Positions 1 to 64,000 are shown, counted from the stretch's first letter. The stretch is 64,000 nucleotides of DNA from a virus (IMGVR_UViG_3300032116_000031:72215-136214), one strand, 5' to 3'. The notes: generated by a model not told the origin, from the letters alone. Numbers and translations are program-made.

Positions 1-22
1 CTTAGAAAGAAGTATTAAATTT

Positions 23-493
23 GTGGATAATGAAGTGCAATTATCGAAATATCTGAAAGTAAAAGACTTTATTAAATCCGAAACAGCAACAGCACGTAAA
101 ATAGATAATAGGCTTCCTGAAAGCCTACTTGAAAACGCTAAGAAAATAGCGGCAATGTATGATGCAATCTATGACAGGTTTAACGGTAATATCAGTTTAA
201 ATTCTGGCTATAGATCCCCAAGACTAAACACTGCTGTTCGTGGATCATCAACTTCCCAACATGTATTCGCATTAGCTATTGATGTTAGAGGTAAAAATGG
301 CGTTAAAAATGCAGATATATTGAATTGGGTTAGGAGCAATATGAAATATCAACAGCTAATATGGGAATACGGTACAAGTAAAGAACCTAAATGGGTTCAT
401 ATAGGACATGGTACCAAAATGCAATTTTTGAGAATTGGAGTAGCTACAACAAGAGGCTTGGGGTTGCATTTATCCGATGCTGGAGATATTTAA
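23..493 (+). CDS. Peptidase M15 family (D-Ala-D-Ala carboxypeptidase-like), probable endolysin
   Basis: Motifs SGYRS..LN..V.G...SQH...A.D and WVHI typical of Peptidase_M15_3. Confidence 0.85.
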   Translation: MDNEVQLSKYLKVKDFIKSETATARKIDNRLPESLLENAKKIAAMYDAIYDRFNGNISLNSGYRSPRLNTAVRGSSTSQHVFALAIDVRGKNGVKNADILNWVRSNMKYQQLIWEYGTSKEPKWVHIGHGTKMQFLRIGVATTRGLGLHLSDAGDI

Positions 494-867
494 AGCTTAA
501 GATTCAAAATATCTTTAACTAAAAAAGCGCCATTGTTATAACTATATAAAACATCTAATGATACAGTGTGATCCTGATATTCAACATTAACCGAGTCTAT
601 GTTAATACCTTGCATATTGGATTGCACTGTACCTATTATTTCTGATTTTATCATATCAATTGTTTGAGTATCGGCTGGTTCAAACAAATATTCTACGAGG
701 TTACATCCGAAATCAGGTTTGTATAATCTGTTACCTTTTTTTGTTAATAAAAGATGTATTAAGTTTGATTTAACTTGTTCCTTTGTTGACTTTGTCAAGT
801 CAAAATAGAAGCCATTATTGCTATTTTTAAAAGGGAATCTGATTCCCAAGAATTTAGTTATACTCAT
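490..867 (-). CDS. Baseplate wedge subunit, T4 gp25-like
   Basis: GIRFPF...VKSNLIHLLLTKKGNRLYKPDFGCNL..YLFEP signature; start moved to ATG 867 (MSITKF). Confidence 0.85.
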   Translation of the reverse strand: MSITKFLGIRFPFKNSNNGFYFDLTKSTKEQVKSNLIHLLLTKKGNRLYKPDFGCNLVEYLFEPADTQTIDMIKSEIIGTVQSNMQGINIDSVNVEYQDHTVSLDVLYSYNNGAFLVKDILNLKL

Positions 868-923
868 TTTTATTTTTTTTTGATTTTTATAATATATATA
901 TAAGTCCAACGTCTGATTTATAT

Positions 924-1541
924 ATGGCTAATTATGTTATTGATAATCTTATGATTATATTCTCCGCGCTTTTTTCTGGCGGCGCAGGTGTTAAAATAGT
1001 GGAATATTACTTAAAAACATTAAATAAAGCAAAAGCAGAAGACTTTTTTAATGATACAAAAGAAGTAATAGATATTATAACACAACTATCAGAAAACCCC
1101 ATTATAGATAATGTTTTAATATTTAGAGGCGGCAATGGTGGTTCTGTACCCAGAGTTGGAAAAGATTATTATCTTAAATGTATATTTGAAGCACATAAAG
1201 AAGAGCCTGAAATATCTTCTTTAAAGCTCTATGAAAATATAATCCCAGATTCTAATTATATCACTATTCTTTTAACTTTGATGCAAAATAAAATGATGAA
1301 TTTCAATATATCAACTATGGAAGATGGTTTATTGAAAAAAATATATTTAGCCGAAGGATTAAAATATTCCAAAATATTCACTTTACATCAAACAAAAGAA
1401 TTTATTTTCTATATACAAATATCAACCACACAAAAAAACAATCTTGAAGATGATGTTATATTAAGATTAGAAATGGAATCTAAAATCTTTAAATTAAGAC
1501 AAATCTTCAAGAAACACTATGAAGACGGTTTTTTTAATTAA
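924..1541 (+). CDS. Membrane-anchored hypothetical protein, possibly holin-like
   Basis: N-terminal hydrophobic segment followed by a soluble domain; near the endolysin gene. Confidence 0.35.
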   Translation: MANYVIDNLMIIFSALFSGGAGVKIVEYYLKTLNKAKAEDFFNDTKEVIDIITQLSENPIIDNVLIFRGGNGGSVPRVGKDYYLKCIFEAHKEEPEISSLKLYENIIPDSNYITILLTLMQNKMMNFNISTMEDGLLKKIYLAEGLKYSKIFTLHQTKEFIFYIQISTTQKNNLEDDVILRLEMESKIFKLRQIFKKHYEDGFFN

Positions 1542-1995
1542 AAAGACCTTTAATCTGTTCTTTTGCTTTCTTTCTTAATAGATCCAAACCCCAATGTAAT
1601 TTTGATGAAGGGAATTTAAAAAACTCTTCAACGGTCATCCATTTATAATCTGAAACTTCTATCTCATAATCTACCGTTTGAACATTAACAAGTGGGATAA
1701 ATTCTTCATAGACAATTCCTATAAAATTGTAGTAATCCATTTCACCTGTTGTATTAACAAATGAAGGGATTATTTTTATTGGTACAATCTTACCTGTTTC
1801 TTCGTAGAATTCTCTTATAGCAGTTTCATAAGGTGTTTCATAGTTATTAGCCTTACCTCCAAAGTCGCACCATTTATTAGGCTCCTTCTCTAATTTAGGT
1901 CCTCTTTTACCCAAAAGAATTCTACCTGTGCTCAAACACACAGGTAGAACTCCAGCAGCATATTTTTTATTTTCGATTTTTATTTTTTCAATCAT
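1534..1995 (-). CDS. NUDIX hydrolase
   Basis: Nudix box GGKANNYETPYETAIREFYEETG. Confidence 0.9.
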   Translation of the reverse strand: MIEKIKIENKKYAAGVLPVCLSTGRILLGKRGPKLEKEPNKWCDFGGKANNYETPYETAIREFYEETGKIVPIKIIPSFVNTTGEMDYYNFIGIVYEEFIPLVNVQTVDYEIEVSDYKWMTVEEFFKFPSSKLHWGLDLLRKKAKEQIKGLFN

Positions 1996-2362
1996 ATAAC
2001 ATTGGTTCTAAAATTCTAGTGTTTTTCATTTTTAACAAAAAAGAACATTTTTCATATTCTTCTCTTGTTTCAAAATATTTTATCAGTCTTTCAATTAATA
2101 TAGGTTCTACATTTTCATCTATATTTAATCTGTGATAAGTAACATAATAAAATAGTTCGATGTTATCAGGAATAGGTAAGCTACCATTTAGATTGAAGTA
2201 ATCTATGGCTTCAATGTCTTGAATGCTATTAAAGCCTTCCTGTTGTAAATTGGTGTAAATAGAAAAAGCAGCCTCGTCCGCATCATCGACGCTAGCTGCT
2301 TTTATTGATCCACCGTAAAAACTGCCCTCCTTTGTCTTAATTGACAATACATAGTTGCTCAT
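1988..2362 (-). CDS. Hypothetical protein
   Basis: 124 aa ORF preceded by TATTTAT motif; C-terminal EEYEKC UVR-like helix. Confidence 0.6.
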   Translation of the reverse strand: MSNYVLSIKTKEGSFYGGSIKAASVDDADEAAFSIYTNLQQEGFNSIQDIEAIDYFNLNGSLPIPDNIELFYYVTYHRLNIDENVEPILIERLIKYFETREEYEKCSFLLKMKNTRILEPMLYD

Positions 2363-2424
2363 ATGTACTTCCCATTTTATATAAATATAAATATTAAGTT
2401 AGGAAAACAGCATTACTATTTTTT

Positions 2425-3600
2425 TTATCCGTCACAAGACAAGCAAGATAGATCAGTTGCTTTGGCTGCTATATCTCCTCTTAATACTGATTCTGTTCTC
2501 ATGTAATAAAGAGTTTTTACACCTTGCCTCCAAGCTTCTAGGTGGACGGCGTTAATGAATTTTGGATCCGCTTGTGCAGGAAATGCTAAATTCAATGACA
2601 CCGCTTGATCTATATATTGTTGTCTTACTCCAGCTTGTTTAACTAAGTCCAATTGATTAATTTCCTTGAAAGTTTTAAACACATCTTTAACTGTATATGC
2701 TTTTGTTTCAAAATCCTCCTTAGAAATTTCAGAAACCTTTGTTAATTTGCCATCGAGATAACACCATTCATCTAAGAAATCTAATCCCTGAACTGAACCA
2801 GCATCTTGTAATATTTGGTCCCAAACTTGCTTAGTGTTATAACCAATATGATCCAAAACCTTTTCTAATTCATTGTTCTTTCTAATAAACGTTCCTTTTA
2901 AGGATTGTTCGGTAAACAAATTAGAAGCCCACGGTTCAATTCCAGCACTAACGTTTCCGCTTAGCTTAGAATTAGAAACTGTTGGTGCAATAGCTCTAAG
3001 ATGGGTATTTCTATAACCACTCTCTTTACACCATAATGGTTCTCCATATTCTGTTGCTAAATCTCTACTTGCCTTTTCTGATTCAATTTTTAATTGGGAG
3101 AATATTTTACGGGTTTCAAATTGTGCCCTCAATCCCTCAAAAGGTAATCCTCTTTGTTGGAGGTAGGTATGCCAACCTAAAGTATTATGTATAACGTATT
3201 TAACACCATTATTTGAACTAGTAAAATAATTATGATGTTCATCTACTGTTAAATCCGAATATTCAATATCAATATTTTCAGGTTGCCAAATTTCAACAAT
3301 GGTGTTTAAATTATTATCTTGACTAACCATTACATTACCAACACTTAATTCATCTGCTCTAACATAATCAAGTGAACCATCTTTCATTATAGTTAAGGTT
3401 GGATGCCATAATGAAGTATAAATAATACTACCACAATCTAATTTAATTGCTATCTGATCTTTAACTTCAACAATGGGTTTATGTGTTTCTAATATTTCCC
3501 TATAACATTTTTTTCTTTTATTTATGTCATAAGATAACACAAAATCACCGCATTTAGCATTTTCAATTGCTATTTCTTTTTTATTTATTTTTATATTCAT
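2425..3600 (-). CDS. nrdA: Ribonucleotide reductase alpha, C-terminal half, fused behind a split-intein C fragment
   Basis: aa 1-139 carry intein blocks B (TSLWHP), F (YSDLTVDEHHNYF) and G (VIHN), followed by TLGWHTYLQ, AIAPT, LYYMR and the C-terminal CLSCDG of class Ia NrdA. Confidence 0.92.
   Translation of the reverse strand: MNIKINKKEIAIENAKCGDFVLSYDINKRKKCYREILETHKPIVEVKDQIAIKLDCGSIIYTSLWHPTLTIMKDGSLDYVRADELSVGNVMVSQDNNLNTIVEIWQPENIDIEYSDLTVDEHHNYFTSSNNGVKYVIHNTLGWHTYLQQRGLPFEGLRAQFETRKIFSQLKIESEKASRDLATEYGEPLWCKESGYRNTHLRAIAPTVSNSKLSGNVSAGIEPWASNLFTEQSLKGTFIRKNNELEKVLDHIGYNTKQVWDQILQDAGSVQGLDFLDEWCYLDGKLTKVSEISKEDFETKAYTVKDVFKTFKEINQLDLVKQAGVRQQYIDQAVSLNLAFPAQADPKFINAVHLEAWRQGVKTLYYMRTESVLRGDIAAKATDLSCLSCDG
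3184..3600 (-). other. Split intein C fragment (139 aa), ending HN with Thr as +1 residue
   Basis: Hint-domain motifs; junction CAT AAT | ACT at 3184/3183. Confidence 0.9.
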
Positions 3601-3602
3601 AA

Positions 3603-4637
3603 TTAATTTTTATTTTTTTTTGAGAAATTACCTTTTAACCATCCTTTTTCTAAAAAGGAATTTAATTCTTCTTTTTCTATAAATTTTATTTCAACGCCAT
3701 TATTAATACAAATTCTTCCTTTATTACTCGTTTTTTTAGATAAACACCCTAATACCCACCCTTTTTCTAAATACTCTTTTGTATTTTCTTTAGGTATGTA
3801 TTTGTTTACTAATCCATTATTTATACCAATAGATCCTTTTTCAATGGTCCCTTTTATTGTATCTGTTGACCAACCGTTGTTTAAATGATCTTTTATTTCT
3901 GCTTCATCTATCAACTTTGTTTTACCATCTTTTATTACTTTCTTTTTATTTTTTATAGATTTTTCTTTCAATTTTTTCTTTAATTGATTATTAAAACCTA
4001 TAAACCATCCATCCATTAAATAATACTCTAAGTCTTTTTTATCAATATATTTATGTTTTCCATCTTTATTAATACAGATATGACCGACTTCTATTGAACC
4101 TTTATTTGTTTTTTTACGGATAGTTATACCTTTAAACCATCCTTCAGGTAACTCCGCGTCTAATTTAATAAATTTGTTATTAATACCATTTGTAATACAA
4201 ACAGTATTGTTAGTAGTGCCTTTAGTTTTTACCCATCCTTTTTTTTCTAAAAGTTGTTTTAAGTGTTTTGGAAAAAATCTTGTTTTACCAGTTTTAGGGT
4301 TAACTAATTTAATCATGTCTTTTGCATTAAAATGTTTATTACCAAATTGATTATAACAAACATTTACACATCTTTTCCTACCATATCTTTCGAAAGCTTT
4401 TTTTATTAAATTTGATTCATAATCATTAATAATCTTTCTATCAAAAGATAAATCGAATGAATTTATTATAATCCTATTCCATTTACAATTATCGAATTCC
4501 ATTTCATAAGAGAGGTATTTAGAAGAACTTACATATTTATCATCTAAATACCCCTTATGTGAACCAATATATATAAACGGTAAATCAGTATTATAATATC
4601 TATCAGATGAATACCATATATAAATAAATTGCTTCAT
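3603..4637 (-). CDS. Free-standing GIY-YIG (Seg-like) homing endonuclease
   Basis: N-terminal FIYIW...YIGSH...Y.SSS motif; repeated INNG..NK.I...L..GW..G modules; lies between the nrdA halves. Confidence 0.85.
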   Translation of the reverse strand: MKQFIYIWYSSDRYYNTDLPFIYIGSHKGYLDDKYVSSSKYLSYEMEFDNCKWNRIIINSFDLSFDRKIINDYESNLIKKAFERYGRKRCVNVCYNQFGNKHFNAKDMIKLVNPKTGKTRFFPKHLKQLLEKKGWVKTKGTTNNTVCITNGINNKFIKLDAELPEGWFKGITIRKKTNKGSIEVGHICINKDGKHKYIDKKDLEYYLMDGWFIGFNNQLKKKLKEKSIKNKKKVIKDGKTKLIDEAEIKDHLNNGWSTDTIKGTIEKGSIGINNGLVNKYIPKENTKEYLEKGWVLGCLSKKTSNKGRICINNGVEIKFIEKEELNSFLEKGWLKGNFSKKNKN

Positions 4638-4648
4638 TTCAACTTGAA

Positions 4649-5812
4649 TTAATCTATTTCTATTGTTTTTATCAGTGTAGATACTTTTATTTTTTCTCCG
4701 TTTAATTCAATGAAATCTTCAAGATTATAATTAATTCCATCAATTTCAACTGAATCTATCACTTCAATTTTAGATCCTTTTGATACACAACCTAGACCCA
4801 AAGCGCGGCCCTTCTCGGCTGATCTAACAGCGTTCTCAAAGCCTTTCATATTCTTTGCTTTCTGAATAAACTCTTCCAGTACGCCGTCCAAGAACCAAGT
4901 AGCTGTATAAATTAAATCAGTGTCTTTCCATTCATCATATTTTGCCAAATTAAGAGAACTTAGGCAACACACAAAAGAATGTTGTTCATCGGTATGTAAA
5001 GCAATCTCTGAACAAATATTTGTCATGTGTACCTTCAACCCATTCTTTTTATACATTTCAGGATTACTTTTATTAACATTACCCTTAAACATAATATAAG
5101 GCTCACCTGTTGCTTTTCTCTTTTGTAACAATTTACCCCACTTCCTTCTTGCCTCTACGTCACCTTCTTCTAATTTACGCATAAAGCTGTCGCTAATGAC
5201 GGCGCATTGATGTAAATTCAAAGACTGTCTATTAACATCTCCTTTTGGTTCTCTAATTTCCAACCATTCCTCAAAATCTGGGTGATCAATTTTGATGTTA
5301 ACAGAAGCAGCACCTCTTCTAACAGCACCTTGATTCGTAGCTAAAATAGTAGAATCATAAATCTTACAAAATGGTACAACGCCATCTGAAGTGCCATTGT
5401 TGGTAATTTTAGCACCAGCAGGTCTAATCATATTGATACCAATACCTACACCCCCACCATGTTTAGCTAGCATCATTAATTCAAGGTTCTTTGAACCTAT
5501 CTCGTAGATACTATCGCCTACATCAATACCAAAACAACTGATAGGTAAACCTCTATCTGTACCAGTGTTAGCTAATACAGGTGTCGCTAAGTTTAACCAA
5601 CCTCTCCAAATATAATCGAAGAATTTAGTTGCTAAATGTGGTTTGTTCAAACGTTTGGCAACAGTTGTAGATACGCGCCAATAAGCGTCTTTTGGTTTTT
5701 CACCTTGTAGAAGGTATTCTTTAGAAATGGTTTTTACATAGACTTCGGTATTACCCCATTCAGGGAAGTCAACTCCAACTTCCCAACCGAACTCTGCTCC
5801 ATGATTTATCAT
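4649..5812 (-). CDS. nrdA: Ribonucleotide reductase alpha, N-terminal half, fused to a split-intein N fragment
   Basis: ATPVLAN, PISCF, GGGVG, RRGA, NICSEI, VCCLSSLNL, RALGLG motifs. Confidence 0.93.
   Translation of the reverse strand: MINHGAEFGWEVGVDFPEWGNTEVYVKTISKEYLLQGEKPKDAYWRVSTTVAKRLNKPHLATKFFDYIWRGWLNLATPVLANTGTDRGLPISCFGIDVGDSIYEIGSKNLELMMLAKHGGGVGIGINMIRPAGAKITNNGTSDGVVPFCKIYDSTILATNQGAVRRGAASVNIKIDHPDFEEWLEIREPKGDVNRQSLNLHQCAVISDSFMRKLEEGDVEARRKWGKLLQKRKATGEPYIMFKGNVNKSNPEMYKKNGLKVHMTNICSEIALHTDEQHSFVCCLSSLNLAKYDEWKDTDLIYTATWFLDGVLEEFIQKAKNMKGFENAVRSAEKGRALGLGCVSKGSKIEVIDSVEIDGINYNLEDFIELNGEKIKVSTLIKTIEID
4652..4789 (-). other. Split intein N fragment (46 aa)
   Basis: NrdA homology stops at GRALGLG and continues CVSKGSKIEV (intein block A), then a stop codon. 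Confidence 0.85.
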
Positions 5813-5875
5813 ATTAAAATATATTTTTAGTAAAAATAATTAGTACAGTTAAAAATTAACGATGAAAAAAATTTA

Positions 5876-6874
5876 TTACCATAATCCACTATCCCAATCT
5901 TCACCTTCATTTGCCTTACTATAATCAGTAGGTCTTACAGCAAAGAAATCAGTGTGGGTCAATCCACCAGTGAGATGATAAAACCAATCTAATTCTGATG
6001 CCTTTTCTTCGTTATATTGGAATTGTGCTTTATATCCTAATTCAATCAATTTTTCATTTGTTCTTTTAATAATAAAATGTTTTAAATCTTCCTTTTTCAA
6101 ATTATCTAAATCCCCTTGCTCAAACATTTTATCAATAAAACTATGTTCCAATTTAATAATTAAATCAGCGGCTTCAAAAATAGATTGTTGAGCTGCATCT
6201 TTCAATTCGGGAAATTCTTCACACATATGTTTAAACAATTGGCACCCCATTTTTGAATGCAAAGATTCATCACGAACACTCCATTTCATTTGCTGCCCGA
6301 TACCTTTTAACATATTTCTCATTTGGAATGAATATAGAACTGCAAATGAAGAATATAAAGCAACACCTTCAGCAAAAGCAGAGAAAATGGCTAAGCTACG
6401 CCCAACTTCAACTCTTGCTTGTGGATTATTAATTATATCATTAGGTGAATAATCAGCACTAACTTCTGTTAACATTTCAAATCTGGCTTTTGTAGCAGGC
6501 TCGTGTAAAAAAGCTTCAAAATCTTCAAGACCTAAAGTTTCATTTAGATATGAATAAGCAACGGCGTGAATAGTTTCCTGTGAACCAAAAGCCATAGCCA
6601 TCTGCCTAATTTCATGTTTTGGAAACCATTTTGTTACCATTCCAGTCCAATAATCAGATACGGCACATTCAGTTTGAGCGAAACCTAAAAGAATATTTCC
6701 TACCAAATGCTTCTCATGGCTTTTTAATTTCTCGTTCCAATCTTTTATATCACTTTGCATTGGAATTTCAGTATGTAACCAAAAGGCTTGCATTTGTTTT
6801 AGCCAACCTTCATTATAATATTCTGGATATTCGAATGGCTTATAAGGAACTCTTTCTGTGAATAGTTTACTCAT
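5876..6874 (-). CDS. nrdB: Ribonucleotide reductase beta subunit
   Basis: FW..TEI, ETIHAVAY, EGVALYSSF, RDESLH di-iron motifs and DFFA tail. Confidence 0.95.
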   Translation of the reverse strand: MSKLFTERVPYKPFEYPEYYNEGWLKQMQAFWLHTEIPMQSDIKDWNEKLKSHEKHLVGNILLGFAQTECAVSDYWTGMVTKWFPKHEIRQMAMAFGSQETIHAVAYSYLNETLGLEDFEAFLHEPATKARFEMLTEVSADYSPNDIINNPQARVEVGRSLAIFSAFAEGVALYSSFAVLYSFQMRNMLKGIGQQMKWSVRDESLHSKMGCQLFKHMCEEFPELKDAAQQSIFEAADLIIKLEHSFIDKMFEQGDLDNLKKEDLKHFIIKRTNEKLIELGYKAQFQYNEEKASELDWFYHLTGGLTHTDFFAVRPTDYSKANEGEDWDSGLW

Positions 6875-6883
6875 AGTATGTAT

Positions 6884-8269
6884 TTAATTTTTATTTTTTT
6901 TGTTAGCTTCTAATGAACTTGTTATATTAAAGTCTTCTATTTTAATTTTGACCTTAGCATTATTAAATATGCAATTTTCAAATTTCAATCGACCCTGACC
7001 TAAGCGATTTTTCCAAAAGTTTACATTGGCTAATGCTGATATTTCTTGCTCTTCATCTTTACCAACGGTGATCAATACGTGAGCTATCTTTAAAAGGTCA
7101 ACGGAGCCACCTAACATCGTCGGTAAGACATCTTTCATACCATGTGAATCCTTTTTACCTTGAATCAAAACCCACGCAGCACAATTGAATTTTTCCTCGC
7201 TTATTGAATGTTCTATTTGTCTTAAAACCTCTGGACCAGCCATAAAATCTCTTTCACCATAATCCTTTTCACTTTTAATACAATCTAAATAGTCAATAAT
7301 AATCAAATCCAATTTATGCCCTAATACTTTCTCGATGTAAAACATTGTTTGTTCAATATCACTCCATTTTGTATTAATAGCATCAAACTTTTTAACAATT
7401 AATCTACCACCTGCTTTCTCCCCTTTCTTCAGATATTTTTTGCATTCTAATTCTACAAGTTCTTTGTTTTTATTTTTTCTAGTTTCATTGATTTCCAATC
7501 CAGTCCAATGTGCTTGGAATTTAGAAATCAATTGATCTTGAGCACCTTCAAAATAAACGTACAATACTGTCTTACCTTGATTGAATGCTGCACTAGAAGT
7601 AACAACAGAGAAAGTAGTCTTACCAACGCCGTAACCAGCCCCTAGAACGCATAAATCGCCTCTTGAAGGCCCACCACTTAAAGCACTATCGAAAGACACT
7701 CCTAGGCCAGTTGAGATAGGAATTCGGTTCATATCATCAACTGTTTTAAATGTTTCGCTATCGAAGATTAACGGTCTTTTTTCTAAGTCATTAATCTCAA
7801 TAGATTTTCTCACTTTATCAACAGCATCTTCAAAGGATTTGATTTTATTCTCCTTCAATCCTTTTCTAATAGAATCTACTGATGTGAAGAAGTTTTGTTG
7901 TTGAACAAAGTTTTTAGCGTTGTTCCTGATATGATCTACGTTTTCAATAACTACGTTTTCAATATCATCTAAGAACTGAAAAAAGATTTCTTTATCTTCT
8001 TTACTCTGTGAGGAGTATATTTCCCTAATCGTATCGTAGAAAGGAATACTACGGTATTTTTCGTAATATTCCTTCACGATAGATAAAAGAAACTTTGAAG
8101 ATGGAAGAAAGAAGTGATTGCTTTTTAGAATAGGTAAAATTGTAAGACCAAAATCAACATCTCTGTAAATTTCCTTTCCTTTAAGGATTCGCCGTCCAAT
8201 CACCTGATTCCAAAATTTAATCTCAAACCGTTCACCAAAAAATGAAAGGTTTTCGTTCATTGTATCCAT
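6884..8269 (-). CDS. Replicative DnaB/gp41-like helicase
   Basis: Walker A GAGYGVGKTT, Walker B IIIDYLD, KNR.G motif. Confidence 0.85.
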   Translation of the reverse strand: MDTMNENLSFFGERFEIKFWNQVIGRRILKGKEIYRDVDFGLTILPILKSNHFFLPSSKFLLSIVKEYYEKYRSIPFYDTIREIYSSQSKEDKEIFFQFLDDIENVVIENVDHIRNNAKNFVQQQNFFTSVDSIRKGLKENKIKSFEDAVDKVRKSIEINDLEKRPLIFDSETFKTVDDMNRIPISTGLGVSFDSALSGGPSRGDLCVLGAGYGVGKTTFSVVTSSAAFNQGKTVLYVYFEGAQDQLISKFQAHWTGLEINETRKNKNKELVELECKKYLKKGEKAGGRLIVKKFDAINTKWSDIEQTMFYIEKVLGHKLDLIIIDYLDCIKSEKDYGERDFMAGPEVLRQIEHSISEEKFNCAAWVLIQGKKDSHGMKDVLPTMLGGSVDLLKIAHVLITVGKDEEQEISALANVNFWKNRLGQGRLKFENCIFNNAKVKIKIEDFNITSSLEANKKNKN

Positions 8270-8316
8270 AATAAATTTCTTTTGTAAAATAAAAAAATAA
8301 CAATTGAATAATAAAA

Positions 8317-8877
8317 TTAGAGTTGATAACTATTTACACAGAAAGTGTTTTTAACGCCAGTGAAAGGAGTGAAAAATCTGTTTGTGTAATAATTCAAAGA
8401 TAACAAGTCTTTCAACAAACTTCTGATACCTTTAAAATTAGGACCATCTTTCCAAATAGGGAGAATAGATAGTTGAGGAACAGCGTAGAAATCATTAGCA
8501 TTAATTTCTTGCTGATAGATTACCCTTACTTCTTTTTCATCTGTTAGTTTACCTTGATTTCTCACTGATGCTGAATGGTCAACTAATTTAAAGATGTAAC
8601 GTGAATTTGGGTTTTGGTGGGTGGACGGCGAAATTCCGTTCTCATAATTTTTGTAAAGATAATCCTCCGTAATACCCCTCATATAATCATGGAACAAGCC
8701 AGTAATCTGTTGAAAGGTGTGAACAATCTCTACTGAATTTTCAACCGCTAAATCAGGGTTTCCAAATTCTTTTGGTGTGGCAAAGAAATTCAACATAGAC
8801 ATCTCTTGTGCTGTTGAACCATCGTAGTAAATCAAGTGAAAAGTAAATTTTGTAGTAAACTCTTGATTTTCTTTCAT
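8317..8877 (-). CDS. Hypothetical protein
   Basis: 186 aa ORF inside the replication operon. Confidence 0.6.
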   Translation of the reverse strand: MKENQEFTTKFTFHLIYYDGSTAQEMSMLNFFATPKEFGNPDLAVENSVEIVHTFQQITGLFHDYMRGITEDYLYKNYENGISPSTHQNPNSRYIFKLVDHSASVRNQGKLTDEKEVRVIYQQEINANDFYAVPQLSILPIWKDGPNFKGIRSLLKDLLSLNYYTNRFFTPFTGVKNTFCVNSYQL

Positions 8878-8880
8878 AAA

Positions 8881-9888
8881 TCAAATTTTGTTTGTTAAAA
8901 AATATGGTTGAATAAAAAAGTTTAAATCTCCATCGAAATCTAAATCTGTTACTATTTGTTTGTGTATCTCTGTGCCTTTAATCTTATTTATAAAAGCCTT
9001 CTTATCAAAATTCAAGAACTTAATGTTTGCTATTTCGTCCTTGCAATCTTGTGTCACAAAGGTACTACTTTTTAGATTAATTAGTGACTCTGTGAGCAAA
9101 AATTTTTCATCTTTTTCTAAAAATTCTATTAAGGTTCCTAAACGCTTCCCTTTCTTATTTTTCTCCCTTTGTTTATAACAGTATTCAAGTAAACTTGTTC
9201 TGTCATATTCTCGTCTAACAAACATAGGGATTTCTTTAACAATCGACTTTTCAGAGAATCCATTGGCACCTATAATATTATCAGATTCATCCCCCATAAT
9301 GACCTTTCTTAGTAATATATTCTTGGGATTGTAATCAAAATAATATTCAAAATTTTCAGAATTAATCAATAAGTTTTTTGGATACAAGAAGTCGCCAGTC
9401 TTTATCCTATTCATATAATAAACATATACTGTCTTATCAACTAATTGAAAATAATCATGATCGTTTGATAATATCAATATATTTTCCTTATCCTTATTTT
9501 GCCTGACATATTCTGCAATGCAATCATCTGTTTCAACGAATTCATGTTGATATGAAACTATACCCAATAGCTCCATTAATTCTTTTAAAACATTTATTTG
9601 ATTGTAATAAGGATCAATACCGTTAAAAAACCTCTTACGTTTTTCTTTGTATTGTGGATACAATTCCCTTCTTAACTTTCCACTTTCAGGGCCATCCCAA
9701 AATAAAACCGTTTTATTAATTTGATATGTATGATTATTTACATTCTCATTTAATATTCCTCTCAACTTTTTTAAAAATCCCCAAACAGCGTGAATATTTT
9801 GTTTTTGGAGGGCGTAAGATTTTACGCCCTCGAAAACAATCTTGTATAAGTTAGTTGCGTCTACAACCAGAGTAGCTCTATTCTTCAT
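8881..9888 (-). CDS. 5'-3' exonuclease / flap endonuclease (T4 RNase H-like)
   Basis: VVDA, FWDG, R..LYPQYK..R, ETDD.IA, SNDHDYFQL, GDESDNIIG motifs. Confidence 0.9.
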   Translation of the reverse strand: MKNRATLVVDATNLYKIVFEGVKSYALQKQNIHAVWGFLKKLRGILNENVNNHTYQINKTVLFWDGPESGKLRRELYPQYKEKRKRFFNGIDPYYNQINVLKELMELLGIVSYQHEFVETDDCIAEYVRQNKDKENILILSNDHDYFQLVDKTVYVYYMNRIKTGDFLYPKNLLINSENFEYYFDYNPKNILLRKVIMGDESDNIIGANGFSEKSIVKEIPMFVRREYDRTSLLEYCYKQREKNKKGKRLGTLIEFLEKDEKFLLTESLINLKSSTFVTQDCKDEIANIKFLNFDKKAFINKIKGTEIHKQIVTDLDFDGDLNFFIQPYFLTNKI

Positions 9889-10927
9889 TCTCGATTATTT
9901 CTAAGTTTTCAGAATTATGAACAGCCAACACATTTTTGAAATACTCCACAATGGATTCTTTATTCTCCTTCTTATACTTATCAAAATCATCACTGTTAAT
10001 AAAACCATGTGGAGTTATCAATAAACTACCTTCACTGTTAATCCCAGTAAAATGATTTTTTAACATTCGTAGTCTTGTTTCTTTAGCTAATACTACTGTC
10101 TGACCATTGATAGTGTAGGACTTAGTTTTTAATGCCGCTTCTAATTTACCACCGCAATAAATCTTAACACCCATATCATAAGCAAAAGCTAAGCCACCTG
10201 TTTCCGTTGGATTAATAGAACCACTTCCTTGACTTAACCTCAAGATAGATACAAAAGTAATAGAACGCTTGTATTTTTTATATCTTGAATTAGTAACCAT
10301 TGGCTCAATGAAACCAGAGAAATAATTCTTATGCACCTTAGCGTTGTGCATAGGTAAATCCATATTATCCTCTTCGATTTTATTCATAGCAGCCTCACAC
10401 TTCAATTTATTAATACTATCAACAAAGAAACATACATCGTAAGGGAAATTCTTTTTTTCATCTAATACATCATTACAGATACTAATAATGTATTTATACA
10501 TTTCCTCTAGGTTTTCAAAGCCGTCCTTAAAAAGGAAAAAGCCTTGGTCCCAAATCTTTATTAGCTCACCTGTTTCCTCATCTACTTCTTCTCTGTAATC
10601 ACAATCCATACCCATAAACTTAGCATGATGAAAAGAAAACTTTCCTTCAGTAGAAATAATAACAGGTAGAATTTTTTTACGCTGACATTCAATAACACCT
10701 TCTAATAACAATGTTGTTTTACCTGTATCAGAATAACCAGAAATAGATATACAATTTGACATAGGAAATCCCTCGAAACCTAGTGCCTTTTTTACTGGAT
10801 CTGAAAAATAAATGTAACTAAATGGTTTTTGTGGTTTAGGTTGGTTTTTCTCTGATCTTTTATACGTAGATAAAAAATCAAGAACCTCACCTTCTTTGGG
10901 TTCGATATTTGAATTTTTTTTAGCCAT
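9878..10927 (-). CDS. RecA/UvsX-like recombinase
   Basis: Walker A GYSDTGKTT, TEGKF, FVDSI, TGG.AF, KNH motifs. Confidence 0.85.
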   Translation of the reverse strand: MAKKNSNIEPKEGEVLDFLSTYKRSEKNQPKPQKPFSYIYFSDPVKKALGFEGFPMSNCISISGYSDTGKTTLLLEGVIECQRKKILPVIISTEGKFSFHHAKFMGMDCDYREEVDEETGELIKIWDQGFFLFKDGFENLEEMYKYIISICNDVLDEKKNFPYDVCFFVDSINKLKCEAAMNKIEEDNMDLPMHNAKVHKNYFSGFIEPMVTNSRYKKYKRSITFVSILRLSQGSGSINPTETGGLAFAYDMGVKIYCGGKLEAALKTKSYTINGQTVVLAKETRLRMLKNHFTGINSEGSLLITPHGFINSDDFDKYKKENKESIVEYFKNVLAVHNSENLEIIENEE

Positions 10928-10942
10928 AACTTAAAATTTAAG

Positions 10943-10980
10943 AAAAAAATGGGGGCAAAACAATTAAGTTGTTTGCCCCC
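10943..10980 (-). terminator. Rho-independent terminator
   Basis: GGGGGCAAA...TTTGCCCCC stem followed by a T run on the minus strand. Confidence 0.75.
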
Positions 10981-11007
10981 GAAAATAAGTAAAAGTAGTG
11001 ATTTTAA

Positions 11008-12018
11008 TTAAAATGGAAGTTCGGAATCATCTGATTCGTATCCATCATCTTCATATAAAGAATCCTCAATCGCACTTGAAGTAGCAGCGGCGGTTACAAT
11101 TGGAGAAGTAACCTGTTGACCGAGGTTCAAATCATCTAATTCAGACCCAATTTTGGAATAACGATACTTTACTGTACCATCTTGATTGGTTCCGTTTGGA
11201 ACAAGCTCATACCCCAATTCTTTGATTTTTTCTAAAAACAAATCGTTAATAGCCGAAATCAAATACTGTGTGATGAACTTTTCATAAAAGTTATCCATGC
11301 TAACACGAAGAATGTCATTGGAACCTTTATGCTCTTCCAAAATTGAAAGATACTTTTCATTCCAACTGTCGTGCTTAACATAAGAATTGTCGGTAGGATT
11401 ACCGAAACGGTCGCGAATCACATTATCTCCTTGCTTAAGGAAGACGTTGTAGATTTTTTTACCTTTAATTACGATAGGAGTTTTGTAGTTAGATTCTTTA
11501 CTTCTAGCTGGAATAACACTAATTGAAACCATCTCATTAGATGATTTATCAATGTTACTCAACTTTGAAATCATCTCTTTACCTTTCAAAGAAAAAGCTG
11601 TTTTTACAATGTAAGTTGCTCCAACTACTTTTCCATTTTTAGGATTGTTTGGATCCTCTGATTCAAATGGATTGTGGTAAGTAGCATTTGGATCAAAAAG
11701 AACGATTTGAATCTTCTTAGAAGGCTTATTGTTAATAGTTTCCTGAATAACAGAAACCGATTTCAAATAGCCGCTAACAGATGTGTCATTTGGAATATTG
11801 TAATATTCCTTTCCGCCAGTCATGTTCATAATTCGGCTGTTACGCTTCATCTCATCATCAAGAAGAAGAACACACCGAAAATGAACAGTGTCATTAACAC
11901 CTTTTACATAATCTTTATCTTCTGAAGATAAAGTATTGCTGAAAAGGTTTAGTACAAAAGTTTGGTACCCTACAAATGGATTTTGTGAACTGTTTTGTTT
12001 TTGCTGATTTCCTAACAT
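11008..12018 (-). CDS. Probable single-stranded DNA-binding protein
   Basis: Acidic C-terminal tail ending DDSELPF; immediately upstream of the recombinase gene. Confidence 0.6.
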   Translation of the reverse strand: MLGNQQKQNSSQNPFVGYQTFVLNLFSNTLSSEDKDYVKGVNDTVHFRCVLLLDDEMKRNSRIMNMTGGKEYYNIPNDTSVSGYLKSVSVIQETINNKPSKKIQIVLFDPNATYHNPFESEDPNNPKNGKVVGATYIVKTAFSLKGKEMISKLSNIDKSSNEMVSISVIPARSKESNYKTPIVIKGKKIYNVFLKQGDNVIRDRFGNPTDNSYVKHDSWNEKYLSILEEHKGSNDILRVSMDNFYEKFITQYLISAINDLFLEKIKELGYELVPNGTNQDGTVKYRYSKIGSELDDLNLGQQVTSPIVTAAATSSAIEDSLYEDDGYESDDSELPF

Positions 12019-12065
12019 AGTAACTTAAAATTTTTGTTTGTGTATAATGTGTTGTAATTATGATG

Positions 12066-12097
12066 CAAAGATAAGGTATTTCTTTCGAATAATCAAA
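12066..12097 (-). promoter_or_regulatory. Bacteroidota-type housekeeping promoter (-33 TTTG, 20 nt, -7 TATCTTTG)
   Basis: Matches TTTG-N19-21-TAnnTTTG upstream of the SSB/recombinase/replication operon. Confidence 0.75.
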
Positions 12098-12116
12098 ATA
12101 TTTTTTCGACTTTTTT

Positions 12117-12776
12117 TTAAAAACTTTTTCTAACGGTATTTTCGTTATAGTCTTTCATAACATCAGACTGCTTTAAAACGTATTCTTGATCCTTTTGTTC
12201 AGCGTTTTCAGAAGAATTTTCATTATTATTTAATCCAGCGTTAGCAATGGCATACTTGTTTTTATCTTCTTGAGAAGGAACCCAATAATCAGTTAATTTA
12301 ACATTATAAGGGAAGCTACTCAAAGAACGCATTTGCAATTGTTCAATTGGTGTAGGGACTCTTTTCTCCAATTCAGAATTAACCTTAGAAATAGTTTCTT
12401 TAGTTTTAGTTTCAAGATTCTCAATTCTATCACCCAAGTCTTTTTTTAGGGAATCGTTGTTGGTGATTAATGTATCAATTTTAGACAATAAGTCCTGAAC
12501 TGTTTTATTGATTTCATCTTGCTTTAATACTAAACCTGTTACATCAACTTGAACAGTATTATCGTCTGGTTTAACTTCAACAGGAGGCATACCATCGGCG
12601 TTAGCATCAGATGCAAGAGAATCTTGTTTTTCTTCTCCTTCTTTTTCTTCACCTCCTTCACCTTCTGCTCCAGCAGGATTTAACCCTAAGATGTCATCTA
12701 TTTCATCTTCTTTTAGGAGTTCTTTTGGTCCTCTGCCATAATAATTGTAATTGCTGATATAATCAAATCTATTCAT
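12117..12776 (-). CDS. Hypothetical acidic protein, possibly virion-associated
   Basis: 219 aa; coiled-coil and RSLSSFPYNVKLTDYW motif. Confidence 0.6.
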   Translation of the reverse strand: MNRFDYISNYNYYGRGPKELLKEDEIDDILGLNPAGAEGEGGEEKEGEEKQDSLASDANADGMPPVEVKPDDNTVQVDVTGLVLKQDEINKTVQDLLSKIDTLITNNDSLKKDLGDRIENLETKTKETISKVNSELEKRVPTPIEQLQMRSLSSFPYNVKLTDYWVPSQEDKNKYAIANAGLNNNENSSENAEQKDQEYVLKQSDVMKDYNENTVRKSF

Positions 12777-12784
12777 GGTTATAA

Positions 12785-12955
12785 TTAGTCGTTTAATAAT
12801 TGTCTGCCGTCTTCAACTAAAATTGTCTTTTCTACAACTTCAACTAAGCCGTCATTTTTTTTATATACTTTTTTCTTTTTTGCATTAACATTCTTTTGTT
12901 CATCTTCTTTGAAGATGTCAGGATTATTCAAATACTTACTTAAAAAATTTTTCAT
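12785..12955 (-). CDS. Small hypothetical protein (56 aa) absent from the ORF track
   Basis: MKNFLSKYLNN...KNDGLVEVVEKTILVEDGRQLLND; preceded by TATTTAT motif at 12972-12978. Confidence 0.7.
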   Translation of the reverse strand: MKNFLSKYLNNPDIFKEDEQKNVNAKKKKVYKKNDGLVEVVEKTILVEDGRQLLND

Positions 12956-12988
12956 AATATGATATTTTATTATAAATATGTTAAAAAT

Positions 12989-15900
12989 TTAATTATTTGC
13001 AACAATGTTTCTTAATTTATCTAAGAAAGGATAAAATGCAATAGGTACAAATCCGCTATCAGGTTCCTGTTTTACTCTACTTGAAACTAGATTATAAAAT
13101 TGATTATTATAAAATATTCCAACGTGTGTAACAACAGAAAAATCAAAATTACTGTTCATAGGTGATCTATTATTTGTTCTCATTATATTTTTCCTAGAAG
13201 TTCTATTAGGGAAATTAACAGGATCATTCATTTGATTATAAGCCTTTGTTTTAAAGCTTGATCCTTGTGAGTAACCAAATAAAAGACTTCCATTTGGAAT
13301 CCCTTTTGCTACAAGGTCGCTATTAGACCAATTATTTAATTTATCATTAGCTGTAAAATAACCCATTCTACCGTCTTCTGGTAATCCCATGAACCAATTC
13401 CAAGCATCTCCTATCTTATCAACAGCACCTATCCTAACTACTCCTAATTGTTCTAATGCGGTTCTTGCCCAAGTAGCACAAACATTATTTCCTAAACCAA
13501 AAGTAGAGACGTTATTACTGGTAAATAAATTGCTTAATTCTGTGTTAAGGACCGCAGTGTTAACACTTGTAGAAACGCTAAATTTAGCCACAGCACCTCT
13601 ATATTCTATTGTAAATAATGTATTCTGACTATTTAAAGCAGTATTCGCACTACCAGCACCAGTTTGTTGAATTTCTCTAAGTATTGTAGAATCGATATTT
13701 TTACTGTTAGTATTAACTGTGCCTCTATCTTCACCGTTAGAAAAGTCGCTTTCATTTGATAAAGGTACTGTTAATTCACTTGAGCTTATGGAATTAGATA
13801 ATTCTAAATTTAAGAAGGTAGTCATCTTATCTATAATTGGATAAGTGAACTTAGAAATTCTCATTCCACTAAAAGTAGTTGTCATATTATTAGGCGTAAT
13901 TTCGTGTTTAACGCTAGTAATCATATGCGCTCCATGGAACAATGGTACATTATCTAATTGAAAATATTGTGTAGGTAAAATTTGAGTATTACCTAAACAT
14001 TCAACAGTAGTGGAATAACTTCTAACAGCATAAACATTATATAAATCCATACCTGTATAAAGACGTTTTGTTGCGCCTTTACCACCAGCAAGTTCATTCA
14101 ATATTAAAATAGATTCAGCTGTTTCACGATGTTCTTGTTGGCTTACTTCTATCCTCTTAAATATATTTTGATTTTGGTCGGCATAAGCAACCCTAAAAAC
14201 ACTTAAATTATATTTAGCTAAGTAATCCTTTAAATCTGCTCCAGTTAATTGAGTTTGACTTATATTTCTATTTAGAATTGATTTAGGTAAATTAGTATCT
14301 ATTATTGCATTGGCATTAAAATCAAAACTGTCATTGAAATAACCTACCCTATTGTTTAAATCCAAAACTTTACTATTACCTGCAACATATTGAAAAACGA
14401 AACACGAACCACCAGTCGGTTTATCATCCGAAAAATTAACATTTTCATTTAAGGTGGTAAAAGGTTTAAACATCTCCATAACATCTTGCTTATCGTAATA
14501 ATTCACGAAGCTAGGAATATTATAGATATTAAAATTGTTGTCCTTTAAAACCCTTGACATTAAGAAATAGATGTTACCATCTGTTTGATTAGCATAAATC
14601 AACAGGGGTTTTGGATTAAGAACAGCTTTATCTCCAATATAAGACCAAGTTCTATCAATAAAGTAACAATGATCGATAAGTTTCTTTTTAGTGTCGGTGT
14701 TTCCATTTACGAAATAATTGGCAAAATTATAAATTTTGCCGTCCACCGTACTATAAGACAACCATTTATCATAGATATTTTTTAAGTGCTCATAAATCTG
14801 AATTTTAATATTTTTATCGGTAATTATATTATTAATTTCATCTTGTCTTATTCTTTGTTTTTCAGTTAGTTTTGTATTAATAAATTTTTTAGCAGCATTG
14901 ATAAAACCAGAAAGATATTTACTTATAACATTAGAATTAGGTTCTATGATAGGCTGTTTGAATAATTCCCTAGGAGAAATTATAGCAACTTCTTTATAGG
15001 CTTTAATTCTATTTAATATAGTATCAAAAGCTGTTTCATATTCACCTATTGTGTTATCAGACTTTGGATCGAATGTCACATAATTATAAACATAATTACT
15101 GAATCCACCTGCATTATACTCTTCTACAAATTTATCAAAGGCATCTACAAAAAATTTGAAACCCTCGTCTGATAACAAATTTTCAAATTCACTTTTAGGT
15201 ACCCAAGTTCTATTATATCGAGCATTATAATCTCCAACATTTGTATATTCTGGGTCAGATTTAATATCATCAACTAAAAAATTATAACCTTGATAATGGA
15301 TTTGATGTGAATGTTTTAATATCCCGCCTATATATGCAACATACAATTCAGTCATATTTAAAACGCAACTAAATTTATTAGCATATTCCCTGAAATGATA
15401 ATAATCTTTATAACCTATTGTTTCTAAAAATAGAAACGCCTTTGCATTAATGTTGTTTTTATCATAGTAAAATAAGTCAAAGATTTTAACAAATTGTTTA
15501 TATTGAGTTATACTTCTACCGATTTTATACCTTGAGTTATTAGCTCTATCACCAGATACATTTCCAGATGTGGTATCAGCCCCAACTATTCCAGCAGCGG
15601 TGCCATCTATAACATTCAGATTGTACATAGAACTAATAGAAGCAGCACTACCACTTGAAATATTTTTTAAATATTTGTTAAGATCATCATTATTAAAAAC
15701 ATTTGTTAAATCAGCTGTTACGTTAAAGTAATTCTGATCAAAAATAAAATAGTCTGGATTTATTAAATTCCTAAAAATAAACGCTTGAATGGTTTTAGTA
15801 TCAGCAAAATAAGTATTTAAAGCAGGTGACAAGGCCTTTGAAGTATAACTAGCTCTATCTCCTGCTAAGTACTGTAAGTTACTATTATCAATAAACGATA

Positions 15901-18055
15901 TAGGTGAAAAGACTAATCCAGTGTTATTATCATTAAATTGATAAGGGGCAATAGTTACATCGTCATTTGTAAAATTGTAAGCTAAACCATTGTTAACAAA
16001 TGTAGCAGGATCTAAAGTATTGATAAATTTTAATATCTTATCATTCTCTATTTGGTCTATAAAATAAGATGCTTCTATTTCAGAATAACTTATAACATAA
16101 TTTTCACCATTAAAAGGATCAAAAATACTGTAAGAATATAATATTCTCAAACGTTTCAATATTTCTTTATATAGTTCGCTTAGGGTTGCATCACCGTAAT
16201 CAAAGTTTTGGCTTAAAGATAAACCATTTTCCCTATAATCAAGAATGTTTATAGGTATCCATTTATATATGGCCGTAGGACTAAAAGAATATGGGTTATC
16301 AGGTATATCAAATAACTCGTTTGAAGTTAAGCCTTTAATAATATCATTTACTATTTCCAATTCTGGAAAGTTAGGATTATTGTTTCCAACTACGTCACCT
16401 AACCATATTCTTTCTCCATTTGTATCAAATACAGCTGGGAATGGGTAAATTTTATTTTCTGATATAGGAATATCAGTTGAACCTCCTGATAAATTACTTT
16501 GAATAGAATAATAGTCTTTTAACCCTTGAATCCTAATATCGCCTATGCTTTCAGCCTTTCTACAAGTTTCATATAATATATTTAAAAATACATCAACGTT
16601 GCCGAAGATTATTTCAAATACATTATATACAGTTGGATTAAAGCCAATATCAGTTGTGAATGCCCCGTTAAGCTGATCTACTATTTTTTCTTCTAATTCT
16701 GTTTTTTTATTTTTTAGTAATTTCCTTTTTTCGTGCACATTATCTCTAACACTATAAAAAGAATAAAAGGAAACAGGTGTGAATGAATCAAACTTGCTCT
16801 GTATGAATGTTATACTACTCTGATAATTAGATAGATAACTTGTGTTTTCATTTGAAATTATTTCTGTATCAATAATTTGAAGTAAAGCGTCGTTTACATC
16901 ATTATAAGAAATAGATTTAGATAATGTAAAATTATTTAAAAAATAATTGTTTAAGTCAGGATATTTACCTTTGTTTAAATTAATTAAGCTATTATACTCG
17001 TTAATTAAGCTATTAACGTTATTTTGCATTTCATCTAAATTAGGAATTAGTTTATCCGAAAATAAACCTATATCTCTAAAAAAGTAATATCCTTCTCCTG
17101 TTTTAAATTGTTCATAGTTTAAGTTTAACCCTGTTGGGTTTGTTATTAGTTTGGACGGCGAATTAATAATTTCTGTTATTTCATCTGCTTTTATCTGTAA
17201 CGTATTAATAATAGTTAATTGAGAATAATCAGTATCCTTCTGTTTAAACTTTTCAGTATAATTAGCAATTTCAGTATATTTTATTAATAATTCGGTTATT
17301 GATGATAACCCAATAGATCCATCTTTTTTTATGTAATTCTTTAAATAATCTTTACCTGCATTAGTGGCATTCAAAGCCATAACGTATTTAGTAATAACAT
17401 CAGATAAAAAGGAAAACTGATAACCTAAAAATTTACAATTAATAATGAAATCACTACTACCCTCATCAAACGAAGCTTTAAAATCAATCATGTTTAAATA
17501 GTAAGTAGTAGGCCGCCCATAGTAACCCTTAACTGTTAATTCATAAATTGGATAAGGTAATCTAAAAAAAGAATTATATTTAGATATATTTTCAACGCCT
17601 TCGCCATCGAAATACTCATAATTATTAAAAACAGCTGAACCCTTAACATCAACAAAATCAATTTCCACCTTTGGAGGTGTCATCATAGCAGTTTCGATTG
17701 AAATTCGGGTAATACCTAATCCTTCATGAGTAGTTTCATTTAAACCTATGTTGGTATAATTGGTAGTTAAATAACCTGTTTTACCATCAGCCTCATTCTC
17801 ACTGGAAGTAGCAATAAAAGAAATAGAATCAGCTTCCCTACTCTTAGAAGAGTAAACATTATCAGAGGTAATAACACTCCTATTTTGAGGGAAAGATCTT
17901 AGTCTAACAAAGATAAACAAGTCTTCAGGGTTAACCAAAACATTGTCTGTTGGATTAGGATCAACAACGTAAGTGAAGAATGGAGTTTTGCCGTCAGGAC
18001 CAGTTCCACTGTTTATAGTTCCTACATTGTAATTATAATTACTTAAATTAGCCAT
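12989..18055 (-). CDS. Large baseplate hub-like protein with C-terminal putative cysteine peptidoglycan hydrolase (CHAP/NlpC-like)
   Basis: 1688 aa; hub-like LGN.QI.P.QYFQL..VP.F.GAH.I..V.H.I segment; C-terminal CATWAR...GDAWNW...HVGIF. Confidence 0.6.
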   Translation of the reverse strand: MANLSNYNYNVGTINSGTGPDGKTPFFTYVVDPNPTDNVLVNPEDLFIFVRLRSFPQNRSVITSDNVYSSKSREADSISFIATSSENEADGKTGYLTTNYTNIGLNETTHEGLGITRISIETAMMTPPKVEIDFVDVKGSAVFNNYEYFDGEGVENISKYNSFFRLPYPIYELTVKGYYGRPTTYYLNMIDFKASFDEGSSDFIINCKFLGYQFSFLSDVITKYVMALNATNAGKDYLKNYIKKDGSIGLSSITELLIKYTEIANYTEKFKQKDTDYSQLTIINTLQIKADEITEIINSPSKLITNPTGLNLNYEQFKTGEGYYFFRDIGLFSDKLIPNLDEMQNNVNSLINEYNSLINLNKGKYPDLNNYFLNNFTLSKSISYNDVNDALLQIIDTEIISNENTSYLSNYQSSITFIQSKFDSFTPVSFYSFYSVRDNVHEKRKLLKNKKTELEEKIVDQLNGAFTTDIGFNPTVYNVFEIIFGNVDVFLNILYETCRKAESIGDIRIQGLKDYYSIQSNLSGGSTDIPISENKIYPFPAVFDTNGERIWLGDVVGNNNPNFPELEIVNDIIKGLTSNELFDIPDNPYSFSPTAIYKWIPINILDYRENGLSLSQNFDYGDATLSELYKEILKRLRILYSYSIFDPFNGENYVISYSEIEASYFIDQIENDKILKFINTLDPATFVNNGLAYNFTNDDVTIAPYQFNDNNTGLVFSPISFIDNSNLQYLAGDRASYTSKALSPALNTYFADTKTIQAFIFRNLINPDYFIFDQNYFNVTADLTNVFNNDDLNKYLKNISSGSAASISSMYNLNVIDGTAAGIVGADTTSGNVSGDRANNSRYKIGRSITQYKQFVKIFDLFYYDKNNINAKAFLFLETIGYKDYYHFREYANKFSCVLNMTELYVAYIGGILKHSHQIHYQGYNFLVDDIKSDPEYTNVGDYNARYNRTWVPKSEFENLLSDEGFKFFVDAFDKFVEEYNAGGFSNYVYNYVTFDPKSDNTIGEYETAFDTILNRIKAYKEVAIISPRELFKQPIIEPNSNVISKYLSGFINAAKKFINTKLTEKQRIRQDEINNIITDKNIKIQIYEHLKNIYDKWLSYSTVDGKIYNFANYFVNGNTDTKKKLIDHCYFIDRTWSYIGDKAVLNPKPLLIYANQTDGNIYFLMSRVLKDNNFNIYNIPSFVNYYDKQDVMEMFKPFTTLNENVNFSDDKPTGGSCFVFQYVAGNSKVLDLNNRVGYFNDSFDFNANAIIDTNLPKSILNRNISQTQLTGADLKDYLAKYNLSVFRVAYADQNQNIFKRIEVSQQEHRETAESILILNELAGGKGATKRLYTGMDLYNVYAVRSYSTTVECLGNTQILPTQYFQLDNVPLFHGAHMITSVKHEITPNNMTTTFSGMRISKFTYPIIDKMTTFLNLELSNSISSSELTVPLSNESDFSNGEDRGTVNTNSKNIDSTILREIQQTGAGSANTALNSQNTLFTIEYRGAVAKFSVSTSVNTAVLNTELSNLFTSNNVSTFGLGNNVCATWARTALEQLGVVRIGAVDKIGDAWNWFMGLPEDGRMGYFTANDKLNNWSNSDLVAKGIPNGSLLFGYSQGSSFKTKAYNQMNDPVNFPNRTSRKNIMRTNNRSPMNSNFDFSVVTHVGIFYNNQFYNLVSSRVKQEPDSGFVPIAFYPFLDKLRNIVANN

Positions 18056-18099
18056 TAATTTTATTTTCTTTAATTTGTAAATTACTGATAAACAGTGAA

Positions 18100-18356
18100 T
18101 TACAAGCGAAAAAATATGCTTTTAGCTTTTCGACACTGTTATATAATAATTTACTAAAAGCATATTTGTCTTAGTTGTATATATATTATATCTACCGCAA
18201 ATAACAATAAAAACAAAATGGAAATTTTAACGCTTTATTTTCAATAAATATTATTTCTTGTTATTTGTATCTCATTGATTATTAGTTATTTACAAGCGAA
18301 AAAATATGCTTTTAGCTTTTCGACACTGTTATATAATAATTTACTAAAAGCATATT
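18100..18356. repeat. Two identical 67-bp direct repeats (18100-18166, 18290-18356), each with a 13-bp inverted repeat
   Basis: TTACAAGCGAAAAAATATGCTTTTAG...CTAAAAGCATATT occurs twice, 190 bp apart. Confidence 0.95.
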
Positions 18357-18372
18357 AGTTTTCTATATATTA

Positions 18373-18681
18373 TTAATAATACAGCTTCAATTTTTCCACC
18401 TCGTTTATCCACCTTTGAAGCGCATCTTGATACGGAAAAGGAATAATTAAAAGAGTGCCATCGGGGATTTCATCTTCATTTTTGCAAATAGTAGCGTTAG
18501 CCATTAAAATAAGCCTTCCACCAAAGGGATTAGAATAGAACCGTTCAGAAACAGTATCCATCCTATCGCTTAGTTTATTCCACACATAAGTTAAATCACT
18601 GTTTTTTTTTGGTAATTTAACAAAGGGTATATCAGATGTCTTCTCACCTACTTTGAAAGGTGTATAAAAATTATAATACAT
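18373..18681 (-). CDS. Baseplate wedge / tail X (LysM-like, gp53-like) protein
   Basis: DRMD.VS..FY.NP..G.LILMAN...I..G..L.IP pattern. Confidence 0.7.
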   Translation of the reverse strand: MYYNFYTPFKVGEKTSDIPFVKLPKKNSDLTYVWNKLSDRMDTVSERFYSNPFGGRLILMANATICKNEDEIPDGTLLIIPFPYQDALQRWINEVEKLKLYY

Positions 18682-18684
18682 ATT

Positions 18685-21600
18685 TTAATCTATTTGACCA
18701 TTGTTTGAAGTTAAGGCTGAAACTACCTTTTTTTGCACTATATTATTAAATGTTTTTAATTGTTCAGTGTCAGTTATTTTTTCTCTATCTATTTCTGCAT
18801 CATTTTTTACAGGCATTCTATCAATCACTTTATACCTTGACGTATCTTCACCTTTTTCTGATTTAGACTCCACATATTCTATAGTTGAAGATCTGGGATC
18901 AAACATATTCATTGAAGAGTAGAAGTTAAAGGATAGAGCATTTTGTAACCTATTAATTGGACCTTGTAAAGATTGCCCGCCTATGAAAACGATATTTAAA
19001 GTTATTTTTGCTATCATAGGTGCAACAAAACCTTCTGGGTTTAAATCCCATTTGATACCATCATTTCCTTCAAATTGTATATCCATACTGTTGATTAATA
19101 TTTTACTATAGTAAAAATCGCCAATTTTTAATATGCAGACAGGTGGACGGCCAAATGCTAAATTTGTAATATTATCTACCCCGTCAACACCTATGTTCCT
19201 TGATTGCCTAGTACATTGATGTAAGAAATTCAATCTACTATTAAAGCCTTCAGGTGTCATTGAATGGAAAGCTGGATGGAAATATTTAATTTTCTCTGAA
19301 ATAGTTTTCAGATGTTGTGGTTCATATGTTTCCAGATATTCAAAAACATCACATTCCCTAATATCAGCTAACATATCCATTAAATCAGAGTTTTCATCTT
19401 CGATGACAATTGGCTCTGAATCTACTAAATCATTATCTTGATCTAAATTATCATCATCAATAATATCATCGACAGTTTTATCTTCTTCCACTTCTACGGG
19501 CTTTTCTTCATTACCATAACTAATTACTATTTCAGCTCTCCTAGCTTCAACTGCTGCTTTATTCCCCCTTGGTACATTATCACCAGTATTAGGAGAATCT
19601 TTGTCAGATACGGCTAATGGTTCATTAATAATAATAAAAGAAGCTAAATCCCCTAAATCATTATTTTCTTTATATTCATTTAATTTTTTTAGAAACCATA
19701 ACCTAGCGTTTGCAGCTCTATCGTAAGACAATTTGTAATTAGTGGTGTCTAATGGTAGAGCTTGACTAGCTGAACCAAAAAAATCAACATAAATATATGT
19801 ATTCTCTAATATTCTTGCAGTATCAAAAACATCTTTGAATTTATCATTTATATATTGATCATTAAAAAAATCATCATTTAAAAAATAATTTGTTCTATTG
19901 TCATATGCTAAACCTGTTGTTTTATCTCTTTTAACATCTTTATAATAAGTATAATCTAAACCAGCAAGTTGATATTTAGATTGATACCCTGCATTTTCTC
20001 TTAAATCTCCATTTCTAGGAGGAATGTTAGAAACATTATTTGGAAAATAAATGTTAATAAATGTTAATACAACACTACTCCCCTTTTTTATAATAGCTTC
20101 TTCAACTTTTGCTTCCTCTTTTTGTTTCTCTTCTTTTACTTCTTCAGTTGTTATTTTTACTTTTGGTTTAGTAGTTTTCTTTCTATTTTCATCTAATATA
20201 TCAATATTGCTTTTTTTTCTTTTTAATCTTGAAATTTCATCAATAACTGATTTATCACCTTTGAAATATCTTTCCCATATTTCATTTCTTTCGCCTCTTA
20301 GTTTGTTAACTACTGCTGGATAGTCTACAATCATAGTAAAACTTAAAGAACCACTTCTATCTGTATTATTATAAGAATAAACATTTTCACCCCTCCCAAT
20401 AAAGCTATGTGTTTCCCAATTAACTGAAACTGATTCACTGAAAGTTAAATCGTAAGGTGGAAACCACATCACTCTTCCTTTATGCCCTGATAATAAATCA
20501 CCCGTACCTTTCTCACAGTCTTCCAACCCATTTGTAAAACCTTCCCAAGCAAGATTCTCAATAGAGAACATATAATTTTTTAAGTTTGCACCAGTGGAAG
20601 AACGATAAGTAGGAGCAAAGTTTAATAAACCGTTATCACCTAAAACACTTAATTTAGAGTTTTCTCTAAATAATCCCCTGCTAGATATAGCTCTATTTAA
20701 TTTAGTATGTTTTCTTTCCTTAGTAAAAACCCTAAAAAAATCACCTTTTGAAACAATATAAGCCTCGTTTGCAGGACCTTCATCTACAAACCAACCTGCT
20801 TTTGCTGTGACAGCATCACCTCTTGAAATTTTAACTTGCTTCCCGTTTTGAATAATATCAAAATCTTTTTCAACAGATGAAATAAACGGCCCAACTTTAT
20901 TGTTCCTTGTTGAATTAACTATTTCCTTTGTTTTGAATAATAGAGATTTACTGTTGAATTTATTTTCAGTTGTTGCATCCCAAACAGCTGCAATATTATT
21001 TTTATTAAATGGCGCATTTTTAGTTTCATCTTCATTGTAGAAAAAATCTTCAGATGAACTAATTAGATTAGGTACAGTTTCATTTTTTATAATAGAATTA
21101 ACGCCGTATATAGGATCATAAACTGTTTCCTTATACTTAAATCTTTTTATTTGTGTACCTAATTTATCGGTGACAAATTCAAAATCTTCAAGGACAACTG
21201 TTTCAGCGTTGAAATCACTTAAATTAGTAAAAGGCTCTGGCGCATCAGAACCAATATAAACGTATTGGTTATCTTTTACAATAAATTCACCTTTTTCGTT
21301 CTGTAAAGTAGGAGTATACCCGTTCTCATTTTCAAGTGTTCTTAAATGAGTGTACAAGGCTTCTTTTTGCCCTGCACCTGTGTATTCCAATAATATTTTA
21401 GTTTGCTCTGATTGCGAGAATTGAGATTTTCTATTAATATTAAAAGCATCGTCAGGTAAAAAACTAAATGGAACATAAGATCCAGTTAATTTTTCTAAGA
21501 ATAAACCTACTTTTCCAATAGCACTTTTAGGAACTGTAATATCATACGGTAATCTTAATGGATTACCATCCTGTAACAACCTAAATGGGCTAGTCTGTAA

Positions 21601-22191
21601 ATATTCGCTAGCTATTTGACCAGCGTTATTACTTAAATTTCTTCTAAAATGGTCACTCAATGCCTCTGAACCTATAAGACCTAACTTGGTATCAGTAGTC
21701 TTCAATCCGTTGAATATAGACAAAGTATCAAATATTGTAGAAGTAGATTGAACCCTTCTGATATACTCTAAATAATCAGTTTCTTGTTCTTCAAATGGTG
21801 GGCAAGGTTCTAATCCTATAAATTGATATTCAGGATTAGCGTATAAATTACAAGGGATAATATCTCTATAAAAACCTTCAGAAACATCAGATATTGAAGG
21901 CATATCTATAACGGATATATCTCCAAAATCAACGCTCCTAACTTCAAATATATCAGGTCTAGTTAAGTTTAAATCATATAAATCATCTAAATAATTAGCA
22001 CCTATTTCCAAAGGATCAGGAGAATAGTTTAAGGGGTTTCCATTAAAAGGAATACGTGCTTCTTCAAAGAAACCATCAAGATCATATTGTGTATCAATAT
22101 TCTTTTTTGCTTCTGAAGTAGGATATAATATTTTGCTTTTATCTTCTTCCCTCTTATTTGTAGCTATTAAATCTAACAGAGTTTTGCACAT
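18685..22191 (-). CDS. Baseplate/tail structural protein with internal OmpA-like domain
   Basis: WFPPYDLTFSE...W....FIGRGE..Y.YNNT.R module; IYFPNN...GSAS...NYKLS.DRA...RRAEI OmpA-like segment. Confidence 0.6.
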   Translation of the reverse strand: MCKTLLDLIATNKREEDKSKILYPTSEAKKNIDTQYDLDGFFEEARIPFNGNPLNYSPDPLEIGANYLDDLYDLNLTRPDIFEVRSVDFGDISVIDMPSISDVSEGFYRDIIPCNLYANPEYQFIGLEPCPPFEEQETDYLEYIRRVQSTSTIFDTLSIFNGLKTTDTKLGLIGSEALSDHFRRNLSNNAGQIASEYLQTSPFRLLQDGNPLRLPYDITVPKSAIGKVGLFLEKLTGSYVPFSFLPDDAFNINRKSQFSQSEQTKILLEYTGAGQKEALYTHLRTLENENGYTPTLQNEKGEFIVKDNQYVYIGSDAPEPFTNLSDFNAETVVLEDFEFVTDKLGTQIKRFKYKETVYDPIYGVNSIIKNETVPNLISSSEDFFYNEDETKNAPFNKNNIAAVWDATTENKFNSKSLLFKTKEIVNSTRNNKVGPFISSVEKDFDIIQNGKQVKISRGDAVTAKAGWFVDEGPANEAYIVSKGDFFRVFTKERKHTKLNRAISSRGLFRENSKLSVLGDNGLLNFAPTYRSSTGANLKNYMFSIENLAWEGFTNGLEDCEKGTGDLLSGHKGRVMWFPPYDLTFSESVSVNWETHSFIGRGENVYSYNNTDRSGSLSFTMIVDYPAVVNKLRGERNEIWERYFKGDKSVIDEISRLKRKKSNIDILDENRKKTTKPKVKITTEEVKEEKQKEEAKVEEAIIKKGSSVVLTFINIYFPNNVSNIPPRNGDLRENAGYQSKYQLAGLDYTYYKDVKRDKTTGLAYDNRTNYFLNDDFFNDQYINDKFKDVFDTARILENTYIYVDFFGSASQALPLDTTNYKLSYDRAANARLWFLKKLNEYKENNDLGDLASFIIINEPLAVSDKDSPNTGDNVPRGNKAAVEARRAEIVISYGNEEKPVEVEEDKTVDDIIDDDNLDQDNDLVDSEPIVIEDENSDLMDMLADIRECDVFEYLETYEPQHLKTISEKIKYFHPAFHSMTPEGFNSRLNFLHQCTRQSRNIGVDGVDNITNLAFGRPPVCILKIGDFYYSKILINSMDIQFEGNDGIKWDLNPEGFVAPMIAKITLNIVFIGGQSLQGPINRLQNALSFNFYSSMNMFDPRSSTIEYVESKSEKGEDTSRYKVIDRMPVKNDAEIDREKITDTEQLKTFNNIVQKKVVSALTSNNGQID

Positions 22192-22247
22192 ATTCTCTTT
22201 ATTTCTTATTGTAATAAATAGAATAAGATAAAATTTACCTACTCTAT

Positions 22248-24146
22248 TTAAAATGGACCTGTGTTTCTACCGCCATTTGAATTAGTACCTTTAAATAAAT
22301 TTTCTATGTCTTGTTTAAATTTATTATCTTTTGATAAATCTACTTTTGTTGAAGGCTTACCATTAACATTAACATCAATTACAAATGGTGCACCTGTTGA
22401 GGATACCTGAATCTGACCATTAGTTGTATTTGTTGTTGTATAATTTCCACCTGTTTGTTGTTGGACGGCGTTTGCTGATTTAAGAGTATTATCTTGGGGT
22501 TTAAATGATGTGTCTTTATTTTTATCTTTATCTGTAGGTGGTGACATTATACCTAAACCTGTTAATGTAGCATAAGTTAAAGGATTAGTAAACAACAACC
22601 CTTTTTTAACAGTGTTAATAAAACCAGTACCCCAATCTTCATCTCTAACAAATTTACCCGCACTTTCAGCTGCCCCTTGCTTTGCTTTATTTACAGTGTC
22701 AATTCCTTTATATAACTTACTATCAGGATCCCTTAACATTTGATTAAAATAAAATACGCCGTCTTTTGCATTTTTAGTTTCAATCGCTAAGGTTTCTAAA
22801 TTATTAGAAGATTCTATTACTTTTTCTGCAAAATGTTGTAATTTTTCCACCATAGTTTGATTAGCTGTCGCTAAACTATCAAAACTACTTTTTCCTTCTT
22901 CTGATGTTACTGTACTTAATCTTAAAATTTCTTGTTCAGTTAAATCTCTAACTGCTTTCGTTTGACCATCTACTTTAACAGTAGCAACTCCTTGCTCAAA
23001 ACTAGCCATTCCAGCTATTTTAGTTGCATATTCTCTTAAATTGGGTGATAACGTTCTTTCAATAATATCTTCTTTTTTCCCTAATTTAGCTTGTTGAGCT
23101 AATTCTTCCACCGATTGACCCGTTATTTTTGATAAATCTCTTAATGTACGATTTTCCATAGATGAAAGGTCAATCATACCTGTTTGCTTATTTAAAGCAC
23201 CCATCCCTTTTGTAACTTCTGATAACTTTTCAGTGAAAGCCTCTAAATCGTTATTAGCGTCATATAATAAACTAAATGGATCACCCAACTTAGCAAATTC
23301 CCCACCTAACATTTGTAAACTTGCCGCAGCCTCTATCGCTCCTTCAGGGTCATAAACTTGGTCAGCAAAATTAGATATAGATTCCATTTTCATACCTAAT
23401 GCGTTAGCCTTTTTAACCATTTCACCTAATCCAGCTACACCATTCTTAAAATTAAATTTATCTATTAATCTAATATTGCTTTCAATATCATCAAATACTT
23501 TTTTAGTATTTAAACCTAACTTATTAACCTTTTTGTTTGTCTCATCTAAAAAATCAAAAGTATTTTCAATTGATGCACCGTATAATTTAGTTAACCCGAA
23601 TAATTCATTATAATTTTTACCTAATGTGTTAGAAATTTTAGTCATATCTGTCAATTCATCACCAGATAACATTATATTTCTACCGTAATTTTCAGTAAAA
23701 GTTTTATATGTTTCAGTTAATTCTTTTTGACCAAAACCTAAATCTTTTGTTTTACCACCCGCTATTAAGATATTTTCTTTGATTTGTTCTGAAAAACTAC
23801 CTGCTATACCTAATTGTTTATTAGCACTATTAACTGCTCTTAACGTTTCATCCCAATATTTAGTAGCACCAAAAGGAACATTAAATTCACTACCTAATTT
23901 AATGTTAAAAGTTTGTAGCAAATCGCTACTTTCAAGGTAGTTAGTAACAGCTTGTGCTCCTTTTAATTTTAAATAATCAAAACCATAAATGTAAGTTTTA
24001 ACAGCACCTTCAATAATAGGTAAAACTTGATCAAAAACGTTTGACGCAAGATTCATAGTTTTAGCTGCTTTTGCAGCACCACCAGAAAGTTTGCCTATAT
24101 TACCGCCTAACGAAGCCATGCTTCTAAATATCGCTGCCCATGCCAT
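22248..24146 (-). CDS. Tape measure protein
   Basis: Ala/Gly/Lys-rich helical protein downstream of the tube and chaperone genes. Confidence 0.7.
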   Translation of the reverse strand: MAWAAIFRSMASLGGNIGKLSGGAAKAAKTMNLASNVFDQVLPIIEGAVKTYIYGFDYLKLKGAQAVTNYLESSDLLQTFNIKLGSEFNVPFGATKYWDETLRAVNSANKQLGIAGSFSEQIKENILIAGGKTKDLGFGQKELTETYKTFTENYGRNIMLSGDELTDMTKISNTLGKNYNELFGLTKLYGASIENTFDFLDETNKKVNKLGLNTKKVFDDIESNIRLIDKFNFKNGVAGLGEMVKKANALGMKMESISNFADQVYDPEGAIEAAASLQMLGGEFAKLGDPFSLLYDANNDLEAFTEKLSEVTKGMGALNKQTGMIDLSSMENRTLRDLSKITGQSVEELAQQAKLGKKEDIIERTLSPNLREYATKIAGMASFEQGVATVKVDGQTKAVRDLTEQEILRLSTVTSEEGKSSFDSLATANQTMVEKLQHFAEKVIESSNNLETLAIETKNAKDGVFYFNQMLRDPDSKLYKGIDTVNKAKQGAAESAGKFVRDEDWGTGFINTVKKGLLFTNPLTYATLTGLGIMSPPTDKDKNKDTSFKPQDNTLKSANAVQQQTGGNYTTTNTTNGQIQVSSTGAPFVIDVNVNGKPSTKVDLSKDNKFKQDIENLFKGTNSNGGRNTGPF

Positions 24147-24185
24147 ATGTTATTATTTTTTTATAATAAATAACGGCCAAAAAAA

Positions 24186-24397
24186 TTATTCATTTTTCTG
24201 ACCGTTTTCAATTTTAATATATTCTACCAATTTTTCCAAATGAAATTTTCTTTCTAAAATTGGCATAGTTCTAACGTCTTCCCTTGTAAAATTACCATAT
24301 TTTACAAGTAAAAGTAATTCTTCTAAGAAAACTTTAACATAATCTATCGAAACATCAAATATTCTACTACATATCTTTATATACTCGGAAAAAAAAA
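24186..24397 (-). CDS. -1 frameshift extension of the tail assembly chaperone (GT-like product)
   Basis: The -1 frame is open from the T9 run at 24389-24397 to TAA at 24186: SEYIKICSRIFDVSIDYVKVFLEELLLLVKYGNFTREDVRTMPILERKFHLEKL... Confidence 0.75.
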
Positions 24398-25099
24398 CTC
24401 ACTTGTCAGTTCTAAACTTTGCTTTTTTAATTTCCCTGTTACAGGGCTTATAACTTCAATGTCTAAATCAAATGATGGCGTTACATCACTCATATATTTA
24501 ATTAGGTTATTAGCATCAACAATATTCATTTGTTTCACAAATGCAGAAATAACCATTTTATCTTTTTCGCCGTCCACTGAAGTAATCAAACGTTCTAATC
24601 TAATAATTTTACTTAAAGGTGCATTTGAAGACATTTTCATAGCAGCCATTCTAATTTCTATTTCATCTTCTCCAGTCATTAATCTAAAAGTTACTCTTTT
24701 CTTAGATTTAGGTAATAAAAAATCAAATTCATTATTTTCATTTGGTTTAATATTAATTTCTTTTAATTTTAAAGTTGTTAAATCAAAATCAGCATATTGG
24801 CCGTCTACCTCAATCCTATAAATATTATCCATAGTCACCCTTAGAAAAATAAGAAGTGCTAATCTATCGCCTAACAACATTTTTCTAGGTGCAATAAAAG
24901 GAGTCTGTTCGTCTACCATTGTAACTTTCCTTTCCAATAACTTGTCAATCATTTCACCTGAATTAATTAAATTAGGTGAAGTCATAATTTCTTCATCTGC
25001 TAATGTTAAATGATAAACTTTAACTTTTTCACATTTATTAGCATAAAATTTACCTTCAGAAGGTAAAGAAACTATATCGTATTTTGGTTCTGAAAACAT
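24377..25099 (-). CDS. Tail assembly chaperone / baseplate hub assembly protein
   Basis: LPSEGKFY...LT..DEEI.TSPNL...LLGDR.A.LIFLR; located between tube and tape measure; ends FFFPSI. Confidence 0.7.
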   Translation of the reverse strand: MFSEPKYDIVSLPSEGKFYANKCEKVKVYHLTLADEEIMTSPNLINSGEMIDKLLERKVTMVDEQTPFIAPRKMLLGDRLALLIFLRVTMDNIYRIEVDGQYADFDLTTLKLKEINIKPNENNEFDFLLPKSKKRVTFRLMTGEDEIEIRMAAMKMSSNAPLSKIIRLERLITSVDGEKDKMVISAFVKQMNIVDANNLIKYMSDVTPSFDLDIEVISPVTGKLKKQSLELTSEFFFPSI

Positions 25100-25147
25100 A
25101 TATTTTTATTTGTTATTTTTTAAATATAAGGAAATTAAAATAATTCT

Positions 25148-25187
25148 AAAAAAATGCCATAAACCGAATAGTTCAGTTCATGGCATT
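25148..25187 (-). terminator. Probable terminator after tail tube gene
   Basis: AAATGCCAT...ATGGCATTT stem with a T run on the minus strand. Confidence 0.6.
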
Positions 25188-25211
25188 TCAATATAATATA
25201 TGAAAAAAATA

Positions 25212-25706
25212 TTAATATAACAATACACAATATTGTGGTTGTATGGTAAAAGATAACTCCAAAACATCATCATTATCATAAGATAAACTGCCGCCAAAAT
25301 CAATTGATTCCGTTAAAATACAGTTTACACATAACCATTCAGAAATTCTAACCCCAGTTGGATCAAGTAATTCTAAATTGATTGTTTTAGATGAACCTAC
25401 ATTATAAACCATACGTCCAGTTACAGATTCAGCATGTAAACGAAGCCATTCGATTAAACCTTGAGATGTGGACGGAGCAATGAAATCTCTAACAGTAATA
25501 GCCATACTAGACCAAGTATATGAACCATTCACATATGTAGAAGTATTAATGAACTTCATTTCATTTGTAGTAATATTCATTTTAGGGGCATTAACAGATT
25601 TACAAGCCCAAGTTTGAATGCCTATATCGGTAGGGAATCTTAAAAGCCATCTATTTTGCTTTTTTGGTTCTGCTTTAAGTGGTGATGACAATAGTAAATC
25701 AGCCAT
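25212..25706 (-). CDS. Tail tube protein, T4 gp19-like
   Basis: EPKKQNRW.LRFP...G...W..M.IT.RD.I.PS.SQ.L.EW.R...ES.TGR...LDPTG. Confidence 0.85.
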   Translation of the reverse strand: MADLLLSSPLKAEPKKQNRWLLRFPTDIGIQTWACKSVNAPKMNITTNEMKFINTSTYVNGSYTWSSMAITVRDFIAPSTSQGLIEWLRLHAESVTGRMVYNVGSSKTINLELLDPTGVRISEWLCVNCILTESIDFGGSLSYDNDDVLELSFTIQPQYCVLLY

Positions 25707-25759
25707 AATTATTTCTTTATTTAGTTGTTTTTTATTTTATAAATATATGTTTAAAAAAA

Positions 25760-26893
25760 TTATCTAGCGTATCCACCAAAAGAAGCTAATAAATTAGTTA
25801 AACGATTATTGGGACTTTTTAAATATTGTAACCTATCATCTAATAATTTTTTTATAACATTTTCAATTCTATCGTTTAATTCAGAGTTTTCTCTTGCTAT
25901 ATAGGCTGCGATCAAAGCTAACATTTTATCTATGTTTTTATCTCCGCTAATATTTATTGCCACTAATTCGTCAGCTGTTCTTTTCATTACTGCTTTTGTA
26001 ACTAATGCTGCTGCACTACTTCCGCCTCCTTTACTAATTTTTTTATATTCTTCTGCACTAATGTTTTCCATAACATCTCTAATAAGAGCATTTGTTTTTT
26101 TATTAAAGCCTAATAAAAAATTTATAGAAAATATTAATCTACTCATATTAGCATTTGTAAAAAAACCTTCGTTTATCTGTTCAGGTAATTGTTGAGGCGC
26201 TGGTTGCTGATTTGGTAGCAAATTTGGTAAATTACTTTTAATATCAGCAAAAGCAGTATTGTTTTTAATTAAAGATGTAATTTTACTATCCAAGCCTTTA
26301 AACTCATTTGGAAAACTGTATTTACCACCTAAAAGAACATAAAAATATGTATACATTGCTTTTTTGATAGCATTATCTACTTTTTTATTTCCAGTAAAAG
26401 AGCTTTTAGTTCCAAAGAAAGTAGAAGTAGGTTTAAAATAAAAATAAGTTATAAAATCTATATAAAACTTATAAACTTCTCTTTTAAGTTTAGGTAAATC
26501 ACTATTTTTACCTAATGAATATAAAGCAATTGTTATAAATAAAGCTTGGTTATCTCCATATTTTTCTTTTATATATTCAACAAAATCATCATAATTAGAT
26601 AAATTGTTAATAAAAGTTTCATTTGTTTGTCTAATAAGTTCTTGTTTTTGATTTTTTGGTAACAAAAGAAATTTTTTAATTATCTCTTCTGGTTCTGCAA
26701 CATCAGGAGAATCTTTATCATTATTCGATTGATTCAATTGATTTGCTTTATTATTTTTTGGGTTATATACTAAATTAGTAGGATTAATTCGAGCTTCACA
26801 CAAAGAAAGAAGGTTTCCGACAACGTATTGTCGGAAAACTTCTTCTTTAACTATATCCTTAATTGATTTATTATCAGTTATTAAATTAAACAT
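25760..26893 (-). CDS. Hypothetical protein
   Basis: Long ORF whose ATG overlaps the sheath stop codon. Confidence 0.6.
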   Translation of the reverse strand: MFNLITDNKSIKDIVKEEVFRQYVVGNLLSLCEARINPTNLVYNPKNNKANQLNQSNNDKDSPDVAEPEEIIKKFLLLPKNQKQELIRQTNETFINNLSNYDDFVEYIKEKYGDNQALFITIALYSLGKNSDLPKLKREVYKFYIDFITYFYFKPTSTFFGTKSSFTGNKKVDNAIKKAMYTYFYVLLGGKYSFPNEFKGLDSKITSLIKNNTAFADIKSNLPNLLPNQQPAPQQLPEQINEGFFTNANMSRLIFSINFLLGFNKKTNALIRDVMENISAEEYKKISKGGGSSAAALVTKAVMKRTADELVAINISGDKNIDKMLALIAAYIARENSELNDRIENVIKKLLDDRLQYLKSPNNRLTNLLASFGGYAR

Positions 26894-29800
26894 TGTCAAA
26901 GCTTGCACTATTATTTGTTAATGTGAAACCAATATTGATTTGTTCTAAGGCCAATGTTGGTTGAATTAAAATCTTACCATTAAGCTCATTTGTTTCAAAT
27001 GCTCTTGGGTTGTTATCTAATTCAATTCTGAAGTTAATGATACCTCTTTCGTTTCTGATATTAGATAATATCGGATTTACAAGGCTTTCAAACTGTCTAC
27101 GAACTGTTTCATCATTTTGCTCGAATAACAAATTAACTGAAACGTCAGCCAACAACTGTCTGATATAGATCATCAATCTTCTAACATTGATTCTATCTAA
27201 AACTGTTTCTTCTATCTGAAGTGTTTTATTACCCCAAGTAGTAACAATTCCAGCATCTCTCCACATACTATTGATACGTCCTGTGTACAAGTCATCTCTT
27301 TCGTCCTGTGTTGGATTTTTAACAACATCTACGAAGATACTACCACCACGTCTTTTACCGCTAGGTGCGAACCAAACTCTTGAAATTCTATCATTCACGG
27401 CGTAGATGCGAGGCATATCAACACTTGCAGGAACATAAACGTAAGTATTGTTTTCCAAATCGTTATAGATACAATCATAAGCATATGTAGCGGCAAATGA
27501 AGTAGAATATAAACCATCTAATCTATCAGCCAAGAATTTAGCACTGTAAGGAACGCCGTCCACATCCCTAGAAGGAGTATCAGCAATATAGAAAGCATCA
27601 CAACGAACTTCCTCCAACATTTCAATCATTTCTTCAACCAAATTAGAGTTATCAAAAGTATTGATATTAGGAGTAACAACTAAGTTATATTTAACTGCTT
27701 CTGGGTTAGCTATCGCTCTAATACCTTTTAGGTAAGCATAGTAATCAGAATTAATAACAGTTGAAACTTCGCCGTCGAAATCTTCTAAAACATAAGTATC
27801 AAAAGCGCTAGAAGCCAATCCTAAAATACCGTTAGTTCCATTTACCACATATTGATCTCCATTACTTCTGTTACCAGTAGTCAATCTGTGAATATCCCAT
27901 CCATCAAAGCCACCGTAGAAAGCCAAAGTAAACTTCCTAGCATTTAACTTAGCATATTGAGTACCTTCCAAATCAGCATCATTTCTGAATTCAGCGTTAC
28001 CAACTTGGAAAGACAATGAACCTACACCGTCAACAGAAGCAGTTGTAGCATCAACGTCAAGGTGGAAACCATCCGTTGTACCTGTAAATGAAAGTACACC
28101 TGAACTTGGTTGACCGTGCCAATCAAATAAATCTTGATCGTAACCATCATTACTATTTAAACCCAAGAATTCATAACGTACTTTATCGGTAGTTTCATAA
28201 TTGGTTTTGTATTGAATAGTAGGTGCAACCGCGCAATCACCGTAATCTACAACAGGGTATCCTTCGTAACCAGCAGGGAAAGCATCATAAACACAAGTTG
28301 CAGCTACATCTACACTTATATACATTGATTGTTGTGGATAAATATCGTTAAGAGCTTTACCACCAATCAATCTTGCAATATAATTATTGCTCTGAACATC
28401 CAAAGAACAGTTAGCAAATTGCTCCAATATTACAGGGTTCTTATCTGTATCGTTATAACTTCTTACCAATACATCAAACAATCTTCTATCAGGACGAATG
28501 TTTGTGATACTAATTTTAATATATCTATTAGAAGAATCACCATCGCCTAATGTTAAGAACTTAAACAATCTAACAACTTTATTACCACGTAATTCAGATA
28601 CAATATATGGGGTTTCTGCACCACGATATTCTTGCTTGTAATTCCATAAAGTAGTGTTATGGCAAATTGTAGGCTTGATGCAGTGGATTTTATTCAAAGC
28701 CACCATGTTATCAAACATTTTCTGATACAATTCAGAAATGAACAATGGAGAATCACTCTCACAGCAATTTGCTCTTACACCAAAAACTTTATTGATATAA
28801 TTTTTCTTTCTTGTATCCAATGATACAATATAAGAAAATTCAGCACCGCTAGTATCAGTTCCAGTTAATCTGAAATCATCATATGGCTTAATCATTTGGC
28901 CAGCAACTAATGGCTCAATTAAAATATTAGTGTTCTTAACTCTAAACTCTAACTCTTCATTTCCATTATATGAACCAACACTTCTTAAACCACAAACAAT
29001 CTGATTTTCGAATTCAGCAAGAGCAATTGCAGTTAATTCAGTTGCGCTACCACTTAATTGAATGGTAACAATACCAGAAGGAATCTGAATTTCAGTGGTG
29101 CTGCTTCCTGATTGGAATACAGGAGTATTAATTACAGTTGTACCAGTAACAATGGTATAACCAGTACCGTTAATTCCATTGCAATCGTATTCTACTAAAT
29201 TAGAACCTAATTCGCAAATTTTGTATAGAGTACCGTTTAAAATGTCGCCGTTAGGTAAAGTAATTGTACCATTTTGAATGGTGATGCTTTCATCGGCATT
29301 ATGTGTTATTGTACCACCTTTAATCACTATCAAACCAGCGCTAACAGGTTGTACTTCACTTGAATTTTGATCGACAATTACAATTGGAGTAGTAACTGTG
29401 ATATTCAAAGTAGAGCCAATTGTTTGTGTTCCAACACCAAACTGAACAGAGCAAGTTTCAGTGATTGAACTTTGATAAACATATCCACCTTGGGTTGTTA
29501 CACCAGTAAGACAAATATATTGATCATCTCTACCAGTAACAACAGCATCAAATCTGCTGCTATAAAAATTACCGTCACAGTTAGATACAAAACCATCTAA
29601 ACTAGTGTAAGATAAAGTAGTACCAGTAGATACGTTATAACCACCTAATGTATCAGCAGTTAAAAACCCTGCATCGAACATATCTTGTAAGGTGGAATTG
29701 CTAAAACTACCTGATGTTAATACACCATTAGCATATTGGATTTCGCCTGTGAAATTGCTAACAGCTCCTTCAGTAATAGTATTGGTATCAACACTACCAC

Positions 29801-30137
29801 CAACGGTAATGCCCCAAAGATCACCTGCATCGTATCCAGATAACCCCAATACCCTACAAACATACATTTCATTTGATTCTTGTAGGAATTGTTTTGCCGT
29901 ATATGCCCCTTGGAATTTTAATTGATTCGTATTTTTGTATTTACAAGGATTCAATGAACCGAATTTAGCAGAAAATTCGTTATAGTTAGAAACCCTTGTT
30001 ATATCAAAAGCCGAACCGTATTCAAATTCACCCATAATCATCAATTTGGTTAAAGCAAATTGACGTTGTGTTGTAAAACTTAAATCACGCTCGGTAAAAT
30101 TAACAGAAGGTGAAACTCTTATTCTATTATTTGCCAT
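26886..30137 (-). CDS. Contractile tail sheath protein, gp18-like
   Basis: SPSV.F.ERDLS N-terminus; WFAPSG..RG and WGNKTLQ....LDRINVRRL C-terminus. Confidence 0.93.
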   Translation of the reverse strand: MANNRIRVSPSVNFTERDLSFTTQRQFALTKLMIMGEFEYGSAFDITRVSNYNEFSAKFGSLNPCKYKNTNQLKFQGAYTAKQFLQESNEMYVCRVLGLSGYDAGDLWGITVGGSVDTNTITEGAVSNFTGEIQYANGVLTSGSFSNSTLQDMFDAGFLTADTLGGYNVSTGTTLSYTSLDGFVSNCDGNFYSSRFDAVVTGRDDQYICLTGVTTQGGYVYQSSITETCSVQFGVGTQTIGSTLNITVTTPIVIVDQNSSEVQPVSAGLIVIKGGTITHNADESITIQNGTITLPNGDILNGTLYKICELGSNLVEYDCNGINGTGYTIVTGTTVINTPVFQSGSSTTEIQIPSGIVTIQLSGSATELTAIALAEFENQIVCGLRSVGSYNGNEELEFRVKNTNILIEPLVAGQMIKPYDDFRLTGTDTSGAEFSYIVSLDTRKKNYINKVFGVRANCCESDSPLFISELYQKMFDNMVALNKIHCIKPTICHNTTLWNYKQEYRGAETPYIVSELRGNKVVRLFKFLTLGDGDSSNRYIKISITNIRPDRRLFDVLVRSYNDTDKNPVILEQFANCSLDVQSNNYIARLIGGKALNDIYPQQSMYISVDVAATCVYDAFPAGYEGYPVVDYGDCAVAPTIQYKTNYETTDKVRYEFLGLNSNDGYDQDLFDWHGQPSSGVLSFTGTTDGFHLDVDATTASVDGVGSLSFQVGNAEFRNDADLEGTQYAKLNARKFTLAFYGGFDGWDIHRLTTGNRSNGDQYVVNGTNGILGLASSAFDTYVLEDFDGEVSTVINSDYYAYLKGIRAIANPEAVKYNLVVTPNINTFDNSNLVEEMIEMLEEVRCDAFYIADTPSRDVDGVPYSAKFLADRLDGLYSTSFAATYAYDCIYNDLENNTYVYVPASVDMPRIYAVNDRISRVWFAPSGKRRGGSIFVDVVKNPTQDERDDLYTGRINSMWRDAGIVTTWGNKTLQIEETVLDRINVRRLMIYIRQLLADVSVNLLFEQNDETVRRQFESLVNPILSNIRNERGIINFRIELDNNPRAFETNELNGKILIQPTLALEQINIGFTLTNNSASFDNV

Positions 30138-30183
30138 TATTATTTTGATTTTTATATAAATATGTCTTATATTTGTGAATTAA

Positions 30184-31269
30184 TCATAAACTTTCGCCAC
30201 ATAGTCTTATTTGAACTGTTTTCGTAATTGATTTATTATAAACTAATTTTAAAATGTCACCTATATTAATATTAAAAGGTATAGTTACAGGAACATTATT
30301 CACAAAATAACTTACATTATTTCCAGTATTCGATTGATTATCATATGTTACATTGAAGTCAAAAGTCATTTTATATTCGATAGTTTTATTTGATTTTTTA
30401 TTCAAATTAAAAACCAAACATTTACTACAAGAATCAAATCCCCCAACCGTTTCTATCCTACAAGGAGAATCATTTTTAGGCTCATCTCCTTTTATATCCA
30501 TCTTAATTGAATTGAACGATCGTTTTATAACATAATCGTTTTCACCTATTATGAATGCCTGCATATCTATCACATACATACTTCTATAATATCTTCTTTC
30601 TTCTATCTCTCTTTTATGGCTTTCCGATATATCATTTAGTTTAATTTCCATATTATGTCCAAAGACATTAATAGTGGGTGTGGTATTTCTCTTAAATAAA
30701 TTTAAAATCAATTCGTTAAACTTATTTATTTCCCGTAGACTATTGGAGAATAAATTAATTTTATATTGTAAATCGACATAAGTGGGTTCAGAAACCTCAA
30801 CGTATTCATATATTGTTTGCCCATTAATTACTTTGGGGATACGATATAATGGGAATGTAATATTTACTGGTAATACACCATTTATAGTATTAAGGTAAGT
30901 ACCCTTTTTTGCAGGGCTTTCCTTTGTTATAGTTATAATTGGTAATGGATGTTGACTTTCGCCGTCCAAATTACCCCAAGTCTGGATTAATTCAGATAAT
31001 CTTTGATTAGTGAATAAATAAACAGGTACTTTTTTACCATCTAATTCGAAATTAAAATTATCTACCCAAGTTTTAAATGAATTATCCAAATCAGTTATGT
31101 CTATTTTTTTAGGGACAAACAATTGATCTTTTACAACCTCTTGGGTTATAATTTCTGTAACAAGTTCATTATTTTCAACTAATTGTTGCTTAGGCACATT
31201 AGGCAAGTCAACCGCCTTATCTGCATAATTACTAGGCTTCTTTATTATTATTGACTTAGGTGGTTGCAT
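30184..31269 (-). CDS. Tail terminator / sheath stabiliser-like protein (gp15-like)
   Basis: P.ITI, P.YVDL.Y.I.LF....E.N.FNE pattern; adjacent to sheath. Confidence 0.55.
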   Translation of the reverse strand: MQPPKSIIIKKPSNYADKAVDLPNVPKQQLVENNELVTEIITQEVVKDQLFVPKKIDITDLDNSFKTWVDNFNFELDGKKVPVYLFTNQRLSELIQTWGNLDGESQHPLPIITITKESPAKKGTYLNTINGVLPVNITFPLYRIPKVINGQTIYEYVEVSEPTYVDLQYKINLFSNSLREINKFNELILNLFKRNTTPTINVFGHNMEIKLNDISESHKREIEERRYYRSMYVIDMQAFIIGENDYVIKRSFNSIKMDIKGDEPKNDSPCRIETVGGFDSCSKCLVFNLNKKSNKTIEYKMTFDFNVTYDNQSNTGNNVSYFVNNVPVTIPFNINIGDILKLVYNKSITKTVQIRLCGESL

Positions 31270-32658
31270 TTAAAAGAATATTTGGTTTGTTATTACATTG
31301 AATTTAATTTTGTTTTCGTAAGTCTTAACTGTTTGTTTGTTTACGACTTTAAAATCAATGATGTATGTTTGTGGTATCATCCAACTAGTATCCAGCAGAA
31401 ACCAATTTTCACAGACACCTCTATTCACAGGCATCCAATCTATAATAGTTACTTCATCATAATTACCTTCTTTTAAATACACTTTATAGAATACATTATC
31501 TACTGAAATTGATTTTGTGGGGTTGGACGGCGATTTTATATCTACGAAAATTTTACGGACATCCCCTTGCTTAATAATCTCATCTCTCTGTATCCCCCTA
31601 AAAGAAAAATGGAAATTAGTTACAGGTACAGGTGTATTATAACCGAATCCATAATAATCACTAGCAGGTAATATATTGAATTTAAAGGATTGATTTGGTA
31701 GACTTTTTCCATTTATAGAAATTGCCGTCCAAACATCCTTCCAAGCATAACATTTATCTATATTTGCAGAATCAATTTCGAACTCAACGTAGTAAATACC
31801 TAAATCCTGACAAGTACCTGTTAAAGTGAATTGCAAAGCATTAGTTTCATCGTATATATTAACTATTGGGTTTTCATCTAATTTTACAGGTTCGCCGTCC
31901 ACCGTCGCATACAAATATAACCTATTCAACTTATCTAAATAAAACTTAGCCCTATCATCATAGATAGCATTAACATATTCAGTTTCTAAATAAGGCTCAT
32001 AAAAAGTATTCGTTTCTTTACCAAAGAAAACAACATGATTCTCTGTATCATTTAATTCCCTCTCCAAATCATAATGGAAAGCTAAACCAAAACCATAGTT
32101 AGGAACATCATTCAAAATTAAATCATTCACTATATCTGTAACATCCATCCTCAAATCTAAACTGTTACAATTAACCTCCTGACATAACAAATAAGTAGGT
32201 GTACTGTATAATGAATCAAACACGCCTTCTTCTGACCAAGTAGTACCTGATTGAGCGTAAAACCAGTTGGACGGCGATTTATCTACCGTGCAATTTAATT
32301 CAGCAAAAGAAGTACACCCCTGCGCACAAGAATTACTAACCCCACAACCTTCATCCCAAGGTTGATCCAATCTAAACAAACAGATGTTATAGCTATTAGG
32401 CATACAAGCATTAGCCTTCTGGGTAAAACCACTGTGCTTAAAATTCAAATAATGTTTAACAGTAGTTAAATCACCTAATTCACAATTCAAAAATTGATTT
32501 TTCAATTCAATCACATCGAACTGAAACAAATACCTTGAAAAATTAGGATTACTTACTCCACCACCGTAAAATAAATCAACGATAGGTAAATTGCCATAAT
32601 TAAATTCTGATTTATATGTTATAGTGTTATCCTTGGAAAAGTAGGTCCTTTTATACAT
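31270..32658 (-). CDS. Virion structural protein
   Basis: RTYFSKDNTI, SRYLFQFD, WDEG.G, MDVTDIV, ETNTFYEPYLE motifs; late-promoter motif upstream. Confidence 0.55.
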   Translation of the reverse strand: MYKRTYFSKDNTITYKSEFNYGNLPIVDLFYGGGVSNPNFSRYLFQFDVIELKNQFLNCELGDLTTVKHYLNFKHSGFTQKANACMPNSYNICLFRLDQPWDEGCGVSNSCAQGCTSFAELNCTVDKSPSNWFYAQSGTTWSEEGVFDSLYSTPTYLLCQEVNCNSLDLRMDVTDIVNDLILNDVPNYGFGLAFHYDLERELNDTENHVVFFGKETNTFYEPYLETEYVNAIYDDRAKFYLDKLNRLYLYATVDGEPVKLDENPIVNIYDETNALQFTLTGTCQDLGIYYVEFEIDSANIDKCYAWKDVWTAISINGKSLPNQSFKFNILPASDYYGFGYNTPVPVTNFHFSFRGIQRDEIIKQGDVRKIFVDIKSPSNPTKSISVDNVFYKVYLKEGNYDEVTIIDWMPVNRGVCENWFLLDTSWMIPQTYIIDFKVVNKQTVKTYENKIKFNVITNQIFF

Positions 32659-32715
32659 TGGAAAATATTTTTTTAAATAAATATAAAAAATCTAAACTCT
32701 TTGGAAAAAATACCG

Positions 32716-32723
32716 TACATTTG
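32716..32723 (+). promoter_or_regulatory. Bacteroidota -7 promoter box TACATTTG
   Basis: TAnnTTTG 35 nt upstream of the primase-helicase ATG. Confidence 0.65.
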
Positions 32724-32758
32724 CAGCACTGTTTAACTTCTAACAAGAATAACAAAAT

Positions 32759-35700
32759 ATGATTTCATTCTTTAAAAAAGTAGATCGCACTGCGATACCT
32801 GACAATTCTGTAAATTTAGACGATGTTTTTAACGAAATTAAAAACCCTGAATTCAAAAAACTAATCGAATTAGCTAGAAAAAGCGGCAAAAGTACGCCAA
32901 CCAATTTCAACAGTGGAACTTATTATTTAGACTATGATGAATATCATAAAATACTCAAATACGATTATATCGTAAAAGAGTTAAATGATATTATCGACAA
33001 CACCTTATTAGATGTAGTATATTACTCTGAAAGATTATCTGCTCAAGACATTAAAAAATCCCTAACCAACTTAGGGGTTAAGTATTCCGATTGCGTAAAA
33101 ATCGAGGACTTCTATTCATTCTTTGAATACAAGAATTATAATGTAGCTTTCATTTGCTTAGTCTGGGGCGGATTTGATACTATTAAACAAGAGAAGACAG
33201 GCCAAAAAGGTGAATTTAAAGTCACCATCAGAAACATGTATAACTTTATTAAATCAGCAAAAACTCCAGTAGTTACTTGGAACGCTGACTTTGATAATAA
33301 AAGGTCACTTAAAAATATCAAAAGCCTTTCTGGATACATCTATATGGATGTAGATGATTTCAGTGTTATCAGCCAAGCAGAGGTTCGTAGAATCTTAACA
33401 GATAATGCCTTAGACTTCGTAAAAGCTGTTTGGGATTCATTTGGCGGCAACGGTATCGGTTTCTTGGTTAAAGTAGATAACCTGACCGTAGACAATTTCA
33501 AATGGACATGGACATCTGTTGTTAAAAAGTTCGATGGAATCAATATCAAAATTGATAAGGCCACAAAAGATATTACCAGAATCAATGTTTTATCGTACGA
33601 TGAAAATATATTCATCAGGGAAAACTGTAATAGTATTTTAGCAATAGAAGAAAAGCCACAAGATCAACTTTCAATAAAAGTATCCCCGCTAACAGACGAG
33701 TTTAAAAATGATGTTTTAGAGCAAAGTGTATCTAACCTATACTTTGATGAATCTTTTTTTAATACTTATGAAGATAGATTAGCTTATAGATTTTACCAAG
33801 TGTTATTCTCAAAAACAAATCATATTGGGATAACATTAGATGAAACCTTTGCTTTCCTATTAAAGTATGAGAAAGACTATCCGAACATTCTTAACAATAA
33901 GAAATATAGCCGAAACGAAATTTACAGTATTGGTAAGAACCAATATGATAGTTACGCCGATCAATTTGGTACAGTTACAGTAGAAACAAATCATCACCTT
34001 TCAAAGGATTATATTTTAGTAAACATTTACAAAGAATATTCTGGTGATGTTAAATTGAAGCTACACGACATATTAGAAAAAGCTATCTTAAAAGAAAGCA
34101 ATGATATGCAAGCCGCTTTGGTTTATCTTATCTTAAACGCTAAGAGAACAGGTATCCTTATGAAGGATCTTAGTTCTTTTATTGAGAAAAAGTATGGTTA
34201 CAATCCAGAGAATACTATTAAGATTAAGAAAATCTACACTAATTCAAAATATCCTTTTGGTATCGTAGCTAAATTGAAGCCAACTGTTATCCAAGAAAGA
34301 AGACAGAAGTTCATAGAGAAAGCAGAAGCAGAGAATAAAAAAGTAATCATATCTGAAAGCCTGAATTTTGCTGAACAAACAAAAATCGTAACAGAACTAT
34401 TCAATAAGATTTTTGGTCAAACCAGACTTACAGATAAGAACATCATATTCTTGGTAAAAACATATTTCAAGGAATGTAATTCCTTTGGGATTTCCCTTAT
34501 AACTGCAAGAGAGTACTTAAATAGTAATGCTAACTTTCATTCTATTGAACGGTACTCTAACCACTATGGAAATGATATATACGAAATGTATAAGGTGTTC
34601 TTTGGGTTGAGAATTATTACTTTAGTTGAAGATAAAAAAAAAATTAATAATTTAAGTCAACTTAAAAACGATCAAAAACTAAGCGATATAAACCTATCGT
34701 TGGATGACAATACAATTTTGTGGGCTGATACAGGTATGGGTAAGACTACTTGGGCCTGCACCGAAGTAGAAGGTAAAAAAATCATATTGGTTCCAACGAT
34801 AGGTGCTCTTAAAAATATAGAACACAAATATAAAGCAGCTTCATTCTATGAAACGAACAAAAATGTTTCAGAGAAAGATCAATTAATTGTATGCACATAC
34901 TCTTCAGCTCCAACCCTATTCAAAACAATTAAGAGCTGGAAAGGTGGCTTGAAAGAGTATATTTTGATTGTCGACGAACAACATAATTTTGCAGTTTCAT
35001 CTTCTAAAAATTATAGGAATAAAGAATTAAATTATGTTTTAGATAACATTGATTCTTTTAAGAAGCGCATTTTTATGACAGGAACTTATTTTCCAGTTGA
35101 ACACCCATCATTAAAAGAATTTAAAATTCATAGGGTTAAATGGGAAGATAAGAAAGTTAAGAATGCTACTGTGGTATTTTATGAAAATAAAATCAAAGCA
35201 ATCGAAAGCCGTTTAGTCAGAGGTAAGAAAAATATCATTTATCTCCAAGACAAACGTATGGATAAAGAGTTAGGTAAGTTAATAACCCACCTTAAAAGTA
35301 ATAATTGGGATAAAATCCATTTATTGAATTCCAACCAAAAGAAGGAGAACCATTTTAAGGATTTATTGACAACTGAATACCTACAAGAAGATGCTGAAAT
35401 AATTATCACAACTTCAATCACAATTGAAGCTATCAACATTTTAAATAAAGACGTTGAAACAATTCACTTCATGACATTTGAAAACCCTAGGCTGATGGAG
35501 CAGATGGTTAATAGAATGCGTGAAAAATTACCCAGCAACATTTTTATTTATAAGAAAATTAAAACAGATAAATTACAAATAGAAGAATCATTTAATGCTA
35601 TTGCCAAACAAAAAGCAATAATATCTAATGCCGAATCTTTATTGAATTATTTGTCTAACCCAAAACAAAAGAAGATTAATAGCTACGATGAAGTTGCCGC

Positions 35701-36862
35701 TCAAAAGTTGTTTGCTAATCAAATTTTCGAGAACTCTTCTATTTTTAAGGTTAATGAAAATCTTAATGTTTGGGAAATAGATTATTTGTCTATTGCAAAT
35801 AAAGTTTTCAATGAGGAAACAAAGCACTCTAAAAATAATTTTGATTACTTCAAAAGTATTTTAAATGAATACGGTTGGGAATTCAATCCTGAACAGGTAG
35901 ATCTTTTAAAGATGACCGCAAAAGATAAGAAGGTTATTAAAGAAGAAAAAGAAAAAAGATCAGCAGAAATGTTGGAATATTCCTTGGATGTGCTTAACTT
36001 TGTGTCTCAATCGGATATTGATTCATTGAAGAAAGAAGTAGATAATAAAAACACATTTGATAATAAGAAGTATCCTGATATTGAATGGAATATTAGAATT
36101 AAGGTTCTTAAATTATCTAAATATATGTCTTTTAATGAATCTTGTAAGCTGGTTAATATCTTAATTTCTGAATACGATAATTCTGATATTAAGTTTAACA
36201 AAGCGATGAGGGAAGTAGCTGTTAAAATAGCTCGAGAAAGTGGAGTGTTCAATAATAATTTAGATTTTAATACTCCTTTTAGTAAAGCTATATTGAGGGA
36301 TTATTTTAATATCAAGAAAAAGAATATTGTTCTTTCTAATCAAGATGTTATTTCCTTATTCAATAAGCGTAAGAATCTTTTGGATGTGGTGGACGGCGAA
36401 ATGGATGCCTTCAAAATTCTAAGAAAGTATTTTGAAATCAAATCTATTCTGCATAAAGGTGAAATAAAATTCAAGCTGGGTGGATTGAATGTTTCAAATG
36501 ATGTATCTAAATTCACAGCCGAATTTTATGAATGGATTAAAGAAATACATTCCGAGCAGAAGATTTTAACTTCAATTGAAATAGCAAATCAAATCAATCT
36601 TATTCGATCTAAATTGCCATTTCTTTCTAAGTTTAAATTGTCGAACAAGCAAGCATTAGCTCTATTGGAGGATTACGTTACAATTAAAAAGACAACAAAA
36701 AAATCCGAAGGTAAAATAGTGACATCGTATAAGGTTATTGATTTGGAACCAAAGATGACAAAAGGCATTGAGGTTAAAATAAATCAAAAAATTATAATCA
36801 ATAATTTAAACGAAATTCAAGAAATAGAAGAGTTCACTCAAAAAATAACAGCTAATCAATAG
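32759..36862 (+). CDS. Primase-like (VirE-N/BT4734-like) domain fused to SF2 helicase
   Basis: SGYIYMDVD...SFGGNG...D.ATKDITR...LSYD in the N half; ADTGMGKTT and IVDEQH in the C half. Confidence 0.7.
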   Translation: MISFFKKVDRTAIPDNSVNLDDVFNEIKNPEFKKLIELARKSGKSTPTNFNSGTYYLDYDEYHKILKYDYIVKELNDIIDNTLLDVVYYSERLSAQDIKKSLTNLGVKYSDCVKIEDFYSFFEYKNYNVAFICLVWGGFDTIKQEKTGQKGEFKVTIRNMYNFIKSAKTPVVTWNADFDNKRSLKNIKSLSGYIYMDVDDFSVISQAEVRRILTDNALDFVKAVWDSFGGNGIGFLVKVDNLTVDNFKWTWTSVVKKFDGINIKIDKATKDITRINVLSYDENIFIRENCNSILAIEEKPQDQLSIKVSPLTDEFKNDVLEQSVSNLYFDESFFNTYEDRLAYRFYQVLFSKTNHIGITLDETFAFLLKYEKDYPNILNNKKYSRNEIYSIGKNQYDSYADQFGTVTVETNHHLSKDYILVNIYKEYSGDVKLKLHDILEKAILKESNDMQAALVYLILNAKRTGILMKDLSSFIEKKYGYNPENTIKIKKIYTNSKYPFGIVAKLKPTVIQERRQKFIEKAEAENKKVIISESLNFAEQTKIVTELFNKIFGQTRLTDKNIIFLVKTYFKECNSFGISLITAREYLNSNANFHSIERYSNHYGNDIYEMYKVFFGLRIITLVEDKKKINNLSQLKNDQKLSDINLSLDDNTILWADTGMGKTTWACTEVEGKKIILVPTIGALKNIEHKYKAASFYETNKNVSEKDQLIVCTYSSAPTLFKTIKSWKGGLKEYILIVDEQHNFAVSSSKNYRNKELNYVLDNIDSFKKRIFMTGTYFPVEHPSLKEFKIHRVKWEDKKVKNATVVFYENKIKAIESRLVRGKKNIIYLQDKRMDKELGKLITHLKSNNWDKIHLLNSNQKKENHFKDLLTTEYLQEDAEIIITTSITIEAINILNKDVETIHFMTFENPRLMEQMVNRMREKLPSNIFIYKKIKTDKLQIEESFNAIAKQKAIISNAESLLNYLSNPKQKKINSYDEVAAQKLFANQIFENSSIFKVNENLNVWEIDYLSIANKVFNEETKHSKNNFDYFKSILNEYGWEFNPEQVDLLKMTAKDKKVIKEEKEKRSAEMLEYSLDVLNFVSQSDIDSLKKEVDNKNTFDNKKYPDIEWNIRIKVLKLSKYMSFNESCKLVNILISEYDNSDIKFNKAMREVAVKIARESGVFNNNLDFNTPFSKAILRDYFNIKKKNIVLSNQDVISLFNKRKNLLDVVDGEMDAFKILRKYFEIKSILHKGEIKFKLGGLNVSNDVSKFTAEFYEWIKEIHSEQKILTSIEIANQINLIRSKLPFLSKFKLSNKQALALLEDYVTIKKTTKKSEGKIVTSYKVIDLEPKMTKGIEVKINQKIIINNLNEIQEIEEFTQKITANQ

Positions 36863-36914
36863 AATTAAAAAGTAATAGTTACAAATAAATTTTAACATTT
36901 TTTAAAAAAGTATT

Positions 36915-38393
36915 ATGGATTTCAAACCTAGTATATACCAAGAACAAATTTTTGAAACTTGGCAAAACACAGACAAGAATATTTTGGTTGAAGCTGTTGC
37001 GGGTAGTGGTAAAACAACTACCATCATTGAATTGATGAAGCGAACAGATGCAAGCAAAATTGGAATGTATGTGGCGTTCAACAAACACATTGTTGAGGAA
37101 ATTAAAGCCAAGAATCCGCCGTCCAACTTCACAATAGGAACCTTACATAGCAGAGGTTATCAATCTATTGCAATGAATCATAGAGGTTCATTGAAATTAG
37201 ATGATTGGAAAACATTCAAATTGCTTAAACCATTAACAGCTAATTGGAAGAACGTACCGAAGAAAAAGATTAATGCTAAAATATACAACTTAACAGAGTT
37301 CTACAACTATTATAGGTTAACACATCAAAAAGACTTGTCTAATTTTGATCAGATGATTAAAAAATATGACCTGTCTTTGGATGCAACAGATATTCCTAAA
37401 ATACAGGAGATGCTTAGTCACATCGACCTGTATAATTCAAGGCATAATTTCCATAAAGAATTTATGATTGATTTTGTGGATATGATGTATCTACCAGTTC
37501 ATTTGAATTTGTTTATCAAAACGGTAGATGTTCTGATGGTAGATGAAGCACAGGATCTTTCCGCCGTCCAACACGAATTCATCAATAAAATGATGAAAAA
37601 AGACAGTAGAATAATCGTTGTAGGTGATCCACATCAGGCTATATATGGTTTTTCTGGTAGCGATGTAGATAGCTGGGATAAATTTAAAAGCTTGGAAAAT
37701 AGCGTCCAATTACCTCTATCTTATTGTTACAGGTGCGGCAAGAAAATCGTGGAACTATCTAATAAAATATACGACATCATGGAATCCCCAGATTGGATGC
37801 ACGATGGAGAAGTAGTTGAAGAAGGTAATTTGTTGTATGTTAAAACAGGTGATTTCATCCTGTGTAGAAATACTAAACCCCTAGTAGAATTATATTTCAA
37901 TTTGTTAACCTTAGAAAAACCTTGTTACATTAAAGGGAGTGATATAGGTAAGGGATTAGTTAAAGTGCTGGATGAATATAAGAATCTTTCAAGTAAAGAT
38001 ACTGTAACAGCAATGCACAAAGAACTAAATTCAATCTATAAATTGCTAATATCTAATGGCATACAACAACCACAAAAACATCAAAAGTATCTCAACTACG
38101 CTGAAAAGATTGAAATTATAACATTGTTTTCAGAGAAGTATGAAAAAACTATTGAAGTGATTAAAGCAATAGAAAACATATTTAAAGAAGATGGTGAAGG
38201 TATTATTCTATCGACTATACACAAAGCAAAAGGATTAGAAAGCGATATTGTATATCTTTACTTACCTCACCTGCTTCCTTCTAAATACGCCAAAATGCCT
38301 TGGGAATTGCAACAAGAAGATAACCTTTATTATGTAGCAGTGACCAGAGCAAAAAAGAAGCTGATAATAGTTAAAGAAGTATTTACATTATAA
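36915..38393 (+). CDS. UvrD/Rep-like SF1 helicase
   Basis: AVAGSGKTTT, VDEAQDL, VGDPHQAIYGF, STIHKAKGLE, YVAVTRAK. Confidence 0.93.
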   Translation: MDFKPSIYQEQIFETWQNTDKNILVEAVAGSGKTTTIIELMKRTDASKIGMYVAFNKHIVEEIKAKNPPSNFTIGTLHSRGYQSIAMNHRGSLKLDDWKTFKLLKPLTANWKNVPKKKINAKIYNLTEFYNYYRLTHQKDLSNFDQMIKKYDLSLDATDIPKIQEMLSHIDLYNSRHNFHKEFMIDFVDMMYLPVHLNLFIKTVDVLMVDEAQDLSAVQHEFINKMMKKDSRIIVVGDPHQAIYGFSGSDVDSWDKFKSLENSVQLPLSYCYRCGKKIVELSNKIYDIMESPDWMHDGEVVEEGNLLYVKTGDFILCRNTKPLVELYFNLLTLEKPCYIKGSDIGKGLVKVLDEYKNLSSKDTVTAMHKELNSIYKLLISNGIQQPQKHQKYLNYAEKIEIITLFSEKYEKTIEVIKAIENIFKEDGEGIILSTIHKAKGLESDIVYLYLPHLLPSKYAKMPWELQQEDNLYYVAVTRAKKKLIIVKEVFTL

Positions 38394-38394
38394 C

Positions 38395-38430
38395 AAAAAA
38401 ACGCAAGCAAAATCTGCTTGCGTTTTTTTT
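38395..38430. terminator. Bidirectional terminator between convergent genes
   Basis: A7-CGCAAGCA-aaatc-TGCTTGCG-T8. Confidence 0.85.
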
Positions 38431-38436
38431 ATGATT

Positions 38437-39825
38437 TTATTTAGTTATTATAAAACCACTAACATCACATACAGTTTTAACATCTTCTTCTGTAAATTCA
38501 TGTTTGTTAATCTGATTTGAACAATAAAAAGAATTAGCAGATTTCGGAGCACCTTCAAGAGAAGTTAAATTACAACCACTGCAATCTATAATTCCAACTT
38601 TTTCAGGTGATTTTTTTAAAGAGGTTATGTTCGAGTTATTTTTTAAAATAAATAATCTAACATATTCAGTTGGAGCTCCATCAAGTGAGTTTAAATCACA
38701 ACGATTACAAAAATAATCTTTAGCTCTCTTTGGCCCCCATTTTAGAGAAGATAATTGCCGATTATATGAACATTTAAACTCACCGCCCACTTCACTTGGG
38801 CAATTTTTTAATGAAAGTAATTTATTGTGACTGACATCAAAATTACCTTTAACCTCACCAAATTTTATTGGTATTTCTATTAATCCTTTGTCAGATAAAT
38901 CAACGTCGCCATTAACATCCACAGTACCATCTTCATTAATAGTATAATTTTTAATTTTAAAATATTCTAATATTCTTTCAGGTGGCACGTCTTTCGAATT
39001 AGAAGACTTAAATTGCTTGCCAGCATCAGCATATAATTTTTCATCTAATCTAAATACCCCTGTTTTTTCTTCTTGGGCTTTGTCAAGGACATTAACTAAT
39101 GTTTTAACATATTCGGGATTATCTTTACCGTATTTAACCTTATTGTGTTCGATACCATACAATACTTCATCCTTATTATCTAGTTCCAAGTAAGGCTTAA
39201 TTAAAATCCTTCCTATGGGATTTTTAATATTCTTATCTGTTGGATTGACAAGAAATGAAACCAATGTCCCTAATTTAATATCAATAGGTACAAAATGTTT
39301 ATTAACTCCACCTCTTAAGTTCATACAAGAAAAATCCCATTTTCTATCAGTTGTCATCCCACCCAAATCATAAGGGGACTTGCTAATAACCATGATGTAA
39401 TCTTCAGCGACGGCGCTTTCAGATTTTGCACTGTCATAATCATTCAGCTTATCAACAGATTTCAAAAGCTCGTAGTTTCTCTGGAGCTTTGAAGCCGTTG
39501 GATCATTCTTTCCCAATATACTTAACACCTTTACAATCTTAACATTGTTTTTATCCCCCATCTTTCTTACCAAGCCACCCTTATAATCCACAATCTCATA
39601 GTTATTTGCTTTAAGATACCTGTGGAGTTTATCCTCCAATGGAGATGCGGATATTTCAAAGAACAATCTGTCACCATTTCTATTGGTGCTATCCGCTTGG
39701 GATTTTAGTTTATCCCAGATGCCCCCAATACGCTTCATTGCTAAATCTCGACCTACTTGCATAAGCTCTCTAAACTCCGATGGTTTAAGTGCCTCGAAAA
39801 GATAATTATCAACGATTATTTTCAT
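38437..39825 (-). CDS. Hypothetical protein with C-terminal leucine-rich-like repeats
   Basis: Repeats of type L.SL.G.P..V...F.CS.N. Confidence 0.7.
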   Translation of the reverse strand: MKIIVDNYLFEALKPSEFRELMQVGRDLAMKRIGGIWDKLKSQADSTNRNGDRLFFEISASPLEDKLHRYLKANNYEIVDYKGGLVRKMGDKNNVKIVKVLSILGKNDPTASKLQRNYELLKSVDKLNDYDSAKSESAVAEDYIMVISKSPYDLGGMTTDRKWDFSCMNLRGGVNKHFVPIDIKLGTLVSFLVNPTDKNIKNPIGRILIKPYLELDNKDEVLYGIEHNKVKYGKDNPEYVKTLVNVLDKAQEEKTGVFRLDEKLYADAGKQFKSSNSKDVPPERILEYFKIKNYTINEDGTVDVNGDVDLSDKGLIEIPIKFGEVKGNFDVSHNKLLSLKNCPSEVGGEFKCSYNRQLSSLKWGPKRAKDYFCNRCDLNSLDGAPTEYVRLFILKNNSNITSLKKSPEKVGIIDCSGCNLTSLEGAPKSANSFYCSNQINKHEFTEEDVKTVCDVSGFIITK

Positions 39826-39835
39826 ATATTAAATT

Positions 39836-40975
39836 TTAAATCGCCCAAATACCATTTGGAACGAATTTTAGTGTTGTATTAAGATTTGTTGCTTCATTTG
39901 CTCTTCTTTCAAGCATTTTATCTGAACGTAATTCCAATAACCACTCTTGTAGTTCTAAAATTAACGCGCCTTTTTCTTCCTTGGCTTCTGCTAATAAGGT
40001 TTCATTATCCATGCTCACCTCTGCATTTGGAACCTTCAATGCGCCGCTGAATTTACCTCTTACTCTACCTAATGTTTCCTTCGATAAAGCTGTTAGGTAT
40101 TTTCTCACCCATATTTTAGACATGTCGTTTAAATCACAGAAATCCAGTTTATTTAAAGGGACTTCGCTTGGGTATTTTATTATGTCATCACATTCTTGAA
40201 TACATTTGTTTTTAGCTTCAGCGTCCATATCTGTTGTATCGTAATAAAAATACCAAACCTTACATTTATAATTCTGTCTTCTAGCTCCGATTGTATTACC
40301 ATTATTAGGTATTGAATATAAATGTAATAATTTGGTACCGTTTGGACCTGCTGTGATTGAATATGTCAAATCTGATTGTCTAAGCCTATTTTTTAACCCA
40401 GTATCCATAGCTCTTAACATAACATCAAAAGCAGGTGCAATGTAATAAGCGCTATTAAAAAATGCGCCATTACCCCATCCAGTGTAATAAAAGCTGTCAC
40501 CAAAGCCACCAATAGCTCCGAATGAGTTTTGATATGCTAATGATTGTGCCAAGGCTTGATCTATATCTGATGGTGTTTCCCACAAAACTCTATTAACTAA
40601 TCTACCTGCTGGTATTTCGTAAGTTTGGATACCTTCGATAACATCAATGTAATCTTTCTTCAATTCGTAATTGCCTCTACTTTGTAAACCAACTTGTTTG
40701 GAATATGCTATACTGAAGTCATATTCATAGTCTAGGCTTCTTGTAGTTAGCCCTAAACAGATGTCTGTTAAATTAGCAGGCTTACCTACTAGATTAGACC
40801 AACGTTCGCTTATGAGGTGTTTTTGAAGGTGTAGGACCAATTCTTCAACAGATAATTTAAGAAGAGTGCAAAATGCTTCTTCTGTTATCTCTATTTTTCT
40901 TATCCCACCTCCTAATAAATGTTTAACATCTTCTATCAAACAAAGTTTTTCGGTATTTTCTATGCAATCTGCCAT
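39836..40975 (-). CDS. Neck / head-tail adaptor protein, gp13-like
   Basis: LGG...IEIT N-terminus; WVRKY..ALSKE.LGRVRGKF.G. Confidence 0.7.
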   Translation of the reverse strand: MADCIENTEKLCLIEDVKHLLGGGIRKIEITEEAFCTLLKLSVEELVLHLQKHLISERWSNLVGKPANLTDICLGLTTRSLDYEYDFSIAYSKQVGLQSRGNYELKKDYIDVIEGIQTYEIPAGRLVNRVLWETPSDIDQALAQSLAYQNSFGAIGGFGDSFYYTGWGNGAFFNSAYYIAPAFDVMLRAMDTGLKNRLRQSDLTYSITAGPNGTKLLHLYSIPNNGNTIGARRQNYKCKVWYFYYDTTDMDAEAKNKCIQECDDIIKYPSEVPLNKLDFCDLNDMSKIWVRKYLTALSKETLGRVRGKFSGALKVPNAEVSMDNETLLAEAKEEKGALILELQEWLLELRSDKMLERRANEATNLNTTLKFVPNGIWAI

Positions 40976-41013
40976 TTTTTTATCTATTTATATAAAGATA
41001 AATATAACTTAAT

Positions 41014-41721
41014 ATGCAAACATACTATAAATTAAATGATTTTTTAGAAGGGATGCGGAAGGATGTGGACGGCGAATTCTATTATGAAATAAAAAACGAC
41101 GGAATTTATAAAATTGAATTCTCCCATGCAGGTAAAAAAGGAGGTAGCGTCTTTGAATATAAATTCTATCCAGAATTAAATAACAAATTTAAAGAAGTAG
41201 AAGCCTTAGAAATTTACGATATTGATAAAGGGACGGAATTATTTATGGATTGGTTTTCAGAAAATAACCAAAATATAGAAATTATGACCAAAGAAGAGGT
41301 GAAAAACTTTTTGGATAAGAATGTTATCGAGGAATCAAATTCTTGCTGGAAGAATCCAAAACAATTAGCAAAAGCAATTAAAAACGGCTTGGAAGTACCT
41401 AATTGTATCCCTGATGAAAAGTACGCCCTGAAAGAATCGAATTACTTTATCGGTAATAAGAAAAGAGAATTGAATAAAAAATATGAGAAGATAATGGATT
41501 GGTTGGAAGAAGTGGTCGAAAGTGGGGATAAAGATTACGCTGAAAAGATAATGAAGATAATTGAAAAGTGGAAGAAAAGCTATGAAGACAAAATAAGAAA
41601 TGCTAAAAGCTATTTGAGAGAAAATAAAGATATTAAAATCCTTGACTTAAAAGAATATATAACAAAAAATGAAACTGCTAAAAACAAGATTAGCAGTTTC
41701 ATTAAAAATTACGGCAATTAA
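41014..41721 (+). CDS. Hypothetical protein
   Basis: 235 aa; CW...K.G..VPNC.P motif; TATTTAT upstream. Confidence 0.6.
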   Translation: MQTYYKLNDFLEGMRKDVDGEFYYEIKNDGIYKIEFSHAGKKGGSVFEYKFYPELNNKFKEVEALEIYDIDKGTELFMDWFSENNQNIEIMTKEEVKNFLDKNVIEESNSCWKNPKQLAKAIKNGLEVPNCIPDEKYALKESNYFIGNKKRELNKKYEKIMDWLEEVVESGDKDYAEKIMKIIEKWKKSYEDKIRNAKSYLRENKDIKILDLKEYITKNETAKNKISSFIKNYGN

Positions 41722-43700
41722 TTTTGCATGAAAATTTGCTTATTTTCTTGCTTTTGTTTTGATCGCTCGAATACTTCTTCTTCATGTGAATTTTCGAACA
41801 AGCAGTAGTAAACGGATACATCTTCTGTTCTGCCTATCCTCCAACTTCTTGCTTCTGCTTGTTCGTGTTCACCGCTATTCCAATCTGGGCTATTGATAAT
41901 GGCTATATCACCCTTCGTTAAATTGTGACCTGTTCCTAAAGTTTTAATATTACCGATGATAACTTTAACATCATCATCTTTTTGGAATCTATCAATCAAC
42001 TCCTGTTTCTTTTGTTGGGTCATTGTCGCATTAATCCCCACAGCTATTTTACCGAAATGCTTTAGGAACCCCTCATATTCTTCCTTGAAATGGGTGAAGA
42101 TAATCACCTTTAACCCTTCGTCTATTTTATTGTCTACAAAATTCGTGGTATGAGGAATCTTGATTTTTGATAAAAATTCCCTCATTTTTATTGATTGACT
42201 TACGACCATTAAATCCTCCACGTTCACATTTTTAATATTCTTCTCAAGCATATATTCTTTCCATAATTCCCGATATTTTAATTTTTCGTTTGGGGATAAT
42301 TCAAAATATAAAGGGAAAACATATTTTGTTGGGAAAAAGTCCAAAACTTCTGTTTTTTTACGAATTATTTGTGCATGTTTAATTCTTTGATATAGTTCTT
42401 CACTGTTAGTGTTTTCTACCTTTTTATCACCTATTTTTCTACCTAACACTATCACCTTTTTTCTATTATCTTCAAAGCCGCTTCTTAGGAGCGCATCACA
42501 ATCAGATGAAGTTAAATCTGAAACAGACTTGTTTTGATTATTGACGTTAATACTCCATGTTTTACTTCGACCATTTCTAGCACCCTTTTGTTGAATTATA
42601 TTCAGGATTGTTTTAACCCTTGAATGACCTTTAACATTAGACGATAGCAGTTCTAAAATTTCTGCTTTCAAGGCTTTGGTTTTAGCGCTATCCATTACTT
42701 GTTCATAGGCATTACAGTAGGTGAAGGCATATTCTTTATATTTCTCTAAAACATCTTGGAACCAGCCTTCTACTACAATTACATCTGAAATGTTTTTATT
42801 TATTGTCCTACAAATATTATAGAAATCAATATTTCTTTCTATTGGTGTTCCAGATAAACCGATGATTTTTTGAACAGACCTTTGGGATGCCAACATTTTT
42901 ATACAACTAGATTGTATGCTAGTTGGGTTTTTAGCTCTGTGTATTTCATCTAATATAATACAGTCAAAGTTCTGTAAAAGAAGATCATTAGTTGCTTTAT
43001 CTGTATTCTTTGATTTTTTTACAGATATGAAATTTTTTAGGATTTCGTAGTTTATTATTGTGAAGGTGGACGGCGAATTATCCCATACTGATCCTGAAAT
43101 TATTTTCGCTGTTTCATTGTAGGTTTCTATTTCCCTACGCCAATTTAACTTCAAACTGGCCAATGTAATAACCAGTATGTTTTTATAGCCATTATCCAAG
43201 GCTGCAACAATAGATTGACAAGTTTTACCTAAACCCATATCATCCCAATTAAAAGCTGGGTTACGTAACTTCATAAATTTAATCCCTTCAATCTGGTGAG
43301 GAAATAATTTACGATTAGCCTTGTTGTTATTGTCCCATTTTTCAGCGTCGAATGTTACTTGATTAATTTGTTTTTTGAAGGGATTTTCGCAATCATCTTT
43401 ATAAACAAAGAAACTTCTATTCTTATATGCAAAATGATAAATCTCGGATGTTTCACCGTATAGGTAATTAATTTTAATTTCAGTAAACTCACTGTTTGTG
43501 CCGAATTGCTTGTTTAAATATTCCACATTTCGCCGTCCAACATTCAAACTAAGATTACCAAAATCATAACCAGAATACCTGAAATTCATTTTCAAATACT
43601 CATTATCAAATGGAGATAACCTTCCACCACTTTCCATCATCTTTTTCAGATGTTTGATGTAAGGATTGAAACCCCCATAATCCCTTAATAATTCTTCCAT
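41718..43700 (-). CDS. SNF2-family helicase
   Basis: DDMGLGKT, LDEIH, LSGTP, G.G.NLT, QAEAR.WRIG; start reassigned to ATG 43700, downstream of a TATATTTG box at 43743-43750. Confidence 0.9.
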   Translation of the reverse strand: MEELLRDYGGFNPYIKHLKKMMESGGRLSPFDNEYLKMNFRYSGYDFGNLSLNVGRRNVEYLNKQFGTNSEFTEIKINYLYGETSEIYHFAYKNRSFFVYKDDCENPFKKQINQVTFDAEKWDNNNKANRKLFPHQIEGIKFMKLRNPAFNWDDMGLGKTCQSIVAALDNGYKNILVITLASLKLNWRREIETYNETAKIISGSVWDNSPSTFTIINYEILKNFISVKKSKNTDKATNDLLLQNFDCIILDEIHRAKNPTSIQSSCIKMLASQRSVQKIIGLSGTPIERNIDFYNICRTINKNISDVIVVEGWFQDVLEKYKEYAFTYCNAYEQVMDSAKTKALKAEILELLSSNVKGHSRVKTILNIIQQKGARNGRSKTWSINVNNQNKSVSDLTSSDCDALLRSGFEDNRKKVIVLGRKIGDKKVENTNSEELYQRIKHAQIIRKKTEVLDFFPTKYVFPLYFELSPNEKLKYRELWKEYMLEKNIKNVNVEDLMVVSQSIKMREFLSKIKIPHTTNFVDNKIDEGLKVIIFTHFKEEYEGFLKHFGKIAVGINATMTQQKKQELIDRFQKDDDVKVIIGNIKTLGTGHNLTKGDIAIINSPDWNSGEHEQAEARSWRIGRTEDVSVYYCLFENSHEEEVFERSKQKQENKQIFMQN

Positions 43701-43770
43701 AACTTTTATTTTAAATTTTAGTGTTTTGATATTTATAAAGGACAAATATAATTCCGTAAAATTATGAAAT

Positions 43771-44997
43771 TTAATGAATCTCAATAACTTTACATTCTTT
43801 TCCAATTTCTTTCCCTTTTTTCAGGGATTTCCCAGAGCCTATTGGCTTACTGTCCATTGGCGTTGATTCGGGCGAACTCAACCCTATTTTTAATTTTAAA
43901 CCTTCTTTTAGAATATTGTTTGCTGCATTAATATCTCGATCATGTTCAGAACCACAACTTAGACATGTCCAAAAACGATCATTTAATTTCAAATCATCAT
44001 TTTTTGCACCGCAACAGCCGCATTGTTTGCTTGAAGGAAAGAATCGGTTTATTTCAATCACTTCTTTATTATTCCAAATTGCTTTGTATTGAAGTATCGA
44101 TTTAAACCTATACCAACTAACGTCTTGTATTGATGCAGCTAATTTATGGTTTTTCATCATTCCCTTAACGTTGAGGTTTTCAATTACAATAATTTGGTTT
44201 TCATTAAGCAACTGATTTACAACGCTATGCAAATAATATTCTTTTTTATTAGTTATTTTTTCAAAATGTTTTGCCAGCTTTACTCTTGCCTTTTCGCGGC
44301 CTTTAGAACCTTTTTTCGTTCTACTTAGCCACCGTTGCAAACGAGCTGTCTTATTCTTATTTTTTTTATTCAGTTTTAAATTATCAAACTTTTGGCCATC
44401 AGATGTTATGACAAAATCTTTTATCCCCAGATCAATCCCAATAGCGCTATCCGTTTCAGGGAATGATTTGATAAGTTCGGTGTCAATCAAAACAGAGATA
44501 AAATATTTACCCGTTCTTGTTTTGGATAAGGTTAATGATTTAACATTGTTTTGATTCTCGTTTAAGATCCTTTCATCCCTTACAGAGCATTTAAAATGAA
44601 TATCTTTCAAGACCTTTATCAAAGATATCCTGTTACCTTTAATGCCCATAAAAGCATCATTAGGGAACCTACAAGAGCTTTTAGTATCCCTTTTTGATTT
44701 GAATTTGGGTTTATCCGATATCTTTTTGAAAAAGTTATTAAAGGCTTTATCCAAATCAATAGCACTTTGTTGAAGAACCTTTGAATGAACCTCTTTCAAA
44801 AAAGGAAAATCAGATTTTAAAGAGGTTAGATACTTACCAGCTTCCGCAAAAGAAATCGATTTTTTTGAGCTTTCATAACTTTCATTTTTGTAATGTAGCA
44901 ATTTGTTATAAACAAAACGACAAGACCCCAACAGGTTTGCAATATAGTGCTCCTGTTCATTATTTGGGTAAATTCTTATCTTAATTGCTTTTAACAT
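43771..44997 (-). mobile_element. tnpB: Stand-alone TnpB RNA-guided endonuclease (IS200/IS605-family derived)
   Basis: KAIKIRIYP HTH, RuvC GIDLG / VIENL / DRDINAA, zinc finger CGCC...CLSC; no tnpA nearby. Confidence 0.93.
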
Positions 44998-45076
44998 AAA
45001 ATTAATTTTATTATTAATTAATTGCCATTCTCGTTTTTGTTTAAAAAACAAAAAATCAATGAAATTAACGAGATGA

Positions 45077-46165
45077 TTACTTGTTAAATCTATCGAATGT
45101 GTTTTTTGATATATGGTCCACTGTTGCAGTTTTTTTGAATTCTGCTATTGTTTTACAACCTGAATAAGACATAGCTGATTTCAAATAGTCTTGAAAATTT
45201 TCAATCCAACCAGCCAAGGTATATTCAACATAATTAATCTTTTCGATACCTTCTGATGATCTGAATTCAGTTTTACCCCAATCCTTTTGGACTGATTTTG
45301 TAGACATGCCTCTGAACGTAGAGGTTATCATTCTATATTTAATTAGTGAGCTAACATCTGTATCTAATATAAATTCATAAGATGTATTAGTTAAATCGGA
45401 TGTAAATTCCAAAGTACCGTCTTCTTTCACCCTAAGAATATCAGTTACCTTACTTTGATCCTCATCATCATACATAACGATGCTTTTTTGGGAGCAAGAT
45501 TCTAAAGTTTTGTTGAGTATACCCCCTAACATTACATAATCTGCTCCGAGGGCTAGTGCTAATATAACGTCCCTATATGTTCTAAATCCTCCGTCTGCAA
45601 CGATTTGGGTGTTTATATGGGGTTTAACCATTTTTAAAGCACTCAAAGAGCTTTTGCAATCTGCTATAAGAGTTGCCATACCTTGACCAACAGCAGTATG
45701 AACACTCGTAAGACATCCAGATCCAGATCCAACTCCTGCTCTGATATAATCACAACCAGTGCTAGCTAATGCTACAAATGCTTCTTTAGAAGCGATATTC
45801 CCTGACATTATGATTACATTTGGGTATTTTGATTTTGCATTACGGATAGCGTTATGTAGTGCAGGCATATTACCGTTTGCAACATCAATACAAATTTTTT
45901 TGTGGTTCAAATCAATTGATTTGATCATTTCTTCGAATTCTACTAATCCAACAGAAATGAAATCTTCTTCATTAACTTCTACACCAGCATTTCTGGGAAA
46001 ACATAAATTAATTCCCGCATTTTTAAAAACTTGTGCGTTGTCTTTTGACAGGACAGTGTCCATAGGGGCATTAAAAATTGGAAAGTATTCCAAATTAACT
46101 TCTGAACGACTGTTCAAACCGACTGGTTTTTGAACCAGTACCAAATCATTAAAATCTAATTGCAT
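45077..46165 (-). CDS. guaC: GMP reductase / IMP dehydrogenase family, GuaC-like, no CBS domain
   Basis: APMDTV, CIDVANG, GVGSGSGCLT, IVADGG, FRGMS, SEG, SAMSY; start moved to ATG 46165 below a TACCTTTG box (46183-46190). Confidence 0.8.
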   Translation of the reverse strand: MQLDFNDLVLVQKPVGLNSRSEVNLEYFPIFNAPMDTVLSKDNAQVFKNAGINLCFPRNAGVEVNEEDFISVGLVEFEEMIKSIDLNHKKICIDVANGNMPALHNAIRNAKSKYPNVIIMSGNIASKEAFVALASTGCDYIRAGVGSGSGCLTSVHTAVGQGMATLIADCKSSLSALKMVKPHINTQIVADGGFRTYRDVILALALGADYVMLGGILNKTLESCSQKSIVMYDDEDQSKVTDILRVKEDGTLEFTSDLTNTSYEFILDTDVSSLIKYRMITSTFRGMSTKSVQKDWGKTEFRSSEGIEKINYVEYTLAGWIENFQDYLKSAMSYSGCKTIAEFKKTATVDHISKNTFDRFNK

Positions 46166-46223
46166 ATTATTGTTATTTTCCACAAAGGTAATGAAAAAAA
46201 CAATATGGTTAAAATTTTTTTAA

Positions 46224-46748
46224 TTAAAATTCAAACTTTAATTCATTTTTATCAACTGGAGTACAAATTAGTGTTTTAAAGTGTGATTTAAAACCTCCCC
46301 AGCTTCTAACGTTTTCATAAGTTTTAATTGAATCGTCTGCTATTTGATACACCAAAGGGAACGGCGCTTTTAACCCATCATCTATCATATATACAATATA
46401 GTCACCGTATTTAGGTATAGCATTTTTAAATTTGAGTTCTGGTATTAAAACGTGTATTAATAGATTACCTAATTCTTTTAATCTAAAACTGTTGTCATCG
46501 TTGTAGGATTGATTCTTAGGCTCTACTACATCTACCATTGCATATAGTTCAATTGGATCATTTAAGTAAACTTCATTAGATTCATTTTCGTGGTATAAAG
46601 AATCTCTGTTATTATTATTAAAATCAACTGTATATAGATACACTTTTTGATTAATATCTGATAAATATTCATAAGCCATTCTGACTTCTAAATCATATTC
46701 GTTTTCATCAAAAAATTTATCTATCCTATTGTTTGTAATTTGGTCCAT
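46224..46748 (-). CDS. Head closure / neck protein, gp14-like
   Basis: KFF...YDLE..M..EY...NQKV.LY.VD...LY.E pattern. Confidence 0.5.
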   Translation of the reverse strand: MDQITNNRIDKFFDENEYDLEVRMAYEYLSDINQKVYLYTVDFNNNNRDSLYHENESNEVYLNDPIELYAMVDVVEPKNQSYNDDNSFRLKELGNLLIHVLIPELKFKNAIPKYGDYIVYMIDDGLKAPFPLVYQIADDSIKTYENVRSWGGFKSHFKTLICTPVDKNELKFEF

Positions 46749-46832
46749 TTATTTTATTCTGGGTCTTTTTTTATTTTTTGAATTTCGATTAATGGTAACT
46801 CTTTTGCTAAAATGATAGCTTTCTTTTTCATA

Positions 46833-47243
46833 TTAATAAAGCAATTGTTTAAGTTTAATATTAATCAACTTTAAATTGTCAATCTCCTCCTTTAGATAAT
46901 CAACTCTATTAGCTAGCAATTTTAATAGACCATCATCATCATATTTAAAGCTCCTTTGTTCATATTCTGTCAAAGGCCCTCCTATAATTAAAGATTCAAA
47001 ATGTAATAAAGAACTGTTGTTTTCACGTATATCAGAAATACAATCATCTAATTTATTAACGATATACGTGAAACTCAACTGTTCTTGACTTTCGTTATTT
47101 TGTGCTATTGTTTCTTTTTCCATGTTTACTTCTAATCTATCAATGTAATTTGTTTCAGAGCTTTGATAAAAGGAATCAGAAAATAAACTGTCTAAGTTTC
47201 TTCTAGCTAATTCGGAATCAAATTTATGTTTATTCTTACTCAT
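46833..47243 (-). CDS. Hypothetical protein, possibly on a leaderless transcript
   Basis: TATATTTG box at 47249-47256 only 5 nt upstream of the ATG. Confidence 0.55.
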   Translation of the reverse strand: MSKNKHKFDSELARRNLDSLFSDSFYQSSETNYIDRLEVNMEKETIAQNNESQEQLSFTYIVNKLDDCISDIRENNSSLLHFESLIIGGPLTEYEQRSFKYDDDGLLKLLANRVDYLKEEIDNLKLINIKLKQLLY

Positions 47244-47273
47244 ATAATCAAATATAAGTAAAAATAAAGAAAA

Positions 47274-48086
47274 TTAAAGCAAAAATTCTTTGTAAGTATT
47301 TTTCTCTTTATGTCCGTTCACCACTTGGAAATTAGGTGTTTGTGGATAACCTGCCTTAGAAACTTGTTCGTGGATTCTTTTAAACATCTGATAGTAATTC
47401 AAAGCTTTATTAGAATCATTAGCTAAAACTTTTTCTAGGCTAGCTGTGAAGAGGCCCATAGGTCTTTTATCTATAAAAGATTTTAGGTCATAAGAAACTT
47501 GGAATTCAGTAGAAGAAGAATAAGCTATAATATTACAAGCTAAATCACTTTCTTCAATTAGATTTGTTGGTAATTCCAATTCCTTTTTTAGACCTGCAAC
47601 TTTAAGAATATCAGAGAAATCCAGTGATCTAACTTGTGCATCATCATTTTCGCCGTCCAAATCAATCGACTTAAAATTATCTCTTGCATGACAGCAATCT
47701 GATACCCATACAATATTAACACCTTCTTTAAACTTCTTTAAAAATTCCTTGGTTTCATAATCCCAAACTATTCTATCATATAGGCATAAAGCAGTTCTTC
47801 TTTTTTCTTTACCTCCACCTTCATAGTCTTCGTAAGTACCATGACAAGAGATATTAAAAAAGAAAGTGTCACCAGCTTCCAATTCTTCTGAAAGTTTGTT
47901 TAAAAAATCGACATATACTTGGTAAGTAGCTTTCTCGGATAAGAAAACATTAGTTTCAAATCCTTTTTCTTTTGCTAAGCTTTCCATAAAAATAATGTCG
48001 TTTTCACAACCTCTCAAATCATTACCTGAACCGTAATAATTTGGATCAAATTTGTTAATACCAAAATGCAATGATACTTTTTTCAT
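47274..48086 (-). CDS. Caspase-like (peptidase C14, metacaspase/orthocaspase) protease
   Basis: GIN......L.GCEND, SCHG (His), SDCCH (Cys), G.FT..L, QTP motifs. Confidence 0.85.
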   Translation of the reverse strand: MKKVSLHFGINKFDPNYYGSGNDLRGCENDIIFMESLAKEKGFETNVFLSEKATYQVYVDFLNKLSEELEAGDTFFFNISCHGTYEDYEGGGKEKRRTALCLYDRIVWDYETKEFLKKFKEGVNIVWVSDCCHARDNFKSIDLDGENDDAQVRSLDFSDILKVAGLKKELELPTNLIEESDLACNIIAYSSSTEFQVSYDLKSFIDKRPMGLFTASLEKVLANDSNKALNYYQMFKRIHEQVSKAGYPQTPNFQVVNGHKEKNTYKEFLL

Positions 48087-48121
48087 ATTTTGTTTTTTTA
48101 TATAAATATATTTTTTTGTAA

Positions 48122-49213
48122 TTAATAGAGTAAATTTTCGGCTAATTGAATAATTAAATCTGTAACTTGGTCTACTTTATTGGAATCTTTATCACAGGCG
48201 TTATAAATCATATCGCGTTCATTTTTAGCGATATTTTTATAATTAACCGTTGCACTTTTAGGTTTTGCGATTTCGCCGTCCACCTCCCAATACTGATCCA
48301 TAACAAAATCAGAAACCAATAAAAGCCCATCATTATTATAAACAAAACTTTCCACGAACTTATTTAATAAATTCTTATAAGTACCAGATTTAGAATAATA
48401 ATTCTCAATGAAATAATCAAGATCATCTCTATCAGATTCAGCTATTTTAACATAACCAAAAATACCTTTCAGTAAATGTGTATCGTACCTATCATCATCT
48501 TGGAGCAATATTGGAATTATTTTTCTGTTATAAACTAAAAAATCAGAATCTCCAACCATCATAACAAAAACGTCATTCTTGTTATTAAAATCCAAATCAA
48601 CTGATGCCTTCTCTCCCTTTTTAGGCTCTTCTTTCAATTGAGCTAAAATCTCATTTACCTTCTCTTTTGAAATAACCCCCTTTCTAACTAAATCACTGTA
48701 TAGACCCTTAGCTAAAAAGTCTTTTACAGTACTTAGATAATAATCCTTGGTTAATTTATACCCAGCAGGAGAAAAGCCACCAGAATCACTATCAGGATTC
48801 CTCTTCAAATATTCTCTCAAAACAATCTTACCGAATCCCCAACCCTTATATTCATTTACAGTAGTAACCAACACTGATCCTAAAAAATCCATAGCAACTG
48901 ATACCCTCACATCATCTTCATCAAAGATACCAATATTGCCTTTATCAGACATTTTAACTTTAAAGTCAGCATTGTTGACTTTAATATTATTTATCAGCTT
49001 TGGATATGCCTTGTATCCAATATTAGGATTTTCTTTATAACTTAATTCTTCAGCGTAGGAAGAGTTATAAAGTTCTGGGGAATGTGACTTACCGCTTTTA
49101 TTAATATATTTATCACGATATTCCTCCCAAGTCATTAAAGCAGGTTCAACAGATTTGTTTTCAAATTCGTTAGTTGCTTCATTGATTGTTGCTTCACTGA
49201 TAATAATTTTCAT
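48122..49213 (-). CDS. Hypothetical protein with a GNAT acetyltransferase-like motif
   Basis: VNEYKGWGFGK resembles acetyl-CoA-binding motif A, followed by FSPAG. Confidence 0.5.
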   Translation of the reverse strand: MKIIISEATINEATNEFENKSVEPALMTWEEYRDKYINKSGKSHSPELYNSSYAEELSYKENPNIGYKAYPKLINNIKVNNADFKVKMSDKGNIGIFDEDDVRVSVAMDFLGSVLVTTVNEYKGWGFGKIVLREYLKRNPDSDSGGFSPAGYKLTKDYYLSTVKDFLAKGLYSDLVRKGVISKEKVNEILAQLKEEPKKGEKASVDLDFNNKNDVFVMMVGDSDFLVYNRKIIPILLQDDDRYDTHLLKGIFGYVKIAESDRDDLDYFIENYYSKSGTYKNLLNKFVESFVYNNDGLLLVSDFVMDQYWEVDGEIAKPKSATVNYKNIAKNERDMIYNACDKDSNKVDQVTDLIIQLAENLLY

Positions 49214-49215
49214 AA

Positions 49216-50379
49216 TTATTTAATTAATTTTAAAAAGTTTTCTGTTTCTAATTGGTTGATTTTCTCACCTAATTCTTTACCTTTGACGTTATATTCTTTA
49301 GCAACATCATCTCCACTTAAAGATAGTTGAAATTTTATAAAAGCGTCGGAGAAGCTTTCATTAAATCCTAAAATTTCATTTAAGAAATATCTCAAATCAT
49401 TATCAGAAATAATCACCTTAGAGATTTTTCTTTTTAAGATTGGGGCATTTTCAGCACTTAAATTCTTCAAGGAAATTAAAGTAGATATATTATAGGCTTC
49501 TTTACTTGTGTATTTATAATTGTTTAATTTAGAGCTTACCAATTCAGGACTGTTGTTTAACAATAAGGTAGCTATTATTATTTCAGGGTTTTTATATTCA
49601 ATAAAATCGTAATTGACTTTCAAATCAGGGAATATTTGAGGGAATAAATCCAAGTCTTTTATCATGTTTAAATAAAACACTGTGGATTTAGCTTTACTTA
49701 AGCCCTTTAAAAATTCATCTCTAATTCTTTCAAATGATACTCCTTTTAGAGAGTTGTTGGATTGGACGGCGGATTTAATATCTGGGTTCAAATCAGAATT
49801 AGTTATTGCCGCAAATCTTATAGCTCTCAATATTCTAATTCTATCTTCATTGAATCTATCCTCTGCATTGCCCACAGTTCTTATCTGACCGCTTTTTATG
49901 TCATCAACGCCTCCAACTAAGTCAATTACTTTATCCTTCGTTATATCGTAATATAGAGCGTTTATAGTTAAATCACGTCTTTTAACGTCTGAATCAATAT
50001 TCGCAAATTTAATAGATTCTGGTCTTCTACCATCTTTATATTCACCATCTTCTCTGAAGGTAGCTATTTCATATTCTTCACCGTTTATGATAACAGAAAT
50101 TACGCCAAAAGATTTGCCCTTTGGAATTATGGTATCATAACCTTCTTTTTCCAATATTTCAATTACTCTATCTGGGTTAGCATCAGTAGCTAAATCGTAA
50201 TCTTTTGGTTCTTTACCGTAAAATAAGTCCCTGACAGCTCCACCCACAATGAATAAATCGTGCCCATTTCTATTAAATTGTTTTGCTAAAACTTTAATGT
50301 CACTTGGAACATTCATTTTTAAGTTTTCAGATTCTTCGTTTAGTCTTCTAATTATAGACTCATTTATTAAAATTTTCAT
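49216..50379 (-). CDS. cca: CCA-adding tRNA nucleotidyltransferase / poly(A) polymerase family
   Basis: VGGAVRD, DYDLAT, RRDLTINAL, EDRIRILRAIRF, ERI..E motifs. Confidence 0.88.
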   Translation of the reverse strand: MKILINESIIRRLNEESENLKMNVPSDIKVLAKQFNRNGHDLFIVGGAVRDLFYGKEPKDYDLATDANPDRVIEILEKEGYDTIIPKGKSFGVISVIINGEEYEIATFREDGEYKDGRRPESIKFANIDSDVKRRDLTINALYYDITKDKVIDLVGGVDDIKSGQIRTVGNAEDRFNEDRIRILRAIRFAAITNSDLNPDIKSAVQSNNSLKGVSFERIRDEFLKGLSKAKSTVFYLNMIKDLDLFPQIFPDLKVNYDFIEYKNPEIIIATLLLNNSPELVSSKLNNYKYTSKEAYNISTLISLKNLSAENAPILKRKISKVIISDNDLRYFLNEILGFNESFSDAFIKFQLSLSGDDVAKEYNVKGKELGEKINQLETENFLKLIK

Positions 50380-50450
50380 ATTTTAACCTTTATTGTTTAC
50401 AATAAATATGTAATTTTGATATATTTATAATAAAATATTATATATAAACT

Positions 50451-51254
50451 ATGAAAATGACCGTTAAAGAATTCAAAGAATTAATGTCAACTGACGATAA
50501 TGAATTATTAGATGAAGGATTATTAGATTTCTTCAGAAAGAAAAAACCAGCTGAAGCAGAACAAGAACCATCAGGAGAGGAACCATCAAACAATACATCG
50601 CAACAAACGATTGCTATGTTAGAAGATTTCAGGGATTTATACGATGATATGAAATCTTTTGCAGCAATTGTAAAAATCAATAGAGATGAAGTATATGATC
50701 TATCAGTTATTGAAACTAAATTAGATTTAATTGATGATATTAAAGCTAATAGAGGGATGAGCGAAAGCGAGAAACAAAACAGAATTAAGAAACATGTTGA
50801 CATGTTGAGAAATAAACTTATCCCTGAATTGTTGCAATCATTAGCTAATAACTACGGAAAATCAGGAACGTTTAAAAAATCATTTGATGATAGAATATTA
50901 ATGTTGTATGGTATTAAAATACCAGAGGTAAAGATGACTTCCACTAAATACCCATTAAGTTCGTTACCAGAAATAGTTGATTCAATGATTGAATTTGCTT
51001 CATCAAAAGGGTATAAAAAGACATATATGAATAAATTAAACTTGTTAAAGAGAAGAGCTATACATCTTAGTTCACTTGAAAAACAAGGCCCTGAAGCGTT
51101 AAGCCAAAATGCCGATGTAGTTGAAAATTTAGTTACAATACTAAAAAATACATTAAGAGCATGGAGAAGAAAATTTGATGAAACTATTTACAATGAGTTA
51201 CCTTACAACGTTAAAAAGTTTGCATTAAACGAAAATAAAAAGAGAAGAGGATAA
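50451..51254 (+). CDS. Hypothetical protein
   Basis: 267 aa; TATTTAT upstream; N-terminus MKMTVKEFKE...LLDEGL. Confidence 0.6.
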   Translation: MKMTVKEFKELMSTDDNELLDEGLLDFFRKKKPAEAEQEPSGEEPSNNTSQQTIAMLEDFRDLYDDMKSFAAIVKINRDEVYDLSVIETKLDLIDDIKANRGMSESEKQNRIKKHVDMLRNKLIPELLQSLANNYGKSGTFKKSFDDRILMLYGIKIPEVKMTSTKYPLSSLPEIVDSMIEFASSKGYKKTYMNKLNLLKRRAIHLSSLEKQGPEALSQNADVVENLVTILKNTLRAWRRKFDETIYNELPYNVKKFALNENKKRRG

Positions 51255-51255
51255 C

Positions 51256-51287
51256 AAAAAAGGGGACCAAATGGGTCCCCTTTTTTT
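51256..51287. terminator. Bidirectional terminator
   Basis: A6-GGGGACC-aaatg-GGTCCCC-T7 between convergent genes. Confidence 0.85.
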
Positions 51288-53160
51288 ATTCGTATGTTTT
51301 TTCAAATTTCCAATTGCCACAATCCCAAACCCTATCAAAACCCAAATAAATCATCATTTCTTTTTCCGTCATTGAGCTATCCAATTCAGGATATTCTTTA
51401 AGGATTTTATGTTTTTGGTACCGCATTCTATTGAATAGCTTTGCACCGTATTTTTTATTATAATAATGGTACACTGGAGGTTGCTGTTCAATTAGTTTGA
51501 AACCTAGTTTTGTATATAGGTTATTTTCTCCATCTGGTGTCCATCTTATATCTGCGAATGTTTTTATTTTGGACGGCGAAAAATCTCGCTCAAATTTTCT
51601 TAACATTTTTGATGCCAAACCCCGAATATGATAATTGTAGTTTGTGGCATATCTGTTCAAATCATATACACCTGCTTCACTTGTCCTTTTAAAAGTCATA
51701 ACCCCCACCATTTCGCCGTCCAACACCGCACCATACCGTATAGGAGAAGTATCACCCCCCTGTATATGATATTTCTCTAAAAAATCAAAACTCTCATTGT
51801 GAGAAATCTCAATTATTTCACACGACCTAGCGTGCCCCTTCTTACCTAAATTTAAACCACAAGCATTTAATATCTTATTCCTTAATAAATCTGGTTTCTC
51901 AAGATACTCATTCTCAAATATATGATACAATTTAATTCCATCTTCCTTGGCTTGATTTGTCTTATCTAAATGATAATATCTATCCTTACCACCATTATTC
52001 AAACTGCCATTAACCAAACCCTCACAATGATAAAGCAAACCGTTAGCCTCAAAACCAATGTTGCCATAAACAACATCCACCTCCTTATTATTAGATAATT
52101 TTTTCTTGGAAATCTTCTCACCCGTAACCTCCGTTATCACTTCTCCTACCCATTGCTCGAACTTAGAAAAAGTACTTGCACAACTAGGACAACCAGACTT
52201 TAATGTCATATGTTCATTCTGCGACTTCTTGAAAACCCCATGTTTAGGACATATAATATCCATCTTCGTTTTACTATTTACATTCTCCGTACATAAAGAA
52301 TAATCATATTTATCCTTATGTATTTTTCGAGATTTTTCGATAAATTCATTTAAACAAAATCTACTAGCCTCTAATGAACATTCAGGACAACCACTACCTC
52401 CAACATGATTATCAAATCTTTGATGAAACCATCCGTGTTTATTGCATTTTATTTTAATTTTACTGCCAATATTAGTATATTCTGTAAAATCATATTCGTA
52501 TTTATCAGAATGAACAGCTATAACTTTCAATAAAAGTTCCTCATCAGTAAAACGTTGGAGTTCAGCTCCTTCTATTTTAGCACATACAGGGCATTTTTGC
52601 CCCTGTAAATGAGCTGAAACTACCTGTGAAAATTCACCATGTGTAGGGCATATTATCGTTATTTTATCAGTGTTAATTTTAAAAGAAGCTTTACTATAAT
52701 CATAACCCCTATCTTTATGAATAATTTTACATTTCTCTAAAAATGCGGTTAATTTTTCTTCAGGAGTACCACCATACTTACAAACAGGACATTTATACCC
52801 CTTTTTATGAACAGCAGGGATAGTTTGAAATTCACCGTGTTTTCTACAAATAATAGTTACAGGTGTTTTGTCATTTATATATTCAACCTTAGAATAATCG
52901 AATTCATCACCGTGAATAGTTTTTGCCCTTTCTATAAATTCATTGGTTTTAGATAAATCAACAACAGGGATTTTCTTACACTCCCTGCATTTAGCACCCC
53001 TCAAATGAACGCTTGCTATAACCTCAAAATCACCATGTTTTGAACAAGTAATAATAACAGGTTTTTTGGTGTTAATAAAATTAACTTTTTCGTAGGAATA
53101 TTCATCCCCATGAACCTTTCGCGCCATTTCAATAAATTCTTCTTGCGTAGTTTTTTTCAT
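51286..53160 (-). CDS. Putative homing endonuclease: five zinc-binding repeats, PD-(D/E)xK-like nuclease, C-terminal GNAT/Mom-like domain
   Basis: 5x F......H...Y.Y...IC..HG.F......H..G..C..C; EVD...GFE.NG..YH; start at ATG 53160 below a TACCTTTG box (53176-53183). Confidence 0.7.
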   Translation of the reverse strand: MKKTTQEEFIEMARKVHGDEYSYEKVNFINTKKPVIITCSKHGDFEVIASVHLRGAKCRECKKIPVVDLSKTNEFIERAKTIHGDEFDYSKVEYINDKTPVTIICRKHGEFQTIPAVHKKGYKCPVCKYGGTPEEKLTAFLEKCKIIHKDRGYDYSKASFKINTDKITIICPTHGEFSQVVSAHLQGQKCPVCAKIEGAELQRFTDEELLLKVIAVHSDKYEYDFTEYTNIGSKIKIKCNKHGWFHQRFDNHVGGSGCPECSLEASRFCLNEFIEKSRKIHKDKYDYSLCTENVNSKTKMDIICPKHGVFKKSQNEHMTLKSGCPSCASTFSKFEQWVGEVITEVTGEKISKKKLSNNKEVDVVYGNIGFEANGLLYHCEGLVNGSLNNGGKDRYYHLDKTNQAKEDGIKLYHIFENEYLEKPDLLRNKILNACGLNLGKKGHARSCEIIEISHNESFDFLEKYHIQGGDTSPIRYGAVLDGEMVGVMTFKRTSEAGVYDLNRYATNYNYHIRGLASKMLRKFERDFSPSKIKTFADIRWTPDGENNLYTKLGFKLIEQQPPVYHYYNKKYGAKLFNRMRYQKHKILKEYPELDSSMTEKEMMIYLGFDRVWDCGNWKFEKTYE

Positions 53161-53200
53161 ATTCGTTATTTTACGCAAAGGTAAGAAAATTATATTAATA

Positions 53201-53238
53201 AAAAAAGGCCCATGAAAAAAATTCCATGGACCTTTTTT
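53201..53238 (-). terminator. Terminator after major capsid gene
   Basis: AAAAAAGG.CCATG...CATGG.CCTTTTTT stem-loop. Confidence 0.7.
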
Positions 53239-53259
53239 ATAATTCGTTGATAATCAATA

Positions 53260-55086
53260 TTATCTCAATTCGATTGGATCGAAGGTCTGGATATTATCAA
53301 CCTTGATGTAGCCATAGTAACGGTTATTCACCATCTTCGTAGCGTAACGAGTAGCAATACCTTTTACCATAGTCAAGCTATCTGGATCTGTGATAGTTGG
53401 GGTAAGTTGCAATGGAAGATATGGTGCATAAATGTAACCAGTATCCAACAAAGAAGTACCTTTGTGACCGATAAGAACGTCAAATGCAGAAGCATAAGGA
53501 TCTACATATACTTTGTAACGGCCATTAACAGTACCTACCTGCTTCATACCAAGATTGTAAGAGTAATCCTCTAAATCATGGCTAGTTGGTAAGAACGCAT
53601 CCAAATCATCGAAAATTGCACTTACTTCAGAAGATACAACGATAAAGTTAGCACCTCCGCGCAAAGTTGATTTGTGGATTTGAGCAGAAATCTGGTTGAT
53701 ACGAGTGATAAGAGTCTGGTTCCACTCTTTTTGAGTGTACTTTTGAGCACCAGTACCTTTCCATCCGTAGTAGTTCCAACGGAGTTTCCAAGCTGCACCG
53801 CGCTTCAATTCGCGCAATACTTGACGGTCAATTTCCATTGCAATCTGTTCAGACAACAATGCTGTCAATTCCGCTTCTGCTTCAATGTTGTGGTATGCTT
53901 GAATATCAGTTGCCAATTCTGGAGTCCAACGAGCGCGAAGCTTACGAGATTCAACAGAAACAGTTACTTTCTTAATTTCGAAAGTTACTTCACCGATTTC
54001 AGTTTCGTTTTCAAGAGTGTCATAGCGTCTCCAAGCGAATGCCAAGTCAGCAGCAGCGAAGGTAGTACCAGAAGCAGCACCAACGTATCCGTCGTAGCTA
54101 TCGCATGTAGCGCAATTCAATGGGTGAGTCAAGTCGATTTCAACGTACAATGTACCGTTTTGATCGCAGATGTCAGAAATATCTGTCAAACCTTTACCGT
54201 AAGCCTGTGCAGGGAAACGGAAGTTAACTGCATCACCAGTCTTGTAGATAACGTTACCTTGTGGGTCAAGGATGTCAGAACCAGCGTTGATAACACTGAA
54301 AGAAGCCAAGAACTCTTCTGTATCAACTTCCAAACCATTACCTTTGTACATACGTGCAGTAAAGTTGTTCAAGTTGGTAGAATTACGTCCCAAGAATCCA
54401 TCGATTCCGAACTTAGCGTAACGGATAGAACCGTCTTGTGCCAATTTCAAAGTGTTAGTTGCTGTCCAGCAGCTATTTTCATCCAATTCAACAGGAGAAC
54501 CTGATGCAGTGATGATTGTGAAGTTACCCTTGCTGTGATCGTACAATTCATCGTTGTAGAAACGATCGTACAAAGAACGGCATCCTTCGTAAGTCACATC
54601 AGGACAGTTAGAACCTACCAATAAACAAGCAGGCTTTTTGCCGATAGATGGAGCATGTGAAGATGTAGTCTGACCAGCTTGGTTAGTATCTTCGATTCTT
54701 TCAGAAATGTTCGGATAGAAGAAGAACAAAGCACCAGTTGGCTGTGTCATTGCTTGTACAGAAACGATGTCGTTAGCCAACAAACGGCTATAAATACGAC
54801 GAATCATTGGGAAAGCCTGTGCTTCAAAACCACCAGAAGAACCTGAATTAGTTTCTTCGTTAAGTACGTTTTTGAAGTATTTAGCTTGATTCTCATAAAG
54901 AAGAGCTACGTTATCACGAACGTGACCTTCCAAATTACGAAGCCAGTTTTGGCCTTCGTTTACCCACTCACCACCGTTTGTTCTTTTACCTCCTACGTGC
55001 TGATAACGCTCGATGATTTCTTCACGTAAAAGTTGTTCGCGGTTGGTTTGGATATCTCCTAATTTACCAGATTTTACAAAACTCAT
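53260..55086 (-). CDS. Major capsid protein, T4 gp23-like
   Basis: VSVQAM..PTG.LF, RKLRARWTPELA.D..AYH.I.AE.EL...LSE.I..EID, YAPY.PL, TRYA motifs. Confidence 0.95.
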   Translation of the reverse strand: MSFVKSGKLGDIQTNREQLLREEIIERYQHVGGKRTNGGEWVNEGQNWLRNLEGHVRDNVALLYENQAKYFKNVLNEETNSGSSGGFEAQAFPMIRRIYSRLLANDIVSVQAMTQPTGALFFFYPNISERIEDTNQAGQTTSSHAPSIGKKPACLLVGSNCPDVTYEGCRSLYDRFYNDELYDHSKGNFTIITASGSPVELDENSCWTATNTLKLAQDGSIRYAKFGIDGFLGRNSTNLNNFTARMYKGNGLEVDTEEFLASFSVINAGSDILDPQGNVIYKTGDAVNFRFPAQAYGKGLTDISDICDQNGTLYVEIDLTHPLNCATCDSYDGYVGAASGTTFAAADLAFAWRRYDTLENETEIGEVTFEIKKVTVSVESRKLRARWTPELATDIQAYHNIEAEAELTALLSEQIAMEIDRQVLRELKRGAAWKLRWNYYGWKGTGAQKYTQKEWNQTLITRINQISAQIHKSTLRGGANFIVVSSEVSAIFDDLDAFLPTSHDLEDYSYNLGMKQVGTVNGRYKVYVDPYASAFDVLIGHKGTSLLDTGYIYAPYLPLQLTPTITDPDSLTMVKGIATRYATKMVNNRYYGYIKVDNIQTFDPIELR

Positions 55087-55119
55087 TTTATAAATGTTTT
55101 TTAATTTTTTTGTGTGTTT

Positions 55120-56262
55120 TTAGATTTTATAATTTACTAATTTATTAAACTTATCAAAGTCGGGATCATTAAATGTTTTTTCTTCTTTAATAATGTCCTT
55201 CTTTGAAGACTCGTTAATGCTATCTTTCAAGTCCTTCAATTCATTCTTTCCAGAAATAGTTTTTTTAGGAAGAGTCTTAGAAAGAGCCTCGAAAAGAATT
55301 TTTGATTCATTAATTGTTGTTACAGAATCAAATTGTTCAGCAATTTGAACTTTCTCATCTCTGCTAACAGTTTGTTCAGTAAACAATTTTGTTATATGTA
55401 AAAGATTAGTGTTGTGAACAGCCAATTGGTCTAACATATTCTTAGATTCAGTTAAAGCTTGATCGTATTTAGCTTTCTGATTTTTCAATCTAAGATTTTC
55501 TGCTACCTTGGTAGAAACTTCCTCCTTCAAGACTTTAATTTTCTCATTATAAGCCTTTTGCATTCTGTTTAATTTCTGTTCGTACTGTTCAACGATGACT
55601 TTGTACTCATTAATACGAGCCTCCATTTTGCTTTCTTGTAGAGCTTCTTTGATCCACTCGTCAAGCTTTTCCTCTTCATCTTCCATATCATCATCGTCAC
55701 CCATTTCAATTTCCATATCGTCGTCCATGTCCATATCTTCATCATCCATGTTCATGTCGTCTTCCATGTCCATATCTTGATCGTCGATGTCCAATTCTAA
55801 TTCATCATCGTCGTCCAAGCTTTTCAAGTCGAAAACTTCTTCGCCGTCTTCGTCTTCGCTTTTTTCAATTTGAAATTCGATAACTTCATCGTCAGGCAAT
55901 GAACTTAAAAAATCCATAATCTCTTCTTTAGATTTACCTCTAAGGTCTATAACCTTATCTTCAGTATCATCAGCTGTTTCTTCTGAATCATCTGACATTT
56001 CATCATCTCCATCTTCTTCATCTAATTTAGTTAGAAGATCAGATAATTCCTCGTCGCCAAATTCATTATTTACAACTTCTTCTTCATAATCCAAAGGCAT
56101 ATTATCATCAGAATCTTCAATCATATCATTTTTATCCAATGATTCTTTAACAAAAGATTTAACTTCTGTTTGCAACACTGTCTTTAGTGTTTCATTAGTT
56201 TGTGATTCTGTAAGAGTTTTTACTTCCGATACTTTTAATAAAAGTTCCTCTATGTTTTTCAT
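55120..56262 (-). CDS. Prohead core / scaffold protein
   Basis: Very acidic coiled-coil protein between the protease and capsid genes. Confidence 0.75.
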   Translation of the reverse strand: MKNIEELLLKVSEVKTLTESQTNETLKTVLQTEVKSFVKESLDKNDMIEDSDDNMPLDYEEEVVNNEFGDEELSDLLTKLDEEDGDDEMSDDSEETADDTEDKVIDLRGKSKEEIMDFLSSLPDDEVIEFQIEKSEDEDGEEVFDLKSLDDDDELELDIDDQDMDMEDDMNMDDEDMDMDDDMEIEMGDDDDMEDEEEKLDEWIKEALQESKMEARINEYKVIVEQYEQKLNRMQKAYNEKIKVLKEEVSTKVAENLRLKNQKAKYDQALTESKNMLDQLAVHNTNLLHITKLFTEQTVSRDEKVQIAEQFDSVTTINESKILFEALSKTLPKKTISGKNELKDLKDSINESSKKDIIKEEKTFNDPDFDKFNKLVNYKI

Positions 56263-56308
56263 ACAAGTTTTTTCAATTTATTTAATAAATATGCTTCAAT
56301 ATTAAAAA

Positions 56309-57004
56309 TTACGTAAATTTTGAAAGATACTCTGATAATTTATCATTGAAGGAGTATTTTTCGGTAGATTTATATTCTTCTTTCACTGTTTTATCGATAT
56401 ACGGTGTTAAATTTTTCATATCAGTTGATACCCAACTACCTTTCGAAGAAGGCTTGTTAACAAAGTCCCAACAAATTAATTCATAATCATCTTCGACATG
56501 ATTAACGCCATTAACCTTTTTTAAAGAGCCTACGCCCCTTGAAGAAACACCAACAACAACTCCATTCATCATCAAATTTGAAATATGATCACCAGATGTG
56601 GTTACAATACCTTTTTCAACAAATCCCCTAGAAACATTCAATTTAATTTTTCCTAAAAGTGTGATACCGTCCCACCAAACATCGGTTAATAAACCAGCGC
56701 CATTTAAAATATTAATCTGTGTACTTTCGGGGTGGTTGGCTTCAAGTAAAGTATTTTTTTGTGGGATACATTCTTTTAAATATCTGTCAGCCTCTCTCTT
56801 CAATAGCTTTTCGCTATATATTCTGTTATTTTCATTTAACACACCGTATTTTTGCAAAACGGCGAAGACAACGGTAGGTACTCCATTACGAGCAACATCT
56901 TCATTTGAAGATAATTTATTTTCCACTATGAAATCCTTGGATATACTCTCAATAGTTTGAGCATACCCAGCATCATATTCTAATAATAGCATTTTTTTAC
57001 TCAT
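56309..57004 (-). CDS. Prohead protease, T4 gp21-like
   Basis: N.NNRIY, E.NHP, GVSSRGVGSL, WDFV..PS; start moved to ATG 57004. Confidence 0.9.
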   Translation of the reverse strand: MSKKMLLLEYDAGYAQTIESISKDFIVENKLSSNEDVARNGVPTVVFAVLQKYGVLNENNRIYSEKLLKREADRYLKECIPQKNTLLEANHPESTQINILNGAGLLTDVWWDGITLLGKIKLNVSRGFVEKGIVTTSGDHISNLMMNGVVVGVSSRGVGSLKKVNGVNHVEDDYELICWDFVNKPSSKGSWVSTDMKNLTPYIDKTVKEEYKSTEKYSFNDKLSEYLSKFT

Positions 57005-57040
57005 GTAAAATGATTTTATTATAAATATCAATTAATTACA

Positions 57041-57080
57041 AAAAAAAACGGCGATGGACTAACCATCACCGCTTTTTTTT
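57041..57080 (-). terminator. Rho-independent terminator
   Basis: CGGCGATGG-actaa-CCATCACCG flanked by A and T runs. Confidence 0.7.
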
Positions 57081-57440
57081 ATTTATATTTTTAAAAACCT
57101 TGAATTTAGGGTAATTACTTATTATATTTTTTAGTATATCTGGATATTCTTTTAAACTATTTATTGTGTTATCTTTTATTAGTGAAAGTTCAACTGAAAG
57201 GTATGCGGTGGTGGACGGCGAATCTCTTATGTCAACATCAATAAAATATTCGTAATTGTCCTTAAAATTTTGCTTTAATTCAAAAACCTTTTTCCTTATA
57301 GCCTTTGTAAAATTGCAAATTTCCCTTTTGTAATCAACAGCGCTCAATTGTCCCTGTAATTCAACCCAACATTGTAATTCAACTTTCGTAATACCGTTTT
57401 TCTTAATAATCTTGCTCTGAAAATTATCATCTATTGTCAT
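57066..57440 (-). CDS. Hypothetical protein
   Basis: 124 aa; TATATTTG box at 57461-57468. Confidence 0.6.
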   Translation of the reverse strand: MTIDDNFQSKIIKKNGITKVELQCWVELQGQLSAVDYKREICNFTKAIRKKVFELKQNFKDNYEYFIDVDIRDSPSTTAYLSVELSLIKDNTINSLKEYPDILKNIISNYPKFKVFKNINKKKR

Positions 57441-57475
57441 ATAAATAATTGTTATATAAACAAATATAAGTAAAA

Positions 57476-58138
57476 CTATTCGTTTATTAAACTATTTTTC
57501 AAACTAATTAAATTAATTAAATTATCAACTTCATATTGATTCTTTAATTGTGTTTCATAGATTTTTTCCTTCGTCTTATAAATTAACATTTTAGTTTCAT
57601 CGTCCGAAGCCTCGTTTAATTTATTGTCAAGGACACTTAAACATTCTTCGCTAATCTGCTTGAAAACTGTTTCGGGGTTATCTATGAAGTTTTTAGCCAA
57701 AGAAAGCTCTTCTTCTGAAAATTGAGATAAATCTAAATTGTTTTTTACATTTTTAGATTTGATGTGCTCATAAATCATTTTCTTGCTTTCATTGTACTCG
57801 ACAAAATTCAAAGCATTGCGCTCTTCAAATAAAACGATACTGATACTTTTTTCTAAATCAGTAAGTTCCAAATTATTTAATTTAGAAGATAAACCCTTCA
57901 AATCACTTTTATCTATGGAATTAGAAAATTTAATATTTTCATTTATAAAATCTTCGATTTCAGATTCCTGTAAAGCAGGAGGGTTTTCCAAATTATTAAC
58001 CGTATAGTATAATATTTGAAGATTTTTATTATTAGCTATTTCTTCAAGAATTAATTTTGAACTATTTGATTCCTTGTTCAAATATGATTCTTGAAGTAAA
58101 TTATCAATACCTTTTTTTATTTTTATGATTTGATTCAT
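57476..58138 (-). CDS. Hypothetical protein in the head gene cluster
   Basis: 220 aa helical ORF downstream of portal. Confidence 0.6.
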   Translation of the reverse strand: MNQIIKIKKGIDNLLQESYLNKESNSSKLILEEIANNKNLQILYYTVNNLENPPALQESEIEDFINENIKFSNSIDKSDLKGLSSKLNNLELTDLEKSISIVLFEERNALNFVEYNESKKMIYEHIKSKNVKNNLDLSQFSEEELSLAKNFIDNPETVFKQISEECLSVLDNKLNEASDDETKMLIYKTKEKIYETQLKNQYEVDNLINLISLKNSLINE

Positions 58139-58184
58139 CTTATTTAAAAGTTTATTATATAATTATGTCAATTTATTATTTTTT

Positions 58185-59984
58185 TTATTCTTCTGGTGGG
58201 GTTCCACCTGTTACTTCTTCACCACCTGCTTCAGGTGCTTCTGCTCCACCACCCTCTTCACCACCTAATTCACCACCACCTTCTCCACCTAATTCACCTC
58301 CACCAGCTTCACCTTCCATTTCTCCGCCTAATCCACCTCCTAAATCGCTGAAATCACCACCGCCTGCACCGCCACCACCTTCTGCTCCACCAACAGTTGT
58401 TCCGTCAGTGTTTTGAGTGTATTCTGCATTTGGCATCCCATAAATCTTATCCACTTCATCGAACAATTTAGTATTTTGAATGATTTGTTCCGTTTTTTGT
58501 AATTCGATACCAATAGCTCTTTCAACTCTTTGTTGTAACAAATCTTCTTTGATTTCATTGTCAGTGAAATTAAGAATTAATTTCTTCGCTCTTGCATGTG
58601 ACATAGGTGCGATACCATCAGCAGCTATTTCCACAGCCGCCTTGTAAGTATCTAATTTTTGAGTTAATAACTCCATCCTTAAAACTTCTGCTTGTATAGA
58701 TGGATTATTTAAACTTAAAACAAAATTACCACATTCTTCCTCTAAACCCAAAGCGATTAGATGAACCATCGCAATTTTATTTAACTCTTGTAAACAACAT
58801 AATTGGATCCTATTAACAGTTTTAGCAAATCTAATATCCTGCATTGCCAAAGATTTTCCTTCAGCAACAGATTCCTCGAAATTCAAATATGTTTTGGGTA
58901 CCCTTAAAGCAGTTACCAATAGTTTCAAATCATACTCAATATCAGCAATATCTAAATTAGTTTGACCCTGTATTGTATCAATTTTTGAACCATCATTGGC
59001 ATCACGAATTGGAATAAAATAATCTTGGTCAATACCCAAAACATTCATCTTTAAATCTTCCTGCCCTGTTTCTGGGTCAACTGTTTTCTTCCTTTTATAT
59101 CTATCGGCAATGCTGTTAATATATTGACCAACATCGTTAGGGTCAATATTACCTATATTAATGTAAAATACCCTTCTATCGCTCGCTCTTATTAAACGGA
59201 TGGTTCTCATAGCATCCTCTGTTAAAAGAAGATTACGCCAAAATCTACGTGCCTTTTCTAAGATGGATACACCATAAGGGATTCTTCTATCATCAATCAA
59301 AAGTCTAAAATGTGCAATTTGCCAATCTTTAAATTCAACGGTTCTAGATGTTCTCCATTTAAAAATAGTACCACTTTTTTTCTCTGAAATGATATAATCT
59401 AATAAATCATTATCTTCCCTTTCGATTTCAATGGTGGGCAACTGTTTACAATTTATAATACCTAAATCTGAATCTACATCTAAATAAACAAAATTATCGC
59501 CATACTTGCACATATTCCTCATCCACATGCCAATATTCATATTGATATTTAATTTATCGTAGAACATTGATTCCAATTCTTTTTTTACCCTTTCACTCTC
59601 TGAATAAATGTTCAATACATTACCCTTCTCATTCGGCTGGGTGCATTCTTCCATAAAAATATCTAATGCAGCACCTATAATAGGATACTCCTCCATTTTT
59701 TCATAATCGTAATAAGAAGGAATCCTACGGGCTTCATTTTGAAGAACTTGATACTTTATTAAAGAAGTAGCTTTATTCCACAAACTTCTTATATATGAAG
59801 ACTGTTGCTTCTCTAATTTTTTTACTTCAATATCTTTACTGTCTTTACTTCTTAACAGTTCTCTATCTACACCTACCGTTTGAGTATTAAAACTTTGACC
59901 TCCTACTACGGGATTTTCTTTACCTCCAGAAAAGAAGCTAGTTAATTTTTGATATACTGTTTGCCTTGAATTATTTTCAGCCAT
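58185..59984 (-). CDS. Portal protein, T4 gp20-like
   Basis: YG.SILE.ARR..R.L.L.EDAM...R..RA..RRVFYI..GN, DYFIP.R, KIDT..G; Gly/Glu-rich tail. Confidence 0.93.
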   Translation of the reverse strand: MAENNSRQTVYQKLTSFFSGGKENPVVGGQSFNTQTVGVDRELLRSKDSKDIEVKKLEKQQSSYIRSLWNKATSLIKYQVLQNEARRIPSYYDYEKMEEYPIIGAALDIFMEECTQPNEKGNVLNIYSESERVKKELESMFYDKLNINMNIGMWMRNMCKYGDNFVYLDVDSDLGIINCKQLPTIEIEREDNDLLDYIISEKKSGTIFKWRTSRTVEFKDWQIAHFRLLIDDRRIPYGVSILEKARRFWRNLLLTEDAMRTIRLIRASDRRVFYINIGNIDPNDVGQYINSIADRYKRKKTVDPETGQEDLKMNVLGIDQDYFIPIRDANDGSKIDTIQGQTNLDIADIEYDLKLLVTALRVPKTYLNFEESVAEGKSLAMQDIRFAKTVNRIQLCCLQELNKIAMVHLIALGLEEECGNFVLSLNNPSIQAEVLRMELLTQKLDTYKAAVEIAADGIAPMSHARAKKLILNFTDNEIKEDLLQQRVERAIGIELQKTEQIIQNTKLFDEVDKIYGMPNAEYTQNTDGTTVGGAEGGGGAGGGDFSDLGGGLGGEMEGEAGGGELGGEGGGELGGEEGGGAEAPEAGGEEVTGGTPPEE

Positions 59985-60015
59985 TATTTGCTATTTTTTA
60001 TATAAATATAAGAAG

Positions 60016-61716
60016 TTATTTTAAAAGCCAACCATAATTGGATATATCCACACCATCCTGTCTTAAATATTTATTATTTCTTGATCTGACAGCTTCTTTC
60101 GTATTTGTTGAATTGTCTACTCCCAACCAAGCATTTAACATTTGTTTGGATTGTTCTTGTGCTGATTCCATTTGTTTAAAGGAAGTTTCAAACAACCAAA
60201 GTGCTCCTGCTACTGCTGTTATACAATCATCGTTGAAACCTCTCATGTGGTCAGGTCTTCCGTTTAACCAAACATAAGTTTTAAGTTCACCTATTAATCT
60301 AATAGATTTAATTTTAAATGTGTCTGTCTCAACATAATTTACAAAACGTTGAATGATTTTGGGTCTACTCATCCCACTAAATTTCAACCCCTTTGCTTCA
60401 CCTTTTTCATCTTTTTTCAGCAACTTAAAATTTAAACGTTCCAAATCTGTTATTAAATTTTCACCGTAACCGCCTGTAGTATCAACATCCGTAATTGCAT
60501 TGAACATTTCACACCAGCGTTTCACAATAGGTGCAAAAAATTCAGATTTTAATTTACCTTTATATTCAGCAGCTTGTACACCTGTTGTTGTATTTACTAT
60601 TTCAAGTGAAGAATAATCATCGCCACTACCCGTAGAAACATCTGCAAAGGCACAATAATTATGCCCTTCCTTGGGATATTCAAATATCCACATATTTTCT
60701 TTTTCTTCAGCTTTCTCAATTGGATCGCAAACATATTTTTCTTCATGTCTTTTTATGTGTTCAACATCTATCACGTTATGCCCTGACCCATCGAATTTAC
60801 ATAAAAGCTCTTGGTTAATTAATCGTTTATCATTATGTAGAATAGCACATTGTTGTTTGTACCAATCTGATTCTGGAATCCATCCTTTTTTGAACTTAAT
60901 AACCATCTTTTCATTGTCGTATTCTATTTCCTTTTCTTCGATTAAATTCCCGTCTTCATCTTTATATTTCCAAACCAAATTTTTATTATACCTCGGATCT
61001 TGGAAATAATACATTTCATGGACTGTAAAATTATTGGTCCCGTTACTAGAAATTGTTTCAGAATATGTTTTAAAGAAAATAGGGTCAGTACCCATCGGGG
61101 TTGAAATCAAAAACATTTGTCCTGCGACGTTTGAAGATAACGCCATCATTGCAGAACCATACATTAATTCACCATCTGTCTTATCAATGTGTGCGGCCTC
61201 ATCAATAACAATTATTCTAGGCGACGATTGTCCCCTGACAGCATCTTTACTTGTTGCAACTGCTGATAAGTGACAACCATTTTTTAATTTAATTGATTTT
61301 ACAGACCCCTTACCTATAATATGGCCGTCCAACTCCTTACTGTTATCATAATTTTCTCCCCAAACCCATCTTGGAACCTGTGATAAAAACTCTTTTATCT
61401 TTGCTAAAAAATCTTCAGCCTGCTTTCCTTTGTTAGCAACAATGATTACCCTAAAAGGGTTATCCGAAGAGGTTAAAGCACAAATAGCCGCAATATAAGC
61501 AGCTGTAACAGTAGAGATACCAGCTTGACGAGATTTATTTACAAGAACATGCTTTTTATTTCTATATATGTCTATTAATTCTTGTTGCTTTGGGAATAAT
61601 TCAAACTTAACAAATTTTTCTTGACTAGCATCAAATGTCTGAAAACAATCTTGGATTAAATTAACAGGATCCTCTAAATAACTTATATATTTTATAGCTA
61701 ACGACTTCTTATCCAT
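60016..61716 (-). CDS. terL: Terminase large subunit, T4 gp17-like
   Basis: KSRQAGIST, IVIDEAAHI, ISTPMG, QEL.C.F, DVSTGSGDDYS, DDC..A. Confidence 0.95.
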   Translation of the reverse strand: MDKKSLAIKYISYLEDPVNLIQDCFQTFDASQEKFVKFELFPKQQELIDIYRNKKHVLVNKSRQAGISTVTAAYIAAICALTSSDNPFRVIIVANKGKQAEDFLAKIKEFLSQVPRWVWGENYDNSKELDGHIIGKGSVKSIKLKNGCHLSAVATSKDAVRGQSSPRIIVIDEAAHIDKTDGELMYGSAMMALSSNVAGQMFLISTPMGTDPIFFKTYSETISSNGTNNFTVHEMYYFQDPRYNKNLVWKYKDEDGNLIEEKEIEYDNEKMVIKFKKGWIPESDWYKQQCAILHNDKRLINQELLCKFDGSGHNVIDVEHIKRHEEKYVCDPIEKAEEKENMWIFEYPKEGHNYCAFADVSTGSGDDYSSLEIVNTTTGVQAAEYKGKLKSEFFAPIVKRWCEMFNAITDVDTTGGYGENLITDLERLNFKLLKKDEKGEAKGLKFSGMSRPKIIQRFVNYVETDTFKIKSIRLIGELKTYVWLNGRPDHMRGFNDDCITAVAGALWLFETSFKQMESAQEQSKQMLNAWLGVDNSTNTKEAVRSRNNKYLRQDGVDISNYGWLLK

Positions 61717-61812
61717 ATTTTTATACTTTGCTATAAATATAGGTTAAAAAAGAAATGTTCGGCAAACACAAGGTTCACCGAACATTATTATCATTATGGT
61801 TTTAAAATCTTT

Positions 61813-62172
61813 TTATGCTCCTGCAACGATAGTTGAAGTGAATGTGATTGAAGGATTCAATGTTGACAATTCAGCAATGTAAAGGTTGTGAAGCTCTGTA
61901 AGAATATCTTTTCCTGTAAATTCTACATCAGCATAATTTTTAGGCATAACAGCAAAACCCACAAAATTATATGTTTCAGGGTGTTGAACTGCATCTGTTC
62001 CTGTTTCTGGATCAGCAGGTGTTTCGTGTGCAGGGTTAATTGTTACAGGCTGCAACCAAGAATTTAATGCGCCTTTTGATGGGGTTGAGAAATAAATGAT
62101 AAAGCCTTCAACCTTGTTTGATGTGATTTGATCTTCACCTAGTACGATGTTATTTTTATCGAATTTAATCAT
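61813..62172 (-). CDS. Hypothetical protein
   Basis: 119 aa; TATTTAT upstream and a terminator-like hairpin at about 61746-61785. Confidence 0.6.
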   Translation of the reverse strand: MIKFDKNNIVLGEDQITSNKVEGFIIYFSTPSKGALNSWLQPVTINPAHETPADPETGTDAVQHPETYNFVGFAVMPKNYADVEFTGKDILTELHNLYIAELSTLNPSITFTSTIVAGA

Positions 62173-62240
62173 GGTTTATTTTTTTTATTATATAAATATA
62201 TCTGTTTTTTGTTTTTTGGAGGGTTGGACGGCGAAAATGA

Positions 62241-62618
62241 TTAAATTGTTGGATTATTTAACATATATTCGCTTTCATATAATTCGTCCATACCAAAAAT
62301 GGTGTGCTTTTTTGTGTCAGGCTTTGGCCATACAATATAAGGGGCATAATTGGGATTCGGTTCATCTTCCCATAGAATGTCGACGGCGAATTTATCTGAT
62401 AAAACAGCTTCTTGGATGATTGTACCATCTTCACCAATAATTGCTGGTGTCAACTCCAAATGACCAAGTGGAATTACTGCGACCTTATTGTACGATGGAA
62501 TTGGTGAGGGGATTTCCACGCCGTTTTCATCAAATGTAGGCAGTGGGGGTGGCACAATTCCGCCGTCCACCCCTACCATCTCATCATAACTATTAAATTC
62601 GTATTTTAAATACCTCAT
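62241..62618 (-). CDS. Hypothetical protein, probably tail-fibre associated
   Basis: 125 aa, downstream of the fibre-like gene. Confidence 0.55.
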   Translation of the reverse strand: MRYLKYEFNSYDEMVGVDGGIVPPPLPTFDENGVEIPSPIPSYNKVAVIPLGHLELTPAIIGEDGTIIQEAVLSDKFAVDILWEDEPNPNYAPYIVWPKPDTKKHTIFGMDELYESEYMLNNPTI

Positions 62619-62619
62619 T

Positions 62620-62856
62620 CTAATTAGGCTCTAAATTTTCTGGTTGTGCTGGTAAAATCTCATATTCAATAGGCTCTCCTAAAATTGGAGTTAAAGTGTC
62701 ATTGAATACGATGTAATAAATGTTGTCTGTTTCATAATAACTGTAATCCACCCAAGAAGATGTTACACAACCTTCCTTGGGATACCCATAATAAGAATCA
62801 CAGCTTTGCTTTGCGTTAATCGCATCTTGTTCGGTTTCAAATTTGTATATAAGCAT
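62620..62856 (-). CDS. Hypothetical protein
   Basis: 78 aa, in the same operon. Confidence 0.55.
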   Translation of the reverse strand: MLIYKFETEQDAINAKQSCDSYYGYPKEGCVTSSWVDYSYYETDNIYYIVFNDTLTPILGEPIEYEILPAQPENLEPN

Positions 62857-62877
62857 AATTTATAAATTTATGTTTTT

Positions 62878-64000
62878 TTAATATATTCTGTAATAGTTGT
62901 TTATGTTGTTTGAAATTGCATCTTTATTTGTTGAATTTACATCTGTAAACCAGATAATTATTTCTTGTGAGTAACCACCTAAGTTAAAACCACCGATAGA
63001 ATAATCGAATAAAGTCAAATTTAACCAAGGGCTAAGATTTATTGAACCTTGTAAAAAAGATAAATGAGTTATGTTATCACCAAAAGCTGTAAAATACTGA
63101 TCTCTTGTACTTAGTGATTGTATGTTATTATTTTTAAAAATATTGTTTATAGTAAAACTATTAGAAGTACTTGAAGTAGAACCACTTTGAAGGATAAAAA
63201 CCCATCTAGCTGCACTTGAATTATCAGAATATAATATACCTTGAGTATCATTAGTTTTTAATACAGAGAATGATTGAAAAGGCTGACTAAGAGGCATGGT
63301 TACAGGTGTTGAAAACCCATCGTCAGTGCCATCTAATAGAATAGCAGGTCTATTATTATCAGGGTTTAGAATAATCTTTGAAATACTATCGTATATTTTA
63401 GGTTGTTTTGAAGCAGTTGATTGCACTTGATGTCTCCCATTCCCACTCTGATCATACCATGTTGTGACAAATCCATTTCCGCTTCCACAGAAAATTGATA
63501 ATGTTGATGTATCCAAATCCCCATTACGATTTGCAAAAATATCGGTTTCGGCATTATCGGAAGATCTTCTGACACGAACCAAAGGTCCCGTGTATGCCGT
63601 ATTCAACGACCTAACGGAATAGGCTGCTGCGGCACCTGAAAAATTATTTAATAAAAATTGTCGTGATCCATCGGCATACAAGTTATAATATGAATTTGTA
63701 TTTGTTCTGATCAAATTCATATTCGATTCCAAATTGCCATTCCAATACACCACTTCTGCAACTGTGTATGACCATTCTGGTGAATTGGTTGTTGGTGTAG
63801 GTGAAAATAAAACATTAGTACTCCAACCATCTCTATTGATATTAATAGAATTAGGTAATAGGTTGTTTCTTCTATAGCTTATAAGTTGTGATACATTGTC
63901 ATCTATAACACCACCAAAAGTATGTACTTGAGTGATATTGTGTAATTGTAATGATGGAGAAGATGAAGAAAAGGCGACATACTGATTCGTAGCAGCAGGA
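62878..64000 (-). CDS. Tail fibre / lectin-like virion protein, 5' end outside the window
   Basis: Frame appears open upstream of 63753; AAAAYSVR.L...Y.GP.VRVRRSSDNAE.DI and V.TWYDQSGNG.H beta-sandwich module. Confidence 0.6.
   Translation of the reverse strand, partial: PAATNQYVAFSSSSPSLQLHNITQVHTFGGVIDDNVSQLISYRRNNLLPNSININRDGWSTNVLFSPTPTTNSPEWSYTVAEVVYWNGNLESNMNLIRTNTNSYYNLYADGSRQFLLNNFSGAAAAYSVRSLNTAYTGPLVRVRRSSDNAETDIFANRNGDLDTSTLSIFCGSGNGFVTTWYDQSGNGRHQVQSTASKQPKIYDSISKIILNPDNNRPAILLDGTDDGFSTPVTMPLSQPFQSFSVLKTNDTQGILYSDNSSAARWVFILQSGSTSSTSNSFTINNIFKNNNIQSLSTRDQYFTAFGDNITHLSFLQGSINLSPWLNLTLFDYSIGGFNLGGYSQEIIIWFTDVNSTNKDAISNNINNYYRIY

What the first reader, a model, noticed from the sequence alone, without database searches (positions are those of the whole stretch)
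2542..62570. Dispersed GC-rich motif KTGGACGGCG(RAWW) written into coding sequence in all frames
Seen: 26 exact copies by manual count, 13 per strand, about one per 2.5 kb, plus one-mismatch copies at 14737, 19143, 25468, 27770, 31723, 55809, 61323 and 62379. A simple base-composition estimate at 30% GC gives about 0.01 expected copies. Most copies continue with RAWW. All but one (62224) are inside genes and are read in different frames: VDGE/LDGE, IGRRI/VGRRN, SPS/PPS, SAVQ/NAVH, and WTA and GRP in near-matches. Several force GC-rich codons (CGG CGA, TCG CCG) in an AT-rich genome, so selection appears to act on the DNA and not the protein. Established: this is how DNA uptake sequences, Chi sites and chromosome-organising sites (matS, SlmA/Noc sites) behave; the Neisseria uptake sequence GCCGTCTGAA shares the GCCGTC core. 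Inference: this is a genome-wide recognition code for a phage or host protein, for example self-marking against nucleases, recombination hot spots, packaging or ejection, or genome organisation. I know of no described function for this motif.
Basis: partly seen in the sequence, partly recalled or inferred. Interest (0 to 1): 0.92.

Follow-up and report, generated by a model that had tools for sequence, protein, structure and literature searches.

The report
Genome-wide strand-specific DNA word in phage
A group of uncultured T4-like phages keeps one exact nine-letter DNA word, with a lopsided flank, about every 1-2 kb on both strands and even inside essential genes, so it is a real signal read on the DNA by a reader that is still unknown.

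Summary
KTGGACGGCG occurs 26 times in the window, 13 per strand, against 0.01 expected. The whole 136-kb record holds 67 copies of TGGACGGCG. Shuffling synonymous codons gives 0.59 copies against 61 in coding sequence.

The word is under selection. In a relative 78.6% identical in DNA, 27 of 30 sites are intact, against 14.9% of other 9-mers. Five further related contigs searched whole are also rich in it (G002, G415-G418). A 158-kb and a 184-kb sister-lineage record and two cultured relatives are not.

The full signal is polar: a G/T-rich, C-poor tract of about 20 nt, then the invariant 9-mer, then AAAW. Close copies on opposite strands almost always face the same way, at 14 loci against 1.

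None of 401 sampled Bacteroidota genomes carries it densely, and the Neisseria uptake-sequence link is not supported.

My best guess, at 0.27, is start or loading sites for a phage replication enzyme. Chi-like, nick-site and DNA-binding readings remain open.

The scan flagged this motif in other windows of this genome, and similar words in crAss-like phages.

The parts
2542..2551 (+). motif copy GTGGACGGCG; antisense to its gene, where the gene strand reads N-A-V-H
   Evidence: Not kept in G001 or L074, with 4 mismatches each.
4882..4891 (-). motif copy TTGGACGGCG; sense, L-D-G-V, in an nrdA fragment
   Evidence: Intact in G001 and L074.
8190..8199 (-). motif copy; sense, frame I-G-R-R, in the DnaB-like helicase gene
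   Evidence: Intact in G416 and L074.
8621..8630 (+). motif copy; antisense, S-P-S-T
   Evidence: Intact in L074, absent in G416.
17151..17160 (+). motif copy; antisense, S-P-S-K, in the 1688-aa gene
   Evidence: No aligned relative.
22461..22470 (+). motif copy; antisense, N-A-V-Q
24568..24577 (-). motif copy; sense, V-D-G-E
   Evidence: Intact in G415, G416, L038 and L034.
27554..27563 (-). motif copy; sense, V-D-G-V, in the tail sheath gene
   Evidence: Absent from 5 aligned relatives, with 3-5 mismatches, so specific to this lineage.
30960..30969 (-). motif copy; sense, L-D-G-E
   Evidence: Absent in L312.
31523..31532 (+). motif copy; antisense, S-P-S-N
   Evidence: Intact in G415 and G416.
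31893..31902 (-). motif copy; sense, V-D-G-E
   Evidence: Intact in G415 and G416.
32267..32276 (+). motif copy; antisense, S-P-S-N
   Evidence: Intact in G415 and G416.
36389..36398 (+). motif copy; sense, V-D-G-E, inside the candidate primase-helicase gene itself
37117..37126 (-). motif copy; antisense, P-P-S-N, in the UvrD/Dda-like helicase gene
   Evidence: Intact in G415 and G416.
37562..37571 (-). motif copy; antisense, S-A-V-Q
   Evidence: Absent in G415 and G416.
41065..41074 (+). motif copy; sense, V-D-G-E
43066..43075 (+). motif copy; antisense, S-P-S-T, in the SNF2-type helicase gene
   Evidence: Intact in G415, absent in L305.
43531..43540 (-). motif copy; sense, V-G-R-R, in the SNF2-type helicase gene
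   Evidence: Intact in G415 and L305.
47651..47660 (-). motif copy; sense, L-D-G-E
   Evidence: Absent in G415 and L305.
48274..48283 (-). motif copy; sense, V-D-G-E
49762..49771 (+). motif copy; antisense, S-A-V-Q, in the CCA-adding enzyme gene
51569..51578 (+). motif copy; antisense, S-P-S-K; left member of an outward-facing pair, 144 bp from 51714
   Evidence: Intact in G415.
51714..51723 (-). motif copy; sense, L-D-G-E; right member of the same pair
   Evidence: Intact in G415.
57211..57220 (+). motif copy; antisense, S-P-S-T
   Evidence: Intact in L005 by tblastx mapping.
62224..62233 (+). the only intergenic copy in the window, just past the stop of the gene at 62241-62618 and upstream of a T4-late-promoter-like stretch
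   Evidence: Intact in L002.
62561..62570 (-). motif copy; sense, V-D-G-G
32759..36862 (+). candidate reader only, with no demonstrated link to the motif: a 1367-aa protein with a BT4734-like N-terminal domain, an SF2 helicase core, and a C-terminal third whose model shows two helix-helix-hairpin units
   Evidence: Pfam PF08800 at 6.3e-11, plus DEAD and ResIII hits below cutoff. The model has mean pLDDT 69.4. Only weak fold matches were found, best E 0.05, mostly to tandem winged-helix proteins. Homologues in motif-free phages argue against a simple link.
9806..9814 (+). one-mismatch near copy TGGAGGGCG; one of 10 in the window, the others at 14737, 19144, 25469, 27770, 31723, 55719, 55809, 61323 and 62380
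   Evidence: There are 17 such copies in the whole record against 67 exact ones. I judge that number to be about chance level, without a computed expectation, so they need not be functional.

Best explanation
Shown: the word is a cis-acting DNA signal kept by selection in one narrow clade of uncultured T4-like myoviruses. Their host is probably a member of the Bacteroidota.

The full signal is polar and about 30 nt long. A G/T-rich, C-poor tract lies on the 5' side, followed by the invariant TGGACGGCG, then AAAW. It sits on both strands inside genes of every class, and sites persist at the same gene positions while the surrounding DNA diverges.

Inferred, and my commitment (confidence 0.27 for this mechanism; I put the generic claim of a selected, trans-read DNA signal at about 0.95): each copy is a place where a phage-encoded replication enzyme starts work on one strand, either making a primer or loading a helicase.
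- The GC-rich 9-mer gives specific recognition, and possibly a stable primer-template hybrid in 31% GC DNA.
- The C-poor G/T tract 5' of it would be the template copied next.
- Close copies on opposite strands point outward like small bidirectional starts, often flanking an AT-rich spacer.

The candidate reader is the 1367-aa primase-like/helicase protein at 32759-36862. That link is not shown.
For: DNA-level selection:
- Codon shuffles give 0.59 copies against 61 observed.
- In G001, 27 of 30 sites are intact, against 14.9% of all other 9-mers and 8.6% of GC-rich 9-mers (binomial P about 1e-19).
- In G002, 7 of 8 are intact at 70.4% identity. In G416, 14 of 19 are intact at 69.6% identity.
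- Flank identity equals the background, 0.777 against 0.782.

Strand polarity:
- The 20 nt on the 5' side have G 31% and C 7-8% whether the word is sense or antisense to the gene. The coding-strand background is G 18% and C 14%.
- This was replicated on 101 sites from other clade contigs, with G 31.8% and C 9.0% against 17.5% each.
- Position -2 is G in 43 of 60 sites, and positions +1 to +3 are A-rich.

Directional logic:
- Among opposite-strand neighbours 250 bp or less apart in 17 clade contigs, 16 rows (14 distinct loci) have the arrangement word...reverse-complement, and 2 rows (1 locus) have the opposite (two-sided binomial 0.001).
- Eight of the 14 are 99-240 bp apart and are not hairpins.

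Spacing in this genome:
- Spacing is regular per strand: CV 0.56 on + (P 0.0006) and 0.67 on - (P 0.023), against about 0.95 for random placement.
- Strands alternate more than expected, with 36 runs against 28.4 (P 0.027).

Precedents:
- G/T-rich flanks raise T7 primase binding up to 10-fold and lengthen primers (PMC6136900, abstract).
- About 26 strong priming sites were picked out of the T7 genome (PMC12839067, abstract).

Available enzyme:
- No DnaG/Toprim-type primase family appeared in the Pfam lists I saw, though one list showed only 25 of 28 families.
- The only primase-like domain I saw is PF08800 in the 1367-aa helicase fusion.
Against: - Phages with homologues of that protein at 30-35% identity have no such word and no other dominant dispersed word. 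This covers 9 loci of 11.7-23.8 kb and a 184-kb record.
- A 158-kb sister-lineage record also has none. Related replication machinery therefore works without it.
- Known primases read 3 bases plus context, not an exact 9-mer.
- The sharpness of the word, 67 exact against 17 one-mismatch copies, fits a nuclease or a base-specific binder at least as well.
- Regular per-strand spacing did not replicate in G415 (CV 0.87 and 1.00) and is weak in G416 (0.72 with P 0.047; 0.75 with P 0.14).
- The C-terminal winged-helix reading rests on fold matches no better than E 0.05.
- Earlier scan notes on crAss-like phages priced a similar priming reading at 7-9 in 100 after later checks.
- No physical data exist: all public runs are held as contigs only.
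Confidence: 0.27

Rival explanations
1. Chi-like signal. The word is read on one strand by a processive helicase-nuclease, phage-encoded or host. It switches the enzyme from degradation to recombinase loading, so phage DNA is spared or recombined while DNA without the word is destroyed.
For: - Density is 1 per 2.0 kb, like the Chi-rich lambdoid phage LLS at 1 per 1.86 kb (PMC12315714, passages).
- The word is exact and G-rich, with a G/T-rich tract on its 5' side. That is the side kept as the 3' tail in the E. coli Chi model (recalled).
- RecA prefers TGG-repeat DNA that resembles Chi (PMC3763553, abstract start in listing).
- The phage has RecA/UvsX-like, Mre11/Rad50-like (Metallophos plus AAA_23) and RecD/Dda-like genes.
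- Both orientations are interleaved, as a permuted genome with ends anywhere would need.
- A lineage-specific add-on system would explain why sister clades lack the word.
Against: - None of 401 sampled Bacteroidota genomes is dense in the word, so a host Chi is unlikely among those sampled.
- No RecB, RecC or AddAB family appeared in the Pfam lists I saw.
- The 14-to-1 orientation rule for close pairs is not predicted by this model.
- There is no step in sequence identity across sites, so no sign of recombination junctions (P at least 0.48).
- Known phage Chi sets are strongly one-oriented: 20 of 23 in LLS and 32 of 32 in MD8.
Confidence: 0.2
2. Site-specific nick motif. A phage nickase cuts the strand that carries the word, as in T5, phiKMV-like and tf/LUZ24-like phages, whose nicks have no known function.
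For: - This is the closest published pattern. Phage tf has a 9-nt non-palindromic TACTRTGMC, 14 copies in 46 kb, similar positions in four related phages, and few single-substitution variants (PMC3517423, passages).
- WACTRTGAC is enriched in a cluster of 61 phages: Rembedalsseter and 60 relatives (PMC11780129, passages).
- The same features are seen here.
- The genome encodes proteins that hit nuclease-annotated or nuclease-like families: PHROG HNH endonuclease, a treble-clef zinc finger, and T5orf172/MUG113 and UVR domains.
Against: - All known nick motifs lie on one strand only. Here the split is 13/13 in the window, and 29/26 across the record beyond its first 10 kb.
- At seven loci, copies on opposite strands lie 24-66 bp apart. 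Nicking both would nearly break the duplex.
- Contig ends are not enriched near the word: 4 of 34 ends within 100 bp against 2.0 expected (P 0.14).
Confidence: 0.15
3. Double-strand recognition site for a phage DNA-binding protein or modifying enzyme. Possible roles are self-marking, genome compaction or packaging, or a motif-directed base modification.
For: - The core is sharp and non-palindromic, as expected for a monomeric base-specific binder or an enzyme.
- Copies are spread over the whole record and in all gene classes.
- The genome carries nucleotide-pool genes that could go with modified DNA: dATP/dGTP diphosphohydrolase N-domain, HD, dUTPase, NUDIX, and a GMP-reductase/IMPDH-like gene. 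It also carries two glycosyltransferase families.
Against: - A modification target need not be enriched or conserved.
- The one-sided G/T-rich flank of about 20 nt and the pair-orientation rule point to a directional process that reads one strand.
- No methyltransferase or transglycosylase family appeared in the lists I saw.
Confidence: 0.15
4. Host-directed uptake or host-factor site (DUS/USS-like), copied from the host genome.
For: The pattern resembles uptake sequences (properties recalled): an exact core with AT-rich extension, both strands, all frames, inverted pairs forming stable hairpins (-26 to -31 kcal/mol), and conserved positions.
Against: - None of 401 sampled Bacteroidota genomes is dense in the word.
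- The one genome with a high ratio to its control, G067 with 32 against 2, has 1 copy per 120 kb and lacks the flank consensus.
- Only a hexamer is shared with the Neisseria DUS.
- A phage has no evident use for uptake.
Confidence: 0.03
5. By-product with no signal function: an assembly artefact, codon or peptide bias, or a small mobile repeat.
For: Seven of the 67 copies lie in paralogous repeats of the giant genes at 0.5-9 kb, all reading W-T-A-Q, and owe their number to duplication.
Against: - Codon shuffles give 0.59 against 61.
- Independent contigs and 14 studies hold the sequence.
- Flanks outside about 30 nt are unrelated.
- Sites are orthologous, not transposed.
- The word is read in five frames.
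Confidence: 0.01

Closest known systems
Nick-associated motifs of tf/LUZ24-like Pseudomonas phages (TACTRTGMC / WACTRTGAC), and also T5 and phiKMV-like phages
   Same: Both are 9-nt non-palindromic exact words, one per 2-3 kb, inside and outside genes.
   Different: Those motifs lie on one strand only and have mapped nicks. Here the word is on both strands in equal numbers, with close opposite-strand pairs, a long polar flank, a different phage type (T4-like myovirus, likely Bacteroidota host), and no physical evidence of nicks.
Chi sites in Chi-rich lambdoid phages (LLS, MD8)
   Same: Both are exact G-rich words that are the most over-represented oligomer of the phage, at about 1 per 2 kb (PMC12315714; here), in G/T-rich context.
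   Different: Chi is the host's own signal and is strongly one-oriented in those phages. Here no sampled host-phylum genome is enriched and orientation is balanced.
DNA uptake sequences (Neisseria DUS, Pasteurellaceae USS); properties recalled, not checked in a paper here
   Same: The pattern-level likeness is strong: exact core plus AT-rich extension, both strands, written into proteins in several frames, inverted pairs forming hairpins between genes, and orthologous conservation.
   Different: Uptake sequences belong to competent bacteria and are read by a pilus protein. This word belongs to a phage clade, its likely host phylum shows no enrichment, and only GCCGTC is shared with the DUS.
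Strong priming sites of the T7 primase-helicase
   Same: Both are strand-specific with G/T-rich flanks. T7 has a limited set of strong sites per genome, about 26 (PMC6136900; PMC12839067).
   Different: The T7 core is 3-5 nt and degenerate. Here 9 nt are invariant, and the phage's primase-like domain is a different one (PF08800, which I recall as archaeo-eukaryotic type).
Strand-alternating GC-rich words of crAss-like phages
   Same: Both are dispersed GC-rich words on both strands inside genes, kept at the same gene positions, lineage-specific, with an unknown reader. Both occur in phages of Bacteroidota.
   Different: The word and the phage family are different. I did not test those genomes.

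Membership tests
Nick-associated phage motifs (T5, phiKMV-like, tf/LUZ24-like) | A physical single-strand break at the motif in virion DNA | not testable with these tools
   All 24 listed runs are held as contigs, and contigs cannot show ends.
Nick-associated phage motifs (T5, phiKMV-like, tf/LUZ24-like) | All copies on one DNA strand | tested here: not met
   13 + and 13 - in the window. 29 + and 26 - in the record beyond 10 kb.
Nick-associated phage motifs (T5, phiKMV-like, tf/LUZ24-like) | Short exact non-palindromic word, enriched, at conserved positions in related phages | tested here: met
   180-fold over an order-3 Markov expectation. 27 of 30 sites kept in G001. 17 one-mismatch copies.
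Chi sites | The same word is over-represented in the host chromosome | tested here: not met
   Across 401 Bacteroidota genomes, the highest density is about 73 per Mb with similar control counts, against 492 per Mb in the phage. The host itself is unknown, so this covers only the genomes sampled.
Chi sites | Orientation bias relative to the DNA end or replication direction | tested here: inconclusive
   There is no overall strand bias. The physical ends of the genome are unknown, and a permuted genome would not show a bias.
Chi sites | Recognition by a RecBCD or AddAB type enzyme | not tested
   No such family appeared in the Pfam lists seen. One list showed only 25 of 28 families, and the record may be incomplete.
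DNA uptake sequences (DUS/USS) | About 1 copy per kb in the genome of a naturally competent bacterium | tested here: not met
   G067, the best ratio to its control, has 32 copies in 3.9 Mb without the flank consensus.
DNA uptake sequences (DUS/USS) | Shared core with a known dialect (the CTG core of the Neisseriaceae DUS, recalled) | tested here: not met
   The reverse complement reads CGCCGTCCA. Only GCCGTC is shared.
Primase recognition sites (T7/DnaG type) | Trinucleotide core with a cryptic 3' base, and primers that start there | not testable with these tools
   No primer-end data exist. The invariant core is 9 nt. Only the G/T-rich flank matches (PMC6136900).
Phage RNA polymerase promoters | Lie between genes and point the same way as the genes | tested here: not met
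   61 of 67 copies are inside coding sequence. Without the 7 paralogous copies, 30 are sense and 24 antisense.
Small mobile repeats (MITE-like or REP-like) | Copies share a longer unit with ends, and sit at non-orthologous places | tested here: not met
   Similarity ends within about 30 nt. Sites are orthologous between genomes.
Known RNA families | A match to an Rfam model | tested here: not met
   No match at gathering score in the window. ARAGORN found no tRNA gene in the window or in the whole record.

The most novel reading that the evidence does not exclude
The clade hard-wires where work on each DNA strand begins. A sequence-specific initiator, possibly the primase-like/helicase fusion with a winged-helix-like tail, recognises the 9-mer and starts synthesis or unwinding toward the G/T-rich side. 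The genome is then tiled by dozens of outward-facing start sites, some paired across an AT-rich spacer like miniature bidirectional origins. No replicon is known to specify its strand starts genome-wide by an exact 9-letter word.
Probability: 0.2. Interest if true: 0.9.

Novelty: new variant of a known kind. Interest (0 to 1): 0.7.

Why it matters
Genome-wide polar words such as Chi, KOPS, uptake sequences and phage nick motifs each exposed a DNA-handling machine. The phage nick motifs remain unexplained after 50 years.

This case is unusually clean:
- an invariant 9-mer that is 180-fold enriched;
- 90% of sites retained at 79% DNA identity;
- a one-sided flank and a 14-to-1 orientation rule.

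It occurs in T4-like phages, whose replication and recombination are otherwise textbook. That makes the question of what reads it directly testable with oligonucleotides and a handful of expressed proteins.

Earlier notes of this scan report analogous words in crAss-like phages. Together they hint that strand-specific genome codes may be common in Bacteroidota phages. The word is also a simple marker for recognising members of this clade in metagenomes.

Tried and rejected
**Promoter reading.** Rejected. Copies lie inside genes and are as often antisense as sense.

**RNA-level signal.** Rejected for the same reason. Rfam found nothing.

**TnpB guide or target idea.** The IS605-type TnpB at 43774-44997 ends 235 nt from the copy at 43531. 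The intervening DNA is a promoter-like gap and the start of a conserved helicase gene, so the copy is not the element's flank. Dropped.

**Primer-binding-site idea.** The reverse complement ends in CCA, like a tRNA 3' end, and the phage has a CCA-adding enzyme. But the record has no tRNA gene. Many Bacteroidota genomes have 0-2 copies, so no universal tRNA gene carries the word. Kept only as a remote thought.

**Host search through TnpB relatives.** The best hit is 42% identical, in unrelated phyla. Not informative.

**Contig ends at the word** (a sign of breaks or coverage loss). Not significant.

**Recombination junctions at the word.** None seen.

**Dialects in sister lineages.**
- G411 (158 kb) has none.
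- G419 (184 kb) has top k-mers that turned out to be 69-bp tandem repeats; I read them as leucine-rich repeats.
- Early 8-mer hints in loci L008-L022 did not hold up in whole records, with 0-2 copies.

**Literal search of papers for the word.** 647 papers hold it. The 20 listed looked from their titles like primer or construct contexts, and none was opened.

**Other literature searches**. I found no description of this motif in them.

**Sequencing runs.**
- No RNA holder was listed, so nothing can be said on expression.

**Structure of the C-terminal third of the 1367-aa protein.** Mean pLDDT is 69.4 and the best fold match has E 0.05, so it is only a hint of tandem winged helices.

**Sequence match to solved structures for that protein.** None.

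**Limits on what I could see.** Supplementary files of the cited papers were not opened. The tables of Chi counts (PMC12315714) and of motif positions (PMC11780129) may refine the comparisons.

Full report
**What the window is**

The window is the right-hand 64 kb of a single 136,214-bp virus record with 31.5% G+C and no N. PHROG and Pfam hits identify a distant T4-like myovirus. It has a tail sheath, a gp20-type portal, a major head protein and a large terminase. It also has a family B DNA polymerase, a DnaB-like helicase, a 5'-3' exonuclease and a RecA-like recombinase, ribonucleotide reductase and a prohead protease, and gp25.

The nearest cultured phages by portal are Microcystis phage Mel-JY01 (38%) and Flavobacterium phage immuto (36%).

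Three features point to the host and the transcription style:
- Only 1 of 124 called genes has a Shine-Dalgarno-like core.
- TAnnTTTG occurs upstream of genes.
- TATAAATA is 11-fold denser between genes.

From recalled knowledge of Bacteroidota promoters and T4 late promoters, this points to a Bacteroidota host and T4-style late transcription.

CheckV estimates for related fragments are 22% for 71.7 kb and 48% for 158 kb. One word-rich contig has no similarity to this record. Both suggest that the record is incomplete.

**The observation**

KTGGACGGCG occurs 26 times in the window, 13 per strand, against 0.01 expected.

The whole record has 67 copies of TGGACGGCG. Every GGACGGCG is preceded by T. 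The word is the only strongly over-represented oligomer, 180-fold over an order-3 Markov expectation.

There are only 17 one-mismatch copies. I judge that to be about the chance level, though no expectation was computed for them.

Seven copies sit in paralogous repeats of three giant genes at 0.5-9 kb. I left these out of the flank and spacing tests.

**Coding context**

With 124 ORF-based gene calls covering 96.5% of the record, 61 of 67 copies lie in coding sequence:

| Frame relative to the gene | Reads | Copies |
|---|---|---|
| sense nTG GAC GGC G | L/V-D-G-x | 28 |
| sense TGG ACG GCG | W-T-A (paralogous copies) | 7 |
| sense nnT GGA CGG CGn | G-R-R | 2 |
| antisense nCG CCG TCC A | S/T/P-P-S | 16 |
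| antisense nnC GCC GTC CA | A-V-H/Q | 8 |

Shuffling synonymous codons within genes 500 times gave a mean of 0.59 and a maximum of 3.

GAC, GGC, CCG and TCG are rare codons here, at 18%, 13%, 6.5% and 4.8% of their families. Even so, 28 of 32 [LV]DG[EVDGA] tetrapeptides use the word.

**Conservation**

A 71.7-kb contig, G001, is collinear with 10-79 kb of the record at 78.6% DNA identity. Of the 30 sites in aligned columns, 27 are intact. The three others differ at 4-7 of 9 positions.

As an empirical control, 14.9% of all other 9-mers and 8.6% of GC-rich 9-mers are fully conserved (P about 1e-19).

Retention in other relatives:
- G002, at 70.4% identity: 7 of 8, or 7 of 9 when gapped columns are counted.
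- G416, at 69.6% identity: 14 of 19, or 14 of 20.

Identity in the 150-600 bp beside sites equals the background, so the conservation belongs to the word itself.

Copy number also evolves. Only 14 of 35 aligned G416 sites exist in this record. G415 and G416 carry one copy per 1.1-1.35 kb, against one per 2.0 kb here.

Where a site is present in one genome only, the partner often encodes the same L-D-G with AT-rich codons.

**Distribution**

Among 25 portal relatives in IMG/VR, 6 loci with 73-100% portal identity carry the word. None of the 19 others do: 15 loci at 48-51% identity, 3 more distant, and one 4.4-kb near-identical locus.

| Record searched whole | Length | Copies |
|---|---|---|
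| G001 | 71.7 kb | 34 |
| G002 | 24 kb | 16 |
| G415 | 44.7 kb | 42 |
| G416 | 66 kb | 49 |
| G417 | 8.3 kb | 10 |
| G418 | 13.6 kb | 12 |
| G411 (sister lineage) | 158 kb | no comparable word (top 9-mer enrichment 15-fold, 8 copies) |
| G419 (sister lineage) | 184 kb | 0 |
| G420 | 61 kb | 0 |
| Flavobacterium phage immuto | 160 kb | 0 |
| Microcystis phage Mel-JY01 | 190 kb | 3 |

The backward-read control pattern gave 0-1 in these records. The top k-mers of G419 come from 69-bp tandem repeats that I read as leucine-rich repeats.

Public runs from 14 studies hold the stretch, in 20 rows of which two may be the source.

**Host test**

In 401 Bacteroidota genomes drawn evenly from the phylum, the highest counts are 220-255 per 3.0-4.8 Mb, which is at most about 73 per Mb. 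Control counts there are 116-290. The phage has 492 per Mb.

The genome with the best ratio to its control, G067 with 32 against 2, has its copies scattered at about one per 120 kb. The local G+C is about 43%, and the copies lack the phage's flank consensus.

The word was therefore not found as a dense host signal in the genomes searched. The true host is unknown.

**Anatomy of the signal**

On 60 non-paralogous sites, the positions next to the core are:
- -2: G in 43.
- -1: G or T in 59.
- +1: A in 45.
- +2: A in 49.
- +3: A in 39.

Further out, the 20 nt on the 5' side are G/T-rich and C-poor:

| Site class | G | T | C |
|---|---|---|---|
| word sense to the gene | 31% | 38% | 7% |
| word antisense to the gene | 31% | 44% | 8% |
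| intergenic | 37.5% | 40% | 4% |
| coding-strand background | 18% | 31% | 14% |

The 3' side beyond AAAW is unremarkable.

The same holds for 101 sites from other clade contigs: upstream G is 31.8% and C is 9.0%, against 17.5% each.

The signal is therefore polar and about 30 nt long. That fits something reading one strand or moving in one direction.

**Arrangement**

In this record beyond 10 kb, spacing is regular on each strand taken alone:
- + strand: CV 0.56, P 0.0006.
- - strand: CV 0.67, P 0.023.
- Random placement gives about 0.95.

Pooled over both strands the CV is 0.80, which is barely regular (P 0.06). Strands also alternate more than expected, with 36 runs against 28.4 (P 0.027).

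I ran the per-strand test after reading earlier scan notes on crAss-like phages.

It did not replicate well. G416 gives 0.72 (P 0.047) and 0.75 (P 0.14). G415 gives 0.87 and 1.00. G001 shares most sites with this record and is not independent.

A stronger regularity concerns close neighbours. Among neighbours on opposite strands 250 bp or less apart in 17 clade contigs:
- 16 rows have the order word-then-reverse-complement. After removing orthologous duplicates by hand, these are 14 loci.
- 2 rows, a single locus, have the opposite order.
- The two-sided binomial is 0.001.

Seven of the 14 are 24-66 bp apart. Six of those lie between genes, where they form stable hairpins. Five were folded, giving -26 to -31 kcal/mol with z of -4.2 to -6.5. 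They are followed by A-rich sequence and not by a U-run. In contig G417 each hairpin is followed by a TAnnTTTG-type promoter.

The other seven pairs are 99-240 bp apart, too far apart to form such hairpins. Same-strand close pairs are also common, at 26 rows.

**Reading**

The generic conclusion is firm: this is a selected, clade-specific, polar DNA signal read in trans. The mechanism is not settled.

I rank initiation sites first, at 0.27. In this reading the word is where a phage replication enzyme primes or loads a helicase. It is the only reading that predicts a fixed polarity for close pairs, which would act as outward-facing starts flanking an AT-rich spacer. It also matches the G/T-rich template flank known for T7 primase (PMC6136900 and PMC12839067, abstracts).

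The only primase-like domain I saw is in a 1367-aa helicase fusion. Its C-terminal third models as two helix-helix-hairpin units. The fold matches are weak and mostly to tandem winged-helix proteins, with best E 0.05.

Several points count against this reading:
- Homologues of that protein occur in nine word-free loci and in the word-free 184-kb record.
- Known primases do not need nine exact bases.
- The spacing result is not robust.

The remaining readings:
- **Chi-like control of a helicase-nuclease (0.20).** It fits the density, the G-richness and the G/T flank, and it has a phage precedent (PMC12315714). It lacks host enrichment and a recognisable enzyme, and I saw no recombination junctions.
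- **Nick sites (0.15).** These are the closest published pattern (PMC3517423; PMC11780129). Those motifs are strictly one-stranded, however, and here opposite-strand copies lie as close as 24 bp.
- **A duplex binder or modification target (0.15).**
- **A host uptake-type signal (0.03).**
- **A by-product (0.01).**

About 0.19 is left for something I have not thought of.

**Relation to earlier notes of this scan**

Other windows of this genome were flagged for the same word. I confirmed their counts and frames.

Notes on crAss-like phages describe analogous strand-alternating GC-rich words. They name nick motifs and primase sites as the closest known things, and later checks priced their bold readings at 7-9 in 100.

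Those are unchecked AI notes. They gave me the two papers on nick words and T7 sites, and the idea of testing each strand separately. They are not independent support.

Noticed in passing
G000 7876-7960 (L147) and contig L267 at 50-125, 525-595, 4700-4770 and 5935-6015: Between genes, two copies of the word in inverted order form 12-16 bp hairpins (-26 to -31 kcal/mol). They are followed by A-rich sequence, not a U-run. In L267 each is followed by a TAnnTTTG-type promoter, which recalls the promoter-plus-stem-loop cassettes of T4-type phages (recalled).
   Followed up: partly
window 43774-44997 (-): An IS605-family TnpB (HTH_OrfB_IS605, OrfB_IS605 and the Cas12f1-like TNB domain) sits between a GMP-reductase/IMPDH-like gene and the SNF2-type helicase. 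The best bacterial relatives are only 42% identical. A weaker relative at 33% occurs in G001.
   Followed up: partly
G000 11.9-22 kb and 58-74 kb (set A3), and window 1537-1995 and 45080-46165: A cluster of nucleotide-pool enzymes: dATP/dGTP diphosphohydrolase N-domain, HD domain, dUTPase, NUDIX and a GMP-reductase/IMPDH-like protein. Two glycosyltransferase families lie elsewhere (set A1). This may point to non-canonical or modified bases. No PurZ or deazaguanine-pathway family appeared in the lists I saw.
   Followed up: no
window 2428-5812 (-): Ribonucleotide reductase large-subunit barrel domains hit two separate genes, and a HINT domain is present. A 344-aa gene with no Pfam hit lies between them.
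   Followed up: partly
window 49219-50379 (-): A CCA-adding enzyme (PolyA_pol head and RNA-binding domains) in a record where ARAGORN finds no tRNA gene.
   Followed up: partly
window 47277-48086 (-) and 38440-39825 (-): A caspase-family domain hit (Peptidase_C14), which I assign by sequence inspection to the 270-aa gene. There is also a 462-aa protein with a repeat-rich C-terminus that I read as leucine-rich repeats. Its only NCBIfam row is far below cutoff.
   Followed up: no
window 51289-53160 (-): A 624-aa protein next to the head gene combines treble-clef zinc-finger repeats (DUF723, DUF4379), a GNAT-like acetyltransferase domain below cutoff, and a strong PHROG 'HNH endonuclease' match.
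   Followed up: no
window 11011-12018 (-): A 336-aa protein with no family hit ends in an acidic tail, ...DDSELPF, like the C-terminal tails of single-strand DNA-binding proteins (recalled). It lies beside the RecA-like gene.
   Followed up: no
G000 2-11938 (+): Three giant genes of 986, 1620 and 1319 aa share repeated segments that each carry the word in the frame W-T-A-Q. They account for 7 copies that arose by duplication.
   Followed up: partly
G419 (L338-L347), for example 4.0-7.0 kb, 44-47 kb and 74-75 kb: A word-free relative carries long arrays of 69-bp tandem repeats, which I read as leucine-rich repeats, in several genes on both strands.
   Followed up: partly
contig L267 (G417), 181-8064: An 8.3-kb word-rich contig with no similarity to this record encodes DUF3846, DUF932 and a pentapeptide-repeat protein. 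It looks like an early, possibly anti-defence, region of a clade member, and it suggests that the 136-kb record is incomplete.
   Followed up: partly
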